This document shows positions 1 to 64,000 of a stretch of 64,000 nucleotides of DNA, piece after piece. Source of the DNA: Zootoca vivipara (lineage: Eukaryota). The stretch spans positions 35,836,001 through 35,900,000 of the forward strand of contig NC_083292.1 of assembly GCF_963506605.1 (NCBI RefSeq), in the 5' to 3' direction. The notes below the pieces were generated by a model. That model did no database searches, was not told the origin of the DNA, and worked only from the letters and a program-made list of their open reading frames with translations. How positions within the stretch are numbered: the stretch's first letter is position 1; each line of letters opens with the position of its first letter. The position numbers and the translations under genes were made by a program.

Positions 1-99
1 GCTCAACCAATCGAGGAATCTTTTTGCCCAGTGTAGGGCTCAAATCCATGACCCTGAGGTTAAGAGCCTCATGCTCTACTGAGTGAACATGTGACTTAC

Positions 100-186
100 C
101 AAAGTCTCGGAGGAGTAGAAATGGACAGAAGGAGATCAAGTTCAGGGAAGCTGTTGAGATATCTCAGCCCAGGGAACCCTTTTATA
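100..186 (-). promoter_or_regulatory. Core promoter and non-coding exon 1 of a CBP gene (g0) whose coding exon lies left of the window
   Basis: Minus-strand TATAAAA (180-186), ACAGCTT at 154-148, donor G|GTAAGT at 100/99; homologous to the g3 promoter/exon 1 (17649-17735). Confidence 0.8.
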
Positions 187-746
187 CTCTTTTGACTGGA
201 TCCCCTGATGGCCCCACAGCTGGCTTGGATACACCCCCTGTTCCTCTGAAGCTGGAATTAGCAAATAATTTGTGATATGCCTCAGGCCCGCTAATTATTT
301 TAATAATAATGAAAAATGAGACAAAAGTGTTAGCATTTCCTCAACTTCCCACAACGCGTCTCTCCCACTCTGACACGTTTGATCTTGGCTTCTTAAAACT
401 TCTGCAAAACAAAGTTGAAAGAAATGAGTGTATGTTCCTTTTCTGACAGATCAACAGATATGTTGTCCCCATTTTCCCCCTCTTCAAAATAGCTAAAGTA
501 GCCGTGGGTGTTCAGAGTGGGCTACTTGACTTTCATATCCAGGATTTCAGTTGATCTTTCCAGCCACAACACATTGCCATCGTTCTCTACCTCCACTGCA
601 GTGGGAACCATTGGGAAGAGGGCTATTGAAATCACATCCTTCTTGTGGGTTTTTCATTGAATCTGGTTGGGCACAGTGGGGACAGGATGCTGGTCTAGAT
701 GCGGTTTTTCCTTTTTATTTATTTTTCTGATTATTATTTTTTAAAA

Positions 747-972
747 GAGAGCTAGTGTGGTATAGTGGTTAAGAGCGGTAGACTCGTAATCTGGGGAACC
801 GGGTTCGCGTCTCCGCTCCTCCACATGCAGCTGCTGGGTGACCTTGGGCTAGTCACACTTCTCTGAAGTCTCTCAGCCCCACTCACCTCACAGAGTGTTT
901 GTTGTGGGGGAGGAAGGGAAAGGAGAATGTTAGCCACTTTGAGACTTCTTCGGGTAGTGATAAAGCGGGATA
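747..972 (+). mobile_element. tRNA-derived squamate SINE (Squam1-like), cut by the assembly gap
   Basis: Head GAGCTAGTGTGGTATAGTGGTTAAGAGC (A box) and GGGTTCGCGTCTCC (B-box-like); a truncated head of the same family occurs at ~22070. Confidence 0.7.
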
Positions 973-1101
973 NNNNNNNNNNNNNNNNNNNNNNNNNNNN
1001 NNNNNNNNNNNNNNNNNNNNNNNNNNNNNNNNNNNNNNNNNNNNNNNNNNNNNNNNNNNNNNNNNNNNNNNNNNNNNNNNNNNNNNNNNNNNNNNNNNNN
1101 N
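973..1101. other. Assembly gap (129 N)
   Basis: Run of N. Confidence 1.
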
Positions 1102-2346
1102 CAAGAAACATTCCACATATTAGCAAGGCAAACAGTGCTGTAAAATATGAAGCAGGTTAGACTCATCGTTTAGAGTTGGTTTTTATCGCTTCTGTCTTCC
1201 ACTTTGCCTTAACTTATTGCTCCAGAGTGAGCAATGGGTGGCTTTGTTCTTTCCACTGTGTTGAGTAAACATATACCATACAGTTTCCAAGTGATCTTTG
1301 GTCTTTATGTTTCTTGGTGCTCTAAAATGCTTCACTTGGTGTCTCCGCAAGAGCTATGTTCCATAGTCATCATGCTTCTGAAGCTAAACTAGTTGCTGTT
1401 TTCCAATGTTGTGTTTATGAATTTCTAGCTGCAGACCAAAAGACTGCTAGATCCTTCCACATTTAATTTTTATGGACATCTCTTAACAAATTAAGTAAAG
1501 CTAGCTTTTAATCAGGTTGTATCGCCTGCCTGTAATAAAAGATATCTCTTCAAAGGCAATTTCAAAAAATAACTGTATAAGTAATGCTCTAATATTCATT
1601 GACACAAGATTATCATATATACAGGTACCCAATGAGGCAACATTATTCGACTGTGTTAGTGAGAAAACATGGTTTTTTTGGGGGGGGGAATAGGTTTGAT
1701 GTATCCAGTGATGATGGGAGTTGTGATCCAGTAAAACATCTGGAGAACTACAGATTTAGCTGCCCTGTACTAGAAAATGGTGCCAGTAAATAAAGGATCA
1801 AATATTAAACTCACTTATTATATTAGCCATTCCTGGATTACACAAATTTCCAATCTCTCTCTAATTCATAATGCCAAAGTTGCCAACAAAATGCAAAATT
1901 TTTAAAAAATGTAATAAAATCCCTGAATAGCCACCTGTTTCCATATTCATTCTTACACAAGCATCAGAAATCCTATCCTCTGTCCCATCAATATGCAAGA
2001 TTGCATGGGGCAGATAGAAGAGATGGCAGCTTTTTGGTGATCTGTTGTTTATCCATACTGAGAGTAGACCTATTGAAAGCAATGAACAAGCCAGCCATCA
2101 CCCTTGATTTTTTATGGATGTAACCTAAGAATGATATCCACCATCACAATCACTTCAGCTATCAGTGTTTGTGATTTGTTGCTAATAAATGAAAGTGTTT
2201 CAGTGGTTTCTGAAAACGGGATTGCTATTTGCTTGGTGTGTGTGTGTGTGTGGAAGTTTTTAATGTTTGAAGTTTTGTCATGTTTTTAATATTCTGCCAG
2301 GAGCTGCCCAGAGCGACTGGGGAATAATAATAATAGTAGTAGTAGT

Positions 2347-2384
<38 letters not shown>

Positions 2385-2625
2385 TCTTTTTGGGTGTTCG
2401 GGGTGTTAAGGGATGGATAGTACCTCTGTTTGGGGACACAACATGCTCCTTTTCAGATAATTTGCCCACCTTTGGTCCCCACCCTGCCCTCAAATCTCAC
2501 CTGTGGCTCCTAGAAGCTGGCAACATGCGACATTGGCCACACCCCAGGAGCAGCTTCGACTGTCCAGCTAAACCAGGTGAGGGTAGCCAATGGACCTCAA
2601 ACCCTTAGTGAGCTAGGAGACCAAT

Positions 2626-2763
2626 CTCCTTCATGGATCACTGCCTTGTCGTGGTGATGGGGCTTGAATAAGTCAGAGAAGCTATGTGCTATAGAAGACA
2701 GGAGTGCCTGGCGTGCTCTGGTCCATGGGGTCACGAAGAGTCGGACACGACTAAACAACAACA
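2626..2763 (+). mobile_element. Mini BovB-derived retroposon (5' end fused to 3' end)
   Basis: CATGGATCACTGCCTTGTCGTGG (BovB-like 5' end) joined to GAAGACAGGAGTGCCTGGCGTGC...CGACTAAACAACAACAA (BovB 3' end); 11-bp TSD AGGAGACCAAT at 2615-2625 and 2764-2774. Confidence 0.7.
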
Positions 2764-3246
2764 AGGAGACCAATAGTGGGTCCAACAATCAAGAAGGTGG
2801 TTTCTGCATGAGCTGTATAGGGAAGTGCGGGACAGATGGTGCTTGTCAGCCTGGGAAGGGAGCCCATCAAAGAGAAGAAAAACTCTGATCCTAAACCTCT
2901 GCTGCCTTGCAGAGTATCTTCAGATGGAGAAATGGCTAACAAGTACGGTAAACACTACACAAATCTGGAGTACAGACCCCAAGGCAGTTGGATGGTGCCT
3001 CGTAAGCTGCCTTGCAGACAAGCTGGTGCCAAACGTTTTGGTCTACTTTCATTTGGCCACTGGCCAGGACCTCCAAGCCCACTGCCCAGGCTTGTGCCCC
3101 AGGGAGGTCACTTCAGTTCTGCTAACACAGTGTCTTGACTTAACCCCTGTAGGCACACTCCATTGTCTCTCAAGACGAACAGATGCTAACAGCAGTGCCT
3201 TCCTTTGGTTTCAGATTTTTAAAATGTATTGTATTTATTTTATATA

Positions 3247-3465
3247 CAGTGGGACCTTGGGTCTCGAACAGTTTAGTTGATGAACAAATTGGAACCCCAA
3301 CGCCGCAAACCCGGAAGTAAATGCTTTGGTTTGCGAACTTGTTTTGGAAGCCAAATGCCCGATGCAGTTGTCGGCTATTGTTTCTGCCGCGCCTTGGCTT
3401 TTGAATGTTTTGGAAGTCGAATGGACTTCTGGAACAGATTACGTTCGAGGACCAAGGTACCAATG
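3247..3465. mobile_element. Tc1/mariner (Tigger-like) MITE
   Basis: TA-flanked, TIR CAGTGGGACCTTGG / CCAAGGTACCAATG. Confidence 0.7.
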
Positions 3466-4097
3466 TATTTGCATGGAGTTTATAGTTCTAGCTTGTTTGC
3501 TTAACTTTTTTTTTAGAACAAGGGTATCATCTTTTCCATAGTGGCCAACCAGATGCTTCTTGGTTATCCCACAAGTAGAACATTGGAGCCATAGCACTTT
3601 CCTGCTGTTGTTCTCAGGCCCTGTTAGTGACATCTGTCTGGCCACTGCAAAAACAGGGGGCTGGGTTAGATTGGTCTTTTTCATGATGCAGCAGGGCTTC
3701 TCCCATGTTTGTACATCATTTTAAGACTCTGCCTTCCTCTAATATTGGTGCTGTCCTAAAATCCCATATATGTATGCAAAAAGCTTTGATAATGACTGAG
3801 AGTCCCCAGAGCTGATGAAGAACCTTCATCTCCATCTTCTCCCTCTGGGTGTTTCTGTTAAAAGCAACAGATAAATTAGAGCAATTTGGCTTGAGGCCAA
3901 CAACATGAAAAGAACGAGTGAGGGAAAAACATGATGCCAAGACTATTTGTGTTGCATTATTACAACCACTTAATTTTGTGACCTCCCTCTTTTGTGCTTA
4001 GCAAAGTAATTTTGCATATTCCATTGTTGACAGCTAAGTAAAATGTTTGCAGGAAATACGTAGGCGGTTTCTGAGTCAAAGGGGCAGCTGGCAGAAC

Positions 4098-4181
4098 TAT
4101 ATAAAAGCTCAGAGTTCTCTCACTTCCTCCAACAGCTTCACCTGACTCTTCTGTCTTCACTACATCTTCTCAAAGAAGCAG
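4098..4181 (+). promoter_or_regulatory. g1 core promoter and non-coding exon 1
   Basis: TATATAAAA 4098-4106, ACAGCTT 4132-4138, donor CAG|GTAAGT at 4181/4182; AP-1-like TGAGTCA at 4072-4078. Confidence 0.85.
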
Positions 4182-4391
4182 GTAAGTCCGATTTCTTGGG
4201 GGAATATTTCGGAATTTATCAGAAGTTTATGACAGTGGAAGGCTAGATTGATATTCCCACTAGAGCAAGGATGATCATCCTTTGGTCCTTGAACTTTGGT
4301 CACTCTAGTCTTGACCTTTGGGCTTGCTGGCTGAGGGGACTAGAGTCCAGTGACAACCGGAGGACTATAGTTCATCCTACCTACTTCATAC

Positions 4392-4790
4392 TTGTGTAAA
4401 CTGCTGCATACCCATACATCACTTAGGGTTAGACTTGTGGCAAATGGGTTGCTCTCTGATAATATCCCTAATGAGCAGGGAGTCCGACAGGGATGCCTCA
4501 TAGCACCCTTTCTTTTGAATTTTTATATAAATGATATTGTTCAAGAACTAAGAGGCCTAGAATATTTTCCTGTTTCTATTCAGGGTGTCAAACTCTCAAT
4601 TCTTCTGTATGCCGACAATATTGTTTTGATTTCTGCTTACCTAAATTGGGATGCGGAGACTTTTCAGGAAGTTGAATGTCTTTTGCACAAAAGAGCAGTT
4701 AACGGTCAACCGTTCTAAAATTAAAGCGGTAATTTTTGGGAAGAACAGAAAACCTCACAGATGGAGTTTGGACAGGAAACCTATAATATG
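4392..4790 (+). mobile_element. Degenerate non-LTR retrotransposon reverse-transcriptase fragment in the g1 intron
   Basis: Translation GVRQGCLIAPFLLNFYINDI...ILLYADNIVL matches LINE RT motifs (QG.PLSP, YADD); frameshifted. Confidence 0.8.
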
Positions 4791-5444
4791 TGATCCCTAA
4801 TTGGTTGGGACATGTTGGACAGGAGAGAATAAGTACTGGGCTTCCAATTGTTGTTGAAGTACAATTGTCATGATCCTTGACCATAGGACATGCTGTCTAC
4901 ATCTGATGGGAGTCGAAGCATCATATCTGACGATTTATGATGCTCTGTTGCTTTTTGGTTTTCATGCTCCATTTTCTGCTCACTTCTGCAATCTTGTTTT
5001 TTTAAAAAAAATAGTTTTATTTGAAAATTTGTTAAAACATTACACAACATCTTCGAACCAATCCAAGAACATTCAGCTGCATTTTTCACATATCGAAATT
5101 ATGAGGTATCGAAAAGGAAAAAAGGGGGGGGGGTAAGAGAGAAAGGGGGGAATGAAATGTGAGTGGGCAAAAGGGCGTAGGGCCATGGGAGGGGGGGAAA
5201 TAAACAAACAAACAAAAGCAAAAAAAGGGGTAAACAGGGAGGGAAAAGGGTAGGGGTAGGAGAGGGAAAGGGAGGGGGCGAAGAAAGTAAAAAAAAGAAA
5301 AAAAGAAAAAAAGAAAAAAAAGATCTTGTTTTTTAGATTCATCTTCAGTCATGGTTGACTGTGGTCCATCCCCATTGAAGTGATGTACCCCACACTTATT
5401 TTCTCCCTTGGTGTTTTTGCTTTCAGTCTCACCTCCATCCAACA

Positions 5445-5948
5445 ATGGTTGACTGTGGTCCATCCTGCGCCGTCCCATCCTGTGCTTCCACCCCCACCGT
5501 TGGATTCGGATCAGCAGGAGGTCTTGGCTATGGTGGTCTCGGCTCTGGATTGGGAGGTCTCGGCTATGGATGGGGAGGTCAGGGCTTCGGATTTGGAGGC
5601 CTGGGCTATGGATATGGAGGTGCTGAAAGAGCAGCCAATCTCGGTGTCCTGGATGGAGTCATCCCTTCATGCATCAATCAGATCCCACCAGCAGAGGTCG
5701 TCATCCAGCCACCTGCCTCCATTGTGACCATCCCAGGGCCCATCCTGTCTGCCAGCTGTGAGCCTGTGGCTGTTGGAGGCAACACTCCATGTGCTGTTGG
5801 TGGTTCCGGGATCGTAGGGGGTTATGGAGGGTGGGGCTATGGGTCTGGCCTCCTTGGAAGCTCTGGGGGCTGGGGCTATGGTTTGGGCTACGGGAAGGGG
5901 GCACTCCTTGGCAGGAGGTTTGGGCGTCGTGGTAACATCTGTGCGTAG
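5445..5948 (+). CDS. Corneous beta-protein (beta-keratin), Gly/Tyr-rich, g1, 167 aa
   Basis: CBP beta-sheet core CINQIPPAEVVIQPPASIVTIPGPILSASCEPVAVGG; N-term CGPSCAVPSCAS; acceptor TTTCAG at 5421-5426; AATAAA 6168-6173. Confidence 0.95.
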   Translation: MVDCGPSCAVPSCASTPTVGFGSAGGLGYGGLGSGLGGLGYGWGGQGFGFGGLGYGYGGAERAANLGVLDGVIPSCINQIPPAEVVIQPPASIVTIPGPILSASCEPVAVGGNTPCAVGGSGIVGGYGGWGYGSGLLGSSGGWGYGLGYGKGALLGRRFGRRGNICA

Positions 5949-8808
5949 GCTAATTAAACCTGAGAAGCATATTATGAACTAATAATCAGAGAGCTTGATA
6001 CAGATCCATTGGGCATAGTTCAAAAGAGCTAAATCCCAGGAACAACTGCTGACATTGAACCCTCTTCTTCCCCCACGTCTTTGCTTTGAAGTCCAGAGAA
6101 CTAAGATGCTTATATGCTAAATTTCTTCTGTATTTCTCATACAGAATGCCATTTCTTGAATCTTTTCAATAAAGCTTTTGGCGCATTATGGTAACTCGTG
6201 TGTGTTGGTTTTTGTAACAGTTGGCCTCAGTTCCTCACAGCAAGCTGCCTAGCTGACTGAAGGAAATTTTTGTCTGAATTAAAACTGGAAAGTGGCTCAA
6301 GACATGTTTATCAACAAGAAAACTGACAGATGTTTGGAGTTTTTTTTAATGATAATCTTTATTTACTTTACATATTTACAACCAAATACATTTCACTTAT
6401 ATCAAATTTTCAACAGTATATAGAAAGACAAAAAAGAAAGAAAGAAAAGAAAACGGAAAAAGAAAAGAAGAAAAGAAAATTTTGCGTTAACCATAAAACA
6501 AATATTAATACAAATATGTTTGGAGGTTTTATAATCCAACTTTAAGGGATTATACATTTTACTGTACTTGCAAGCTCATAGATCCCTCTGAATGTGATAT
6601 TTTAAAATATCTGCTAATTTGGTCACTAGTGTAAAATCTATTCCAGTGTTTCTAATGAGTTATGCAGATCATGCACTAATAAAATTGAAAATCAAACTGT
6701 CAAATAATTATAACAATAGACTAGAGAATGAATAACAGTATATCAGGAAGAGGAGACATAAAGACACAAATTGAACAACATTTAGACTTTTTAAAGTGCA
6801 TAAACACCATGACCATATATGGGATGCAACTGAATCTTATATCAGAGTGTTCTGACAGAACAAAATAGCAGCAGCTATTCTCTCAAACAGAAAAAATGGT
6901 TCAAAATATTAAGAAAATACACATTAGCATAAGCAAACATGGTGCGTGAAGTTAAGAACAACAGAGAACATTCAAAATATCCAAGCCGAAAAACTGGAAT
7001 GCTTTACCAACTGTAAAAAATAAAATGATTAAAGAAGGTTGAAATGCAGCCATAAACCATCTAAATCACTATCAAAACACCTGAAAGATAAACAGATTCA
7101 AATGTTTATTCCATCAATTAAATATAAGTATAAAGATGCGAGAAATTGCAGAAACCTTTTACCGGGAATTGTATACTTGGCAGAAAAAACATACATTGAA
7201 ACTATAGAATCTGGGGATTGGGAAAATATTGTTTAGCAGGAAGTAAAACAGCTGGATGTTATCTTGGAGTAAATATTTTGAATCATTTCTGTTGTGTGCC
7301 AAGGACCAAGACTTCCCACCAAATAATTCGCACTTCACACGGAAATAAAGTTTTGGTTTTTGGCATTACTTTGGCCACAACTTTATTTAAATACAACTGA
7401 ATGTGAGTGGTTGCTTAGGCATTGGTTCCCATGCCATCTGTCCCCCACCTGGGACAGATCTGACTCCCCTAGTGTACTGGGGAAGTCAGGATAGGTAAGC
7501 ACCCTCTGAGAGAGGCTGGGGAAGGGCACCACGGCCTATGACCTCTTCCCCAGGTGCTCCCTGAGGCTCATGCGCAGTCCTAGCCCCTAGCGGGGGTACG
7601 GACAAACATGTGGAGCCCCAGGATTCCTTTAACGGAATACCCCTAAAGGCAGCAGCAATTTTGAGGGGCAGGCCCAGCCAAATCCTTAGCCCTCCACCAT
7701 CCAATTTGAACCAATGCCTAACCGCCAACCTTACAAGTTGTGACATTTTGCTATGTAGTAGGCAAAAACCACCTGGCACCAGCCAATCAGCCAGATAGCA
7801 AAATTCCTACTTGGCCCCCGCAGCAATACAGATGACCCCATGACAGGCACAGCAACGTCAAGCGCAGCAAAACCCCCTAAATATAGGGAGGGAGGGAGGG
7901 AGATCCGTTGCAAGCACCCAAAAGCGAAAGCGAAAGCTGCTTGCACCCATATATAGGCTGTGGCTGTCAATCAAAATTAGCAACATAACATTCTCCCCAG
8001 CAACATACCCTCAGTGGCCATCCAAACTGACCTGCCCCTACTGACCAGGGAACGTCTTGTTAACCCTTCCGCAACCCAATCTCTCCTTAAGGGGAGAACC
8101 TGCTTTATGTAGCTGGCAGACGGAAAATTGGAAGTCCTTTTCTCTTTCTTTTTTCTTTCCTCTTTTCTTCTCTTTATACTCTTACTTGGCTCCCCACCCC
8201 CCATTTGTCTTCCTTGGTGTCCTCAGCTCTGGGCCATTATTGGGACCCAAGGATTACACAGACATCAAAGTGATGGATTGTTGGTGAAGGACCCGGAGTG
8301 AGAGGCAGAGAAGGGAGAGGCCGAGAGAAAAAAGGAAAGCGTCCAGGCACTGGCACCCTACTCTTGGGGGGCCTTGGGGGCCAGGGCACTCACAAAAAAT
8401 GTTGTGGGTGCTCAGCACCTGCACCACAAGGCATCTGACATGACTCCCAGGTCCTCATGTGGCACCGGAAGTCACGTCTTGTCAAGGCTCTGCCAAGGCA
8501 TCAAAATTGGAAAAATGAGGAAGTTCCAAGCTGCCATTTTGACTGCAGCAACTTGACAGAGAAGAGTTCTTGTTGGCCGGCAAGGAGGGGGAAAAATTGT
8601 TAAAAGATGGACATTTTTTTTTGGGGGGGGATAAGAAAGTTGAAGAAAACACCACTCCATATAATTTATTCTCTTTGATCTAATACTTTTTGCCTGATTT
8701 ATTTAGTGTTTAATTGGGGTGGGAGCTTAATTTATGGATTTGGAATTACTTTACACAGAGAGAGAGAGAGAGAGAGAGCTGGTAATATGCCTGTGATTAA
8801 TCAAAGTA

Positions 8809-8996
8809 CAGTGGTACCTTGGTTTACAAACACAATTAGTTCCAGAAGTCTGTACTTAACCTGAAGCGTACTTAACCTGAAGCGAACTTTCCCATTGAAA
8901 GTAATGGAAAGTGGATTAATCCGTTCCAGACGGGTCCGCGGAGTACTTAAACTAAAAATACTCAAACTGAGGCATACTTAAACCGAGGTAAGACTG
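8809..8996. mobile_element. Tc1/mariner (Tigger-like) MITE
   Basis: TA TSD; ends CAGTGGTACCTTGGTTTA / TAAACCGAGGTAAGACTG. Confidence 0.75.
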
Positions 8997-9266
8997 TATG
9001 CAATTTATATTTTCTTCTCCTCCTTCACATTCATTTCCACAGATTTTTTTCCATATTAATATAGATGGTTATTACTTTTTTTTAGTATCTGTAGATAAGA
9101 ATTTATTTTTAAAAATAAGAAAGCTTTTTTTAAAGGTATGCTTTTTAAAATCTCCCTCTTTTCTTTTCCCCTTTTCTTTTTCTTAGCTAAGTATTTATTA
9201 TTATATACTTCCTTTTTCCTCAGTTATTATTCTAATGGATGGACTGATGGTACCTACATATTTATA

Positions 9267-9771
9267 TGTCAGGGACTGGACTGAAGAGGAGGGCTGGGGA
9301 TCACCCCCTCCTTCTCCTCTGCTTCCCTTGGAGGAGGTGTGAGAGTGGGGGGGATCACCCCCCTTCTCCAGTAGTTTCAAGAGAAGAGGGAGACAGGATT
9401 GAGTCTCAGAACTCAGAACTTGGTTGAACTCAGAGCTGCCAAGTTATGAGGTGTCAGAAGAAGGAGTGGGAGTTGGAGAACTGCCAGCAGAGATGTCCTT
9501 GGAAAGCACAGAATCTCCACCATCCCCACATACTCAAGAGCCAAGGGCTCCAAAACATTTGACTCCTGAGGCCCCCCTCAGGAGTGTTGCTGAGCCACAG
9601 GCTGTTGCTGGGGAAGGAAGGGGAGGAGATCAGAGTGAGCAACGTCAGTATGGAGTTAAAGACTGGAATTATTTGCCTTTCACCACGATGACTGAATAAA
9701 ACCATAAATACGAACTTTCTTGTTTCTTCCTTGATGCTACTGGGGGAGGAGAAAATCCCTCGAGCCTGACA
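9267..9771 (+). mobile_element. Solo LTR (505 bp)
   Basis: TGTCAGG...CCTGACA termini, 5-bp TSD TTATA, AATAAA at 9695-9700. Confidence 0.8.
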
Positions 9772-9826
9772 TTATATGTCTTCATTAAACTTAAGGATCT
9801 CTATTCTCTCCCTCTCTCCTCATGTA

Positions 9827-10171
9827 CATAGCCGCCAAGTTCCAGCCTGAGAAATAAGGGACTGGACCGGAAGTAGCAGACCGGAAGTAGCGCTGTCACC
9901 ATTTTGGAACTGGGCGGAGCATGCTCAGAAGCTACTTTTGATGCTGCTCTGCCCTGTTTCAAAATGGCCGCTGCACCAGAAGTCGCGCTGCAGCCATTTT
10001 GGAACTGGGCAACGCAGCATCAAAAGTCGCTTCTGAGCATGCTCCGGCCAGTTCCAAAATGGCCGCCACGCCAGGATAAACCGGGAAAAACAAAAAAATC
10101 AGGTTTTTTTGGCTGAGAACAGCTGGAAAAACGGGGGTTTCCCGGGGAATACGGGAGACTTGGCAGCTATG
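9827..10171. mobile_element. hAT-like MITE with long internal hairpin (left arm only)
   Basis: TIR CATAGCCGCCAAGT / ACTTGGCAGCTATG, flanking CATGTA repeat; internal inverted repeat ~9899-9970 vs ~9992-10065. Confidence 0.75.
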
Positions 10172-10547
10172 CATGTATTGTTGACTTTTTGATTAGAAAG
10201 GCACTATCACACTGCAATGATGTTATAACATCATTCCTATCTGATTATACAGAAACATATTTGCCATAGGCAACTGATTGGCTACTTTGAGAACAGGATG
10301 CTGCACAAGAAAGGCCTTTGACCTGACCCAACAGGGCTCTCTCTTCTTCTCTTCCTCTGTCCTTTCCATGTCCATAGTTCTCACCATTAGGACAAGACTT
10401 GTCACTCCCACTTCATGCTTTTAGGTATGGGATGGGATGGGGAAGCTCTGACTCTGCAAAAGTTGTTGGACTCTAACTTGCACCAGATCCAGCAATCCTG
10501 ACCGAAGGACAGGGATGACAAGAGCTGGAGTCCAATAATGTCTAGAC

Positions 10548-11390
10548 CATAGGTAGGCAAACTAGGGCCCGGGAACCGGATCCGGCCCAATCACCTTCTC
10601 AATCCGGCCCGCGGATGGTCTGGGAATCAGCGTGTTTTTACATGAGTAGAATGTGTGCTTTTATTTAAAATCTCTGGGTTATTTGTGGGGCATAGGAATT
10701 TGTTCATCCACCCCCCCCCCCAAAAAAAAATAGTCTGGCCCACCACAAAGTCTGAGAGACGGTGGACTGGCCCCCCGCTGAAAAACTTTGCCGATCCTTC
10801 ATTAAAATTTGCCAATCTAGTATGCTGCGTGTGTTTTTGCTTTTCAAGTTTCTTGTGACTAATACTCTTGCCGCTACTATTCCATACATTAACAGCGTTC
10901 TATTTGCACTTTTAATATCCTCTGGAATTATATTTAGAAGAAACATTTCTAATGAAAGAATACTCACAGCTAGCAAAATTTACTGGAAGAATTAGAGGGC
11001 AAACGAAACAAAACAAAACAAAAAGGAATGGAGGATCTTTGGTGAATATATATTGGATAATAAGATATCCAAAATCCAAACGGCAGAACATAATTGAACC
11101 TAAATTGAAGTTAAAGGAAATATAATGAGTAAATAGAATAAGAATTGTGCGATATAGTAAGGATAATATATGTAAATTACAGAGTGAAAAATTGGAAGTC
11201 AACATAGAGAAGACATGAATGAATGTTTAATTTATATTTTTGCTTTTTTTCTATTGTTAAAGATTTTTTTGTATGTACTGTAGAATGTTTTTCTTTTCTT
11301 TTCTGTAAACATGTTGTGTGTTAATGTTTTTAAAGAAAGAAACTAATAAAAAATTATTTTTTAAAAAATGAAAAAGTTTGCTGACCCCTG
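10548..11390. mobile_element. hAT MITE carrying a nested L1 3' fragment
   Basis: 8-bp TSD GTCTAGAC (10540-10547, 11391-11398); ends CATAGGTAGGCAAACT / AGTTTGCTGACCCCTG; mirror copy at 56596-57419. Confidence 0.75.
10798..11367 (+). mobile_element. L1 3' fragment with 5' inversion (twin priming)
   Basis: ORF2 C-terminal ...LLMYGIVAARVLVTRNLK...ILDWQILM on minus strand (10798-10967), continuation LAKFTGRIRGQ on plus strand from ~10968, AATAAA and A-rich tail. Confidence 0.7.
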
Positions 11391-12145
11391 GTCTAGACTC
11401 TTGAGGGTCACTTGATATGTACCCCCAATCAAGGTGCACCAAGGACTCTTCTTGAACCCTATAACCTTCCCTGTTGTTATGAGAAATCTATTCCCCTAGT
11501 CATATGATTTAATTATGACCCACTTCCCCAAATGACAGCAAAGAGGAATCAGGAGAAGGGGCACAACTGCTTCCTTGCACCTATTTAACCCACCCTCCCT
11601 GGTCCTTTAGCGATCAGCAAAAAGTTGCATTTGGCCCCTGACAATGATTCATTTCTCTGAATGAATAACCAGTCAGGGTGCCCCGGAGAGAGACCCTGTA
11701 CTCATGTTGAATAAGAGGAGAATAGTAATTTCTAGAGGAATATAACATACTTTTTCCACACTCAATGTAAACCCTTCAGGATGCAAGAGAGAAAGATACT
11801 TCCCCCCCCCCCAATACTCAAAAAAAGGGTTTAAGACCTTGGACACCTTGCTACGAGATACTGGAGGTGGAGTTATAAAAACAAAGACACACAGGTTATC
11901 AGAATGCAGAACAAGCTTTATTGAAAAGGTCAAAGAAAAAGAAAGGATAGTTGTACAATAGGCAAAAAAGGTGCATATTGTAGATAGTTCTTGGTCTTCT
12001 CAACTTCCTAATACAGAGGGGGGAATTAAGAGGGTTCAACTTCAGCAGCGGTTGCTTGGATTCAGGTCTTCTGAACCTTAGTGAATGGATCTGTATCAAG
12101 CTCTCTGATTATCAGTTCGTAATATTATTCTCGGGTTTAATTGAC

Positions 12146-24673: not shown

Positions 24674-26643
24674 GACTTCCGGTTGGTCGCGTCACCATCG
24701 AGGTTGGAGGTCCGTTCAGCGGAGCGGACCTCGGCACTTTGAAGGAAGGGAATGCCGCTCCAGCGAAGCGGATTCCCTTTAAAAACCCCGAGTCGAGAGT
24801 CTTGGGGGCAGGTTCGTCTGGCGGGCGTCAAAAGCGGGCTCTCCCCCCCCCCCCCGGAAAGGCTCTGTTTTGAGCCCCCGAGAGCGGCGGGATCGGAGCT
24901 GCGACGCGACAGACAAAGACCGCTAACTTCAAAGTGCGACGCTGCGAAACCGCGAGGCACAGCGACCAATTCTCCCAAGATTTGGATCAAAACTGTAAGT
25001 TTGGACTTTGATTTGGATTTAAATTTGGACAATTGGCAAAGGGATGAGACTTAAAAAACGGGAGTCAGTCTCTACCCATTGATGAGCTGGAGGCAGTGCT
25101 TTAGCCCGAAGCCAGAGAAAAGGATACAGAGTTTCAAAATCCCCAAGGAAAAACTATAACTTCCCCACCTAAGGCAGGGCTAAGGGGGGAAGAGTGGAAC
25201 AATATTGACCCTGCAAAAGCAATTGAAATACGTGGGAGAAACCCCTTCTCAACCCGGGACTCGGCACCCCAGGAGATTCAGCGAAATTTTTATGAAAGGA
25301 AAGGTTGACAGCTGTCAACAATAAAGTTAAAACGGTTTGCGATGAAAAAAGAAGAGATTAATTGATTGGATTTTAAGAACTGTGAAAATTATTTTTCAGC
25401 CATGTTGGATTTTTTTTTTTTTTGGAGTGGGACTTTTGAGTCTCCATTGCTCCTTGTCTTCTAATCTCCCTGCTGCCCTTGAGTGAGAAAGAATGTCAAC
25501 ATCCGGAACATCTGTTTTCCAGAGGACAGTGTTAAAATTGCTTGGAAACCTTATAGATGGGCAACAACAGCTTAGAGCTCAGCTAAGAGACGTCAGTGAA
25601 CAGTGTCAGGAACTGAATAAAACTTTGCAGAATGAGATTAACAATGGAAAATTAATCCCTGAAGACAGAAGGCAAGAATACACAGAAGAAGAAGGAAATG
25701 CCCAACAAGGAGAAGAGAAGGACCAGGACTTCATGGATAGTTCTGATCCTCTGGAATGGGAAAAACAAGAACTGGAATTGATTTCATGGGAAATGTGGGA
25801 AAATGTGAATAGGCAAGGAAAAGAGTGTGGGAAAATGGAGGGACAGAGGGAGGGGAAGGCAGGTGCATGGGTGGTAAAATGGGAAAGAATGGGAGTGGGA
25901 TGAAAAAAATTTGAATTAAAAGTAAGGCAGGAAAAAATGGATATGGATTTTGGTTTATATTAAGGAATATGAATTTGGATTATAATTTGGAATTGCTGTA
26001 TTAAAATGGGGGAAAGGGTCTGGGGTGGAGGAGGTGGTAGTAAATAATTAAGGATAGAAGAAAATATATGAATTAGGAAGGATTAAATCTAGGAAAATTT
26101 CTTGGGGGAAGACTAGGCTAGGGAGAAAAAATATGAGGTTGATTTAAAAAAAATGTTTATTTGAAGGTTATAAGTTGAAATCAGGGCATATGAATTGTTT
26201 GTTTAGATAAATAGCTTGGGGGCCTGCTCTCCCTTTCTCCCCCGCTGTTCCAGGGCCTCTTGGTGGCAGAGAGAGGTTCTGGGGGCGGGAGGGGGGGGAG
26301 TGATAAACCAAGCTATAAAAGGAAACATCTTTAACTGCTCGTCACCCATGGGCCTACTCGTGGCAGGGGGGGCACTGTGGGTTGGAGGGGTGGGAGAAGA
26401 TGGATTTTATGTTAATTGAAATAAGAGGTAATGTGAAATGATAATGATATGCTGTATGAATTTAGGTTTAAAGACTATGAGCTGAATTGCTACAATGAAA
26501 TTGCAATGATTGAGTAGGAGAAGATATGAAAATCAATGGGGAAAGATGAGGGGAAGTCACAAAAACAATGTTAACTAAAAGAGGATGAATATGTTTTGTT
26601 TTATTTTGTAAAATTAATAAAAATTATATTTAAAAAACAACAA
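24674..26643 (+). mobile_element. Non-autonomous L1-like retroposon (~1.97 kb, left arm only)
   Basis: Starts GACTTCCGGTTGG, CpG-rich 5' region, AATAAA plus A/CAA tail, 17-bp TSD CAAATGACCTGGAAGCT (24657-24673, 26644-26660); no RT/EN. Confidence 0.75.
25493..25903 (+). CDS. Putative 136-aa ORF of the retroposon (coiled-coil-like N-half, acidic C-half)
   Basis: Intact ATG-to-stop ORF; heptad-like LIDGQQQLRAQLRDVSEQCQELNKTLQNEI; no family recognised. Confidence 0.35.
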   Translation: MSTSGTSVFQRTVLKLLGNLIDGQQQLRAQLRDVSEQCQELNKTLQNEINNGKLIPEDRRQEYTEEEGNAQQGEEKDQDFMDSSDPLEWEKQELELISWEMWENVNRQGKECGKMEGQREGKAGAWVVKWERMGVG

Positions 26644-27662
26644 CAAATGACCTGGAAGCTATACGCCGGCTCCCTCAGCCAATAAAGTGAGATGAACGCT
26701 GCAACACCAGAGTCGTCTGCGACTGGACCTAATGGTCAGGGATCCCTTTACCTTGAATCCAAATTTGAAGTCCCCGCCCCCATTGCTGAGCAGACCATCT
26801 TAAAAAACAGTGATACCTCTCTCTTGATTTCTTAGTTCTAGGCCTTATCAATATTCTCTGTTGGTAAGTAGTCCCATGATATCTCTTTCACCTTCTCCAA
26901 CATTCAAGGGTTCTGATGATATTAAGGTGGCAAGTTCTGGAAATTCTTGCTGCACTGTTAACAGGATGGTGAGCGCTTGAACCAATCCAAGAAGATATGT
27001 TTTATGGTCTTATGGTTGTGATCCTGAACTGGCTTACTTTTGAGTAAGTTGCATTGAAAGGAACTTATTTATTGGTAGACATGTATATCATTGTGCTGCC
27101 ACATAAAACAAAACCAGGAAGCCAGTGCTATGATGCAGAAAAAGTTTTATTGGGAATTTCAAACAATAAAAGTATTCAAGTGAATACTAAGCATATTGGA
27201 AAACAATTAAGCAAATATGAACGCATTTCAGCGAACAGCTTCTCGTTTAGAATTATTTTTTCAGGCTGGAGGAAGAGTAGGGGGTTCTACATTTATAGAA
27301 CATTCTTTCCACCTTCCTTTACATTAAGTCTCAATTATACATATATACACTTGGGTGCTAATTTCATGGACATAGTGAATGGATCTTGTGCTTTTCTTCC
27401 TGATGGGAATTGGTGTGCTTCAAAGAGATGTAGGCAAATAAATATCATAAAGGAAAGTAACAAGCAGGGGAAAGTAAGGTAAAATTAAACTGGAAACAGC
27501 TGCATGTTCTAGATGGGCCTGATTACAAGGGATGCAGAACACTCTCCCAGCTCCCCTTGGGATTGCCTAGGGAGTTAGGGTGCTCAGCATATCTAAAATC
27601 AGACCTAAATAGTCCACCCCAGAGCTCTTTTTCTTTCCTCCTTGCTGACAGACTGTGAGAGC

Positions 27663-28172
27663 TTAGCAGGGGGTATAGCAGATGCTGCCTCTACGCCCCA
27701 CAAACCCATAACGGCCACGGCCCCCCAAAGCCCCAGAGCTAGACCCCAGAAGACCTGCACCACCATAGAGGCCTCTGCCAAATCCACTGCCAAATCCGCT
27801 GCCAAATCCGGATCCATAGCCACCAGCAGCACATGGGGTGTTGCCTCCGACAGACACAGGCTCGCAACTGGCAGAGAGGATGGGTCCTGGGATGGTCACG
27901 ATGGAGGCGGGTGGCTGGATCACGACCTCTGCTGGTGGGATCTGGTTGACGCATGAAGGCTGGACTCCAGAAAGAATACCAAGACTAGCAGAAGGGACAC
28001 CGGATCCAACCAGGGCACCGGAGCCAAAGCCATAGCCAGAACCATAGCCAAATCCACCGCCAAGGCCACCGCCAAGGCCACCGCCAAAGCCACCAAGACC
28101 GGCTGATCCAAAACCAACGACTGGGGTGGAAGCACAAGATGGGACAGCGCAGGATGGTCCACAGGAAGCCAT
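27663..28172 (-). CDS. Corneous beta-protein g4, Gly-rich, 169 aa (true start MASCG)
   Basis: CBP core CVNQIPPAEVVIQPPASIVTIPGPILSASCEPVSVGG; acceptor TTCCAG ending 28181; AATAAA 27151-27146. Confidence 0.95.
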   Translation of the reverse strand: MASCGPSCAVPSCASTPVVGFGSAGLGGFGGGLGGGLGGGFGYGSGYGFGSGALVGSGVPSASLGILSGVQPSCVNQIPPAEVVIQPPASIVTIPGPILSASCEPVSVGGNTPCAAGGYGSGFGSGFGSGFGRGLYGGAGLLGSSSGALGGRGRYGFVGRRGSICYTPC

Positions 28173-28934
28173 GGTTGAGTCTGGAAAGACATAGGCAGGC
28201 ACATATGTAACATCATATCCAAGAAACAAGCAATGAAAACTATGGGTTGCATCCAACTACCAATCATGAGTAGACATGTCCATTGATTTAAATGGGTCTC
28301 ATGGAAAAACTTTGAATACATGGAGAAACATGGAATACAGCCCTAAGTATTCTAAGTGACACAGTATATCTAGAGAGGGAAAGACCAAACCATATAATGA
28401 GCATCTTCATTCTCCCCCCCTTCATGTTTGATCAGAAGCTGGTGTTGCCAGTCTTCTGAGGCCAGTAGGGACATTTTATTCTTGCCAATAGTTCCCATGG
28501 AGGGAGGGGAGGGGTGGCCTATCAGAAATTGGCTGCCATATCTGAATGACCAGCAAAAGCGGTAGGGACATTATTTTAGTTCAACAACACCTATGGACTC
28601 AAGGTTGAAACACTGGTGCAGGGAGTTCTGACCAAATGTTCTAATGGCCAATCCCATGATGGTTATGCTCTGCCTCACCAGTTACAAGCAGCATGCTTCT
28701 GCATACCAGTTGCTGGAAACTCCAGAAGGGGAGATTGCCATTGCATGTGGGTCTTACGGGTGGGTTTTCAACAGGCATCTGATTGGCTTGTGTGGGAACA
28801 GGATCCCAATCTAGATGGGCCATTTGCCTGATCGAACAGCAGCTCTTCTTAAAACTTGCAACATATACAATGTTCAGACTATTTACTGAGGTTGTTTCAG
28901 TGAGTATAGTGGTGAAAACACAGCATAGAATGGA

Positions 28935-29139
28935 ATAAAATAAAAAAATTCCTTCAGTAGCACCTTAAAGACCAACTAAGTTTTTATTTTGCTATGAGCT
29001 TTCGTGTGCATGCACACTTCTTCAGTGTGCATGCACACGAAAGCTCATACCAAAATAAAAACTTAGTTGGTCTTTAAGGTGCTACTGAAGGAATTTTTTT
29101 GTTTTACTTCGATCCAGACCAACACGGCTACCTACCTGT
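28935..29139. mobile_element. Penelope-like derived hairpin element in g4 intron
   Basis: 77-bp arms 28942-29018 / 29024-29100, reptilian Penelope-type end CAGACCAACACGGCTACC, 13-bp TSD AGCATAGAATGGA. Confidence 0.7.
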
Positions 29140-29443
29140 AGCATAGAATGGAGTTAGACACTATGCAAAAGCTTCATTTAAGTTGTATTAACTGGACTCA
29201 GGATGTCATTGGCACCTCCCCTACAATAGTCTAGGGTAGGAATGGGAACTCAGAAGATGCTCCTGTTCCATCTGCCTGAAAATCAAATGATCTACCATTG
29301 AGCTATACCCCTCACTGAGGTTTCCGAAAGGCTGGCATTCCCATCCCTACCTTGGAGATGCCAGGGATTGAACTGGGAACCTTCTGCCTGCCCAGCAGAT
29401 GCTCTACCCCAGAGCTACAGCCCTTCCCTTAAGGATGACTTAC

Positions 29444-29528
29444 CTGTCTCTTGGAGGAGCTGGAGATGAATGAGAAGGTTTGTCAGGTGAAGCTGTAGAG
29501 AGAACCTGGAATGGCATGAGCTTTTATA
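29444..29528 (-). promoter_or_regulatory. g4 core promoter and non-coding exon 1 (unique type)
   Basis: TATAAAA 29528-29522, ACAGCTT starting 29496, donor CAG|GTAAGT at 29444/29443. Confidence 0.8.
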
Positions 29529-31513
29529 CCATTTTTCCAGAAGCAGTGCCAGTTAGGAAACGCCCCATGACGCTCAGAGGCTTTAAACAGCGGCAAACAA
29601 ATTTCTTTTTATGCATCATGAGATCTCGTTAATGCTATTACTCACAACATGTGAGGGAAATAATTAACAACTTGTCAGTGTCCCCCCCCCCTCTCACTCC
29701 CAGAATGGCTTATGGGCATTTCTAGTACACTTTTTCCTTTTCCCGCCCATCATCTGATCCTCCTGGGGAATGTTATGAAATGATTATGTATCTTCATCAA
29801 TCAACATTGGTGCTCCACCATTCCAGGTGTCATAGTTCAGTGGTAGAGCACCTGCTCTGTATGAAGAAGGTTGCCAGGTTCAATCCCTGGCATCTCCAGG
29901 TAGGGATGGGAATGTCCATTCTGAAATCCTGGACAGTTGCCCCCGGTCAGTGTAGACCAGGGGTGGGGAATTCTCCCTATTTGGTTCCATCTTCCAGCAC
30001 CAATGCCAAGTACATCTTTTGAATGCAGAAGCTCTCAGATTCAACCCCTAACTTTTCCAGGTAGTGCTGAGAGAAACCACCATACGGAACCCTGGGTCAC
30101 CACTGCCAATCAGCATAGAAAATACGAGCTAGAACCAATGGCTTGCCTAGAACCAATGGTCTGACTTGATCTAAGGCAGCTTCCTATATTTCTATAAACA
30201 TTTTCTTTGAAACTTTGACACTGTGGGAGCAGTCTGCCTAAGGGCCCCTTGCTTGGCTGGCTTACCCAGACTGGCATTTGTGGCAGGAGGAGAGTAAACA
30301 CCCATTGACACACATGCAAATAAAACATACAAAAATATGATTGAAATAATTGAAATAGTCAGGCTTCTCTCCAGCTCTATGTTTTATGTTCGCCTTAGAA
30401 TATTTGGCATGTGCCATTAAAGACACGAATACCTCAATTTCACTGGATCTACCCTTGGTATGTCTTCATTGGTTCTAGGGATAAGTGAAGCTATCCATTT
30501 CAGTCTCTCCTTTATCCAATGCTAAGTTCCGTTATCCAAATTTCTATATAAAGTTGTGAAATTATTATTATTAATTATCATTATCATCATTTAAAAAAAG
30601 CACCTTCAGGAAAATTCATCAGCATTTTAATGCACATTGCTCTGAACTTACATACAATATACAAAAGAGTGTTTTCCCCAGTCTTTATATTTTCCTTTGT
30701 CTAATGCATGTTTGCATGTTATTTTTTTTCCAGGAATGTAAGCATTCACCCGCATTTTACAGGTATTTCTAATTTTGTATGTGTGATGCCAGTTGTTTGA
30801 TGATGGTAATTTTGTATGCATTACTTAGCTGGAGAACAGCACTGCAAAATTCAGAGAAGTGCAAATTTCGGAGTATGCTTTGCTGATTGTTTCAGCAATG
30901 TGATTTAGGTAGGCTTCCCTTTAAATGTGATCTGTGCCAATTTTCTCTCCCATACCTAGAAGGGATTCATCTTTTAAAAATAAATAAAAATAAAACAACC
31001 CCAATTTGCATAGTGTGGGTGGGAGATCTTGAGGGGCACATCTTCTGGGGGACAAAGCACACACACGAAATACCTTGCCTCTTCATTCATTTCCTTTTCT
31101 CATTCTCAGCATGAATGAGAAATGCCTCTTCATTCATTTCCTTTTCTCATTCTCAGCAAAACAAAATCAAACTCAGACAATCCACGTGTTTGGGGGTGCC
31201 CTGGAGCTTAAACATGGTGACGTACCTGCTGTTTAATTTGCTTGTTTCTGTCAAACTAATTTTGAGAGATCAGAACCCCGATTAAGGGAATGAGCACTCT
31301 AATTATACTGGTAAGAAACCTGTCCTGCCCGAAATCTAAAATGATTAATATTAATTTCCACATATCAGTGCATCAGCAGCCTGTCTTGTGTTTGTGTGTG
31401 TGTGTGCATGTGTGAAAGAGAGAAAGAAGAGTCAAGTTACAAAATGATGCTCTGTTGACTTGATCTTTATCATTTGCAACTTAGCTGTCAAGGCAGCATC
31501 AAGTTAATGACAG

Positions 31514-31514
<1 letters not shown>

Positions 31515-31594
<80 letters not shown>
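31515..31594. repeat. (CT)n microsatellite
   Basis: Direct read. Confidence 0.95.
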
Positions 31595-31597
<3 letters not shown>

Positions 31598-31981
31598 CAG
31601 GAGAGAGTAGCTTAGAGAGTAGCTTGGAAGAAATAGTTTACCCAAGGTAACAATAATCTATAACTCATCCAGCTGGCCTCTTTTACATCATTATGGTTCT
31701 TCAACCCCAGCATCTTCTTCACAAATGTAAGAAAAGGCCTGCTAGCTCAGACCAAAAGCCCATCTAGTCCCATGGCATACCCTCCAACATTTCTCAGATG
31801 AACATTGGTACGTTCTGTTCTACACCAGGAAGCTTCTCCCATGTTTGATCTCCCACCCACATATGCGTCATATATACATATACATCTGCCACCTTGAGCC
31901 ACTTACAACCTCTCTGCCAGGGAAGGGGAAGTGGTAGAGGAAGTGTAGAAGTGTGATCAGTCCTCCCTTTATATTGAGGCC

Positions 31982-32620
31982 ATGACGTATAGCTGCGCAG
32001 AAGCAGTGTTCGCTCAGAGATTGGGGGATATCGCCAGACAGGAGGACATAGCCCGTGTGGAATCTGGGATGTTTTTAGGGGAGCAGGTGTATCGGGCTGC
32101 ACCAGCCCGTTACCTGGCGGATAGCCACTACATGGAATACCACAGAGTACTTACTGTGGCCAGACTGAATGTTCTTGATTCGGCGGTTTTGAGGGGAAGA
32201 TTTGGAGGAGTCCCATACGGTCAGAGAATGTGCCATTGTGCCTTAGGTGAGGTAGAATCCACAGAACACATTTTACTGAGTTGTCCCTTTTATAATGATT
32301 TAAGGCAATATCTTATAACCCCATATTTATCTCAGTTTAGTTCCCGACTAAGAGAATGGCAGGCAGCATATTTGCTAAACAACCCCACTGGGAAAATACC
32401 CTTCTCGGTGGCTAAATTCCTCTTCCTGGCGCTCAAGTGTCGGAAACGTATAATCGAATGCCTTGATGTGGGTTACCTTTAGGAGGTTCAGTAGTGCGGT
32501 CATACTTCATTTATGTATCCCTCTGATGCCTTCAGTTTTATATTTTTATATTTGTATTGAGAAATGTTTTTTCTTTCTGTCTATCGGTCGAATAAAGTAT
32601 ATTGTATTATTGTATTGTAA
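31982..32620 (+). mobile_element. Non-LTR retrotransposon 3' fragment (RTE-X-like)
   Basis: C-terminal zinc-knuckle RMCHCALGEVESTEHILLSCPFY, AATAAA and (TATTG)n tail. Confidence 0.65.
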
Positions 32621-33019
32621 CCTTTCCACCAAATCTACCTTGCAAGATTGTTGAAAAGAAAAAATGTGTGAGGGAAGATATCATGTGGAACACCTTCAAC
32701 AGATACTGTAAATGGAGCAGAATAAAATTGTAGCTGTGAGCTGCCTTTAGTCCTTGTTAGGGGGAAAAGACACAACAACAACAACAACAACCAACAGAAA
32801 CTTTGAGAATGATCAGGAACACACCAGGGAGCAAATCCTATTGACCTTAGTTCTTTAAAAAATAATAATATTTATTATGCAATACAGACACTGGAAAGAA
32901 AAGCATTAAGTTCATGGTGTTATTTTATATGATCTTAATGTTGGAAAATGCCCTGGGAAGGCTGCAAACTTCCCATGTCTCCGGAGCATTCCCGGTGGCT
33001 CTCTCTGGCTGTAAAGCAG

Positions 33020-33158
33020 ATGTCAAGGCAATAAGTAACTATTTTACTTTTAGAAGACAACTGAAGGCGGCCCTGTTTAGGGAAGTTTTTAATGTCTGAT
33101 GCTGTACTGTTTTTAATATTCGGTTGGAAGCCGCCCAGAGTGGCTGGGGTATAAATAA

Positions 33159-33205
<47 letters not shown>
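33020..33205 (+). mobile_element. L2 LINE 3' end with (ATT)n tail
   Basis: FRRQLKAALFREVF; GGAAGCCGCCCAGAGTGGCTGGGG. Confidence 0.75.
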
Positions 33206-33207
<2 letters not shown>

Positions 33208-33579
33208 TCCTTCAGTCCAGAGCAGCAGGTGATAAACGACTCTTCTCCTCTGAAAAGAGCAGGCCAGACTTCCGGCATATCGTAGCAGAAGAAAGACTCA
33301 TTTGTAGTTCTAAAACTACTTTATTTACAGTCTTATATACAGAGGCTCTATCAGTACGTCTGTGCTCTTTGAACACCAGTACTTTACTGCGTAGTTACAC
33401 AAAAGTGATCAACCCCCCCCCCCACATACATTAAATAAAATAGAAACATCATCACCGACCCCACCCCCACCCATTTACCCCCCATCTACCTCTTTCCCCC
33501 TTCTCTTCCCAATGTCTCAACAAATGAAACTGACCTGTAAAAATGCTACAAGAGACATTGCACATACTTTTGTAAATCA

Positions 33580-34265
33580 AAAGGAGAGGAGATATGATAG
33601 CCATCTTCAAATAACTCAAGGGCTGTCACATGGAAGATGGAGCAGACTTGTTTTCTCCTGTTCCAGAGGGTAGGACATGAACGAATGGCTTCAAGTTACA
33701 AGAAAGAACATTCCAACTAAATATCAGGAAGAACCTTCTGAAAGTAAGAGCTGTTTGACAGTGGAACAGTTTCTCTTGAGGTTATTGGACTTTCCTTCCT
33801 TGGAGGTTTTTAAGCAGAGGTTGGATGGCCACCTGTCATGGATGCTCTAGCTGAGATTCCTTCATTGCCGGGAGTTGTTCAAGATGACCCTGTTGTGTCG
33901 TGGCTTAAGAAGTCCAGATACACATCTTCAATAGAACAGTTCTTTATTCAGGGCAAAACAGGACTGACTCTGAGGGCAGGAAGGCTACATTTATAGGGAC
34001 AGGGAACTAGGGAGTGGACAGGATACATTTTGGAGGGAACAATATCAGGCAATCCCAGTGCTGCCTTTTGGAGGGAACCAATAAGACAGTGGATCCAAAT
34101 ACAGCAGCTTAAATGAACCAATAGTAGCTGTACCTTCTGGAACCAAAAGGCAGTTACTTAACCCTAAAGCACATACAGACAATAGTAATGCAGATATAAA
34201 ATGCTTTGACTCAATACACAACAGACCCTTTGGGGGTCCTTTCCAATGCTATGCTTTTATGATTC
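33580..34265 (+). mobile_element. CR1 3' fragment split by a solo LTR
   Basis: Homologous to 20900-21236. Confidence 0.75.
33891..34223 (-). mobile_element. Solo LTR (333 bp)
   Basis: TGTTGTGT...ACACAACA termini, 5-bp TSD GACCC; minus-strand TATAAAT (33995-33989) and AATAAA (33948-33943). Confidence 0.8.
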
Positions 34266-34618
34266 CCCTGCTAGACATGGGAGGGGCCCCTTTCCGGATC
34301 CTCCCATCCACCTGGAAGTTTGGCTGTGCACCAGCTCCTCTCGTCAGGTGATGCCAATGGAAAGCTGCATCACACCACCAGGTGCCTCTCTTCTCTCATT
34401 CAGCAGGAGGGGAGATGTTCCACAGAGTTTTGACACCAGTCCTATTCTGCCCGCAGACTAGAGGCTGGGGAGACCAGTGGCAAAGCTGTGTGAGCTCTGC
34501 TTGCATATGCGAGACACCCTTTTCAGTGTAATTTTTGCTTGCTGCTTGTAGGAAACCTTGAGAATTGTGTAATTCACAAATCAGAAATATTTGTCAAGAA
34601 AAATCAAGGAAGAATGAT

Positions 34619-35060
34619 TAATAATAATAATAATAATTTATTATTTATACCCCACCCATCTGGCTGGGTTTCCCCAGCCACTCTGGGCGGCTTCCAACAG
34701 AAAAATGAAATGAAATAATCGATTAAAGATTAAAAGCCTCCCTAAACTGGGCTGCCTTCAGATGTCTTCTAAAAATCTGGTAGCTGTTTTTCTCTTTGAC
34801 ATCTGATGGGAGAGCGTTCCACAGGGTGGGCACCACTACCGAGAAGGCCCTCTGCCTGGTTCCCTGCAACTTGGCTTCTCGCAATGAGGGAACCACCAGA
34901 AGACCCTTGGTGCTGGACCTCAGTGTCCAGGCAGAACCATGGAGGTGGAGACGTTCCTTCAGGTATACTGGACCAAGGCCATTTAGGGCTTTAAAGGTCA
35001 GCACCAACACTTTGAATTGTGCTCGGAAACGTACTGGGAGCCAATGTAGATCTTTCAAGT
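34619..35060 (-). mobile_element. L2 LINE 3' fragment
   Basis: LHWLPVRFRAQFKVLVLTFKALNGLGPVYL...RAFSVVVPTLWNALP typical L2 ORF2 end. Confidence 0.9.
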
Positions 35061-35989
35061 AGATTAAGTACAACCTGTGCAAACTTTAAGCTTGTCTTGC
35101 ATTAAAACCTGGGAAAAACACATTCAGATCATTTGAATTAAATAAACCAAGCATTTTAACAAGCACACACTACAATTTTCTTTATGGGCAAATAATTACA
35201 AGCAGGGCAAAGCGGCTCAATTAATGCTGGAATGCAAGATTGCATGGGGTCATGGCACTTAACTTGCTTTGTTGGTTTCTTCTGATCTTGTCAACGATTT
35301 TGGAAAGCCGACAAGAATCCTCTAGCAGGAAACCCAAACAGCCAACACCTGGTACCTGACACCAGCGGAAGGCATCAAAGCATGGAGATGATCCTCTAGC
35401 CACAAAGTTGCTTGTGGGGTTTTTTCCTGTTAAGATTGCTGACTCTGGAATTGCCCTGTGAGGTTCACACTATTCAGCTGATCAGGCGCCACCAGTGCCG
35501 GATGTACGCATAAGCTAAGCAAGCTATAGCTTAGGGCCCCACTCTCTTGGGGGCCCCCCAAAAAATTAAAGGAAAAAAAAACCTGGGTGTACATTTCCAA
35601 AATATAAGATAAAAAACAAATAAGGTCTGCTGTCCCAATGAACAGTGTGGACTACTATGGTGATACTGATATTATATAAAAATGCATTGTATTAACTACA
35701 ATTGCATTGTACAGGTTATAACACTTAATTTCATATTAATATACTGTAGCTATTTAGAATGATTCGTAGTTTGCATCATATATTTACACCTATTATTATT
35801 TCATGTTATAGCAAGTTTCTAGAGACTGGATTATGAGCCTTTGTAAATTGCGTTTCTAAAGGAACTTTTGTTATTGCCAAATGCCAATGTGTTTGCCTTA
35901 TTAAGTTTGTTATGAATAAGAAATCCTTTTAAGTTAGAGCTTAATTTAACTATTAATATACTTCTTCTTAATTGTATTTCACTATTAAT

Positions 35990-36078
35990 CATAGCTGCCA
36001 AGTTATCCCTTTTTTAAGGGATTTTCCCTTATGCTGAATAGGCTTCCTCGCGAGAAAAGGGAAAACTTGGCAGCTATG
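35990..36078. mobile_element. 89-bp mini hAT MITE
   Basis: Perfect TIR CATAGCTGCCAAGTT, 8-bp TSD CTATTAAT; empty site at ~62627-62634. Confidence 0.85.
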
Positions 36079-36415
36079 CTATTAATATACTTCTTAATTG
36101 TATTTCAGTTCAACAATTACTTTTATAAAATACATATTTTGTTATGTGCAAATGGCTTTAGATACCTATTAGGTCCATAAACTATCATAAAGCATATATT
36201 CAACACACACAAAAAAAAACAGCGAAACAGTGGAATGGAAGACTATGAATTTCAATCTCTCTCCGTTTCTCATATCCCCCATCTTAAGTTCAATTCATCT
36301 GAATCAGTCTGCATTTTCCCCTGAAAATAAGCCATAGTGTGTTTTTTTGAGGAAAAAATAAATATAAGACGTGTCTTATAATATGAGAAGCACAGTATAT
36401 AGGTGAAGCATCATT

Positions 36416-36781
36416 AAAGGTAAAGGTACCCCTGTCCGTTAGATCCGGTCATGGACGATTCTGGGGTTATGCACTCATCTTGCTCTATAGGCTGAGGGAG
36501 CCAGCGTTTGTCCGCAGACAGCTTCTGGGTTATGTGGCCGGCATGACTAAGCCGCTTCTGGTAAACCAGAGCAGTGCACAGAAACGCCGTTTACCTTCCC
36601 GCCGGAGCGGTACCTATTTATCTACTTGCACTTGACGTACTTTAGAACTGCTAGGTGGACAGCAGCTCGGACCGAACAATGGGAGGTCACCCAGTTGCGG
36701 GGATTCGAACTGCCAACCTTCCGATCAGCAAGCCCTAGGCTCTGTGGTTTAGACCACAGTACAACCCGTGTCCCGCATTTA
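36416..36781 (-). mobile_element. Sauria SINE
   Basis: Head/tail motifs, TSD AAGCATCATT; mirror 61834-62198. Confidence 0.9.
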
Positions 36782-37727
36782 AAGCATCATTAGGGTGCTG
36801 TAAATAGCCATGGATATTTAAAGTCCCCAAAGAATGGGAACTGCAGTTTGTTAAGGGGGCAAAAAGTTGTTAGGGGACTCCTATTCCCAGCAGAGAATTA
36901 TAATTTCCAGGGTGCTTTAACAAACAACTCTTTAACAAACAAGGGAACTCTGGAAATTCTGGCTTTCAAAAGGTGAATAACTTCAGCTTCCAGAAAAAAA
37001 TATACAAGTTCCCCACCATGCTCATTTCTGATGTCACATAAATTGCTTTGAGGGGACCTGCACATCTTTTCCTGTAATTCCCCCCCCCCCAAATGGCTAG
37101 AGATTCTGGGTTGCCCCAGCCACTCTGAGTGGCTTCCAACATATATAAAACGTAACAAAACATTAGACATTTAAAAATGGCCCTATACAGGGTTGCCTTC
37201 AGGTGTCTTCTAAAGGTTGTATAATTACTTATCTCCTAGGCTCAGGGGTTGTATAACTCCATACCCTCCAACATTTCTTCAATGAAAATAGGGACATCCT
37301 AAGGAAAAGTGGGACATTCTGGGACCAAATCAGAGACTGGGTGAGCTTCTGTACATCAAGGACTTTCCCCAGGAAAACAAAGACACTTGGGGGCTCTATC
37401 GTAGTTTCTCTTTCTTTGTATTTTCATTTTTTAAAAAAATGCTGTATATTTAAAAACAGAACGAAAGGAAATAAGTCCCACTTTCCCTCCCAACGAGACT
37501 CCTTCCCAAGCCAACGGAACACAGTGTACAATCCCCGGAGGGAAGAAATGGGGGGGGGGAATGAACATGTTGTGTAATAAGCTGATTACAGAGTTGGCAT
37601 CCTGACAACATTTGGCTTATTAAAGCAATTTTAGACTATGATGGAAGCAGCAGATTTTGATCGTGGATAATTGAGACATTAAGTGTGAAGGGGCGTCTCC
37701 CAACCATTAAGGACTCCATGAGGATGC

Positions 37728-37811
37728 TATAAAAGCTCTCCTTCTTCCACGGCTCACCAACAGCTTCACCTCTCATCATCTCTCAACTTCCCACTCATCA
37801 AAACAACACAG
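37728..37811 (+). promoter_or_regulatory. g5 core promoter and non-coding exon 1
   Basis: TATAAAA 37728-37734, ACAGCTT 37760-37766, donor CAG|GTAAGC at 37811/37812. Confidence 0.85.
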
Positions 37812-38959
37812 GTAAGCTTGGCTTGTCCAAGTCCTTGCATAGATCAAATGGGTAAAAACTAGAGGAAGGTCAATATTGGTTGGACATAGCACAGTTTGTA
37901 GGAAAGCAAGGAGCACAGGAAGCTGCCTTATATCGATTCAGATGATTGGTCTATCTAGCTCATTATTGTCTACACCAGGAGTGGGAAACTTTTGGTCCTC
38001 CAGAGGTTGCTGAGCTATGTCTCCTGTCATCCTTAGCAAGCATGGCCAATGGCCAGGGATGATGGATGTAGTAGTTCAGCAGTCCCTGGAGGGTAAAAGA
38101 TTCCCCACAACTGGTGTATACTGGGTTCCACATTGGGCGTATCTGCCAACCCTACCTGAAGATGCTGGGGATTGAACCAGGGCCTTCTGCCTACAAAGTA
38201 GATGCTTTAAACAGAGCCAGAATCATTCCCCAAAGAAACCGATTGGTTTGATGAAGGAAGTGATCGACTAGACAGTTGGGTAGTCAATATCTCCTGCACT
38301 GGAGGTCTGGATTGATGGCTATAGGAATTGATGGTGTAAAAAGCTACAGTTCTGTGATTCTATGAAATATTACTTTATGGAGAGCTTTTAGAATAGTTAC
38401 ACTGATTCATCTCAGAAGAAGCTCCAGTTTGCTTCCATTTACTTATACCTGCCAACGTAGGACTTGTCTCGGAGATTTTAAATACCAATGGCCATTTATA
38501 CTAAATCTTCATGGTGTATTTGTGCTACCTAGTTCCTTTGAAGTATTTCTCTTAGACTTCCACACACATGTCTAGCTCTTTTGAATTTCCAACGCCTTTC
38601 TACAGTTAGCTGGGGATTTAGAATTCCACATTCTCAGCATGTTTTATTCTATATGCTTGGAATGTCTACCTATGACACAAACCTAAAACTGATTTAATAG
38701 TTCTTCTCTCTTTGGAAACAGAGATGTAATTCTGTGTGGGAGGGGGAAGAGATTTATGCCAGGATCCTCATCTAAATAGCAGTATTGCGAACTGCTGTTG
38801 GATCAGGCAAATGGCCCATTGAGTTCAGCATCCTGTTCTCACATAGTCCAATCAGATGCCTGTTGAAAACCCACCCATAAGATCCACATGCAATTGCAAT
38901 CTCCCTTTCTGGAGTTTCCAGCAACTGGTATTTAGAAGCATGCTGCCGATTTCTGATAG

Positions 38960-39350
38960 GCCACGCCTCCCCACCCCCATAGTATCTATTTTCAAAAATA
39001 AAATGTTCCCACTGGCCCGCAAAGACTGGTATAATTTAGGTGTAATTACAAACGATATTCCTGGCAATCAAAGGAAAGTATTCCTCTATGCAACAACAGC
39101 TGCCAGGATGCTCATAGCAAAATATTGGAAAGGGAGGGAAATCCCATCAATAAAAGAACGGCAAATTAAACTTTGTGAATATATAAATTTGGCAAGATTT
39201 ACAGCATCCTTAAGGGGATAATCGGACCAAAAATGAGCAAAAGAATGGGATTGTGTTAAAGAATATATGAAAAAAACATTGTTCTGGAGTAAGTATATCA
39301 GTATGTAACGAAAGAAGCTTTGCAGGGTTAAAGAAATTGAAAAACCAGGG
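38960..39350 (+). mobile_element. L1 ORF2 3' fragment in g5 intron
   Basis: FLYATTAARMLIAKYWK motif; mirror ~59080-59460. Confidence 0.75.
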
Positions 39351-39507
39351 GCTTGGTTCCCATGCTTGTCATAATTTAAGCAGACCCATTTAAATCAATG
39401 GACATGTCTACTCAGATTGGTAGTTGGATGCAACCCATAGTTTTCATTGCTTGTTTCTTGGATATGATGTTACATATGTGCCTGCCTATGTCTTTCCAGA
39501 CTCAACC

Positions 39508-40029
39508 ATGGCTTCCTGTGGACCATCCTGCGCTGTCCCATCTTGTGCTTCCACCCCAGTCGTTGGTTTTGGATCAGCCGGTCTTGGTGGCTTTGGCGGT
39601 GGCCTTGGCGGTGGCCTTGGCGGTGGCCTTGGCGGTGGATTTGGCTATGGTTCTGGCTATGGCTTTGGCTCCGGTGCACTGGTTGGATCCGGCGTCCCTT
39701 CTGCTAGTCTTGGTATTCTTTCTGGAGTCCAGCCTTCATGCGTCAACCAGATCCCACCAGCAGAGGTCGTGATCCAGCCACCCGCCTCCATCGTGACCAT
39801 CCCAGGACCCATCCTCTCTGCCAGTTGCGAGCCTGTGTCTGTCGGAGGCAACACCCCATGTGCTGCTGGTGGTTATGGATCCGGATTTGGCAGCGGATTT
39901 GGCAGTGGATTTGGCAGAGGTCTCTATGGTGGTGCCGGTCCTCTGGGGTCTAGCTCTGGTGCTTGGGGGGGCCGTGGCCGTTATGGGTTTGTGGGGCGTA
40001 GAGGCAGCATCTGCTATACCCCCTGCTAA
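39508..40029 (+). CDS. Corneous beta-protein g5, 173 aa
   Basis: Near-identical to g4 with one extra GGGL repeat and two substitutions; acceptor AG 39498-39499; AATAAA 40541-40546. Confidence 0.95.
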   Translation: MASCGPSCAVPSCASTPVVGFGSAGLGGFGGGLGGGLGGGLGGGFGYGSGYGFGSGALVGSGVPSASLGILSGVQPSCVNQIPPAEVVIQPPASIVTIPGPILSASCEPVSVGGNTPCAAGGYGSGFGSGFGSGFGRGLYGGAGPLGSSSGAWGGRGRYGFVGRRGSICYTPC

Positions 40030-40856
40030 GCTCTCATGGTCTGTCAGCAAGGAGGAAAGAAAAAGAGATCTAGGGTGGACTATTTAGGTCTGATTTTAGA
40101 TATGCTGAGCACCCTAACTCCCTAGGCAATCCCAAGGGGAGCTGGGAGAGTGTTCTGCATCCCTTGTAATCAGGCCCATCTAGAACATGCAGCTGTTTCC
40201 AGTTTAATTTTATCTTACTTTCCCCTGTTTGTTACTTTCCTTTATGATATTTATTTGCCTACATCTCTTTGAAGCACACCAATTCCCATCAGGAAGAAAA
40301 GCACAAGATCCATTCACTATGTCCATGAAATTAGCACCAAAGTGTATATATTTATAATTGGGACTTAATGTAAAGGAAGGTGGAAATAATGTTCTATAAA
40401 TGTAGAAGCCCCTACTCTTCCTCCAGCCTGAAAAAATAATTCTAAACGAGAAGCTGTTCGCTGAATTGCGTTCATTTTTGCTTAATTGTCTTCCAGTATG
40501 CTTAGTATTCACTTGAATACTTTTACTGTTTGAAATTCCCAATAAAACTTTTTCTGCATCATAGCACCGACTTTCTGGTTTTGTTTTCTGTGGCAGCACA
40601 ATGCTATACATGTCTACCAATAAATAAGTTCCTTTCAATGCAACTTACTCAAAAGTAAGCTGGTTCAGGATCACAACCATAAGACCATAACACATATCTT
40701 CTTGGATTGGTTCAAGTGCTCACCATCCTGTTAACAGTGCAGCAAGTATTTCAGAACTTGCCACCTTAATATCATCAGAACCCTTGAATGTTGGAGAAGG
40801 TGAAAGAGATATCATGGGACTACTTACCAACAGAGAATATTGATAAGGCATAGAAC

Positions 40857-42601
40857 CAGGGGCGTACCCAGGATCAAAACTAGGGGGGGGGCAAGCCATG
40901 GTCATTCAGGGGCGGGGCCAAGGCACGGGAGGGGAGGGGCCACAAAGTGGGAATGTGGGCGGGGCTACAGGGGCAGTGGGCCCGACGACTCGGCGGCGGC
41001 GGCTGCAGCCGCTAAATGAACCCCCTAAACTCTCTCACACGAAATTCCCCTGCTCTGAAGCAGGGCTGTTTCTAGGCCCGGGTCCGGTGGCGCGGGGCAC
41101 CAGGCCACCAGGGGCGCCGCTGCGTCTGCTTAGAGGCATGGCAGAGGCCGCCCCAGGCGCACCTCTCAGCTGTTCAGCAGCTTCAGGCTGCTTTCCGGAG
41201 GCGCGCAGGCCTGGGGCCGCCTCTGTCGCACGCAGGGGCGTCACAACAGGGGGCGGGCAGCACCCCCTGGCCCAGGGCCAGCCCTACGGCCAGGCTGGGT
41301 TGCGCAGGGTTTCGGCCCTCCAGGCGGCAGCTGCGCAGTGAGCTGCGCCCGCCGCGCCGGGAAACGGGGCGGGGTGGGGGCGCCAGAGGGATCCGTCACA
41401 GCACGGTGCCAGGGCGCCAGGTATGCTTAAGACGGCCCTGCTCTGAAAACACTGCTCCCATTTATGGCTAGCCAGCCCCCTGAAAAACCCTTTTGGGCCC
41501 CGCTTTTCCTCCTCCAGGTTCCCCCCGAAGCCTTGCCAGTTCCCACCCTATATATCTGGGATGGGGAAGGAGCTCAGAAGTCTGCTAGTCCTGGGGGGCC
41601 ATCCCCCCGTGGCCTGGGAGGATACTGAGACCCCCCCACCAAGCTGAGACCCCCAAAGAAGAAGAAGAAGCTGCCACCGCCGCCTCCCTACCACAAGGGA
41701 GCAAAAGATGGGAAAGGTGGGGTGGCGCAGTGCAGGCGAGCGAGCCCCCCCCCAGCTGCGATCCTACGGTGGCGGCAGCTGCTCCCCCGCCCTCAACGCC
41801 CCTCTCTCGGCAGGGGCAGCAAGGGAGAGCGGCTGGGGGGGCGCATTGCAAAGAAGGAAACAGCAGCCATTGCCCGGAGAGGGCAATGCACGCAGGGGGG
41901 GGGCGAAGAGCTGTGCCGCCCCACAAGGCAGCTCCTTTCCTATTGTTGGGGGTGGGGGGGCGGCGAGGAAGGGTCACTGACGCTGGGCTACTCCTGCCGC
42001 CGGCAATCCGGCGCAAACACCCCCAGGCAGCTTCCTTGCAGCAGCCACGACCACCGCCTTCGGGCGCCGCCCCCGACTCCTCCCTTGCGGGCTTCTGCCC
42101 GCCGAGGCTGAACTGGCTCCTGTCGGTGCACTTCCTCTCCCGGCCCAGGAGGAGTCTCAGTAGCAACTCCTAACTCAGTGGGGGTAGGGGGTTCGGAGGG
42201 GGGGGGAAGGGGGCGATTCCCAGCCCGCGGCGCCGATGATCGCAGTGCAGCCTACCAGGAGGCAGAGTGCAGCAGCGGCTGCAACCAATGCAGGGAGCCG
42301 CGTCTCCTTCGCTTGCCAGCCCAGCAGAACTTTTAGGCAGGAGAGGTTGCCGTCCGGCAGGGCTTTCCTTTGGGAGGCGCGAAGGCTTTAGTGGGTGGGA
42401 ATTGGTGCAAATGTAGGCAGGGCGGGCTGAGAGGAGGAGCCGCCGCCGAGGAGCCGTGGCACCAGCAGCGTTTCCTCCCCCCCCTCCCGTGTCAACAAGC
42501 GGGGCGCCTGTGCAGGGTATTTGCTTCCCTAGTCGGGCCCGTGGTTTGGCCTTCTAGGGGGGGCAGCTGCACCCCCCTGCCCCATGCTGGGTACACCCAT
42601 G
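40857..42601. mobile_element. GC/CpG-rich non-autonomous hAT element (1745 bp, right arm only)
   Basis: TIR CAGGGGCGTACCCAG / CTGGGTACACCCATG, 8-bp TSD CATAGAAC; empty site at ~26835. Confidence 0.85.
41061..41440. mobile_element. Nested hAT MITE
   Basis: Ends CAGGGCTGT / ACGGCCCTG, 8-bp TSD CTCTGAAG/CTCTGAAA. Confidence 0.75.
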
Positions 42602-42688
42602 CATAGAACTAAGAAATCAAGAGAGAGGTATCACTGTTTTTTAAGAAGGTCTATTCAGCAATGGGGGGGGGGACTTCAAATTTGGATT

Positions 42689-43037
42689 AAAGGTAGAGGG
42701 ACCCCTGACCATTAGGTCCAGTCGCGGACGACTCTGGGGTTGCAGCGCTCATCTCACTTTATTGGCTGAGGGAGCCGCCGTAGAGCTTCCAGGTCATGTG
42801 GCCAGGATGACTAAGCTGCTTCTGGCAAACCAGAGCAGCACACGGAAACGCCGTTTACCTTCCTGCTGGAGCAGTACCTATTTATCTACTTGCACTTTGA
42901 CGTGCTTTCAAACTGCTAGGTTGGCAGGAGCTGGGACCGAGCAACGGGCTCACCCCGTCACAGGGATTCAAACTGCCAACCTTCTGATCGGCAAGCCCTA
43001 GGCTCAGTGGTTTAACCCACAGCACCACCCGTGTCCC
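42689..43037 (-). mobile_element. Sauria SINE (intact copy)
   Basis: Head GGGACACGGGTGGTGCTGTGG, ACCTTT tail. Confidence 0.9.
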
Positions 43038-46000
43038 CAGCATTGATAAGGCATAGAACCAAGGAAATAAAGAGAGAGGTATCACTGTTTTTTTTAAGAT
43101 GGTCTGTCTCAGCAAGAGGGGAAAACTTCAAATTTGGATTAGAGGGACATTTAATGAACATTCCATTCATTTCTTAGATTCTGTAGATCAAATTGATTTA
43201 CTGATAGCAAATATCTATAAAAACTGACCACTGGCTTTTTAGTCTCAAAGGATTTAACCAATTGTTCTAATACCTCTGGTGTATTAGATGCTGGGAAGGC
43301 TGCCAAAGGCCTGAGAGAAGAGGAATGTTTTTGCCTGGCACCTAAAGATATTTAATGAAGGCATCAGTTGAACCTCCTTGGGGAAAGCATTCCAAAAACA
43401 GAGAACCACAAAAGAAAATGTCCATTTTCTTTTTGCTTTCCATCAGACCTCTCATGGAGTAACTTAAGACGAGTCTCAGATGGTGATCCCAGGTACTGGG
43501 TCAGTTCATATGGGCAGAGGTGGTCCTTGAGATATTGCAGTCCTGAGCCATTTAAGGCTTCATTGGGCCAAGAAACTAATTAGCCAGTGGAGTCAGTGGA
43601 GTCAGGAGTTATATGCTCAAACCATCCTGCCCTAGTGAGCAACCCAGCCACCAAATTCTGCACCAGCTGATGTTTCTGAACTGTTTTCAGAGGCAGCTTC
43701 TAACCTAGTGGTAGAGGCAACAGAGGTTAGGCCAGTGATGGCCAAACTTGGCCCTCCAGCTGTTTGGGACTACGATTCCCATCATCCCTGACCACTGGTC
43801 CTGTTAGCTAGGGATCATGGGAGTTGTAGTCCCAAACCAGCTGGAGGGACAAGCTTGGCCATCACTGGGTTAGGCTATCCCTGTTCAGATAGCAGCTCAG
43901 CTGGCTCACCAGCCAAATCTGATGAAAGGCACTCCATGCCACCGAGGCCAAATGAACCTCAAGTGACAGCAATGGAACCAGAAGGACCTCCAAGCTGTTC
44001 CTTCGGGAGCTATGTAACCAGGCCACCTCCCATCTATCCAGTCTACGGAACCACCCACTAACTGTATCTCAGTCTTATCTGGACTGAGCTTCAGTTTATT
44101 GGCTCTCAGTCAGTCCATTACCAAGGCAAGATAACTGCCTGGCACTTCCACTGACAAGCCTTGATATATTAATTTTAGAAACCTAGGATAAAATACTAAC
44201 TGCTGACAGACAGGAAAAATTGGGGTTTTTTGCCCTTCCGGATTTGGAGTTGTACCGTGTGGCAGCAGGTTTAGTCTGGTTAAAAGAATGGATAACCTTA
44301 AATGACCCAGAGATATTAGACCTAGAAGGGGTGGATTACCAATATGGTTTGCATTCATACTTAATATATGATAAAGTTAAAGTCCACAAGGGTTTCTTGA
44401 ACCACTTGGTAAGGAAGTCACTATACCTGATTTGGTCAAAGTATAAGGGAATTCTGGAGCCCAAGATCCCTCTGTGGGTATCACCAAAAGAGGTTGTAAC
44501 AGTGCCATTATCTTGATATATAAACGAGAAGTAGAGCTGTGTGTCATAAGCATATCCGGCACTGTGGTGCAAAACTCCCTCTGGTTCCCACCCCCACCCC
44601 CATTCCCCAGAGTTGTTGATCTTTTTCTTGGGAGGATGGTTGCAGGGCTAGAGGAGGCGGGCAGCGGCTGGAGGGCAGCTCCTCTGGCGGGGAAGAGGCA
44701 GAGGCTGGATGCGGTGCCTTCCAGCTCAGCTGGCCACTTCGTGTCGCGGTGGCAACGGCAGGCGGAGGCTCCGGGAGCGGCGCTGCTTCGGGCGAGGGTG
44801 GCGAGTTGATCTTGGCTGGCGCCACATCCAGCCTCTGCCTCTTCCCTGGCACCCTCCAGAACTTGGCACCCTGGCGCTCTGTGCCACTAGCCTCTATGGG
44901 TAAGACACCCCTGCTGAAGACCCACTCCAAAACTCCAGATAACCCCACTCAGCAGTTTCATGCAGATGTTAAACAGCATGAGGGATAAAATCAAACCCTC
45001 ACGGAGCCAAAGAGCACTTCCCAAGCACCACCCACAGGAAATCTAAGTAGGACCGGAACCACTGCAGAACAGTGCCACTCACGTTTATCTTAGGCTGGAT
45101 CTAGACACATCCAAGAAGTGTTTCACTTTCTACCACATGTGGTGGTTATGTAAGAAAATACAGGTATTCTGGGAGAGTATTCACTCAGAACTGCAAAAAA
45201 TGATAAAGATCTCCTTTAATAAAAAACCAGAAGCCTGTCTCCTGGGAATTACAGATTTGGGTATTCTGCAAAAAATCTTTTTATATGCTACGGTGGCAGC
45301 AAGAGTTCTCATAGCAGCAAAATGGAAGAGCATTGAACTTCCCTCTATACATGAATGGATCCAAAAGCTGACAGAATATGCCGAATTAGATGGTCTATCA
45401 GAAAAAAATAAAGAATAAACCAAAACAGGAATTTGTTTCAAAATGAGAGGTTTTCAAATAATATTTGAAATATGATTACAGTAGTTTAAACTCTGTTGCA
45501 GCATTCAAGGAACTTCAGTAATAATTGCAAGTTAGACATAAGAGTTATGATATATTAAGAAAAAGTTAAATTATGATAAAAGTGTGTACGTATTGGAAAT
45601 TAGTAATATGAAAATGAAATAAGGAATAGAAGGGAGGTTAGGTCTATAGTGTTAAGACCAACTTATTTTTTATTGTTTGGTAAGAAAATTTTGTGTTTAT
45701 TGTTATTCTTGTGTGTAATTCTGTATCTGAGTTTTCTTTTTTCTTTTTGTATCAATAAAAATACTTTTTAAAAAAGAAGTGTTTCAGTGAAATGCATTGC
45801 AAACTTTGCATGAGAAATCAGGTTGGCGAAAACAGAACTCCACAGCACCATCTGGTGTTAGAATGCATAAACAATGCATATAAAAACACTTTTTCTTTGC
45901 CAGTGTTCACCAGATTATGAGTCCACTGCTTTTAACCACTACACCACACTGGCTCTAAGTTATTGCTTTAGCATGGCAAGTTAGTAATTCTAACACTTGG

Positions 46001-48382
46001 AACAAAGAGATGGGATGTTTGTGTTTGGCTTGCTAGGGAAGCAACTTTAGAATATATGAAAGTGTACTGTAGCCTGTGTGAGAACTGGTCAAGGCTAGAA
46101 CCACCTATCCAACCTATTTATCACAGTATTTTGCAGGAGGGTGAAACAAGGCATTATTCCAGAAATCCTTGTCAAGATTCTGTGGAACTGCAGTAAGCTC
46201 CTATTTGGATTTTATGAATATACAAAGACATACATGGAACAGAAACTTGCAAATATTTGGACTCTATGAATGAACTGATCTATTGGGACTTCCGTTTACT
46301 TTGTTACACTTTATGTGTTCACTATGTGCAAGAGAAATATTTGATACTGTGATGAATACAGAAGAGCATTGTTTATGTGAAAGCACAGCCAGTTACGTTT
46401 TGTGTGTTTGATCCTGATCGTAGACAAAGGATGTGAAAGCTGCGGTCCTCCAGTTTGGAAGAACTACAGTACTATAGTACCCATCAGTCCCAGCAAGCAT
46501 GGCTGATAGGAGCTGTAGTCCAATGACATCTAGTTGGCTGTAGCACCTGCAGGCACCTGATCCCTGTCTTAGACAAAAACAGTTACACCCAAAGGAGGCT
46601 GTGACAGAGGTTCTACCTGTACCATTATCCTTCTGGTCAAATTGGTTTATGGGCCGAATAGGTAATGCCTTTTCTATGATTCTCCCAAATGATGGAATAC
46701 AATTTCCATTTAAATGAGAATTGTCTCACCTGTGCATTAAAAAAAAATTAAGCAGGTTTTAATTGGTATTGTTTTGAGTTACCTTTTCATAGAATCATAG
46801 AAACGTAGAGTTGGAAGGGACCCCAAGGGTTCTAGTGCAACCCCCTGCAATGGAGGAATCTCAGCTAAAGCATCCATGACAGATGGTCATCCAACGTCTG
46901 CTTCAAAACCTCCAAGGAAGGAGAGTCCACAACCTCCTGAGAGAGACTGTTTCGCAGTCAAACAGCTCCTACTGTCAGAAAGTACTTCCGGGTGTTTAGA
47001 TGGAATCTTCTTTCTTGTAACTTGAAGCCCTTGGTTCAAATCCTGCCCTCAAGAGCAAGAGAAAAACAAGATTGTTCCCTCTTCCATGTGAAAGCCCTTG
47101 AGATATTTGAAGAGGGCTATCCTTTCTCCTCGGTCTCCTCTTTTCCAAGCTAAGCATGCCCAGCTCCTTCAACCATTTTTCATAAAGCTTTGTTTTCTTT
47201 GAGGAAAGGGCTGTAGCTCAGTTGTAGAACACCTGCTTTGCATGCAAAAGGTCCCAGGATCAATCCCTATCATCTCCAGGGAGTGCTAGGAAAAGGACTC
47301 CTGTCTTAAACTCTGGGAGATGCTACAGCCATTATAGACCTTACCGAGCTAGGTAGACCAATGGCCTGACTTTGTATAAGGCAGCTTCTTGATTTTTTAA
47401 CTGGGGTCATTTAAGGCTGGGTTCATTTAACTGGTAAGTTGTTTTTAAATGACTAACTTTTATTTGCTGGAATGCATGTCGATTTTGGGTGTCTCTTATC
47501 TGCTTTAAAGAATTCTTGAGCTTTTCTCATATAGTAGCTTGATATATTCTGCTTATCTCCTCTCATAATTCTAGAACTTGGGGCCATGCAATGAAGTTGA
47601 ATGTCAGAAGATCCAGGACAAGGGGTGGGGCAATGACTTCTTCAAATAGGGCATATTTAAACTACAAAATTCTTTCACACAATGGTTAAGAGATGGTCAT
47701 CAAATTGGATGCCTCTAAGACAGGGTTAGACAAATTCATGGGGGATAAATGACTACCAGCCATTATCTCTATATGTCCTCTCCCCACTGTTGGGGGTAGC
47801 CTATCTCTGAATGCTAGTTGCTTAGAAACACAAGTAGGGAATGATGCTGTTGCACTTATGACATGCTTGTGAGCTTCCCACTGGGTCATCTGGGCTGTGT
47901 GAGAACAGGGTCATTGATAAGATGGGCCTTTGATCTGATCCAGCAGGCCTACCCTTATCTCCTTGTAAGAGATGTGCCCCTAAGAGCAACTTGCCCGAAA
48001 GTGTATGCTTGCACTGATAAAAAAAGATAATGTCCCAATGAGGTGCCAAACTAAGAGAGTCAATTCAGAATGAACTTTAATGGAAACATGAAAAGTGTCA
48101 AGCAGGCAATTGTAAAAGAAGCAGGACAGGAACAAGGCAAAGGAACACACTATACAATGTGGCTCTCAACTTCTTCTTGGTCTGGAGGGTCTAGTGGGAA
48201 AGCATGAGAAAGGAAAGATGACAGAGACTCGTGTAAATGCTGTTGGCTTAGATGATGGTCCCAGAAACTCAGATTTTCCAGAATCCAAGGTGAGACACTC
48301 AATAATGGATAGGCATGATCTTCACCCATTCAGGGTCATTCAAATCATCATCACACAGATTTTCTTCAAGAGTTCAATATAT

Positions 48383-48871
48383 CTAATTGCACACACTACC
48401 ACGACGCCCCAGCAGGGATCTCCTTCCAAAGAGGCCACCCCTCCTCAAACCATAGCCCCAAGAGCTTCCAATGAGGCCATCCCCATAGCCCCACCCACCG
48501 TAACCATAGCCTCCTACGATCCCGGAACCACCAACAGCACATGGAGTGTTGCCTCCAACAGACACGGGCTCACAGCTGGCAGAGAGGATGGGCCCTGGGA
48601 TGGTCAGGACGGAGGCAGGTGGCTGGATCACGACCTCTGCTGGTGGGATCTGGTTGACGCATGATGGGGCAACTCCTGCCAGGACTCCGAGGTTGGTTGC
48701 TCTTTCAGCACCTCCATAACCATAGCCAAGACCTCCATATCCGTAGCCTAGACCTCCATATCCATACCCAAGACCTCCATACCCATAGCCAAGACCTCCT
48801 GCTGATCCAAATCCAACAGTGGGGGTGGAAGCACAGGATGGGACAGCACAGAATGGACCACAGTCAACCAT
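48383..48871 (-). CDS. Corneous beta-protein g6, 162 aa (mirror of g3)
   Basis: Same core as g3, four GGLGYGY repeats; acceptor ending 48890; ATTAAA 48081-48076. Confidence 0.95.
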   Translation of the reverse strand: MVDCGPFCAVPSCASTPTVGFGSAGGLGYGYGGLGYGYGGLGYGYGGLGYGYGGAERATNLGVLAGVAPSCVNQIPPAEVVIQPPASVLTIPGPILSASCEPVSVGGNTPCAVGGSGIVGGYGYGGWGYGDGLIGSSWGYGLRRGGLFGRRSLLGRRGSVCN

Positions 48872-49212
48872 TGTTGGGTAGAGATGAGTCTGAAACCAAG
48901 AAGAACATGGGAGCAAATGAACATGTGGAATGCCACTCCAATGGGGTATGCAGGGGACATTTAAATCAGCTGCCTTTGACAGTTCTAAAATTATGCCCCA
49001 ATGCTTGGATTCTTTATTGTTTTCTCTTCTTTTCACCACCACCCTTCTCTTCATTGTGGGTCCCAAATCCAAATACTAGCAACTCCAGGAATGTCTGAGA
49101 ATGTCATCTATCTGAAACTCTGGAGAATAGTTTCCAGTCAGTGAGGACAAAAGTGAACTAGAAGGTCCAATGGTCTATCTTGGTAAAAAGCAACTCCCAA
49201 AGTTTCTATTTA

Positions 49213-49522
49213 GAGACGCGGGTGGCGCTGTGGTCTAAAGCACAGAGCCTAGGGCTTGCTGATCGGAAGGTCGGCGGTTCAAATCCCCACGACAGGCGAG
49301 CTCCCGTTGCTTGGTCCCAGCTCCTGCCAACCTAGCAGTTCGAAAGCACGTCCGAGTGCAAGTAGATAAATAGGTACCACTCAGGCGGGAAAGTAAACTG
49401 TGTTTCTGTGTGCTGCTCTGGTTCACCACATGAACCTTGGCCAGTAAAGCGAGATGAGCACTGCAAACCCAGGGTCGTCCACAACTGGACCTAATGGACA
49501 GGGGTCCCTTTACCTTTACCTT
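49213..49522 (+). mobile_element. Sauria SINE in g6 intron
   Basis: Mirror of 18548-18858; TSD AAGTTTCTATTTA. Confidence 0.9.
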
Positions 49523-50340
49523 AAGTTTCTATTTAAACCAGACCTTTATCTGGAACAATGCATGCAGAAATCTTTCTTTCTTTTTCTTTTCCAGAGGAAG
49601 GACCATTACTCATTAACAGAACATATGTTTTGCATTCGATCCCTGAAATATGCAGGTTGGGCTGGGGAAAAATCTCTCATCTGAAGCCCTAGAGAGCCTC
49701 GGACAGTCAGAGAAGACAATACTGAACTCAATGGATCAATTTTAAGGCTGTTTCCTATATTATTACTTTCTTCGTCTGCCAAATCTTCCACGAGAACAAA
49801 TTTATATCAGCCTATGCAATAAATACTTCCCCTATGCCGACTTCTGTTTGTTTTTTATCTTCCTGATTGGATTTGCACAACTTGTGAGAGAATAAGACAC
49901 TCTCACCGCCTCCACCACCCAGGGAAACAAAAATGAATAGTTTTGAAAGAATGCTATAAGATGCAAGAAAGGAAGGGCTATAGTGAATTGTTAGAGCATC
50001 TCCTTTGCATGCAGAAAGTCCTGACTTCATTCCCCAACATCTCCAGGTTAGGTTTGGAAGAAAAACCTTCCTTGATGCCCTGGAGAACTGCAGCCGATCA
50101 AACATTACATTGCTGGACGGATAAAAACTCTGGTCTCGGTGTAAGGCAACCTCCTAAACGTTTGTGTTCAGAAGAAATACATAGAAAACAAGCCAGCCAG
50201 CAACATGGAGGATGTAGGATTCCTGGTGGAATAGCAACATACCCCACAACATAATGGAATTTTAGAGTTCGCTTGGAATTTGGTTAGCTGAACCCTCTGA
50301 GCAGTGCAAAGATCCCAACATACATACACATTTGACTTAC

Positions 50341-50427
50341 CAAAGTCTCTGAGCAGTAAAAATGGAGAGAAGGAGATCAAGTCAAGTAAAGCTGTTGGAA
50401 TATCTCAGCCCAAGGAACCCTTTTATA
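50341..50427 (-). promoter_or_regulatory. g6 core promoter and non-coding exon 1
   Basis: TATAAAA 50427-50421, ACAGCTT starting 50395, donor at 50341/50340. Confidence 0.85.
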
Positions 50428-52239
50428 CTCTTTTGACTGTATCCCCTGATGGCCCCACAGCTAACTGGGATACACCCCCTTTCCCTGAGGCTTTAATTAG
50501 CAAGCGATTTATGAATTGCATCATGCCCTCTAATTGTTTTAATAAGGAAGGGAAAACGGGGCAAAAGAGTTCACATTTCCTCTGCTCCCCACAACGCTTC
50601 TTTCCCATTCTCACCCTTTTGATCTTTGCATTCTCATTCTTCCACAAAAGAAGTTAATAAAAAAAAATTAAGAAAATGTAAAGATGCCTTTGTATGTTCA
50701 TTTCGGACAGATCAACAGGTGCTATGGCTTTGAAGAGAATTAAAGTAGCTGGAATGGCTGGAGATTTTATCAGTAGCCTACTTGACTTTCATATCCAAGA
50801 TTTCAGCTGATCATTCTGTTCACAGCACATAGCCAGTTCTTCTCTGCCTCCACTGTCAGAGGTAGCATGCCTCTGAATACCAGTTGCTGGGAATCAGAAT
50901 TGGGGAATGGGACAATGAGTTCCTGTCCTTCTTAGGGGATTCCTATTGACATCTGGTTGACCACTATGAGAACAGAATCTTCCTAATGCTCTAGCGTTCA
51001 TTGACACATAGATGTCACATACACATGTATGATTAAATGTACCCAGTGAAGTGAAATGATTTTGAAGAGTTAGCAAAAAAATCACAATTATTTGAAGCCC
51101 ACCCCCAAATAAAACGATTGAAGATATAAAAGGATAATGTAGGCAGGGATGATGCAAAACATCTGGAGGACCACCACTGTATTAGACACCACTTTCCGCA
51201 CCACTGTCGTACTAGACACAAGTCCCAACCAATCAGGGATCACATATTAAATTCTCTTGTAGTATTAGCCACCCCTAATTTCCTGAATTTCTAGCCCACC
51301 TGTGACTTGTAATGCCAACGTGACTGACACAATGCAAGGGTGAAATTTAATAACGATGCTTTTAAAAAATCCCTTGATAGCCACTTGTTTAAATCTTCAT
51401 CTTTGAGATCTGCATGGGGAATGGGGAATCCTACCCACTATTCCATCAATATGCAAGATCAGATGGGCAGATCGAAGAGCTGGTGCCTTCATGGTGATCG
51501 GTTGAGATCTGTTGGTATCCACACTGTTAGACACTTTCTGAAATGCTAAAGTTATTTTCAACTAGCTCATGTTAGACCTATTGAAAGCAATGGACAGGGT
51601 ATGCCAGGAAATGGGGAATTATGATCACATGTGGTGGAAGTGTAAATATGTACATTTTTTTTTTTTTGCAAAGGGTATTAAAGGAGATAACAGAAATCAC
51701 TGGGTTAAAGCTGACTGAAAGTCCAGAGGTAGCATTATTATCAATTTATGATGGAGTGGAAGGTTTGCAGGCTATGAATAACTTGGTCACAAATTTACTG
51801 ACAGCTGCACGACTTATTATAGCTAAGAAGTGGAAGGGGCAAGCAGAATATAAAATGGAAGAATGGTCTATATGGGATATAGCTGTTAATGATAAATTAA
51901 CGTGTCATTGAGGTAAGACGGGAAATATACAGGAGAAATTATTTTGAGGAAATATGGAGGGTGTTTGTAGAATTTGTACTGTTAAAACAGAAAGGGGTCA
52001 AACCATCACAAGAGGTGTTGAAATTTTGGGAGGTTGGATAGTTACAATGGGATGGTCTCAGTGGTGGGGTGCACATTTTTATTCTTATTTATTTATGAAT
52101 ATTACATTGTAGAAGAAGAAGAAGAAGAAGAAGAAGAAGAAGAAGAAGAAGAAGAAGAAGAAGAAGAAGAAGAAGAAGAAGAAGAAGAAGAAGAAGACAA
52201 CGAAAGCAATGGACAAGTCAGTCAACATCATGCATTTTG

Positions 52240-52484
52240 TTTTTGGTTTTTTAAATTCATCTTTATTTCTTATTAAAAAATCACAAATCCACACAAATCA
52301 ACACAATATAACATAACATAACATAATCAAACATAATCAATAATAAACACATCAACACATCAAGAAAAAGGAAAAAAAAACAAAAATAGAAGAATGAAAA
52401 AATAAAACAAAAAAGGGAGGAAAGTAACAACAACAACAAAATACAGGTTAAAAAAATAACTTCCAAACATTTAATATCGGTTCC
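52240..52484 (-). mobile_element. Short L1-type 3' UTR/poly-A insertion (right arm only)
   Basis: 11-bp TSD CATGCATTTTG (52229-52239, 52485-52495); empty site at ~15685. Confidence 0.7.
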
Positions 52485-53572
52485 CATGCATTTTGATGGA
52501 ACTTTCCTGAGAATGAGTTTATTGGATGCAACCCATCATAATTTCAGCTATGTTTGTGTGTGGCTTGTCGCTCTTAAATTAGCATGTTCTAAACTACAGA
52601 TTCGGAATACATGCCATACATTTTCTTGGCTTCCCAATATGCAAGTTTTAATTGCTTTTAAAGCTGCCTTTTTAAAAAGAAAAAAGTAGTGTTTTCTTTT
52701 TGGTTTCAACTTAGTACTGATTTTATATATCTGGTTTAGATGCTTACCATTATTTTGCTTGGGTTTTCTTTTTTTTAACCACACATGCACACAGACACTA
52801 TCTTCTATTGAAGTTGGAACAGCCCCCTCCCACTGATGCCACCCAGAAGACCACTCCAGATTAACTCTAGATTTTTGCCAGGCTGAAGGAAACAACTCTG
52901 ACCTCCTAGGACAAGTGAAGAAGATAACATATGAGCCCTGAAGCTGGATCAAACCAAAGGCCCATGTTGTCCAGCATCCTCTTTCCTGCAGTGGTCAACC
53001 AGATGCACAAGTAGAACATAGGGACCATAGCTCTTTCTCACTATTGTTCTCTTCCAAGTGGCATTGGTGCTCTCAGGTCCTAATTGTGAGTTCCCCATTG
53101 AGGCTTCTGGTTCTGCACTGGTAATACAAGATGCTGAATTAGATGGTCCTTTGGCCTCATCCAGCAGGGCTTTTCTGATGTGCTCAAGGCATTCAAGGAC
53201 ACCAATTTAATCTGATACCGGAGATGTCTCAGAACGTGTATGCAAAAAGCTTTGATCATGTCCTAGAGTCCCCTACACTGATGAAAGAGCTTTGATGATC
53301 TCCATCTCCTCCCTCTGGGTGTTTCTGATTTAAAACAGCAGATAAACTAGAGCAATTTGACTCAAGGTCAGCAAAATTAAAAGGAAGGGAGAGGGCAACA
53401 AACTGGTGTCAAGACTATTTGTGTTGCATTATTGCAACCACTTAATTTTGTGACCTCCCTCTTTTGTGCTTAGTAAAGTACTTTTGCACATGAAATTGTT
53501 GACAACTAAATAAAATGTTACGGTAGCTGGAAAGAGGCAGTCTCTTGGTCACAGGAGTGGCTGACAGAACGG

Positions 53573-53654
53573 TATAAAAATGGAAACTTCTCCCAGTTCC
53601 TCCAACAGCTTCATCTGACTCTCTGGTCTTCATTACATCTTCTCAAAGAAGCAG
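53573..53654 (+). promoter_or_regulatory. g7 core promoter and non-coding exon 1
   Basis: TATAAAA 53573-53579, ACAGCTT 53605-53611, donor CAG|GTAAGT 53654/53655. Confidence 0.85.
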
Positions 53655-54534
53655 GTAAGTCCATTTTCTAGGGGAAATGTTTCCGAATTTATCAAAAATT
53701 AAGACTAGATTGATTTTTCAGCTTCACACTTTCTAAGTGCATTTAATATGATATTGCTAGAAGAAAATCTAATTAAGCATTTTTAAGGAAGATGCGACCA
53801 GCATTTTTAAGGAAGATGCGACCAGCTCTCCATTTTCTTCCTTCCTTCCTAAATGATATTTACATATACACTTCTGCTTTTGCAGCAAAAAAACCTCTGC
53901 ATTTTACTCAAAAGTAAACTCAACTGTGATGTGCTTACTCTCTGGTAAAAAGACAAAGGATGGCTGTCTTATTTTTTCTCAAGCTCATCCCCAACTTGCT
54001 GGATAATGGTCCAGTATGTTCAAGATATATGTTGATAGCATTGTTGATAAAACATGCCTTTTTTTAAAAGAAACTTACTGGGTTATCTCAGCATTTTTTA
54101 TATTTCCAAACATCAGTATTGGGGGTAGCCAGCATAGAACTAGATGTTGTGGATTAAAACGACAAGACAAGGGGTCATTCATTAGTGGTCCATCCCCATG
54201 TTTTGCATGTACAAGGTCCCAAGATCAGTCCCTTACATCTTCAGTGGGGCCAGTAATGTCCCCTCTCTGGACGCAGGAGAGTCATTGACAATCAGTGTAA
54301 ACAATATTGACAATAAATACCTCATTAAGTATATGGCAACTAATCTTCTCATCACCCTTAGCTCAGAGGCTGCAGAGGGGAGAAGCTGGGAAAGAAGAAG
54401 CACCAGGGGAGAGAGAGCTGACAGACTCAGTGTCTTTAGAAAGCATTCCAGGAAACCCACCCACCCCCCGGACCTAGAGGGCATTGAAATAAGAGAACAG
54501 AAAGCTCAGGGGCACAAAGCACAGATCAGCCAAC

Positions 54535-54950
54535 ATTGTTGTTTAGTCGTTCAGTCGTGTCCGACTCTTTGTGACCCCATGGACCAGCGCAAGCCAGGCA
54601 CTCCTGTCTTCCACTGCCTCCTGCAGTTTGGTCAGACTCATGTTGGTGGCTTCGAGAACACTGTCCGATCATCTCATCCTCTGTCGTCCCCTTCTCCTTG
54701 TGCCCTCCATCTTTCCCAACATCAGGGTCATTTCCAGGGAGTCTTCTCTTCTCATGAGGTGGCCAAAGTATTGGAGCCTCAGCTTCATGATTTGTCCTTC
54801 CAGTGAGCACTCAGGGCTGATTTCCTTCAGAATGGATAGGTTTTATCTACTTGCAGTCTCAAGAGTCTCCTCCAGCACCATAATTCAAAAGCATCAATTC
54901 TTCGGCGATCAGCCTTCTTTATGGTCCAGCTCTCACTTCCATACATTCCA
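54535..54950 (-). mobile_element. BovB 3' fragment in g7 intron
   Basis: Mirror of 13010-13410, retains the (CAA)n tail. Confidence 0.9.
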
Positions 54951-55337
54951 ACGTAGGGGTGACATATAATAGGAGAGACAGAGGGGGTGGGGTTTCACTC
55001 AGAGCAATGACATTAACCCGAGATGATACGTTTCTAAGTCTCTCTGTGTGAACATTGAATAAAATACCTTGGTAAGAACGTCTTGTCTATCTATTGCTGG
55101 CAGCCTGCCGTGAGGGAGGGGGATTGGATTCCCTGAAGCCTGACACTTCCCTTCTTCTCTTTCCATGGTTCATTTTGCATATCTTTTATCCCTGCATATT
55201 TTACAAAAAAACCTATATCAATGGGTTTTCCATTATTATATCCATCAAAAATTATTTGCACTGTTGAATTTATCTTCATGCTGCCAGAGTTTTCAGCTGT
55301 ACACATGCAATTTTATGTTTTAGTTTCATCTTCAGCC

Positions 55338-55826
55338 ATGGCTTTCTGTGGCCCATCCTGTGCTGTCCCATCCTGTGCTTCCACCCCCACCGTTGGATTT
55401 GGATCTGCAGCTCTTCATAGACGCGGAAGTCTTGGCTACGGATACGGAGGTCTTGGCTACGGCTATGGAGGTCTCGGCTATGGTTATGGAGGTGCTGAAA
55501 GAGCAGCCAATCTCGGTGTCCTGGACGGAGTCATCCCTTCATGCGTCAACCAGATCCCACCAGCAGAGGTCGTCATCCAGCCACCTCCCACTGTCTTGAC
55601 CATCCCAGGGCCCATCCTCTCTGCCAGCTGCGAGCCTGTGTCTGTTGGAGGCAACACTCCATGTGCTGTTGGTGGTTCCGGGATCGTAGGGGGTTATGGC
55701 TATGGAGGGTGGGGCTATGGGTCTGGCCTCCTTGGAAGCTCTGGGGGCTGGGGCTATGGTTTGGGCTCCGGGAAGGGGGCACTCCTTGGAAGGAGGTTTG
55801 GGCGCCGTGGTAGCATCTGTTCATAG
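55338..55826 (+). CDS. Corneous beta-protein g7, 162 aa (protein identical to g2)
   Basis: Translation identical to g2; acceptor AG 55322-55323; AATAAA 56050-56055. Confidence 0.95.
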   Translation: MAFCGPSCAVPSCASTPTVGFGSAALHRRGSLGYGYGGLGYGYGGLGYGYGGAERAANLGVLDGVIPSCVNQIPPAEVVIQPPPTVLTIPGPILSASCEPVSVGGNTPCAVGGSGIVGGYGYGGWGYGSGLLGSSGGWGYGLGSGKGALLGRRFGRRGSICS

Positions 55827-56595
55827 GTCAATTAAACCCGAGAATCATATTACGAACTGATAATCAGAGAGCTTGATACAGATCCATTCACTAAGGTTCA
55901 GAAGACCTGAATCCAAGCAACCGCTGCTGAAGTTGAACCCTCTTAATTCCCCCCTCTGTATTAGGAAGTTGAGAAGACCAAGAACTATCTACAATATGCA
56001 CCTTTTTGCCCTATTGTACAACTATCCTTTCTTTTTCTTTGACCTTTTCAATAAAGCTTGTTCTGCATTCTGATAACCTGTGTGTCTTTGTTTTTAAAAC
56101 TCCACCTCCAGCTTCTCGTAGCAAGGTGCCCAAGGTCTTAAACCCTTTTTTGTCCAAATCAAAATTGGAGTATTGGGGGGGGGGGAGTATCTTTATCTCT
56201 TGCATCCTGAAGGGTTTACATTGAGTGTGGAAAAGGCATGTTATATTCCTCTAGAAATTACTATTCTCCTCTTATTCAACATGAGTACAGGATCTCTCTC
56301 CGGGGCACCCTGACTGGTTATTCATTCAGAGAAATGAATCATAATCAGGGGCCAAATGCAACTTTTTGCTGATTGCTAAAGGTCCAGGGAGGGTGGGTTA
56401 AATAGGTGCAAGGAAGCAGTTGTGCCCCTTCTCCTGATTCCTCTTTGCTGTCATTTGGGGAAGTGGGTCATAATTAAATCATATGACTGGGGGAATAGAT
56501 TTCTCATAACAACAGGGAAGGTTATAGGGTTCAAGAAGAGTCCTTGGTGCGCCTTGATTGGGGGTACATATCAAGTGACCCTCAAGAGTCTAGAC

Positions 56596-57419
56596 CAGGG
56601 GTCAGCAAACTTTTTCATTTTTTTAAAATAAATTTTTATTAGTTTCTTTCTTTCAAAACATTAACACACAACATGTTTACAGAAAAGAAAAGAAAAACAT
56701 TCTACAGTACATACAAAAAAATCTTTAACAATAGAAAAAAAGCAAAAATATAAATTAAACATTCATTCATGTCTTCTCTATGTTGACTTCCAATTTTTCA
56801 CTCTGTAATTTACATATATTATCCTTACTATATCGCACAATTCTTATTCTATTTACTCATTATATTTCCTTTAACTTCAATTTAGGTTCAATTATGTTCT
56901 GCCGTTTGGATTTTGGATATCTTATTATCCAATATATATTCACCAAAGATCCTCCATTCCTTTTTGTTTTGTTTTGTTTCGTTTGCCCTCTAATTCTTCC
57001 AGTAAATTTTGCTAGCTGTGAGTATTCTTTCATTAGAATTGTTCCTTCTAAATATAATTCCAGAGGATATTAAAAGTGCAAATAGAACGCTGTTAATGTA
57101 TGGAATAGTAGCGGCAAGAGTATTAGTCACAAGAAACTTGAAAAGCAAAAACACACCCAGCATACTAGATTGGCAAATTTTAATGAAGGATCGGCAAAGT
57201 TTTTCAGCGGGGGGCCAGTCCACCGTCTCTCAGACTTTGTGGTGGGCCGGACTATTTTTTTTTGGGGGGGGGGGTGGATGAACATATTCCTATGCCCCAC
57301 AAATAACCCAGAGATTTTAAATAAAAGCACACGTTCTACTCATGTAAAAACACGGTGATTCCCAGACCATCCGCGGGCCGGATTGAGAAGGCGATTGGGC
57401 CCTAGTTTGCCTATCTATG
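56596..57419. mobile_element. hAT MITE with nested inverted L1 fragment (mirror of 10548-11390)
   Basis: TSD GTCTAGAC. Confidence 0.75.
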
Positions 57420-57427
57420 GTCTAGAC

Positions 57428-57563
57428 CAGGCATAGGCAACCTTGGCTCTCCAGATGTTTTGGAACTACAACTCCCATGATACCTAGCTAACAGGGCCAG
57501 TGCTCAGGGATCATGGGAGTTGTAGTTCCAAAACATGTGGAGAGCCAAGGTTGCCTATGCCTG
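57428..57563. mobile_element. 136-bp hAT MITE (right arm only)
   Basis: TIR CAGGCATAGGCAACCTTGG, 8-bp TSD GTCTAGAC. Confidence 0.85.
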
Positions 57564-57989
57564 GTCTAGACATTACTGGACTCCAGCTCCTGTCATCCCT
57601 GTCCTTGGGTCAGGATTGCTGGATCTGGTGCAAGTTAGAGTCCAACAACTTTTGCAGAGTCAGAGCTTCCCCATCCCATCCCATCCCATACCTAAAAGCA
57701 TGAAGTGGGAGTGACAAGTCTTGTCCTAATGGTGAGAACTATGGACTCGGAAAGGACAGAGGAAGAGAAGAAGAGAGAGCCCTGTTGGGTCAGGTCAAAG
57801 GCCTTTCTTGTGCAGCATCCTGTTCTCAAAGTAGCCAATCAGTTGCCTATGCCAAATATGTTTCCGTATAATCAGATAGGAATAACCATGTTATCACATC
57901 ATTGCAGTGTGAAAGTGCCTATCTAATCAAAAAGTCAAGGAGGAGAGAGGGAGAGAATAGAGATCCTTAAGTTTAATGAGGACATATAA

Positions 57990-58342
57990 TGTCTGGCTCG
58001 AGGGATTTTCTCCTCCCCCAGTAGCATCAAGGAAGAAACAAGAAAGTTCGTATTTATGGTTTTATTCAGTCATCGTGGTGAAAGGCAAATAATTCCAGTC
58101 TTTAACTCCATACTGACGTTGCTCACTCTGATCTCCTCCCCTTCCTTCCCCAGCAACAGCCTGTGGCTCAGCAACACTCCTGAGGGGGGCCTCAGGAGTC
58201 AAATGTTGTTGAGCCCTTGGCTCTTGAATTCTCGTTGAGCGGCGAGTATGTGGGGATGGTGGAGATTCTGTGCTTTCCAAGGACATCTCTGCTGGCAGTT
58301 CTCCAACTCCCACTCCTTCTTCTGACACCTCATAACTTGGCA
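57990..58342 (-). mobile_element. 5'-truncated copy of the 9267-9771 solo LTR, now in the g8 3' UTR
   Basis: Reverse complement of 9437-9771; AATAAA at 58066-58061. Confidence 0.8.
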
Positions 58343-58415
58343 AATCTAAAATGAGACATAAATAGTCCACCCCAGATCTCTTTTTCTTTCCTCCTTGCTG
58401 ACAGACCGTGAGAGC

Positions 58416-58925
58416 TTAGCAGGGGGTATAGCAGATGCTGCCTCTACGCCCCACAAACCCATAACGGCCACGGCCCCCCAAAGCACCAGAGCTAGACCCC
58501 AGAAGACCTGCACCACCATAGAGACCTCTGCCAAATCCACTGCCAAATCCACTGCCAAATCCGGATCCATAACCGCCAGCAGCACATGGGGTGTTGCCTC
58601 CGACAGACACAGGCTCGCAACTGGCAGAGAGGATGGGTCCTGGGATGGTCACGATGGAGGCGGGTGGCTGGATCACGACCTCTGCTGGTGGGATCTGGTT
58701 GACGCATGAAGGCTGGACTCCAGAAAGAATACCAAGACTAGCAGAAGGGACGCCGGATCCAACCAGGGCACCGGAGCCAAAGCCATAACCAGAACCATAG
58801 CCAAATCCACAGCCAAGGCCACCGCCAAGGCCACTGCCAAGGCCAACAAGACCGGCTGATCCAAAACCAACGACTGGGGTGGAAGCACAAGATGGGACAG
58901 CGCAGGATGGTCCACAGGAAGCCAT
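58416..58925 (-). CDS. Corneous beta-protein g8, 169 aa
   Basis: Paralog of g4/g5; acceptor ending 58934; intact ORF. Confidence 0.93.
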   Translation of the reverse strand: MASCGPSCAVPSCASTPVVGFGSAGLVGLGSGLGGGLGCGFGYGSGYGFGSGALVGSGVPSASLGILSGVQPSCVNQIPPAEVVIQPPASIVTIPGPILSASCEPVSVGGNTPCAAGGYGSGFGSGFGSGFGRGLYGGAGLLGSSSGALGGRGRYGFVGRRGSICYTPC

Positions 58926-59691
58926 GGTTGAGTCTGGAAAGACATAGGCAGGCACATATGTAACATCATATCCAAGAAACAAGCAATGAAAACTATGGGT
59001 TGCATCCAACCACCAATCTGAGTAGACATGTCCATTGATTTAAATGGGTCTGCTTAAATTATGACAAGCATGGGAACCAAGCCTCTGATTTTTCAATTTC
59101 TTTAACCCTGCAAAGCTTCATTCGTTACATACCGATATACTTACTCCAGAACAATGTTTTTTTTCATATATTCTTTAACACAACCCCGTTCTTTTGCTCA
59201 TTTTTAGTCCGTTTGTCCACCTTGAGGATGGTGTAAATCTTGCCAAATTTATATATTCACAAAGTTTAATTTGCCATTCTTTTATTGATGGGATTTCCCT
59301 CCCTTTCCAATATTTTGCTATGAGCATCCTGGCAGCTGTTGTTGCATAGAGGAATACTTTCCTTTGATTGCCAGGAATATCGTTTGTAATTACACCTAAA
59401 TTATACCAGTCTTTGGGGGCCAGTGGAAACATTTTATTTTTGAAAATAGTTACTATAGGGGTGGGGAGGCATGGCCTATCAGAAATCAGCAGCATGCTTC
59501 TAAATACCAGTTGCTGGAAAATCCAGAAAGGGAGATTGCAATTGCATGTGGATCTTATGGGTGGGTTTTCAACAGGCATCTGATTGGCCTATGTGAGAAC
59601 AGGATGCTGAACTCAATGGGCCATTTGCCTGATCCAACAGCAGTTCCCAATACTGCTATTTAGATGAGGATCCTGGAATAAATCTCTACCC

Positions 59692-59827
59692 CAAGCATCC
59701 CCAAACTGCGGCCCTCCAGATGTTTTGGCCTACAACTCCCATGTTCCCTAGCTAACAGGACCAGTGGTCGGGGAAGATGAGAATTGTAGTCCAAAATATC
59801 TGGAGGGCCGAAGCTTGGGGATGCCTG
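59692..59827. mobile_element. 136-bp hAT MITE in g8 intron (absent from g5)
   Basis: Ends CAAGCATCCCCAA / TTGGGGATGCCTG, 8-bp TSD CTCTACCC. Confidence 0.85.
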
Positions 59828-60783
59828 CTCTACCCCCTCCCACACAGAATTACATCTCTGTTTCCAAAGAGAGAAGAAATATTAAATCAGTTTTAGGTTT
59901 GTATCATAGGTAGACACTCCAAGCATATAGAATAAAACATGCTGAGAATGTGGAATTCTAAATCCCCAGCTAACTGTTGAAAGGCGTTGGAAATTCAAAA
60001 GAGCTAGACATGTGTGTGGAAGTCTAAGAGAAATACTTCAAAGGAACTAGGTAGCACAAATACACCATGAAGATTTAGTATAAATGTGCATTGGTATTTA
60101 AAATCTCTGAGACAAGTCCTACGTTGGCAGGTATAAGTAAATGGGAGCAAACTGGAGCTCCTTCTGAGATGAATCAGTGTAACTATTCTAAAAGCTCTCC
60201 ATAAAGTAATATTTCATAGAATCACAGAACTGTAGCTTTTTACACCATCAATTCCTATAGCCATCAATTCAGACCTCCAGTGTAGGAGATATTGACTACC
60301 CAACTCTCTAGTCGATCACTTCCTTCATCAAACCAATCGGTTTCTTTGGGGAAGGATTCTGGCTCTGTTTAAAGCATCTACTTTGTAGGCAGAAGGCCCT
60401 GGTTCAATCCCCAGCATCTTCAGGTAGGGTTGGCAGATACACCCAATGTGGAACCCAGTATAGACCAGTTGTGGGGAATCTTTTACCCTCCAGGGACTGC
60501 TGAACTACTACATCCATCATCCCTGGCCATTGGCCATGCTTGCTAAGGATGACAGGAGACATAGCTCAGCAACCTCTGGAGGACCAAAGGTTTCCCACTC
60601 TTGGTGTATCCCACTCCTGGTGTAGACAATAATGAGCTAGATAGACCAATCATCTGAATTGATATAAGGCAGCTTCCTGTGCTCCTTGCTTTCCTACAAA
60701 CTGTGCTATGTCCAACCAATATTGACCTTCCTCTAGTTTTTACCCATTCGATCTATGCAAGGACTTGGACAAGCCAAGCTTAC

Positions 60784-60867
60784 CTGTGTTGTTTTGATGA
60801 GTGGGAAGTTGAGAGATGATGAGAGGTGAAGCTGTTGGTGAGCCGTGGAAGAAGGAGAGCTTTTATA
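60784..60867 (-). promoter_or_regulatory. g8 core promoter and non-coding exon 1 (same type as g5)
   Basis: TATAAAA 60867-60861, ACAGCTT starting 60835, donor at 60784/60783. Confidence 0.85.
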
Positions 60868-61833
60868 GCATCCTCATGGAGTCCTTAATGGTTGGGAGAC
60901 GCCCCTTCACACTTAATGTCTCAATTATCCACGATCAAAATCTGCTGCTTCCATCATAGTCTAAAATTGCTTTAATAAGCCAAACGTTGTCAGGATGCCA
61001 ACTCTGTAATCAGCTTATTACACAACATGTTCATTTCCCCCCCCCCCCATTTCTTCCCTCCGGGGATTGTACACTGTGTTCCGTTGGCTTGGGAAGGAGT
61101 CTCGTTGGGAGGAAAAGTGGGACTTATTTCCTTTCGTTCTGTTTTTAAATATACAGCATTTTTTTAAAAATGAAAATACAAAGAAAGAGCAACTACGATA
61201 GAGCCCCCAAGTGTCCTTGTTTTCCTGGGGACAGTCCTTGATGTACAGAAGCTCACCCAGTCTCTGATTTGGTCCCAGAATGTCCCACTTTTCCTTAGGA
61301 TGTCCCTATTTTCACTGAAGAAATGTTGGAGGGTATGGAGTTATACAACCCCTGAGCCTAGGAGATAAGTAATTATACAACCTTTAGAAGACACCTGAAG
61401 GCAACCATGTATAGGGTCATTTTTAAATGTCTCATGTTTTATTACATTTTTATATATGTTGAAAGCCACTCAGAGTGGCTGGGGCAACCCAGAATCTCTA
61501 GCCGTTTTTTTTTGGGGGGGTGGGGGGTTACAGGAAAAGATGTGCAGGTCCCTTCAAAGCAATTTCTGTGAGATCAGACATGAGCATGGTGGGGAACTTG
61601 TATATTTTTTTTTCTGGAAACTGAGGTTATTCACCTTTTGAAAGCCACAATTTCCAGAGTTCCTTTGTTTGTTAAAGAGTTGTTTGTTAAAGCACCCTGG
61701 AAATTATAATTCTCTGCTGGGAATAGGGGTGCCCTAACAACTTTTTGCCCCCCTTAACAAACTGCAGTTCCCATTCTTTGGGGACTTTAAATATCCATGG
61801 CTATTTACAGCACCCTAATGATGCTTTAAATGC

Positions 61834-62198
61834 GGGACACGGGTGGTGCTGTGGTCTAAACCACAGAGCCTGGGGCTTGCTGATCGGAAGGTTGGCAGTT
61901 CGAATCCCCGCGACTGGGTGAGCTCCCATTGTTCGGCCCGAGCTGCTGTCCACCTAGCAGTTCGAAACACGTCAAGTGCAAGTAGATAAATAGGTACCGC
62001 TCCGGCGGGAAGGTAAACGGCGTTTCTGTGCACTGCTCTGGTTTACCAGAAACGGCTTAGTCATGCTGGCCACATGACCCGGAAGCTGTCTGCGGACAAA
62101 CACTGGCTCCCTCAGGCTATAGAACAAGATGAGTGCATAACCCCAGAATCGTCCACGACTGGACCTAACGGTCAGGGGTACCTTTACCTTTACCTTTA
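61834..62198 (+). mobile_element. Sauria SINE
   Basis: Mirror of 36416-36781. Confidence 0.9.
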
Positions 62199-63554
62199 AT
62201 GATGCTTCACCTATATAGATGAGATGGGCCTATATCTTTTTTTAAAAAAAATGCAGACTGAATCAGATGAATTCAACTTAAGATGGGGGATATGAGAAAC
62301 AGAGAGAGATTGGAATTCATAGTCTTCAATTCCACCGTTCCCAGGATTCATTGGGGGAAGCCATGGTGATTGTGTTAAATGGATATTGTCGGTGGCACCC
62401 AAGGCCAGATTTAGGTTTGATGAAGCCCTAAGCTGCTGAAGGTAACGGGGCCCTTTATATGTCCAGCTGTCCTTTGTCAACAACAAATTATCACTGGTTT
62501 TTGTGTGTGTTGAATATATGCTTTATGATAATTTATGGACCTAATAGGTATCTAAAGCCATTTGCACATAACAAAATATGTATTTTATCAAAGTAATTGT
62601 TGAACTGAAATACAATTAAGAAGTATATTAATAGTGAAATACAATTAAGAAGAAGTATATTAATAGTTAAATTAAGCTCTAACTTAAAAGGATTTCTTAT
62701 TCATAACAAACTTAATAAGGCAAACACATTGGCATTTGGCAATAACAAAAGTTCCTTTAGAAACACAATTTACAAAGACTCATAATCTAGTCACTAGAAA
62801 CTTGCTATAACATGAAATAATAATAGGTGTAAATATATGATGCAAACTACGAATCATTCTAAATAGCTACAGTATATTAATATGAAATTAAGTGTTATAA
62901 CCTGTACAATGCAATTGTAGTTAATACAATGCATTTTTATATAATATCAGTATCACTATAGTAGTCCACACTGTTCATTGGGACAGCAGACCTTATTTGT
63001 TTTTTATCTTATATTTTGGAAATGTACACCCAGGTTTCTTTTCCTTTAATTTTTTTTGGGGGGCCCAAGAGAGTGGGGCCCTAAGCTATAGCTTGCTTAG
63101 CTTATGCGTGAATCTGGCGCTGTTGGTGCCTGATCAGCTGAATAGTGTGAACCTCACAGGGCAATTCCAGAGTCAGCAATCTTAACAGGAAAAAACCCCA
63201 CAAGCAACTTTGTGGCTAGAGGATCATCTCCATGCTTTGATGCCTTCCGCTGGTGTCAGGTACCAGGTGTTGGCTGTTTGGGTTTCCTGCTAGAGGATTC
63301 TTGATGGCTTTCCAAAATTGTTGACAAGATCAGAAGAAACCAAGAAAGCAAGTTAAGTGCCATGACCCCATGCAATCCTGCATTCCAGCATTAATTGAGC
63401 CACTTTGCACTGCTTGTAATTATTTGCCCATAAAGAAAATTGTAGTGTGTGCTTGATAAAATGCTCAGTTTATTTAATTCAAATGATCTGAATGTGTTTT
63501 TCCCAGGGTTTAATGCAAGACAAGCTTAAAGTTTGCACAGGTTGTACTTAATCT

Positions 63555-63934
63555 ACTTGAAAGATCTACATTGGCTCCCAGTACGTTTCCGAGCACAATT
63601 CAAAGTGTTGGTGCTGACCTTTAAAGCCCTAAATGGCCTTGGTCCAGTATACCTGAAGGAGCGTCTCCACCTCCATGGTTCTGCCCGGACACTGAGGTCC
63701 AGTACCAAGGGTCTTCTGGTGGTTCCCTCATTGCAAGAAGCCAAGTTGCAGGGAACCAGGCAGAGAGCCTTCTCGGTAGTGGTGCCCGCCCTGTGGAACG
63801 CTCTCCCATCAGATGTCAAAGAGAAAAACAGCTACCAGATTTTTAGAAGACATCTGAAGGCAGCCCAGTTTAGGGAGGCTTTTAATCTTTAATCGATTAT
63901 TTCATTTCATTTTTCTGTTGGAAGCCGCCCAGAG
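63555..63934 (+). mobile_element. L2 LINE 3' fragment
   Basis: Mirror of 34680-35060. Confidence 0.9.
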
Positions 63935-64000
63935 AATGAAGAAATCTCAGCTAGAGCATCCATGACAGGTGGCCATCCAACCTCTGCTTAAAAACCTCCA

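Follow-up and report, generated by a model that had tools for sequence, protein, structure and literature searches.

An invariant ACAGCTT block marks the predicted transcription start of nine TATA promoters in a lizard CBP gene cluster

Nine transcription units of a corneous beta-protein (CBP, or beta-keratin) gene cluster in the lizard Zootoca vivipara share a core promoter of the form TATAAAA-N25-ACAGCTT, in which ACAGCTT marks the predicted start of an EDC-type non-coding exon 1. The motif looks like an ordinary start site of vertebrates that was passed on by inheritance, and not like a code private to the gene family. TATAAAA-N25-ACAGCTT has nine exact matches in the 64,000-nt stretch of Z. 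vivipara DNA that was analysed (the window), and these are all nine units of the cluster. The initial annotation had listed nine coordinate pairs with a 32-nt spacing between the two elements, and the matches fall at exactly these pairs. N25 was the sole spacer length with any match when lengths 15–39 were scanned. The window holds 38 TATAAAA and 17 ACAGCTT sequences, and these background counts predict about 0.002 chance pairs at one fixed spacing. None of the remaining 29 TATAAAA in the window matches more than 5/7 of ACAGCTT at offsets 31–33 (offsets are distances from the first T of TATAAAA). GTAAG follows at 60–90 nt in 1/29 of these other TATAAAA, as against 9/9 CBP units (82–87 nt). This splice donor, placed 50–55 nt downstream of the motif by the annotation, lies 50, 52, 53 or 55 nt past the first A of ACAGCTT, its offset from the first T of TATAAAA varying between 82, 84, 85 and 87.

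The nine promoters fall into four types: A (g0, g3 and g6), B (g1, g2 and g7), C (g4) and D (g5 and g8). Among the type A promoters, that of g0 (95–186, minus strand) has TATAAAA at 186–180, ACAGCTT at 154–148, a predicted non-coding exon 1 at 155–100 and GTAAG from 99; the coding exon of g0 lies outside the window. The g3 promoter (17649–17740, plus strand) has the two elements at 17649–17655 and 17681–17687, predicted exon 1 at 17680–17735 and the donor from 17736, and its recent copy g6 (50336–50427, minus strand) has them at 50427–50421 and 50395–50389, with predicted exon 1 at 50396–50341 and the donor from 50340. For type B, the corresponding positions of TATAAAA, ACAGCTT, predicted exon 1 and donor start are 4100–4106, 4132–4138, 4131–4181 and 4182 in g1 (4100–4186, plus strand); 14293–14287, 14261–14255, 14262–14212 and 14211 in g2 (14207–14293, minus strand); and 53573–53579, 53605–53611, 53604–53654 and 53655 in g7 (53573–53659, plus strand), a recent copy of g2. 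They are 29528–29522, 29496–29490, 29496–29444 and 29443 in the type C promoter of g4 (29439–29528, minus strand). In type D they are 37728–37734, 37760–37766, 37759–37811 and 37812 for g5 (37728–37816, plus strand), and 60867–60861, 60835–60829, 60836–60784 and 60783 for its recent copy g8 (60779–60867, minus strand). Predicted exon 1 is 51–56 nt long, G-poor and free of ATG in 9/9 units.

The CBP coding sequences lie at 5445–5948 (g1, 167 aa), 19189–19614 (g3, 141 aa), 39508–40029 (g5, 173 aa) and 55338–55826 (g7, 162 aa) on the plus strand, and at 12146–12634 (g2, 162 aa), 27663–28172 (g4, 169 aa), 48383–48871 (g6, 162 aa) and 58416–58925 (g8, 169 aa) on the minus strand. The assignment of the cluster genes to the CBPs was borne out by the beta-keratin core domain (Pfam PF02422), which scored 31–39 bits in 8/8 complete ORFs, above the cut-off of 25. 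The same eight genes each have an acceptor upstream of the ATG followed by an uninterrupted ORF, splicing being predicted from the sequence; g1 has a second acceptor and ATG cassette upstream, at 5351, with a 10-aa ORF. The nearest relatives of the g3 protein are lacertid, the best match having 86% identity. A separate search for CBP genes in metagenomes, using a 19-protein CBP alignment, passed 1/23 candidate stretches, which was rejected as a chance match (68% GC, bacterial-looking and without TATAAA).

Inverted duplications of 95–97% identity hold the pairs g2/g7, g3/g6 and g5/g8, within which the promoter and exon 1 are ~100% identical. As these pairs are duplicates, the nine units are not independent, and six units with four promoter types remain for comparison. 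Conversion or recombination is also evident in the cluster: g4 has a g5-like exon 2, its coding sequence being 96–98% identical to those of g5 and g8, and g1 is a mosaic.

Between promoter types, identity is 0.34 at offsets 7–26, 0.57 at 27–31, 1.00 at 32–38 and 0.56 at 39–48. The conserved block is wider than the seven nucleotides, with C at offset 30 in 9/9 units and A at 31 in 8/9; downstream, C occurs at 39 in 7/9, A at 40 in 8/9 and C at 46 in 9/9. Only 6/53 background columns are invariant, and the longest invariant run outside ACAGCTT is 2; a seven-column run would arise by chance with a probability of 2e-5 to 3e-3 over 100 places, if columns are assumed to be independent. The interval between the two elements has no indel in any of the four types. 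Thus, ACAGCTT is more conserved in the nine units than the bases around it, which makes selection likely, as the annotation had proposed. Its statement that the types differ markedly upstream and in the spacer was correct for the spacer, which is 34% identical, and needs qualifying for the upstream region (−200 to −1), where, for 9/13 pairs between types, at least 199 of 200 shuffles give a poorer alignment, a 13-nt insertion being present in type A. By these alignments the four types are homologous, not unrelated upstream. The comparison shows a putative start-site block that outlasted the near-saturation of the remaining promoter.

The portion of PMC1779604 used here gives a pyrimidine-purine (PyPu) start 30–31 nt from the first T as the norm for TATA promoters, and a PyPu step 29–32 nt from the first T, under the rule in that portion, is present in 9/9 units. 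Such a step occurs at offset 31 in 8/9 units, at 32 in 1/9 (g4) and at 34 in 9/9. Since the first A of ACAGCTT is preceded by another A in 8/9 units, it is not itself a preferred PyPu start; g4 is the only unit in which it forms one. With the canonical start one base before the motif in these eight units, ACAGCTT probably represents +2 to +8 of the predicted transcript. The proposal that it is an initiator or +1 element is partly supported: the motif sits where a TATA-driven start is expected, but in 8/9 units the base just before it is the predicted +1. No full YYANWYY was found at the predicted +1: the match is 4/7 at offset 31, 6/7 at 32 in g4, and 5/7 at 34. Generic initiator rules thus leave the invariant G, C, T and T unexplained, and seven invariant bases past +1 exceed what a YR start needs, leaving room for a more specific constraint. 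One published element of this region is the downstream core element (DCE), for which PMC4581360 tabulates CTTC at +6 to +11 (SI), CTGT at +16 to +21 (SII) and AGC at +30 to +34 (SIII). In 6/9 units CTTC begins at +6 of the predicted transcript, the published SI position; it lies at +5 in g4 and is replaced by CTTT in the type A units g3 and g6. SII occurs in 1/9 units (g1, starting at +21) and SIII in 0/9 at the predicted +1, so that full DCE membership was rejected.

These promoters resemble the vertebrate focused TATA promoter with a PyPu or Inr start, as described in PMC4581360 and in the portion of PMC1779604 used here, in their constant spacing and, for 8/9 units, in the C-A 31 nt from the first T; they differ from it in their weak YYANWYY and in a downstream side conserved beyond the consensus given there. 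They also resemble the promoter of SEDC genes, the EDC genes with a single coding exon (Strasser 2014, PMC4245816; Strasser 2015, Fig S3, PMC4423139), whose layout comprises a TATA box (TATAAAA), a donor (G-GTAAG) 60–90 nt downstream, here 82–87, and a non-coding exon 1. SEDC genes have two exons, a pyrimidine-rich non-coding one and a coding one, as predicted here, and beta-keratins are stated to be an SEDC subtype (PMC4245816, PMC4423139). Unlike the lizard units, the published SEDC consensus has no conserved start-site motif, and exact ACAGCTT was found by eye in 0/42 of its promoters. The exon-1 primers in the turtle paper do not show the position of the motif.

We inspected 44 published EDC promoters by eye, including one beta-core gene, chicken EDbeta. 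The exact motif occurs in 0/44 of these, and CAGCT in the same TATA register in 3/44: anole EDSCP, chicken EDMTF4 and alligator EDCH6, none classed as a CBP. The expected number is 0.04 for one place or 0.35 for nine placements (P 9e-6 to 5e-3, post hoc). Anole EDSCP, which lacks a beta core and is located within the beta-keratin cluster, is the closest match, with 6/7 in register. CAGCT within one base of register is absent from 40/44 by this inspection, and chicken EDbeta lacks the motif (3/7). The annotation's suggestion of a CBP-specific code is not supported by these 44 promoters, given the in-register near matches in three genes not classed as CBPs and the poor match in EDbeta, the one beta-core gene among them.

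TBP binding to TATAAAA sets initiation ~30–31 nt downstream. We consider it probable that all nine promoters are ordinary focused TATA promoters that descend from a single ancestral EDC/CBP promoter, and that ACAGCTT is their start-site region. The C-A at offsets 30–31 would then be −1/+1 in 8/9 units, and the T-A at 31–32 in g4; the second C-A, within the motif (offsets 33–34), may be a minor start, and ACAGCTT would form +2 to +8 of the short exon 1. Selection acting on the choice of start site and on basal-machinery contacts near +1 would preserve the block at a constant distance from TATA even as the spacer drifts. The mode would be that of a TATA and initiator core promoter, perhaps with the DCE-SI-like CTTC at +6. 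Neutral inheritance of a chance ancestral remnant, or homogenisation by gene conversion, would suit the homology of all the promoters and the exchanges seen in g4 and g1. We find this very improbable, given that no other invariant run exceeds 2 and that a between-type flank identity of 34–38% would hardly allow a conversion tract of ~10 nt.

The location of the block within the predicted transcript, in an exon so short, G-poor and ATG-free, could instead reflect a constraint on the RNA, the first 8 nt after the cap serving translation, stability or exon 1 definition. This is quite improbable: conservation includes offset 30, which lies before the predicted +1, the TATA distance is retained, and a shared exon-1 hairpin was rejected, with minimum free energies between 0 and −5.8 kcal/mol and pairing of the motif only in some types. 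It is highly unlikely that the CAG is a 3′ splice site, 'exon 1' doubling as an internal exon of transcripts begun farther upstream. Types B, C and D have 9–12 pyrimidines among the 15 nt before CAG, and the bases past it are similar to those past some exon-2 acceptors, but the figure in type A is only 7/15, an acceptor needs neither the invariant CTT nor a fixed TATA distance, and published SEDC genes have two exons (PMC4245816). A dedicated element, CAGCT(T) bound at a fixed TATA distance by a putative keratinocyte factor or TFIID variant that sets the expression of the CBP cluster or some EDC genes, would account for a motif invariant over four deeply diverged types, for the excess of in-register CAGCT and for the genomic location of EDSCP. 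We regard it as unlikely, since the exact motif and even near-register CAGCT are so rare among the 44 promoters, EDbeta and the non-CBP carriers do not fit, and shared descent with start-site constraint predicts the same pattern. A wider proposal, which we hold to be rather doubtful, makes CAGCT at 33–37 nt from the first T of TATA a hitherto undescribed core-promoter element, anchored to the TATA box, of the epidermal differentiation genes of sauropsids. Some EDC lineages (lacertid CBPs, anole EDSCP, chicken EDMTF4 and alligator EDCH6) would have kept it since the lepidosaur–archosaur split, and it would be read by a specific factor or would itself act as a twin initiator setting high output in cornifying keratinocytes.

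TATAAAA-N25-(A/Y)CAGCT provides a practical marker of exon 1 and of the probable start in these lizard CBP genes; otherwise their 5′ ends have to be guessed with only TATA and donor as guides. If the sauropsid element is real, it would join the few core-promoter elements of single gene families that are known in vertebrates and would offer a direct handle on the high, layer-specific expression of scale and feather genes.

The nine transcription units of corneous beta-proteins (CBPs) in the window, g0 to g8, had been described in the initial annotation as sharing a fixed TATAAAA-N25-ACAGCTT element, followed 50–55 nt later by a GTAAG donor. We found TATAAAA and ACAGCTT starting at 186/154, 4100/4132, 14293/14261, 17649/17681, 29528/29496, 37728/37760, 50427/50395, 53573/53605 and 60867/60835, respectively, exactly as described, and the donor 50–55 nt past the first A of the motif, which is 82–87 nt from the first T of TATAAAA (distances from this T are hereafter called offsets). 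When spacers of 15–39 nt were scanned, the window contained nine matches with 25 nt and none with any other length, as against ~0.002 N25 pairs expected from background counts. The 29 remaining TATAAAA sequences of the window had no more than five of the seven motif bases at offsets 31–33. The TATA-motif interval is free of indels, which are present to either side of it, and the conserved block exceeds seven bases, with C at offset 30 (9/9 units), A at 31 (8/9), A at 40 (8/9) and C at 46 (9/9).

Eight units have complete ORFs (141–173 aa, 1.3–1.9 kb downstream of TATA), all of which passed the Pfam beta-keratin cut-off; the coding exon of g0 lies outside the window. The cluster is a lacertid-like CBP cluster, because the g3 protein was closest, among 83 matches, to lacertid proteins (Zootoca, 86%; Lacerta, 65%; Podarcis, 61%). 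Units g7, g6 and g8 are copies of g2, g3 and g5, carried as whole gene pairs by large, recent inverted segmental duplications that are 95–97% identical (10584–24576 versus 43450–57401, and 34681–40105 versus 58340–63934). Promoter and exon 1, the predicted non-coding first exon, are ~100% identical within each copy pair. The nine units therefore reduce to six, of four promoter types: A (g0, g3/6; 84% identity within type), B (g1, g2/7; 82%), C (g4) and D (g5/8). Between types, promoter identity was 56–62% by global alignment, versus 49–57% for intron starts, which provide a rough baseline only. Over −200 to −1, the alignment score of nine of the 13 between-type pairs exceeded those of 199 or more out of 200 mononucleotide shuffles; the other four pairs fell short of this. 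As judged from these alignments, the four types are homologous despite their divergence.

Ungapped between-type identity was 0.38 at −25 to −1, 0.34 at offsets 7–26, 0.57 at 27–31, 1.00 at 32–38 and 0.56 at 39–48. Of 53 background columns, 6 were invariant across the six units. At that rate, and assuming independent columns, seven consecutive invariant columns would arise somewhere in 100 places with P = 2e-5; taking the upper bound of the rate raises this to P = 3e-3. Since such a run is unlikely by chance, and invariant stretches elsewhere than in TATA, motif and donor reach two columns at most, the motif proved more conserved within the window than the adjacent exon 1 bases. Selection on it is probable.

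According to extracts from a mouse CAGE study (PMC1779604), transcription most often starts 30–31 nt from the first T (range, 27–34) with a pyrimidine-purine step at −1/+1, and longer spacings show depletion of such steps just upstream. A C-A step puts the predicted +1 at offset 31, one base ahead of ACAGCTT, in eight of the nine units, g4 alone having its pyrimidine-purine step at offset 32; a further C-A occurs at offset 34 in all nine, and at 28 also in g5/g8. Because of this position, ACAGCTT most likely constitutes +2 to +8 of the transcript, the start being placed by established rules. The sequence at offset 31 agrees with the textbook initiator YYANWYY (excerpted from PMC4581360) at only four of seven positions. 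CTTC begins at +6, the position of subelement I of the downstream core element, in six units; the remaining subelements are missing at the predicted +1, except for one subelement II, which starts at +21 in g1.

CBPs belong to the EDC genes. As outlined in passages of PMC4245816, PMC4760078 and PMC11431283, single-coding-exon EDC genes, a class that includes the beta-keratins as one subtype, have a TATA box, a non-coding exon 1 and G-GTAAG at 60–90 nt. We compared by eye 44 outside EDC promoters, hardly any of them true CBP promoters: 42 from PMC4423139 Fig S3 (27 chicken, 15 anole), one alligator gene, taken from PMC5827346 to be EDCH6, and one wall-lizard gene, taken from PMC11431283 to be EDM1. 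None had the exact motif, and the EDM1 promoter showed no match by eye. Anole EDSCP, which lies within the beta-keratin cluster and lacks a beta core (PMC4245816, in extract), has CCAGCTT in register and a spacer end resembling that of g3; chicken EDMTF4 and alligator EDCH6 have TCAGCTC, likewise in register. Shifted one base downstream, TCAGCTT occurs in chicken EDCH3, and five of seven motif bases in anole LOR. Chicken EDbeta, the sole beta-keratin-like gene of the 44, matches at three of seven. CAGCT in register was thus found in 3/44, versus 0.04–0.35 expected (P = 9e-6 to 5e-3, a post hoc value over rows that are not independent). The core thus looks older and wider than the CBPs; it varies outside the cluster and is missing from most EDC promoters. 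A CBP-specific core-promoter code is not supported by these comparisons; of the suggested family-specific +1 element under selection, the selection is probable, the specificity lacks support, and in eight units the predicted +1 falls one base earlier. In ten avian EDCRP promoters, orthologues that are alike throughout, a different 10-nt block is invariant around the predicted start by eye.

We consider it fairly probable that all units inherited a core promoter of the TATA plus initiator type, whose start-site block and spacing would be kept by selection on initiation. That the block is instead an element dedicated to the EDC or the CBP cluster seems unlikely. A constraint on the cap-proximal RNA, for which the units share no common fold, is more doubtful, and neutral inheritance or conversion more doubtful still. 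Least probable is that the motif's CAG serves as a 3′ splice site: types B–D have a pyrimidine-rich run, but type A lacks it.

Separately, in g1, g2 and g3 the bases behind the motif CAG resemble those behind the exon-2 acceptor (AG and TCAYCT, separated by two variable bases), a likeness that may be mere shared C/T-rich composition. A GG..GT.TC box, a pattern drawn post hoc once the alignment had been seen, occurs in all nine units, 37 nt upstream of TATA in types B, C and D and 50 nt in type A; in seven it includes an RGGYGK match, which we take to be KLF/Sp-like. AT-rich and TGCA-containing boxes lie ~90–120 nt upstream of each TATA. Both the interval between the divergent promoters of g0 and g1 and that between those of g2 and g3 hold a block of 298 nt (~1770–2050 and ~16570–16870; 68% identity), which may be either a common enhancer or an ancient repeat. 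KLF4/AP-1 sites are treated, in the extracts of PMC5366951, for scaffoldin promoters.

The duplication unit seems to be a gene pair, because units are arranged head-to-head, 3.1–8.2 kb apart (186/4100, 14293/17649, 29528/37728, 50427/53573), A with B three times and C with D once; the partner of g8 would fall beyond the window. Starting ~130 nt before the ATG, exon 2 of g4 and its flanks match those of g5, the inverted partner, at 96.7% identity (26835–28299 versus 39382–40856), whereas the promoter with exon 1 (62%) and the greater part of the intron (53–57%) are of a different type; arm-to-arm conversion has probably placed a near-identical protein under two old promoters. On the forward strand, g1 carries two acceptor-plus-ATG cassettes (5300–5480): one with a g2-like acceptor and an ATG opening a 10-aa ORF (5351), the other with a g3-like acceptor and an ATG opening the full CBP (5445). 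The arrangement resembles the scar of a recombination that joined a type B gene to a type A gene, and acceptor choice would determine whether an upstream ORF is present.

No paper naming the ACAGCTT motif was found in the literature searched, which covered few subscription journals and left figures and one turtle supplement file unread; older cDNA papers on chicken feather keratins and lizard beta-keratins may already give cap sites. A text search of the PMC7393497 supplement gave no matches. The promoter architecture is known, and the conserved start block adds a little to it: a motif that is real, probably under selection, and most likely ordinary in kind.

Follow-up and report, generated by a model that had tools for sequence, protein, structure and literature searches.

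The palindrome at positions 9437–58342 of the window (the whole 64,000-nucleotide stretch of Zootoca vivipara DNA analyzed here) is half of a double inverted duplication. In the assembly, the segments follow one another in the order A-B-G-S-G'-B'-A'/G-S'-G'-B2, where the slash marks a novel junction; this order constitutes two interlocked palindromes, P1 and P2, in which a 713-bp coding block, G, occurs four times. There was no N between 9437 and 70148. We consider it probable that a single event, with two template switches in the course of DNA repair or replication, produced the double inverted duplication. The segments are as follows.

9437–28299, plus strand: left arm of P1, consisting of A (9437–26998), B (26999–27586), and G (27587–28299).
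28300–39381, plus strand: segment S (the "spacer"), in which g4 and g5 have their promoters and first exons; it is the core of the P2 left arm.
39382–58342, minus strand: right arm of P1, made up of the inverted copies G', B', and A'; it ends within a dispersed repeat that is cut short at the novel junction.
58340–58342, unstranded: novel junction jct2, where the end of A' is fused to the start of G via the 3-bp microhomology GCA.
58340–64000, minus strand: right arm of P2 (G, then S'), which extends past the window to approximately 70148–70393.

Self-BLAST and an anchored alignment agreed with the first-pass annotation that 9437–28299 and 39382–58342 are inverted copies, and placed both ends of the arms at the same coordinates. 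Self-BLAST produced a chain of minus-strand matches from 9437–9821/58342–57940 through 26835–28299/40856–39382 with 90–97% identity. The arms are approximately 19 kb long, of which 15.9 kb was aligned, with 325 substitutions in 15,910 aligned sites (2.0%). The identity of 97–98% estimated earlier is thus correct for substitutions only; once the 53 indels, with a sum of 6,004 bp, were counted, 15,585 of 21,914 columns (71%) were identical. The left arm is probably the source copy, since the dispersed repeat at its left end continues past 9437.

The structure had been regarded as a single palindrome around an 11-kb spacer, but the spacer itself is duplicated in inverted orientation beyond 58342. 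The P2 left arm occupies approximately 26999–40105, and S', the inverted second copy of S, lies at 59052–68847; beyond the window, the end of S' at 68847 is followed by G' with gene g9 (68848–69559) and then by flank B2. B and G (approximately 26644–28299) form an inverted repeat pair with 70393–68848, with S between them and a divergence of 6.7% in B and 2% in G. A and B are present twice, S twice, and G three times in addition to the partner repeat containing g9. Relative to a presumed single-copy ancestor, this is a duplicated-triplicated-duplicated pattern in which the middle copy is inverted, and the triplicated part is only 713 bp. The P2 right arm begins exactly at the end of the P1 right arm, and one non-homologous junction suffices.

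The Pfam Keratin domain (PF02422) scored above the cut-off in all eight corneous beta-protein (CBP) coding exons of the window, and two other open reading frames tested scored below it. A TATA box, a non-coding first exon, and a single coding exon make up the CBP gene plan given in the accessible part of PMC11431283. This plan appeared to fit the present genes, as judged from sequence alone: the TATA-exon 1-GTAAG pattern was found in 21 of 24 genes tried, g1–g9 included. The coding exons within the palindromes are listed below.

12146–12634, minus strand: g2, 162 aa, TATA at 14293, beta-type exon 1, protein identical to that of g7.
19189–19614, plus strand: g3, 141 aa, TATA at 17649, alpha-type exon 1, sister of g6.
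27663–28172, minus strand: g4, 169 aa, TATA at 29528, protein identical to that of g9, g9-type promoter.
39508–40029, plus strand: g5, 173 aa, TATA at 37728, promoter and exon 1 identical to those of g8.
48383–48871, minus strand: g6, 162 aa, TATA at 50427.
55338–55826, plus strand: g7, 162 aa, TATA at 53573.
58416–58925, minus strand: g8, 169 aa, TATA at 60867.

Three pairs of CBP exons had been proposed to be duplicated between the arms. Whereas g2/g7 and g3/g6 are true arm-to-arm duplicates, g4 and g5 are not sister copies: their promoters and first exons showed 62% identity, compared with 100% for g5/g8 and 90% for g4/g9. Gene g4 is chimeric, with a left-type 3' flank B and a g9-type promoter, and the crossover point is not resolvable inside G. 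Its flank B differs by 3.4% from the g5 flank and by 6.7% from the g9 flank; a g9-type promoter together with a flank nearer to that of g5 is the chimera predicted by the two-switch model. The 3' flank of g8 is severed by jct2 approximately 76 bp past the stop codon, so that the native AATAAA signals at +512 and +590 are gone; another AATAAA occurs at +350, inside A'. Gene g8 has four private amino-acid changes and is likely under relaxed constraint. The expectation that the duplication raised the gene number was borne out by a net gain of four genes, including the chimeric g4 and the truncated g8; the doubled gene dosage envisaged in the first-pass annotation would be a further prediction. 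In the coding-sequence tree, 12 of 23 inner branches were open, and the tree was not used to order events.

An assembly artefact, in which a contig break in G was filled with a 31-kb alternate haplotype in reversed orientation, would formally yield the same layout. In its favor, long contigs in the sequencing runs crossed arm differences, and the runs had the letter of the left-hand copy at 27 of 27 checked sites outside G and high-copy repeats, among the sites listed (13 of 40 were dropped); however, this pattern is equally expected from collapsed bubbles of two paralogous arms. The junction at 58342 had been named as one place to look for spanning sequence, as a safeguard against a false inverted duplication of two haplotypes. 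The jct2 sequence, which is unique in the genome, was spanned by contigs in all four runs (X1, X3, X4, and X7; four samples of one species from two studies), with 0, 0, 2, and 2 differences, respectively, and haplotype misassembly is therefore unlikely. The depth of the jct2 contig relative to that of an other-locus contig in the same run, taken only as a hint of copy number, was about equal (19 vs 18.9, 38.4 vs 29.8, 49.3 vs 48.6, and 6.8 vs approximately 6–8). Contigs beside the jct2 contigs carried an 18-bp sequence exclusive to A', and the ancestral flanks of both junction partners were present in these runs as loose contig ends. Both junctions lie in cis in the assembly; the DNA support from other samples consists of short-read contigs, which cover only about 200 bp of A'-type sequence next to jct2 and not the 49-kb structure. 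We regard the artefact as very improbable and already largely refuted. The arms had also been considered as two falsely duplicated alleles, because the runs first looked single-copy; this was overturned by jct2 in the four runs, and collapsed bubbles of the paralogous arms explain the earlier pattern. In the relative X15, at a distance of approximately 6–9%, one contig ran unbroken from flank sequence into G, and X15 seems to be without the junction. Three substitutions private to g8 lie within 19 bp of jct2. They were considered as a signature of error-prone synthesis, and this was rejected since two of them (58353 and 58358) are ancestral in X4 and X7.

The polarity of the event is indicated by the repeat that is cut at 58342 and continues at 9437, and by the unbroken X15 contig. 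In the two-switch model, the ancestor would have been A-B-gL-S'-gR-B2, with gL and gR as an old pair of genes arranged head-to-head and having unlike promoters. Gene conversion would have kept their coding exons near-identical, giving an inverted repeat of 1.3–1.7 kb with copies approximately 10–11 kb apart. A fork broken in gL would then have entered gR on the other strand and run backward for approximately 31 kb, copying S, gL, B, and A. The putative site of this first switch is as follows.

27554–28299, unstranded: candidate homologous switch site jct1, lying within homology in the homogenized part of the old inverted repeat; its position is putative.

In the second step, synthesis would have switched back, at the 3' end of gL, to the strand it had left, via the 3-bp microhomology at 58340–58342, where the junction itself is observed. 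The product observed in the assembly is A-B-g4-S-g5-B'-A'/g8-S'-g9-B2. Four genes would have been added with strand alternation kept, and the arms would afterwards have drifted by approximately 2%, gained separate insertions, and swapped a few short conversion tracts.

DUP-TRP/INV-DUP rearrangements have been described from patients. The layout of the product is that of DUP-TRP/INV-DUP conformer 1, except that the triplication covers just 713 bp of the repeat; the present orientation of S would fit conformer 1 and conformer 3 with a later inversion alike. In the available text of PMC11293582, human conformer 1 at the MECP2 and PLP1 loci likewise has a first switch inside an inverted repeat pair that yields a chimeric repeat, duplication of what lies between the repeats, short microhomology at the second junction, and a first duplication, triplication, and last duplication that are all inverted. 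The same text reports junction microhomology of 1–9 bp in 14 of 24 human cases, and a smallest repeat pair of 926/917 bp with 98.12% identity, which is near the repeat size found here. The human structures are de novo or familial disease alleles, whereas the lizard structure is apparently common to all sampled animals and about 2% old. It also differs in that the second junction lies inside the repeat, so that only 713 bp is triplicated, and in that the repeat itself is the gene pair.

If A-B-G-S-G' had been triplicated in inverted form by an ODIRA-type route, leaving two palindromic junctions that each lost one arm to a later deletion, the outcome would be the layout seen here, microhomology junction included; this route has been proposed for all DUP-TRP/INV-DUP in the part of PMC10766186 available. 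It requires two extra deletions to reach the same end state as the two-switch model, and the sequence showed no trace of a palindromic junction with close spacing; we consider this route improbable.

Divergence was 1.7% for A/A', 2.3% for S/S', 2.1% for g5/g8, and 2.0% for g4/g9, so the ages of the duplicated segments roughly agree on sequence divergence. This bears on a history of two successive events, in which an older P2 arose by fold-back or by tandem duplication of gL-S-gR (with S flipped, if tandem), and a younger inverted B-A copy, P1, then replaced the sequence between the blocks. S/S' was more diverged than A/A' at all filtered sites (147/6,302 vs 205/11,906; Fisher p = 0.0055), the transition/transversion counts differed (95/52 vs 108/97), and a head-to-head pair upstream is directly duplicated (approximately −57 to −44 kb vs −40 to −32 kb), all of which favor two events. 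However, the divergence gap was not significant in 500-site bins (p = 0.067) or without the longest identical tracts, whose post hoc, partly circular removal gave 1.9–2.1% for A/A' (Fisher p = 0.07–0.25). The copies of G form a star at approximately 2%, and the second event would have had to remove the first junction and to fall on the border of G. Two events are in our judgment unlikely, although they deserve some weight. No site in G united g4 and g9 against g5 and g8, indicating that this stretch was nearly the same in gL and gR when the event took place, a requirement of the homologous switch in the two-switch model.

The following tracts are identical between the arms or specific to one arm.

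17425–18187, unstranded: 763-bp tract identical between the arms (partner 49889–50651), covering the g3/g6 promoter, exon 1, and intron start.
22568–23032, unstranded: 465-bp tract identical between the arms (partner 45004–45468), a weaker conversion candidate.
24657–26643, unstranded: 1,987 bp of left-arm-only sequence, with a 17-bp direct repeat at its flanks.
40857–42609, unstranded: 1,753 bp of right-arm-only sequence with 67% GC, with a 9-bp direct repeat at its flanks.

The two arm-specific sequences are, from their flanking repeats, likely mobile-element insertions that postdate the duplication. The expected number of runs like the 763-bp tract is 4e-6 to 3e-4, and the tract is likely one of arm-to-arm conversion. 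Selection alone was rejected as its cause, since older paralogues are just 75–83% identical there and the tract takes in an intron and a repeat fragment; it may be a consensus artefact of the assembly. The 763-bp tract was the only clearly significant one, the 465- and 384-bp tracts being marginal or due to chance.

The reptile epidermal differentiation complex is autosomal. The first-pass annotation had drawn an analogy to mammalian sex-chromosome palindromes with conversion that homogenizes the copies. Primate X/Y palindromes, in the accessible text of PMC8327919, similarly consist of inverted arms longer than 8 kb on either side of a spacer, with genes in both parts and some conversion, but arm identity there is >99% (minimum 99%) by definition. 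The present arms are 98.0% identical at aligned sites, with 53 indels and insertions up to 2 kb long in one arm or the other; the spacer has a further copy elsewhere, the genes are skin structural genes, and there was no evident sign of sex linkage. Some arm-to-arm conversion likely occurred, as the 763-bp tract suggests, but it is patchy and far from the sex-chromosome level. The copies have not been homogenized: the arms are diverging, with 6 kb of arm-specific indels. A palindrome held near-identical by frequent conversion therefore has only a minimal probability, despite the arm length and the one long identical tract. A likeness in this respect is the palindromic duplication SD12A1 on mouse chromosome 12, an inverted segmental duplication with arms diverging without general homogenization, although it is of megabase scale with 93% identity, and the summary of PMC13688818 gives no resolved two-junction mechanism.

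Across the cluster, 20 consecutive genes alternate in strand, and two promoter types are paired head-to-head, which suggests that such events recur. We raise, with some doubt, the possibility of a self-renewing ratchet, in which conversion matches only the coding exons of two ancient head-to-head promoter types and every newly matched pair then serves as the inverted repeat that sets off a further DUP-TRP/INV-DUP amplification. In the available texts on the flip/flop of Saccharomyces chromosome XIV (PMC9731477) and on squamate Scfn1/Scfn2 (PMC7393497), opposed gene copies are likewise kept alike by recurrent homogenization, which keeps an inverted repeat ready for rearrangement, as here. Those systems involve inversion or conversion of one pair, whereas the lizard array of such pairs seems to have gained four genes by amplification. 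A literature search, with subscription journals mostly outside its scope, yielded no publication describing such an arrangement among lizard CBP genes, for which cluster maps are in figures, and none on fixed DUP-TRP structures in gene families. The accessible text of PMC5366951, PMC7393497, and PMC11431283 contains no statement on alternating CBP orientation; figures or supplements that map CBP genes may show it.

Taken as a palindrome alone, the structure would be an ordinary young segmental duplication. A copy shared across a wild species and known to the base would make the two-switch error a route of gene-family growth, with four genes in one step. If true, the ratchet would account for 20 strictly alternating genes, and the locus would be a natural example, fixed and datable, of a structural gene family built through a rearrangement mechanism known from human disease. 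The structure would also offer a testable reason for the expansion of the reptile skin-protein cluster and its poorly resolved phylogenies: the coding exons of neighbors would be homogenized, while the promoters keep the true history.

All eight keratin-like open reading frames (ORFs) of the window matched Pfam PF02422, and a profile search of the 464 kb around it gave 35 keratin-like ORFs; the region is a reptile corneous beta-protein (CBP) gene cluster, probably that of a lizard. The assembly comprises 1.44 Gb in 48 contigs, and coordinates outside 1–64000 continue the window numbering. Self-BLAST recovered the inverted duplication proposed in the first-pass annotation, with the same ends (9437–28299 against 39382–58342; hereafter P1). 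Its left arm consists of segments A (9437–26998), B and G (from 27587), and its right arm reads G'-B'-A'. The 15,910 aligned sites contained 325 substitutions between the arms. Indels numbered 53 and totaled 6 kb, and 71% of the alignment columns were identical. Several indels were bounded by direct repeats of 9–17 bp (e.g. 24657–26643, 40857–42609, and 57428–57571) and look like later insertions.

Probable insertions and hairpin-shaped elements in and near the P1 arms
24657–26643: 1,987-bp insertion inside an older repeat, left arm only, 17-bp flanking direct repeat
40857–42609: 1,753-bp insertion, 67% GC, right arm only, 9-bp flanking direct repeat, short similar ends
57428–57571, 59693–59836, 24167–24303, 28936–29106, 9899–10062: short hairpin-shaped elements, 140–360 bp

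A 136-amino-acid ORF in the 1,987-bp insertion (25493–25903) had no Pfam match. The two 144-bp hairpin-shaped elements (57428–57571 and 59693–59836) were arm-specific insertions, and each occurs approximately 40 times across the 464 kb.

The spacer of P1, S (28300–39381), is not unique; it is the core of a second palindrome (P2) and was copied again in inverted orientation, approximately 26999–40105 pairing with 70148–58340. The right arm of P2 starts where that of P1 ends, and the overall layout is A-B-G-S-G'-B'-A' followed directly by G-S'-G'-B2, where S' is the second copy of S and B2 the outer flank. G (713 bp) contains 127 bp of intron, the coding exon and the start of the 3' UTR, and its four copies belong to g4, g5, g8, and g9. 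Within G these formed a star at approximately 2%, with no site placing g4 and g9 against g5 and g8; beyond 28299 there was a sharp split between g4 plus g9 and g5 plus g8. In flank B, g9 was the outlier (6.7% from g4), and g4 and g5 differed by 3.4%. Promoter and exon 1 identity was 100% for g5/g8, 90% for g4/g9, and 62% for g4/g5. From these promoter/exon 1 and flank groupings, g4 and g5 are an old head-to-head pair and not, as had been proposed, duplicates made by P1. Flank B had 11 differences private to g4, and ten of them were clustered at 27030–27216, where g5 equals g9, possibly a conversion tract between the flanks of g5 and g9. The transition/transversion ratio was lower for the P1 arms (9437–26998 vs 40694–58342: 108/97) than for S/S' (95/52).

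The sole non-homologous junction lies at 58340–58342, where a 3-bp microhomology, GCA, connects a dispersed repeat, here truncated, with the first bases of G. This junction occurred once in the genome. We screened 23 sequencing runs, in which the largest share of sampled words in any run was 0.68. In all four runs assembled around it (four samples, two studies; region 58100–58500), contigs spanned the junction itself, as distinct from the whole 49-kb structure, with 0, 0, 2, and 2 differences, which makes a false inverted duplication assembled from two haplotypes unlikely. Contigs neighboring the junction carried an 18-bp sequence specific to A'. For each of the two junction partners, the ancestral flank was seen as a loose contig end. 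The junction depth was close to that of an other-locus contig in the same run, which gives a hint that the junction is homozygous. In long contigs, all 27 sites checked had the letter of the left copy (40 sites were listed, of which 13 were dropped; a further 295 lay beyond the listing); that the region is single-copy in the runs was rejected, given the spanning contigs in 4/4. The inverted duplication is real, and its structure is more complex than first described. Two substitutions in the g8 3' UTR, 58353 and 58358, were polymorphic, being carried by runs X1 and X3 and absent from X4 and X7. In a relative 6–9% distant (four pieces listed), one contig entered G unbroken, and the duplication therefore probably postdates the divergence of the two.

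The layout, the junction at 58340–58342, the chimeric make-up of g4, and the polarity of the cut repeat were observed. The product equals an ancestor, A-B-gL-S'-gR-B2 (gL and gR being the left and right genes of a head-to-head pair), plus an inserted reverse complement of A-B-gL-S', and the observed layout is conformer 1 of DUP-TRP/INV-DUP. In the available text of PMC11293582, this conformer arises by a homologous switch into the second inverted repeat, reverse copying, and then a microhomology switch. Starting from the ancestor that we infer, A-B-gL-S'-gR-B2, a homologous switch from the first into the second inverted repeat would have led to reverse copying, and a second switch, by microhomology, would have occurred at 58340–58342, so that both duplications would stem from a single event that would keep strand alternation. 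Dating is the weakest part of the single-event reading: at filtered sites, A/A' diverged by 1.72% and S/S' by 2.33% (p 0.0055), and the locus may have originated in two steps. The gap was non-significant in 500-site bins (p 0.067) and when the longest identical tracts, between two and four of them, were removed (p 0.07–0.25). The locus may also be an eroded ODIRA triplication, as that process appears in the available text of PMC10766186.

Conversion between the P1 arms is patchy. One 763-bp tract was identical between them (expected longest run, 262 bp; 99th percentile, 433), and 4e-6 to 3e-4 runs of that length were expected. According to the available text of PMC8327919, primate X palindromes are defined at ≥99% arm identity and have a mean divergence <0.2%; P1 is far from both values and, contrary to the analogy drawn earlier, lies outside the sex-chromosome palindrome class.

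The ORFs of all copies were intact. There was one synonymous difference in g2/g7; four synonymous and two replacement differences and one repeat indel in g3/g6; and nine synonymous and no replacement differences in g4/g9. These counts point to purifying selection. Four private replacements were found in g8, which has lost the AATAAA signals at +512/+590 kept in g4, g5, and g9 and had an AATAAA at +350 in A'. Glycine-rich coding repeats varied in number between sisters: g6 had three 21-bp units more than g3 (19279 vs 48719–48781), and g5 had one 12-bp unit (39627–39638) more than g4, g8, and g9.

For cluster gene order, 31 genes with a recognized start were used, four of the 35 profile matches being dropped; 20 consecutive genes (−56945 to 101672) alternate strand (p ~1e-5). 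The subfamily including g1–g3, g6, and g7 had two promoter types (51–58% identity between, 71–100% within types), and each of its six head-to-head pairs combined one of each, with coding exons 86–96% identical; in one tail-to-tail pair of the two types they were 98% identical. Eight of the 11 head-to-head pairs had a block of 89–97% identity that started abruptly 73–127 bp upstream of the ATG; it was absent in g2/g3, g6/g7, and 131714/141492. We read the block as conversion confined to the 3' flank and coding exon. The orientation of the g2/g3 pair is opposite to that of the four upstream pairs, which we read as left behind by an inversion, or an inverted duplication, of older date. An upstream quartet came from direct duplication of a head-to-head pair (approximately −57400 to −32200, 92–97% identity), with an inverted repeat across genes and 3' flanks; therefore, some cluster expansions are not inverted. 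Another quartet, at 75291–102774, consists of two inverted pairs with 96–98% coding identity, and no long intergenic match for it was among the matches listed.

In the available text of PMC11431283, gene conversion was proposed in general terms for wall-lizard epidermal gene families. No description of the present arrangement was found in the available text of the literature searched, figures and supplements lying outside its coverage. As far as their available texts go, the yeast flip/flop region (PMC9731477), squamate Scfn1/Scfn2 (PMC7393497), and mouse SD12A1 (PMC13688818) are close in spirit to this locus. The likeness to DUP-TRP/INV-DUP lies in how the rearrangement works: four of six listed features are present here, and the other two, one origin for both duplications and both junctions in cis on a single molecule (as in the assembly), may be. 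The locus is a new form of this known rearrangement type.

Follow-up and report, generated by a model that had tools for sequence, protein, structure and literature searches.

An inverted repeat in a lizard corneous beta-protein cluster looks like a fixed scar of past DNA copying

Three genes for corneous beta-proteins (CBP, also called beta-keratins) with near-identical coding exons, g4, g5 and g8, were found in the 64,000-nt stretch of Zootoca vivipara contig NC_083292.1 analysed here (positions 35,836,001 to 35,900,000, assembly GCF_963506605.1; hereafter the window). All three open reading frames are intact, and the PF02422 beta-sheet core typical of CBP genes in the sauropsid epidermal differentiation complex (EDC) scored 31.1-31.4 bits in all three proteins (cut-off 25 bits). 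The g4 and g5 proteins are 98.8% identical; two substitutions, L>P and L>W, and an additional GGGL unit of a 4-residue repeat set them apart. In g8, homology in the 3' UTR stops about 60-75 nt past the stop codon. The coordinates of the features are collected in Table 1.

Table 1. Features of the inverted repeat, its spacer and the third gene copy (window positions)
Feature	Position	Strand	Remark
Left arm (B + a)	9437..28299	.	contains g2, g3, g4 exon 2
g4 CDS, 169-aa CBP	27663..28172	-	exon 2 from 28180; PF02422 above cut-off
g4 intron	28181..29443	-	final 119 nt common to g5/g8
Spacer S, 11,082 nt	28300..39381	.	both promoters, both exon 1s, most of both introns
Older intron homology, g4 side	28448..28845	-	28688-28845 and 28448-28536
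Hairpin (MITE-like) insertion, g4 intron	28936..29106	.	83-nt arms, 13-nt flanking direct repeat
SINE-like repeat, start of g4 intron	29336..29435	-	matches N-terminus of Podarcis muralis model P0027
P4: TATAAAAG 29528-29521, non-coding exon 1 ends 29444	29444..29528	-	TATA-to-donor 85 nt
P5: TATAAAAG at 37728, non-coding exon 1 ends 37811	37728..37811	+	TATA-to-donor 84 nt
g5 intron	37812..39499	+	final 118 nt common to g4
Older intron homology, g5 side	38789..39029	+	88.6% and 80.9% to g4 blocks
g5/g8-only segment abutting inner boundary	39030..39381	+	not alignable to g4 (p=0.49 vs shuffles)
Right arm (a' + B')	39382..58342	.	contains g5 exon 2, g6, g7
g5 CDS, 173-aa CBP	39508..40029	+	exon 2 from 39500; PF02422 above cut-off
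Junction, right arm outer end / third exon 2 copy	58340..58360	.	3-bp microhomology (GCA), 58340-58342
g8 CDS, 169-aa CBP, third copy	58416..58925	-	PF02422 above cut-off
S', inverted copy of spacer right half	59052..64000	-	39381 back to 33801, 814-nt gap; leaves window

In the available parts of PMC4245816 and PMC11431283, EDC CBP genes are described as having a TATA box, an exon 1 without coding sequence and just one coding exon, and the same arrangement is seen here. Each gene has one coding exon 2, and G/GTAAG donors (the slash marks the exon end) lie at 29444/29443 in g4 and 37811/37812 in g5. The TATA-to-donor distances of g4, g5 and g8 (85, 84 and 84 nt) fall within the exon-1 range of 60-90 nt, TATA to donor, given as a CBP criterion in the accessible text of PMC4245816. 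Local duplication is common in the EDC complex, as at this locus; unlike usual CBP genes, three near-identical coding exons stand here behind two promoters that are about 66% alike. PMC5366951 places the CBP cluster between loricrin and EDYM2, markers which lie outside the window. Among the papers listed in literature searches, no description of this locus was found.

The closest named matches are lacertid 'scale/claw keratin-like' proteins with 70-71% BLAST identity. In a protein tree of 31 rows, g4, g5 and g8 cluster together (support 87/92) with no resolved sister group, and ancestry was not drawn from this tree. An exact look-up of 6 window proteins, with the ends assigned to them here, matched none in the protein collection, although g6 is identical to P0091. 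In searches for lacertid orthologs of g4, g5 and g8, the C-terminal region gave 0 hits among 678 candidates, and a further search gave 6 longer proteins among 8000 scored, none of them lacertid. Two g4 peptides had no match in the text part of the PMC11431283 supplement. A sequencing-run search with positions 27100-37099 showed no RNA run among the matches listed, and 9 runs with a small share (0.06-0.15) of the words of this segment were not counted as evidence.

According to the initial annotation, near-identical coding exons are fed by two different outward-facing promoters, and this is confirmed by the TATA/exon-1 units P4 and P5, which align across about 350 nt (p<=0.001, 1000 shuffles). 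An AP-1-like site, by a consensus that we assume, is located at -116 of the g4 promoter, and none was found in the 400 nt upstream of g5 and g8. Exon 1 of g8 is identical to that of g5, and the P5 unit from TATA box to exon-1 end (37728-37811) has 0/84 differences to its g8 copy. Promoter and exon 1 of P5 and its g8 counterpart P8 differ at 3/391 sites, versus 120/4018 elsewhere between the two spacer copies (p=0.006), which suggests constraint on this sequence.

The introns carry older traces. Positions 28688-28845 match 38946-38789 in inverted orientation with 88.6% identity, and the adjacent colinear block 28448-28536 matches 39029-38942 with 80.9%. The weaker inverted homology proposed earlier is therefore present, with the qualification that the 88.6% block is a member of a dispersed repeat family whose other copies in the window are 71-88% identical over 33-76 nt. 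For the 80.9% block, no further copy except that of g8 was found within the window. Together with the alignable promoters, these colinear blocks support the earlier suggestion that g4 and g5 derive from an older head-to-head pair. The homology sits 150-550 nt inside the inner arm boundaries and none of it abuts them directly; just inside the boundaries, g4 and g5 show no homology (p=0.21-0.49 against shuffles). The g4 intron starts with a SINE-like repeat, and the segment found only in g5 and g8 resembles a decayed LINE 3' end; a Pfam search on the g5 intron frame in this segment gave 0 families.

The left arm (9437-28299) matches the right arm (58342-39382) in inverted orientation with 286 substitutions in 15,290 gap-free sites (1.87%). 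Multi-kb private insertions, among them 24657-26660 and 40839-43061, are carried by the arms besides these substitutions, and private insertions with flanking direct repeats are present in both arms and in S'. Arm-to-arm identity is 98.1%, below the >99% mark of conversion-maintained primate X/Y palindromes. Both inner boundaries had been placed inside introns about 118 nt before the acceptors, and this is accurate: the distance to the AG is 118 nt in g5 and, owing to a 1-nt insertion, 119 nt in g4.

The two-promoter arrangement as first observed left out the third copy, g8. Positions 33801-40105 are present again, inverted, from 58340 to 64000 and beyond. The spacer thus occurs in both orientations in cis (S and S'); S' holds the g8 intron (58934-60783), g8 exon 1 and its TATA box (60867), and differs from S by 2.8% substitutions. 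With a as the last 118 nt of the intron plus exon 2, the block order is B-a-S-a'-B'/a-S', in which the slash is the 58340 junction. About 0.7 kb is present three times, and B and the right half of the spacer twice, the window ending inside S'. Three substitutions lie within the 16 nt that follow the junction, and no closer template for these changes was found within the window. A templated insertion at this point was rejected, as its best matches carry 3 mismatches. Iso-Seq linking of exon 1 to copy-specific variants is confounded at this locus, because in g8 an exon 1 of the g5 type already precedes an exon 2 without the g5-private changes; exon-1/exon-2 phasing in transcripts would be misread if g8 were ignored.

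Copy-specific substitutions among g4, g5 and g8 are star-like, 7:6:7 in about 705 nt (chi-square p=0.95), in a weak test that gives 7:6:10 with the three junction changes and in which one site hinges on the alignment of the Gly repeat. g8 is as near to g4 and to g5 as these are to each other. The variants were polarised by P0027, a single frameshifted automatic gene model of Podarcis muralis compared as protein only; 11/11 were private to one copy and 0/11 shared-derived. These private variants show no trace of exchange after the origin of the copies. Clustering of exon 2 variants (p=0.002, two largest gaps) was rejected as proof of conversion, the gaps being mostly the conserved N-terminus and core. 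The N-terminus of P0027 maps to the repeat in the g4 intron, where 10/13 residues match with a score of 45, the best of 127,584 windows (next best 22), and the 8 other copies of this repeat match at most 5/13 residues. As the pairing is common to Podarcis, P4 and the g4-type exon are probably the old pairing. The possibility that g4 is a new chimera, the native exon of P4 being a diverged paralog, was rejected for the same reason: P0027 ties the g4 intron to the g4-type exon.

The spacer had also been proposed to be an invertible cassette. The geometry does allow a crossover flip; the part of the proposal in which the flip is a working switch is not supported. Out of about 15,375 aligned arm bases, only the first 205-216 nt (1.3-1.4%) form a zone where a crossover would re-pair promoter and whole coding sequence, and the longest identical run in this zone is 182 nt. 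Crossovers past the stop codon (96% of the arm) would turn g4 and g5 around whole, each keeping its own promoter. In either spacer orientation each promoter is paired with a 98.8%-identical protein, with no ON/OFF or A/B change. Because of this small swap zone, the near-identical proteins in either state, and arms that are 1.9% diverged with private insertions, a functional promoter switch is judged unlikely. A rare, near-neutral inversion of the spacer by ectopic crossover is possible.

The locus looks rather like a fixed scar of past DNA copying. The explanation that we hold with reasonable confidence is an old head-to-head pair followed, after the split from Podarcis, by a replication-type inverted rearrangement that gave the g4/g5/g8 order. 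The block order fits template switching initiated by inverted repeats, of the DUP-TRP/INV-DUP family. The start would be an old CBP pair, visible in the sequence, with diverged promoters P4 and P5, whose inverted homology may have set off the rearrangement in the germline. Its outcome would be the order U-B-a-S-a'-B'/a-S', with a 19-kb inverted duplication, the 58340-58342 junction with its microhomology, and a further, inverted spacer copy carrying g8. A single ancestral sequence would underlie all three exon-2 copies, which would have diverged afterwards. P4 with this exon is probably the old pairing; P5 with this exon (g5 and g8) may be a captured pairing, or conversion reaching as far as the intronic heterology may earlier have homogenised the partner. 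In the latter case one event with two switches could give the whole order, one spacer copy being inverted by the event itself. The likely effect would be a higher dose of one CBP, with P4 used once and P5 twice, expressed perhaps in two or more epidermal layers or sites. The present structure would be static, and inversion by rare ectopic crossover, as in any palindrome spacer, close to neutral.

Two results count against this explanation. Non-coding divergence is higher between S and S' (122/4400) than between the arms (260/13,618; p=0.0007, and p=0.01 without CpG), with p=0.19 at the window level (10 vs 28 windows); a strictly single origin does not account for this except with partial conversion of the arms. 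Just inside the boundaries g4 and g5 show no homology, so that a first switch driven by homology is a possibility only.

The human DUP-TRP/INV-DUP alleles of MECP2 and PLP1, as described in the available parts of PMC11293582 and PMC4352052, resemble this locus in an inverted duplicated segment adjoining an inverted repeat pair, in a second junction that has short microhomology with changes close by, and in an inter-repeat segment present twice in opposite orientations. In the accessible text of PMC11293582, second junctions have 2-7 bp of microhomology, and conformers in which the inter-repeat segment is inverted are reported too; that of PMC4352052 reports, for PLP1, de novo point changes close to junctions, switches driven by homeology, and junctions in two copies. 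By contrast, the repeats here are genes that share about 0.7 kb, whereas the human switch segments given there are 2.2-5.5 kb at 100% identity; here triplication is visible for only about 0.7 kb, and the event is an old one whose distal end, where the original orientation would be resumed, lies outside the window.

An assembly artefact, in which two haplotypes of a polymorphic locus, perhaps with opposite spacer orientation, were joined so that B', g8 and S' are allelic, is unlikely. Ten runs of 3 studies contain 0.45-0.59 of the sampled words of 27100-37099, from which a difference of about 1.7-2.5% between individuals is estimated, contig fragmentation also lowering the share. This is comparable with the 1.9-2.8% that separates the copies, and the private insertions could be allelic. 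However, the only N run of the window is at 973-1101, the 58340 junction is exact to the base and shows microhomology, the copies do not lie in tandem but are inverted and interleaved, and the promoters and introns of g4 and g5 are non-allelic.

A similarly low probability is given to a broader reading, in which CBP genes in head-to-head pairs would themselves serve as inverted-repeat substrates and promoters and coding exons would be reshuffled repeatedly, P5 having captured the coding exon of g4 at an intronic switch, g1 being an older mosaic of this sort, and spacer orientation and copy number still segregating in the species. If true, it would provide a mutational route that moves a scale protein to a new epidermal layer or body site with the protein unchanged, and variation between individual lizards would be visible.

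It is quite improbable that a germline inversion by ectopic arm crossover is segregating, with near-boundary crossovers re-pairing P4 and P5 to some effect on scale protein. The geometry permits it, nine identical runs of at least 200 nt exist between the arms, both spacer orientations occur in cis, and about 50% of X palindrome spacers are inverted between primate species according to the available part of PMC8327919; against this stand the narrow swap zone with its 182-nt longest run, products that only 2 substitutions and a GGGL unit set apart, and the lack of shared-derived variants (0/11). Equally improbable is an old palindrome without recent rearrangement, homogenised by ongoing arm-to-arm gene conversion with tracts ending at the intronic heterology. 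Identity is layered along the g4/g5 units (66%, 81-89%, 99%), a 763-nt identical run covers the g3/g6 promoter region, g2 and g7 have 1 difference in 489 nt, and conversion is suggested, not shown, for EDC genes in the accessible text of PMC11431283 and PMC4245816. The arms, however, are 1.87% apart with multi-kb private insertions, the g4/g5 3' flank is among their most diverged parts (26/817), g8 is equidistant from g4 and g5, and the 58340 junction and S' are left unexplained. A programmed somatic switch, with an enzyme inverting the spacer in skin cells and changing the promoter-copy pairing, is scarcely credible: layout symmetry alone speaks for it, but each orientation yields two promoter-exon pairs whose products are near-identical, with no ON/OFF asymmetry, a RAG-type signal (consensus assumed by us) had 0 matches on either strand, and the two inner boundaries share no flanking motif. 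We know of no programmed inversion switch in vertebrate epidermis, and a regulated flip, which would be very surprising, finds no support at this locus.

In the bacterial invertible promoter switches fim and hin, inverted repeats enclose a segment that holds the promoters, as here; at this locus, however, no RAG-type signal or shared boundary motif was found that would mark short recombinase sites, there is no ON/OFF asymmetry, and the repeats are 19-kb vertebrate gene arrays. Primate X/Y palindromes (P6; FLNA-EMD), in the available parts of PMC3723533 and PMC8327919, likewise have large inverted arms and, between them, a gene-bearing spacer invertible by ectopic crossover, whereas the arms here are less alike, with private insertions, and their boundaries cut two genes. 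Avian IGH loci, in the available part of bioRxiv 10.64898/2026.09.05.749481, share direct and inverted copies of a repeat unit in a multigene cluster; unlike there, no sign of somatic conversion or pseudogene donors is seen here, the visible copies all having intact ORFs.

Under the favoured explanation, a past replication-type rearrangement, the locus would most likely be a clean natural case, fixed or segregating in a cluster of reptile skin genes, of a kind of rearrangement that is known from disease alleles in humans. One coding exon would now stand behind two old promoters, and CBP clusters may acquire copies and new promoter-exon pairings in a single step. This would be weightier if P4 and P5 are active in different layers or sites and haplotypes segregate.

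Elsewhere in the same cluster, an older inverted homology is seen between g0/g1 and g2/g3, and g1 is an older promoter/exon mosaic.

Self-comparison of the window returned inverted arms at 9437-28299 and 39382-58342, which differ at 286 of 15,290 gap-free sites (1.87%) and enclose the spacer, S. The feature is real, and the initial annotation described it correctly. Its arm boundaries, placed inside introns about 118 nt before the g4 and g5 acceptors, were measured at 119 nt (g4) and 118 nt (g5). The proposed outward-facing promoters and exons 1 were recovered, with TATA boxes at 29528 (P4, promoter and non-coding exon 1 of g4) and 37728 (P5, those of g5) lying 85 and 84 nt from G|GTAAG donors; both distances fall inside the 60-90 nt spacing that defines CBP exon 1 in the accessible text of PMC4245816. 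P4 and P5 are homologous, with ~66% identity (local alignment, p<=0.001, 1000 shuffles), and, as had been claimed, two different promoters stand before near-identical exons, the two proteins being alike except for L>P, L>W and one GGGL unit. P4 has an AP-1-like site, judged by the consensus, at -116; 400 nt of P5, and of P5's copy, contain none. The weaker inverted homology deeper in the introns consists of two colinear blocks, an 88.6% block that is a dispersed repeat and an 80.9% block whose sole further copy is that of g8; the 148 nt and 352 nt directly inside the inner boundaries fail to align with each other (p=0.49). The older head-to-head origin of g4 and g5 holds.

Corneous beta-protein (CBP) genes and short hairpin elements in the window
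Feature	Position	Strand	Description
g1	5445	+	CBP reading frame
g2	12634	-	CBP reading frame
g3	19189	+	CBP reading frame
g4	28172	-	CBP reading frame
g5	39508	+	CBP reading frame
g6	48871	-	CBP reading frame
g7	55338	+	CBP reading frame
g8	58925	-	CBP reading frame
Short hairpin (MITE-like)	9899-10062
Short hairpin (MITE-like)	24167-24303
Short hairpin (MITE-like)	28936-29106
Short hairpin (MITE-like)	43732-43868
Short hairpin (MITE-like)	57420-57571
Short hairpin (MITE-like)	59692-59827

PF02422 scored above cut-off in all three proteins tested (g4, g5, g8), and lacertid proteins were the best named homologs; P0006, a Zootoca vivipara protein, is 98.8% identical to g6. The CBP cluster position is given in the accessible text of PMC5366951. 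The proteins of g2 (12146-12634) and g7 (55338-55826) are identical, with 1 difference in 489 nt, and three Gly-Tyr repeat units (21 residues) of g6 are absent from g3. Lacerta agilis and Zootoca vivipara each have several close copies of a related CBP subfamily (homologous proteins P0001, P0085, P0002, P0088-P0090; ~78% identity to g4); the Zootoca members group in a single clade (99/96), and some of them are versions of the same record.

The initial account omits a second, inverted copy of 33801-40105, found by self-comparison at 58340-64000 and continuing past the window end. This copy holds g8 with the promoter and intron of g5, and exon 1 differs from that of g5 at 0 of 84 sites. With a denoting the shared intron end and exon 2, B the remaining arm, S the spacer and S' the inverted copy of part of it, the blocks run U-B-a-S-a'-B'|a-S'. 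Their junction (58340-58342) shows 3-bp microhomology, with three substitutions within the next 16 nt, for which a better template was not found in the window. Promoter and exon 1 of P5 differ from the g8 copy at 3 of 391 sites, against 120/4018 elsewhere (p=0.006); this lower divergence suggests that P5 is used. g8 has lost the poly(A) signals that g4 and g5 have 512 and 590 nt past the stop; its candidate signals lie at 350 and 439 nt, in arm-outer-end sequence (57500-58415).

The locus is best read as a CBP-cluster case of a known rearrangement class, the DUP-TRP/INV-DUP type. In the accessible text of PMC11293582, human second junctions show 2-7 bp microhomology, and conformers with an inverted inter-repeat segment exist; that of PMC4352052 describes, for PLP1, switches driven by homeology, point changes close to junctions and one junction in two copies. 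Recurrent inverted duplications within a gene cluster appear in the available part of an avian IGH preprint (10.64898/2026.09.05.749481). A published description of this locus was not found in the literature searched, subscription papers and image-only supplements being beyond reach, which is weak evidence.

A template switch in the germline most likely started from inverted homology within the old head-to-head pair. In route (i), the exons would already have been alike by conversion, bounded by intronic heterology; one switch between them could run back across the spacer and on through a' and B', before a switch at microhomology returned copying to a, a single event yielding the observed order with the spacer left in both orientations. 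In route (ii), a switch at 39381/39382 would join P5 to the exon of g4, and this join would then be copied a second time, into g8. Both routes fit the window sequence, which does not separate them. Non-coding divergence is higher in S/S' (122/4400) than in the arms (260/13,618; p=0.0007), and this counts against a strictly single origin; the difference has p=0.01 when CpG is left out and p=0.19 when 500-nt windows are compared, 10 vs 28. The excess could reflect partial arm conversion, as in a 763-nt identical run, or instead a template from another haplotype. That run, 17425-18187 (g3/g6 promoter and exon 1) and its right-arm copy, is far above expectation at 1.9% divergence (roughly estimated at ~1e-5, the indel count being assumed), and local conversion over the g3/g6 promoter is possible. 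In the accessible parts of PMC11431283 and PMC4245816, gene conversion in the epidermal differentiation complex is suggested, not demonstrated.

Older inverted homology (67-80%) links 87-6218 to 11872-17748, pairing g0/g1 (TATA 186-, 4100+) with g3/g2; thus, head-to-head pairs were duplicated inversely here before. g1 (5323-6218) looks mosaic. Its promoter resembles that of g2, as does a relic acceptor/ATG (5323-5371); the intron end and N-terminus that follow resemble g3 (5369-5533, 84%), and the C-terminus and 3' UTR are again of g2 type.

It is improbable that the copies are alleles joined in the assembly. Ten DNA-sized runs from three studies contained 0.45-0.59 of sampled words of 27100-37099, an estimated difference of 1.7-2.5%; allelic divergence may therefore rival copy divergence, and the identity values alone would also fit such a merge. 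However, the sequence is gap-free after 1101, the junction is base-exact and the inverted copies stand in interleaved order. The sole assembly gap in the window (973-1101, 129 N) is distant from the junctions.

The exons of g4, g5 and g8 appear to have radiated from one sequence. Copy-specific substitutions number 7:6:7 over ~705 shared nt (p=0.95 against equality), leaving out three junction-adjacent g8 changes and with one site hinging on the Gly-repeat alignment; with the junction changes the count is 7:6:10 (p=0.57), and the equality test is weak. All three reading frames are intact, with 9 synonymous and 6 non-synonymous variable codons. P0027, a frameshifted Podarcis muralis model known as protein only, spans exon 2 into the 3' UTR, and its 73 alternate-frame codons cover 11 variants in 10 codons. 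All 11 are private (g4 5, g5 4, g8 2) and none is shared-derived, codon 165 being counted as two private changes from the three-copy comparison; 11 of 20 substitutions were so polarised, the other 9 being without polarity. This pattern indicates one source sequence, with later exchange not visible in the polarised part. The N-terminal 13 residues of P0027 find their match in a SINE-like repeat at the g4 intron start (29414-29376; 10/13 identical, score 45; next best 22 among 127,584 windows), and eight other copies of the repeat match at <=5/13 residues. This makes P4 the probable old partner of the exon. A first model, with g4 as the new chimera, was overturned by this match.

The older origin and the two-promoter arrangement hold; the proposed invertible switch does not. 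Any arm-arm crossover inverts the spacer, but a promoter is re-paired with the whole other coding exon only when the crossover falls within the initial 205-216 nt, or 1.3-1.4% of the 15,375 bases aligned; a partial swap zone covers 637 nt (4.1%), and crossovers beyond these leave g4 and g5 intact as they flip. Within the swap zone, identical runs reach at most 182 nt. Whichever way the spacer lies, the protein behind each promoter would be 98.8% identical, which leaves no ON/OFF or A/B difference in output. Private insertions occur in the arms, and no RAG-type signal was found. The proposed Iso-Seq linkage of exon 1 to copy-specific SNPs would be misled because g8 already has an exon 1 of g5 type in front of an exon from which the changes private to g5 are missing. 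Judged from sequence, the effect is likely a greater dose of one CBP under two promoters.

One point for occasional spacer flips is that around half of the X palindromes compared between primate species differ in spacer orientation, which the accessible text of PMC8327919 reads as mostly harmless. In that of PMC3723533, inversions of the Y palindrome P6 have a rate of ~1.5e-5 per generation when the outer 16% of its arms is considered, and converted Y palindromes exceed 99.9% identity, whereas the arms here fall short of that and carry private insertions. These insertions have flanking direct repeats, of 17 nt in the left arm (24657-26660, ~2.0 kb) and 20 nt in the right (40839-43061, 2.2 kb, GC- and CpG-rich), and both are useful markers of arm identity. 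Some of the MITE-like hairpins likewise occur in one copy alone, flanked by repeats of 9-13 nt.

Follow-up and report, generated by a model that had tools for sequence, protein, structure and literature searches.

A reptile corneous beta-protein gene joined in its 3′ UTR to part of a solo LTR: a predicted new 3′ end within an inverted, partly triplicated gene cluster

Genes at the locus

The 64-kb stretch of DNA analysed here (the window) contains eight related glycine-rich open reading frames (ORFs; g1 to g8) that span positions 5445-58925 in alternating orientation (+ - + - + - + -). All four of the ORFs that were scanned (g1, g4, g5 and g8) matched the Pfam family PF02422 (Keratin) above its curated cut-off (for g8, 31.3 bits against a cut-off of 25, E 1.6e-07), and the cluster is one of reptile corneous beta-protein (CBP, beta-keratin) genes, with repeats of squamate appearance. 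An exact-sequence look-up of the g8, g5 and g4 proteins in a protein collection returned a match for none of the three (0/3).

A TATA box, a short predicted non-coding exon 1, one GT-AG intron and a single coding exon are common to g4, g5 and g8, the exon layout that the available part of PMC11431283 gives for genes of the epidermal differentiation complex (EDC) with a single coding exon. No spliced reads or contigs were seen in the four runs aligned to 57650-59250. In g8 (minus strand throughout) the TATA box lies at 60861..60867, the non-coding exon 1 at 60784..60840 (its start placed by the TATA spacing, with a donor GT at 60783), the intron at 58934..60783 (1850 nt, GT-AG intact) and the coding exon at 58416..58925, with an open frame for a CBP of 169 aa. 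Its promoter is near-identical to that of g5 (one difference per 250 nt in the bin 60750-61000). The corresponding parts of g5 (plus strand) are a TATA box at 37728, a coding exon at 39508-40029 and a native AATAAA at 40541. The third gene, g4 (minus strand), combines a coding exon of the g5/g8 type (28172-27663) with an intron, an exon 1 (donor 29443) and a TATA box (29528) that occupy 28299..29528 and come from a different, older paralog. The g4 intron also contains a 171-bp near-perfect palindrome (28936-29106, 94.7% self-complementary), probably a small inverted-repeat element.

Elsewhere in the cluster, an older pair of inverted copies (87-6289 versus 17748-11872, ~75-80% identity) comprises g1, g2 and the region upstream of each, which suggests repeated inverted duplication among these CBP genes. 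A 129-base run of N (973-1101), distant from the g8 junction, marks an assembly gap.

The solo LTR and the junction at the 3′ end of g8

Two copies of one long terminal repeat (LTR) are found in the window. The parent copy is an intact solo LTR of 505 bp at 9267..9771 (plus strand), with TG..CA ends, 7-bp inverted termini and a 5-bp target site duplication (TSD), TTATA, at 9262-9266 and 9772-9776. The element is a member of a multi-copy dispersed family, as evidenced in two genome-sized runs, X1 and X17, by bins far deeper than the flank (in X1, 425-1777 versus ~52; these are summed depths and do not give a copy number) and by variant loose ends at 58026 (six contigs in X1, nine in X17). The 5′ end TGTCA fits the TGTNR terminus pattern of Gypsy LTRs (PMC2836005, in the part available), and the TGT..ACA ends with a 5-bp TSD also fit class III endogenous retroviruses (ERVs), for which both are reported (PMC8278194, likewise in part). 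A solo LTR does not separate these superfamilies, and "LTR-retroelement-derived" is the label that the evidence allows. Of the "retroviral-derived" 3′ end that a sequence-only reading of this DNA had proposed for g8, the derivation from an LTR therefore stands, and the retroviral part is one possibility, since Gypsy and class III ERV both fit.

The second copy, at 57990..58342 (minus strand), consists of the 3′ 353 bp of the LTR in sense orientation with g8; its 5′ 170 bp were lost at the junction, and its right TSD (57985..57989, minus strand) was brought along in the duplication. It contains 18 bp (58225-58242) that are missing from the 9-kb parent copy. Run X1 reproduces the g8-side form, these 18 bp included, with 0-1 differences from the window (records 2-4), so the two LTR copies diverged after the duplication.

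Homology of g8 to g4 and g5 covers the coding exon and continues for 76 nt into the 3′ UTR (58340..58415, minus strand, three shared bases included) down to 58340, from where the sequence matches 9437 onward. The join (58340..58343) has a 3-bp microhomology, GCA on the plus strand or TGC in gene sense, found at 58340-58342 in the UTR parent and in the LTR parent alike, and next to it a base (58343) that matches neither parent; a 3-bp microhomology with an adjacent mismatch and a join with one inserted base describe it equally well. The sequence-only reading had placed the end of UTR homology ~75 nt past the g8 stop at this same GCA, with continuation into the middle of the solo LTR in the orientation of g8, and our alignment agrees on both points. 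Around the join, 8/12 parental bases are shared, a degree of microhomeology reached by 0.36% of 255,867 UTR × LTR position pairs for a 12-nt window that was picked after inspection; the chance of an exact 3-mer at a fixed offset among such pairs is 1.7%. Three g8-specific changes fall within the last 19 nt beside the junction. A repair-induced mutation cluster was considered for these and dropped, the change at 58353 being absent from the junction contigs of both X1 and X10; the change at 58358 is likewise absent from X1, judging by the overlap of X1 records 5 and 6.

Architecture of the rearrangement

Self-comparison of the window gives the layout A-B-C / D′C′B′ / C-D, with two copies of B, three of C and two of D, and with the middle block inverted. 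Segment B (9437..27587, plus strand) comprises the LTR part, g2, g3 and the 3′ flank and UTR of g4, and its inverted copy B′ (40105..58342, minus strand) the g5 UTR, g6, g7 and the LTR part; the two differ by 308 substitutions in 15,309 aligned bases (2.0%). Segment C (713 bp) is present at 27587..28299 (minus strand; g4 coding exon, 76 nt of UTR and ~120 nt of intron), inverted at 39382..40105 (plus strand; g5 coding exon) and in g8, the three copies showing pairwise differences of 17, 17 and 12 in 712 bases (1.7-2.4%). Segment D′ (33801..39382, plus strand) contains the promoter, exon 1 and intron of g5 and is an inverted copy of the g8 upstream region, segment D (59051..64000, minus strand). 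The two are collinear to the window end, where 63935-64000 matches 33866-33801 at 98.5%, and differ by 127 substitutions in 4,608 bases (about 2.8%).

The transition:transversion ratio between B and B′ is 143:145, with 43 of the 143 transitions at CpG. A ratio near 1 is low for vertebrate DNA, so some of the differences between B and B′ may be consensus errors.

The arms also differ in their mobile elements. A 345-bp element with inverted termini and flanking 6-bp direct repeats (9827-10171) lies in segment B and is missing near 57940, where the g8-side empty site is imprecise and excision-like; contigs of a second, related organism (organism B, run X17) break at 57938-57943, as expected if the element is present there. 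A second, unrelated solo LTR-like element with TGT..ACA ends and a 5-bp direct repeat (33891-34223) is located inside a stretch of 815 bp (33866-34681) that has no counterpart upstream of g8, at 63934/63935.

The homology of g4 to g5 and g8 ends at 28299, which makes this position a candidate for the other junction of the rearrangement (junction 1). Past it, the intron stretches shared by g4 and g8 are only 80-89% alike. The break motif at 28299 has ten matches at ≤3 mismatches against 0.34 expected, three of the ten being the C copies themselves. Because the intron, exon 1 and promoter upstream of 28299 are those of the older paralog, g4 would be a promoter-swap chimera or, alternatively, the recipient of an exon conversion tract.

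Such an arrangement is reminiscent of the DUP-TRP/INV-DUP rearrangements of human genomes, inverted triplications formed by template switching, in which segments are duplicated, triplicated and duplicated in turn. According to the available part of PMC11293582, in their haplotype structure 1 junction 1 forms between inverted repeats (pairs 98-99.9% identical in human), and junction 2 has 1-9 bp of microhomology in 14 of 24 human cases. By its order of segments the window layout matches this haplotype structure, the g8 join taking the place of a putative junction 2. Both junctions lie in cis within the assembled window, and the segment divergences are compatible with one event.

The junction in other samples

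Four of 24 runs (X1, X10, X17 and X22) were aligned to 57650-59250, and the junction was bridged by contigs from two of them, X1 and X10. In the genome-sized run X1, record 5 (58268-58373; depth 49.3) crosses it with 72 letters to the left and 31 to the right, and flank contigs nearby have depths of 52.4, 55.4 and 39.1. In X10, record 9 (a 676-nt contig, 57711-58385) crosses it with 43 letters to the right. These two runs come from different studies and bear flank variants that are not in the window, which puts the junction in three haplotypes or more. The g8 junction is thus real, not an assembly chimera: the rearrangement junction proposed at 58342, for which reads across that position had been suggested as the check, is borne out, and the assembly chimera named beforehand as its refutation is largely ruled out.

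In organism B (run X17) the same flank adjoins the LTR end (record 57943-58050), and the gene contig leaves the window at 58340. No junction-bridging piece was found among the matches listed for this run (8 of 437 records), which suggests that the rearrangement is absent from organism B. The longer non-LTR pieces among the matches listed differ from the window by ~4-9%, above the 2-2.8% that separate the duplicate copies. With the LTR present at the same flank in organism B, and with that organism more diverged than the duplicates, the LTR insertion is older than the split between organism B and the window organism, and the rearrangement probably came after it.

The new 3′ UTR and its polyadenylation signal

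The first AATAAA or ATTAAA past the g8 stop is the LTR AATAAA at 58061..58066 (minus strand, +350), as the sequence-only reading had indicated; the native signals of g4 and g5, both at +512, have been lost from g8 together with the rest of the ~510-nt UTR, again in agreement with that reading. A U/GU-rich stretch at 58028..58045 (minus strand), 15-32 nt after the hexamer, is a candidate downstream element, and the two together make the LTR signal, somewhat more probably than otherwise, the main cleavage site of g8. Genes often adopt LTR poly(A) sites that lie in sense orientation (639 human sites; PMC2553571). That a signal is present here is in itself unsurprising, since an AATAAA follows within 276 nt (the gap between junction and signal) for 19-22% of random points in the window, and within 350 nt for 23-27%. 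The new UTR has no UGUA and one AUUUA, versus four to five UGUA and two to three AUUUA in the native UTRs. Cleavage at the LTR signal may be leaky because the native upstream UGUA motifs are gone. As for the "altered mRNA regulation" ascribed to g8, the loss of native UGUA and AUUUA motifs is real, and an effect on the mRNA remains a prediction.

Expression and selection

Our guess is that X10 is a transcriptome, as it is small (73.6 million letters in total versus 1,335 million in X1) and has no depth over the intron or the distal flank (58946-59250 and 57650-57703); a capture-type DNA library fits as well. X10 showed no splice joint in this region, and the 5′ part of the coding exon was also without depth. 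If X10 is RNA, g8 is transcribed across the junction. Its junction contig reaches 57711, ~330 nt past the predicted cleavage site, overrunning not only the LTR AATAAA but also the end of the LTR and a further ATTAAA (57977). Near 58045, none of the X10 matches listed has a loose end that resembles poly(A). This hints at read-through of the LTR signal. Cleavage there is still compatible with X10 and is not refuted by it, since contigs show neither RNA ends nor single molecules. Of the new LTR-supplied 3′ end claimed for g8, then, the signal is in place, but cleavage at it is not borne out by the sole RNA-like contig. This contig has a mean depth of 5.5 and the native-UTR contig one of 110, which sets them 12- to 20-fold apart according to how the depth is distributed; contig depth reflects expression poorly. 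The raw RNA of run X22 (~6% read) gave five reads, which fall without exception on a short repeat (57813-57847) and leave the gene uncovered, and is uninformative on g8.

The private changes of g8 are four nonsynonymous and three synonymous, with three glycine losses among the seven, and neutrality is not rejected (p 0.31). For g4 and g5 together the counts are two and six, with neutrality rejected (p 0.008), and for g4 separately zero and four. The contrast between g8 and g4+g5 is not significant (Fisher p 0.31). The open frame of g8 was rejected as proof of function, the probability of no stop in seven substitutions being 0.82. The promoter region shared by g5 and g8 has 8 differences in 731 positions, fewer than the background rate predicts (p 0.002); it was likewise set aside as proof of selection on g8, as constraint on g5 alone fits (p 0.32). 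The view of g8 as a "potentially functional gene" is thereby upheld for its parts (ORF, TATA box, exon 1 and both splice sites intact) and not for selection on it.

Origin of the g8 3′ end

The account that we favour, with confidence only a little better than even, is that an old germline DUP-TRP/INV-DUP in an alternating CBP cluster created the g8 3′ end as its junction 2, and that g8 is transcribed and uses the LTR signal. A replication fork would have broken near the acceptor end of the ancestral intron (28299/59051) and switched to an inverted paralog, forming junction 1. Copying would then have run backward through the paralog promoter, the ancestral gene and 18 kb of its 3′ flank to the middle of the pre-existing solo LTR, where a second switch, on the 3-base microhomology, would have led forward again, landing 76 nt beyond the stop in the 3′ UTR of the ancestral gene itself. 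The predicted products are a complete copy (g5), one with that coding exon behind another promoter (g4), and one that keeps promoter and coding exon but takes its 3′ end from the LTR (g8). Beyond 64000, the account calls for a plus-strand paralog and for a second, inverted occurrence of 28299-33801. Transcription of g8 would cross the junction, with a steady-state level probably below that of its siblings with native UTRs. The layout, the junction in other samples, the intact parts of the gene and the hallmarks of the LTR are observed directly; we infer the single origin of both junctions, the position of junction 1, the g8 expression level and the cleavage site. A stronger version, in which one template-switch event made two working regulatory chimeras (the g4 promoter swap and the g8 LTR 3′ end) beside an unchanged g5, both kept because they changed the place or duration of the mRNA, we regard as doubtful.

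The same DNA history could also have left g8 as a decaying copy, weakly transcribed from a promoter that is still intact, with read-through of the LTR signal, an unstable RNA and an incidental AATAAA, a possibility that we consider rather unlikely and yet take seriously. The X10 contig running ~330 nt past the signal and its depth of 5.5 against 110 would be expected of such a copy, as would the 4:3 private changes with three glycine losses (against 2:6 in g4+g5), a frame that is open by chance (P 0.82) and an AATAAA that arises so near ~20% of the time. However, the substitution contrast is not significant (p 0.31), and a de Bruijn contig can fuse an mRNA that ends at the signal with a rarer read-through or LTR-initiated RNA. 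Further, the LTR offers a canonical hexamer followed by a U-rich stretch, and the promoter shared with g5 is unusually conserved (8/731, p 0.002), though constraint on one copy fits this too (p 0.32).

A two-event history, which we rate as improbable, would have an inverted duplication producing convergent g5 and g8, and later a one-way copy from the g4 3′ flank (by break-induced replication or gene conversion) replacing the spacer, ending by microhomology in the g8 UTR, with the g4 coding exon homogenised by conversion; g8 would then owe its LTR end to replacement. Gene conversion within EDC subfamilies is indeed suggested in the part of PMC11431283 available, and at the candidate junction 1 no high-identity repeat is demonstrable, the partner repeat lying beyond the window. 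Segment D is also more diverged than B site by site (about 2.7% versus 2.0%, Fisher p 0.008), but the difference is gone once regional clustering is allowed for (p 0.11-0.35 under block permutation), so a two-step history is permitted and not required. The three C copies, moreover, are near-equal in divergence (17, 17 and 12 in 712), and a single event with two switches accounts for all breakpoints more economically. Finally, large inverted duplications are a familiar assembly artefact, and an assembly chimera or a false haplotype duplication could be read into the transition:transversion ratio near 1 and the one base near the junction (58353) reproduced in neither X1 nor X10. We give this next to no credence: samples of two different studies bridge the junction, each with its own variants, the X1 contigs match the g8-side LTR with 0-1 differences, including the 18 bp missing from the 9-kb copy, and the arms differ by separate insertions or deletions of elements.

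Significance and comparison with known systems

The g8 locus offers a base-resolved and dated example of how a fast-evolving epidermal gene cluster acquires copies with new regulatory ends. Between g5 and g8, promoter and coding exon are almost unchanged and the 3′ end is the main difference; the pair thus constitutes a natural test of a transposon-derived 3′ end, and its effect on the mRNA level is directly testable. If the reading of one event with two chimeras is true, the rearrangement class of human genomic disorders also builds germ-line gene families. LTR poly(A) signals and inverted triplications are each well known, so the importance of the case is modest unless g8 proves a major or stage-specific transcript. 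We found no report of the g8 case or of DUP-TRP in gene-family evolution in the literature covered, most subscription papers being outside that coverage.

The gene structures conform to those of squamate EDC CBP genes (PF02422), which, in the part of PMC11431283 available, have a TATA box, a non-coding exon 1, a single coding exon, glycine-rich tails around a beta core and tandem expansion by duplication. In contrast to these genes, the 3′ end of g8 is chimeric and the promoter of g4 is foreign; 3′ ends, inversions and transposons are not mentioned in that part of PMC11431283.

With the human DUP-TRP/INV-DUP cases (Grochowski et al. 2024, PMC11293582; available in part) the window shares the copy pattern, the inverted middle block, the two junctions and the short microhomology at junction 2. 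It differs in its age (copies 2-2.8% apart) and in its occurrence in several individuals, unlike a de novo disease allele, in the size of its triplicated part (713 bp versus at least 8.2 kb in human) and in a candidate junction 1 that is not within a demonstrated 98-99.9% repeat pair.

The outcome at g8 resembles the LTR poly(A) sites of host genes (Lee, Ji and Tian 2008, PMC2553571) in that a solo LTR in sense orientation, downstream of a host coding exon, provides the whole core poly(A) region, as a lineage-specific change. Unlike those sites, the g8 LTR did not insert into the UTR; its ancestral position was 18 kb away, and the rearrangement joined it to the gene. With the native UTR removed, its signal would be the only proximal site of g8, not an alternative one, and its use is predicted. 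An LTR-supplied poly(A) signal is thus an outcome of a known kind, and the less usual element here is the route to it, a proposed template switch that joined the gene to a solo LTR already in place and cost it the native UTR.
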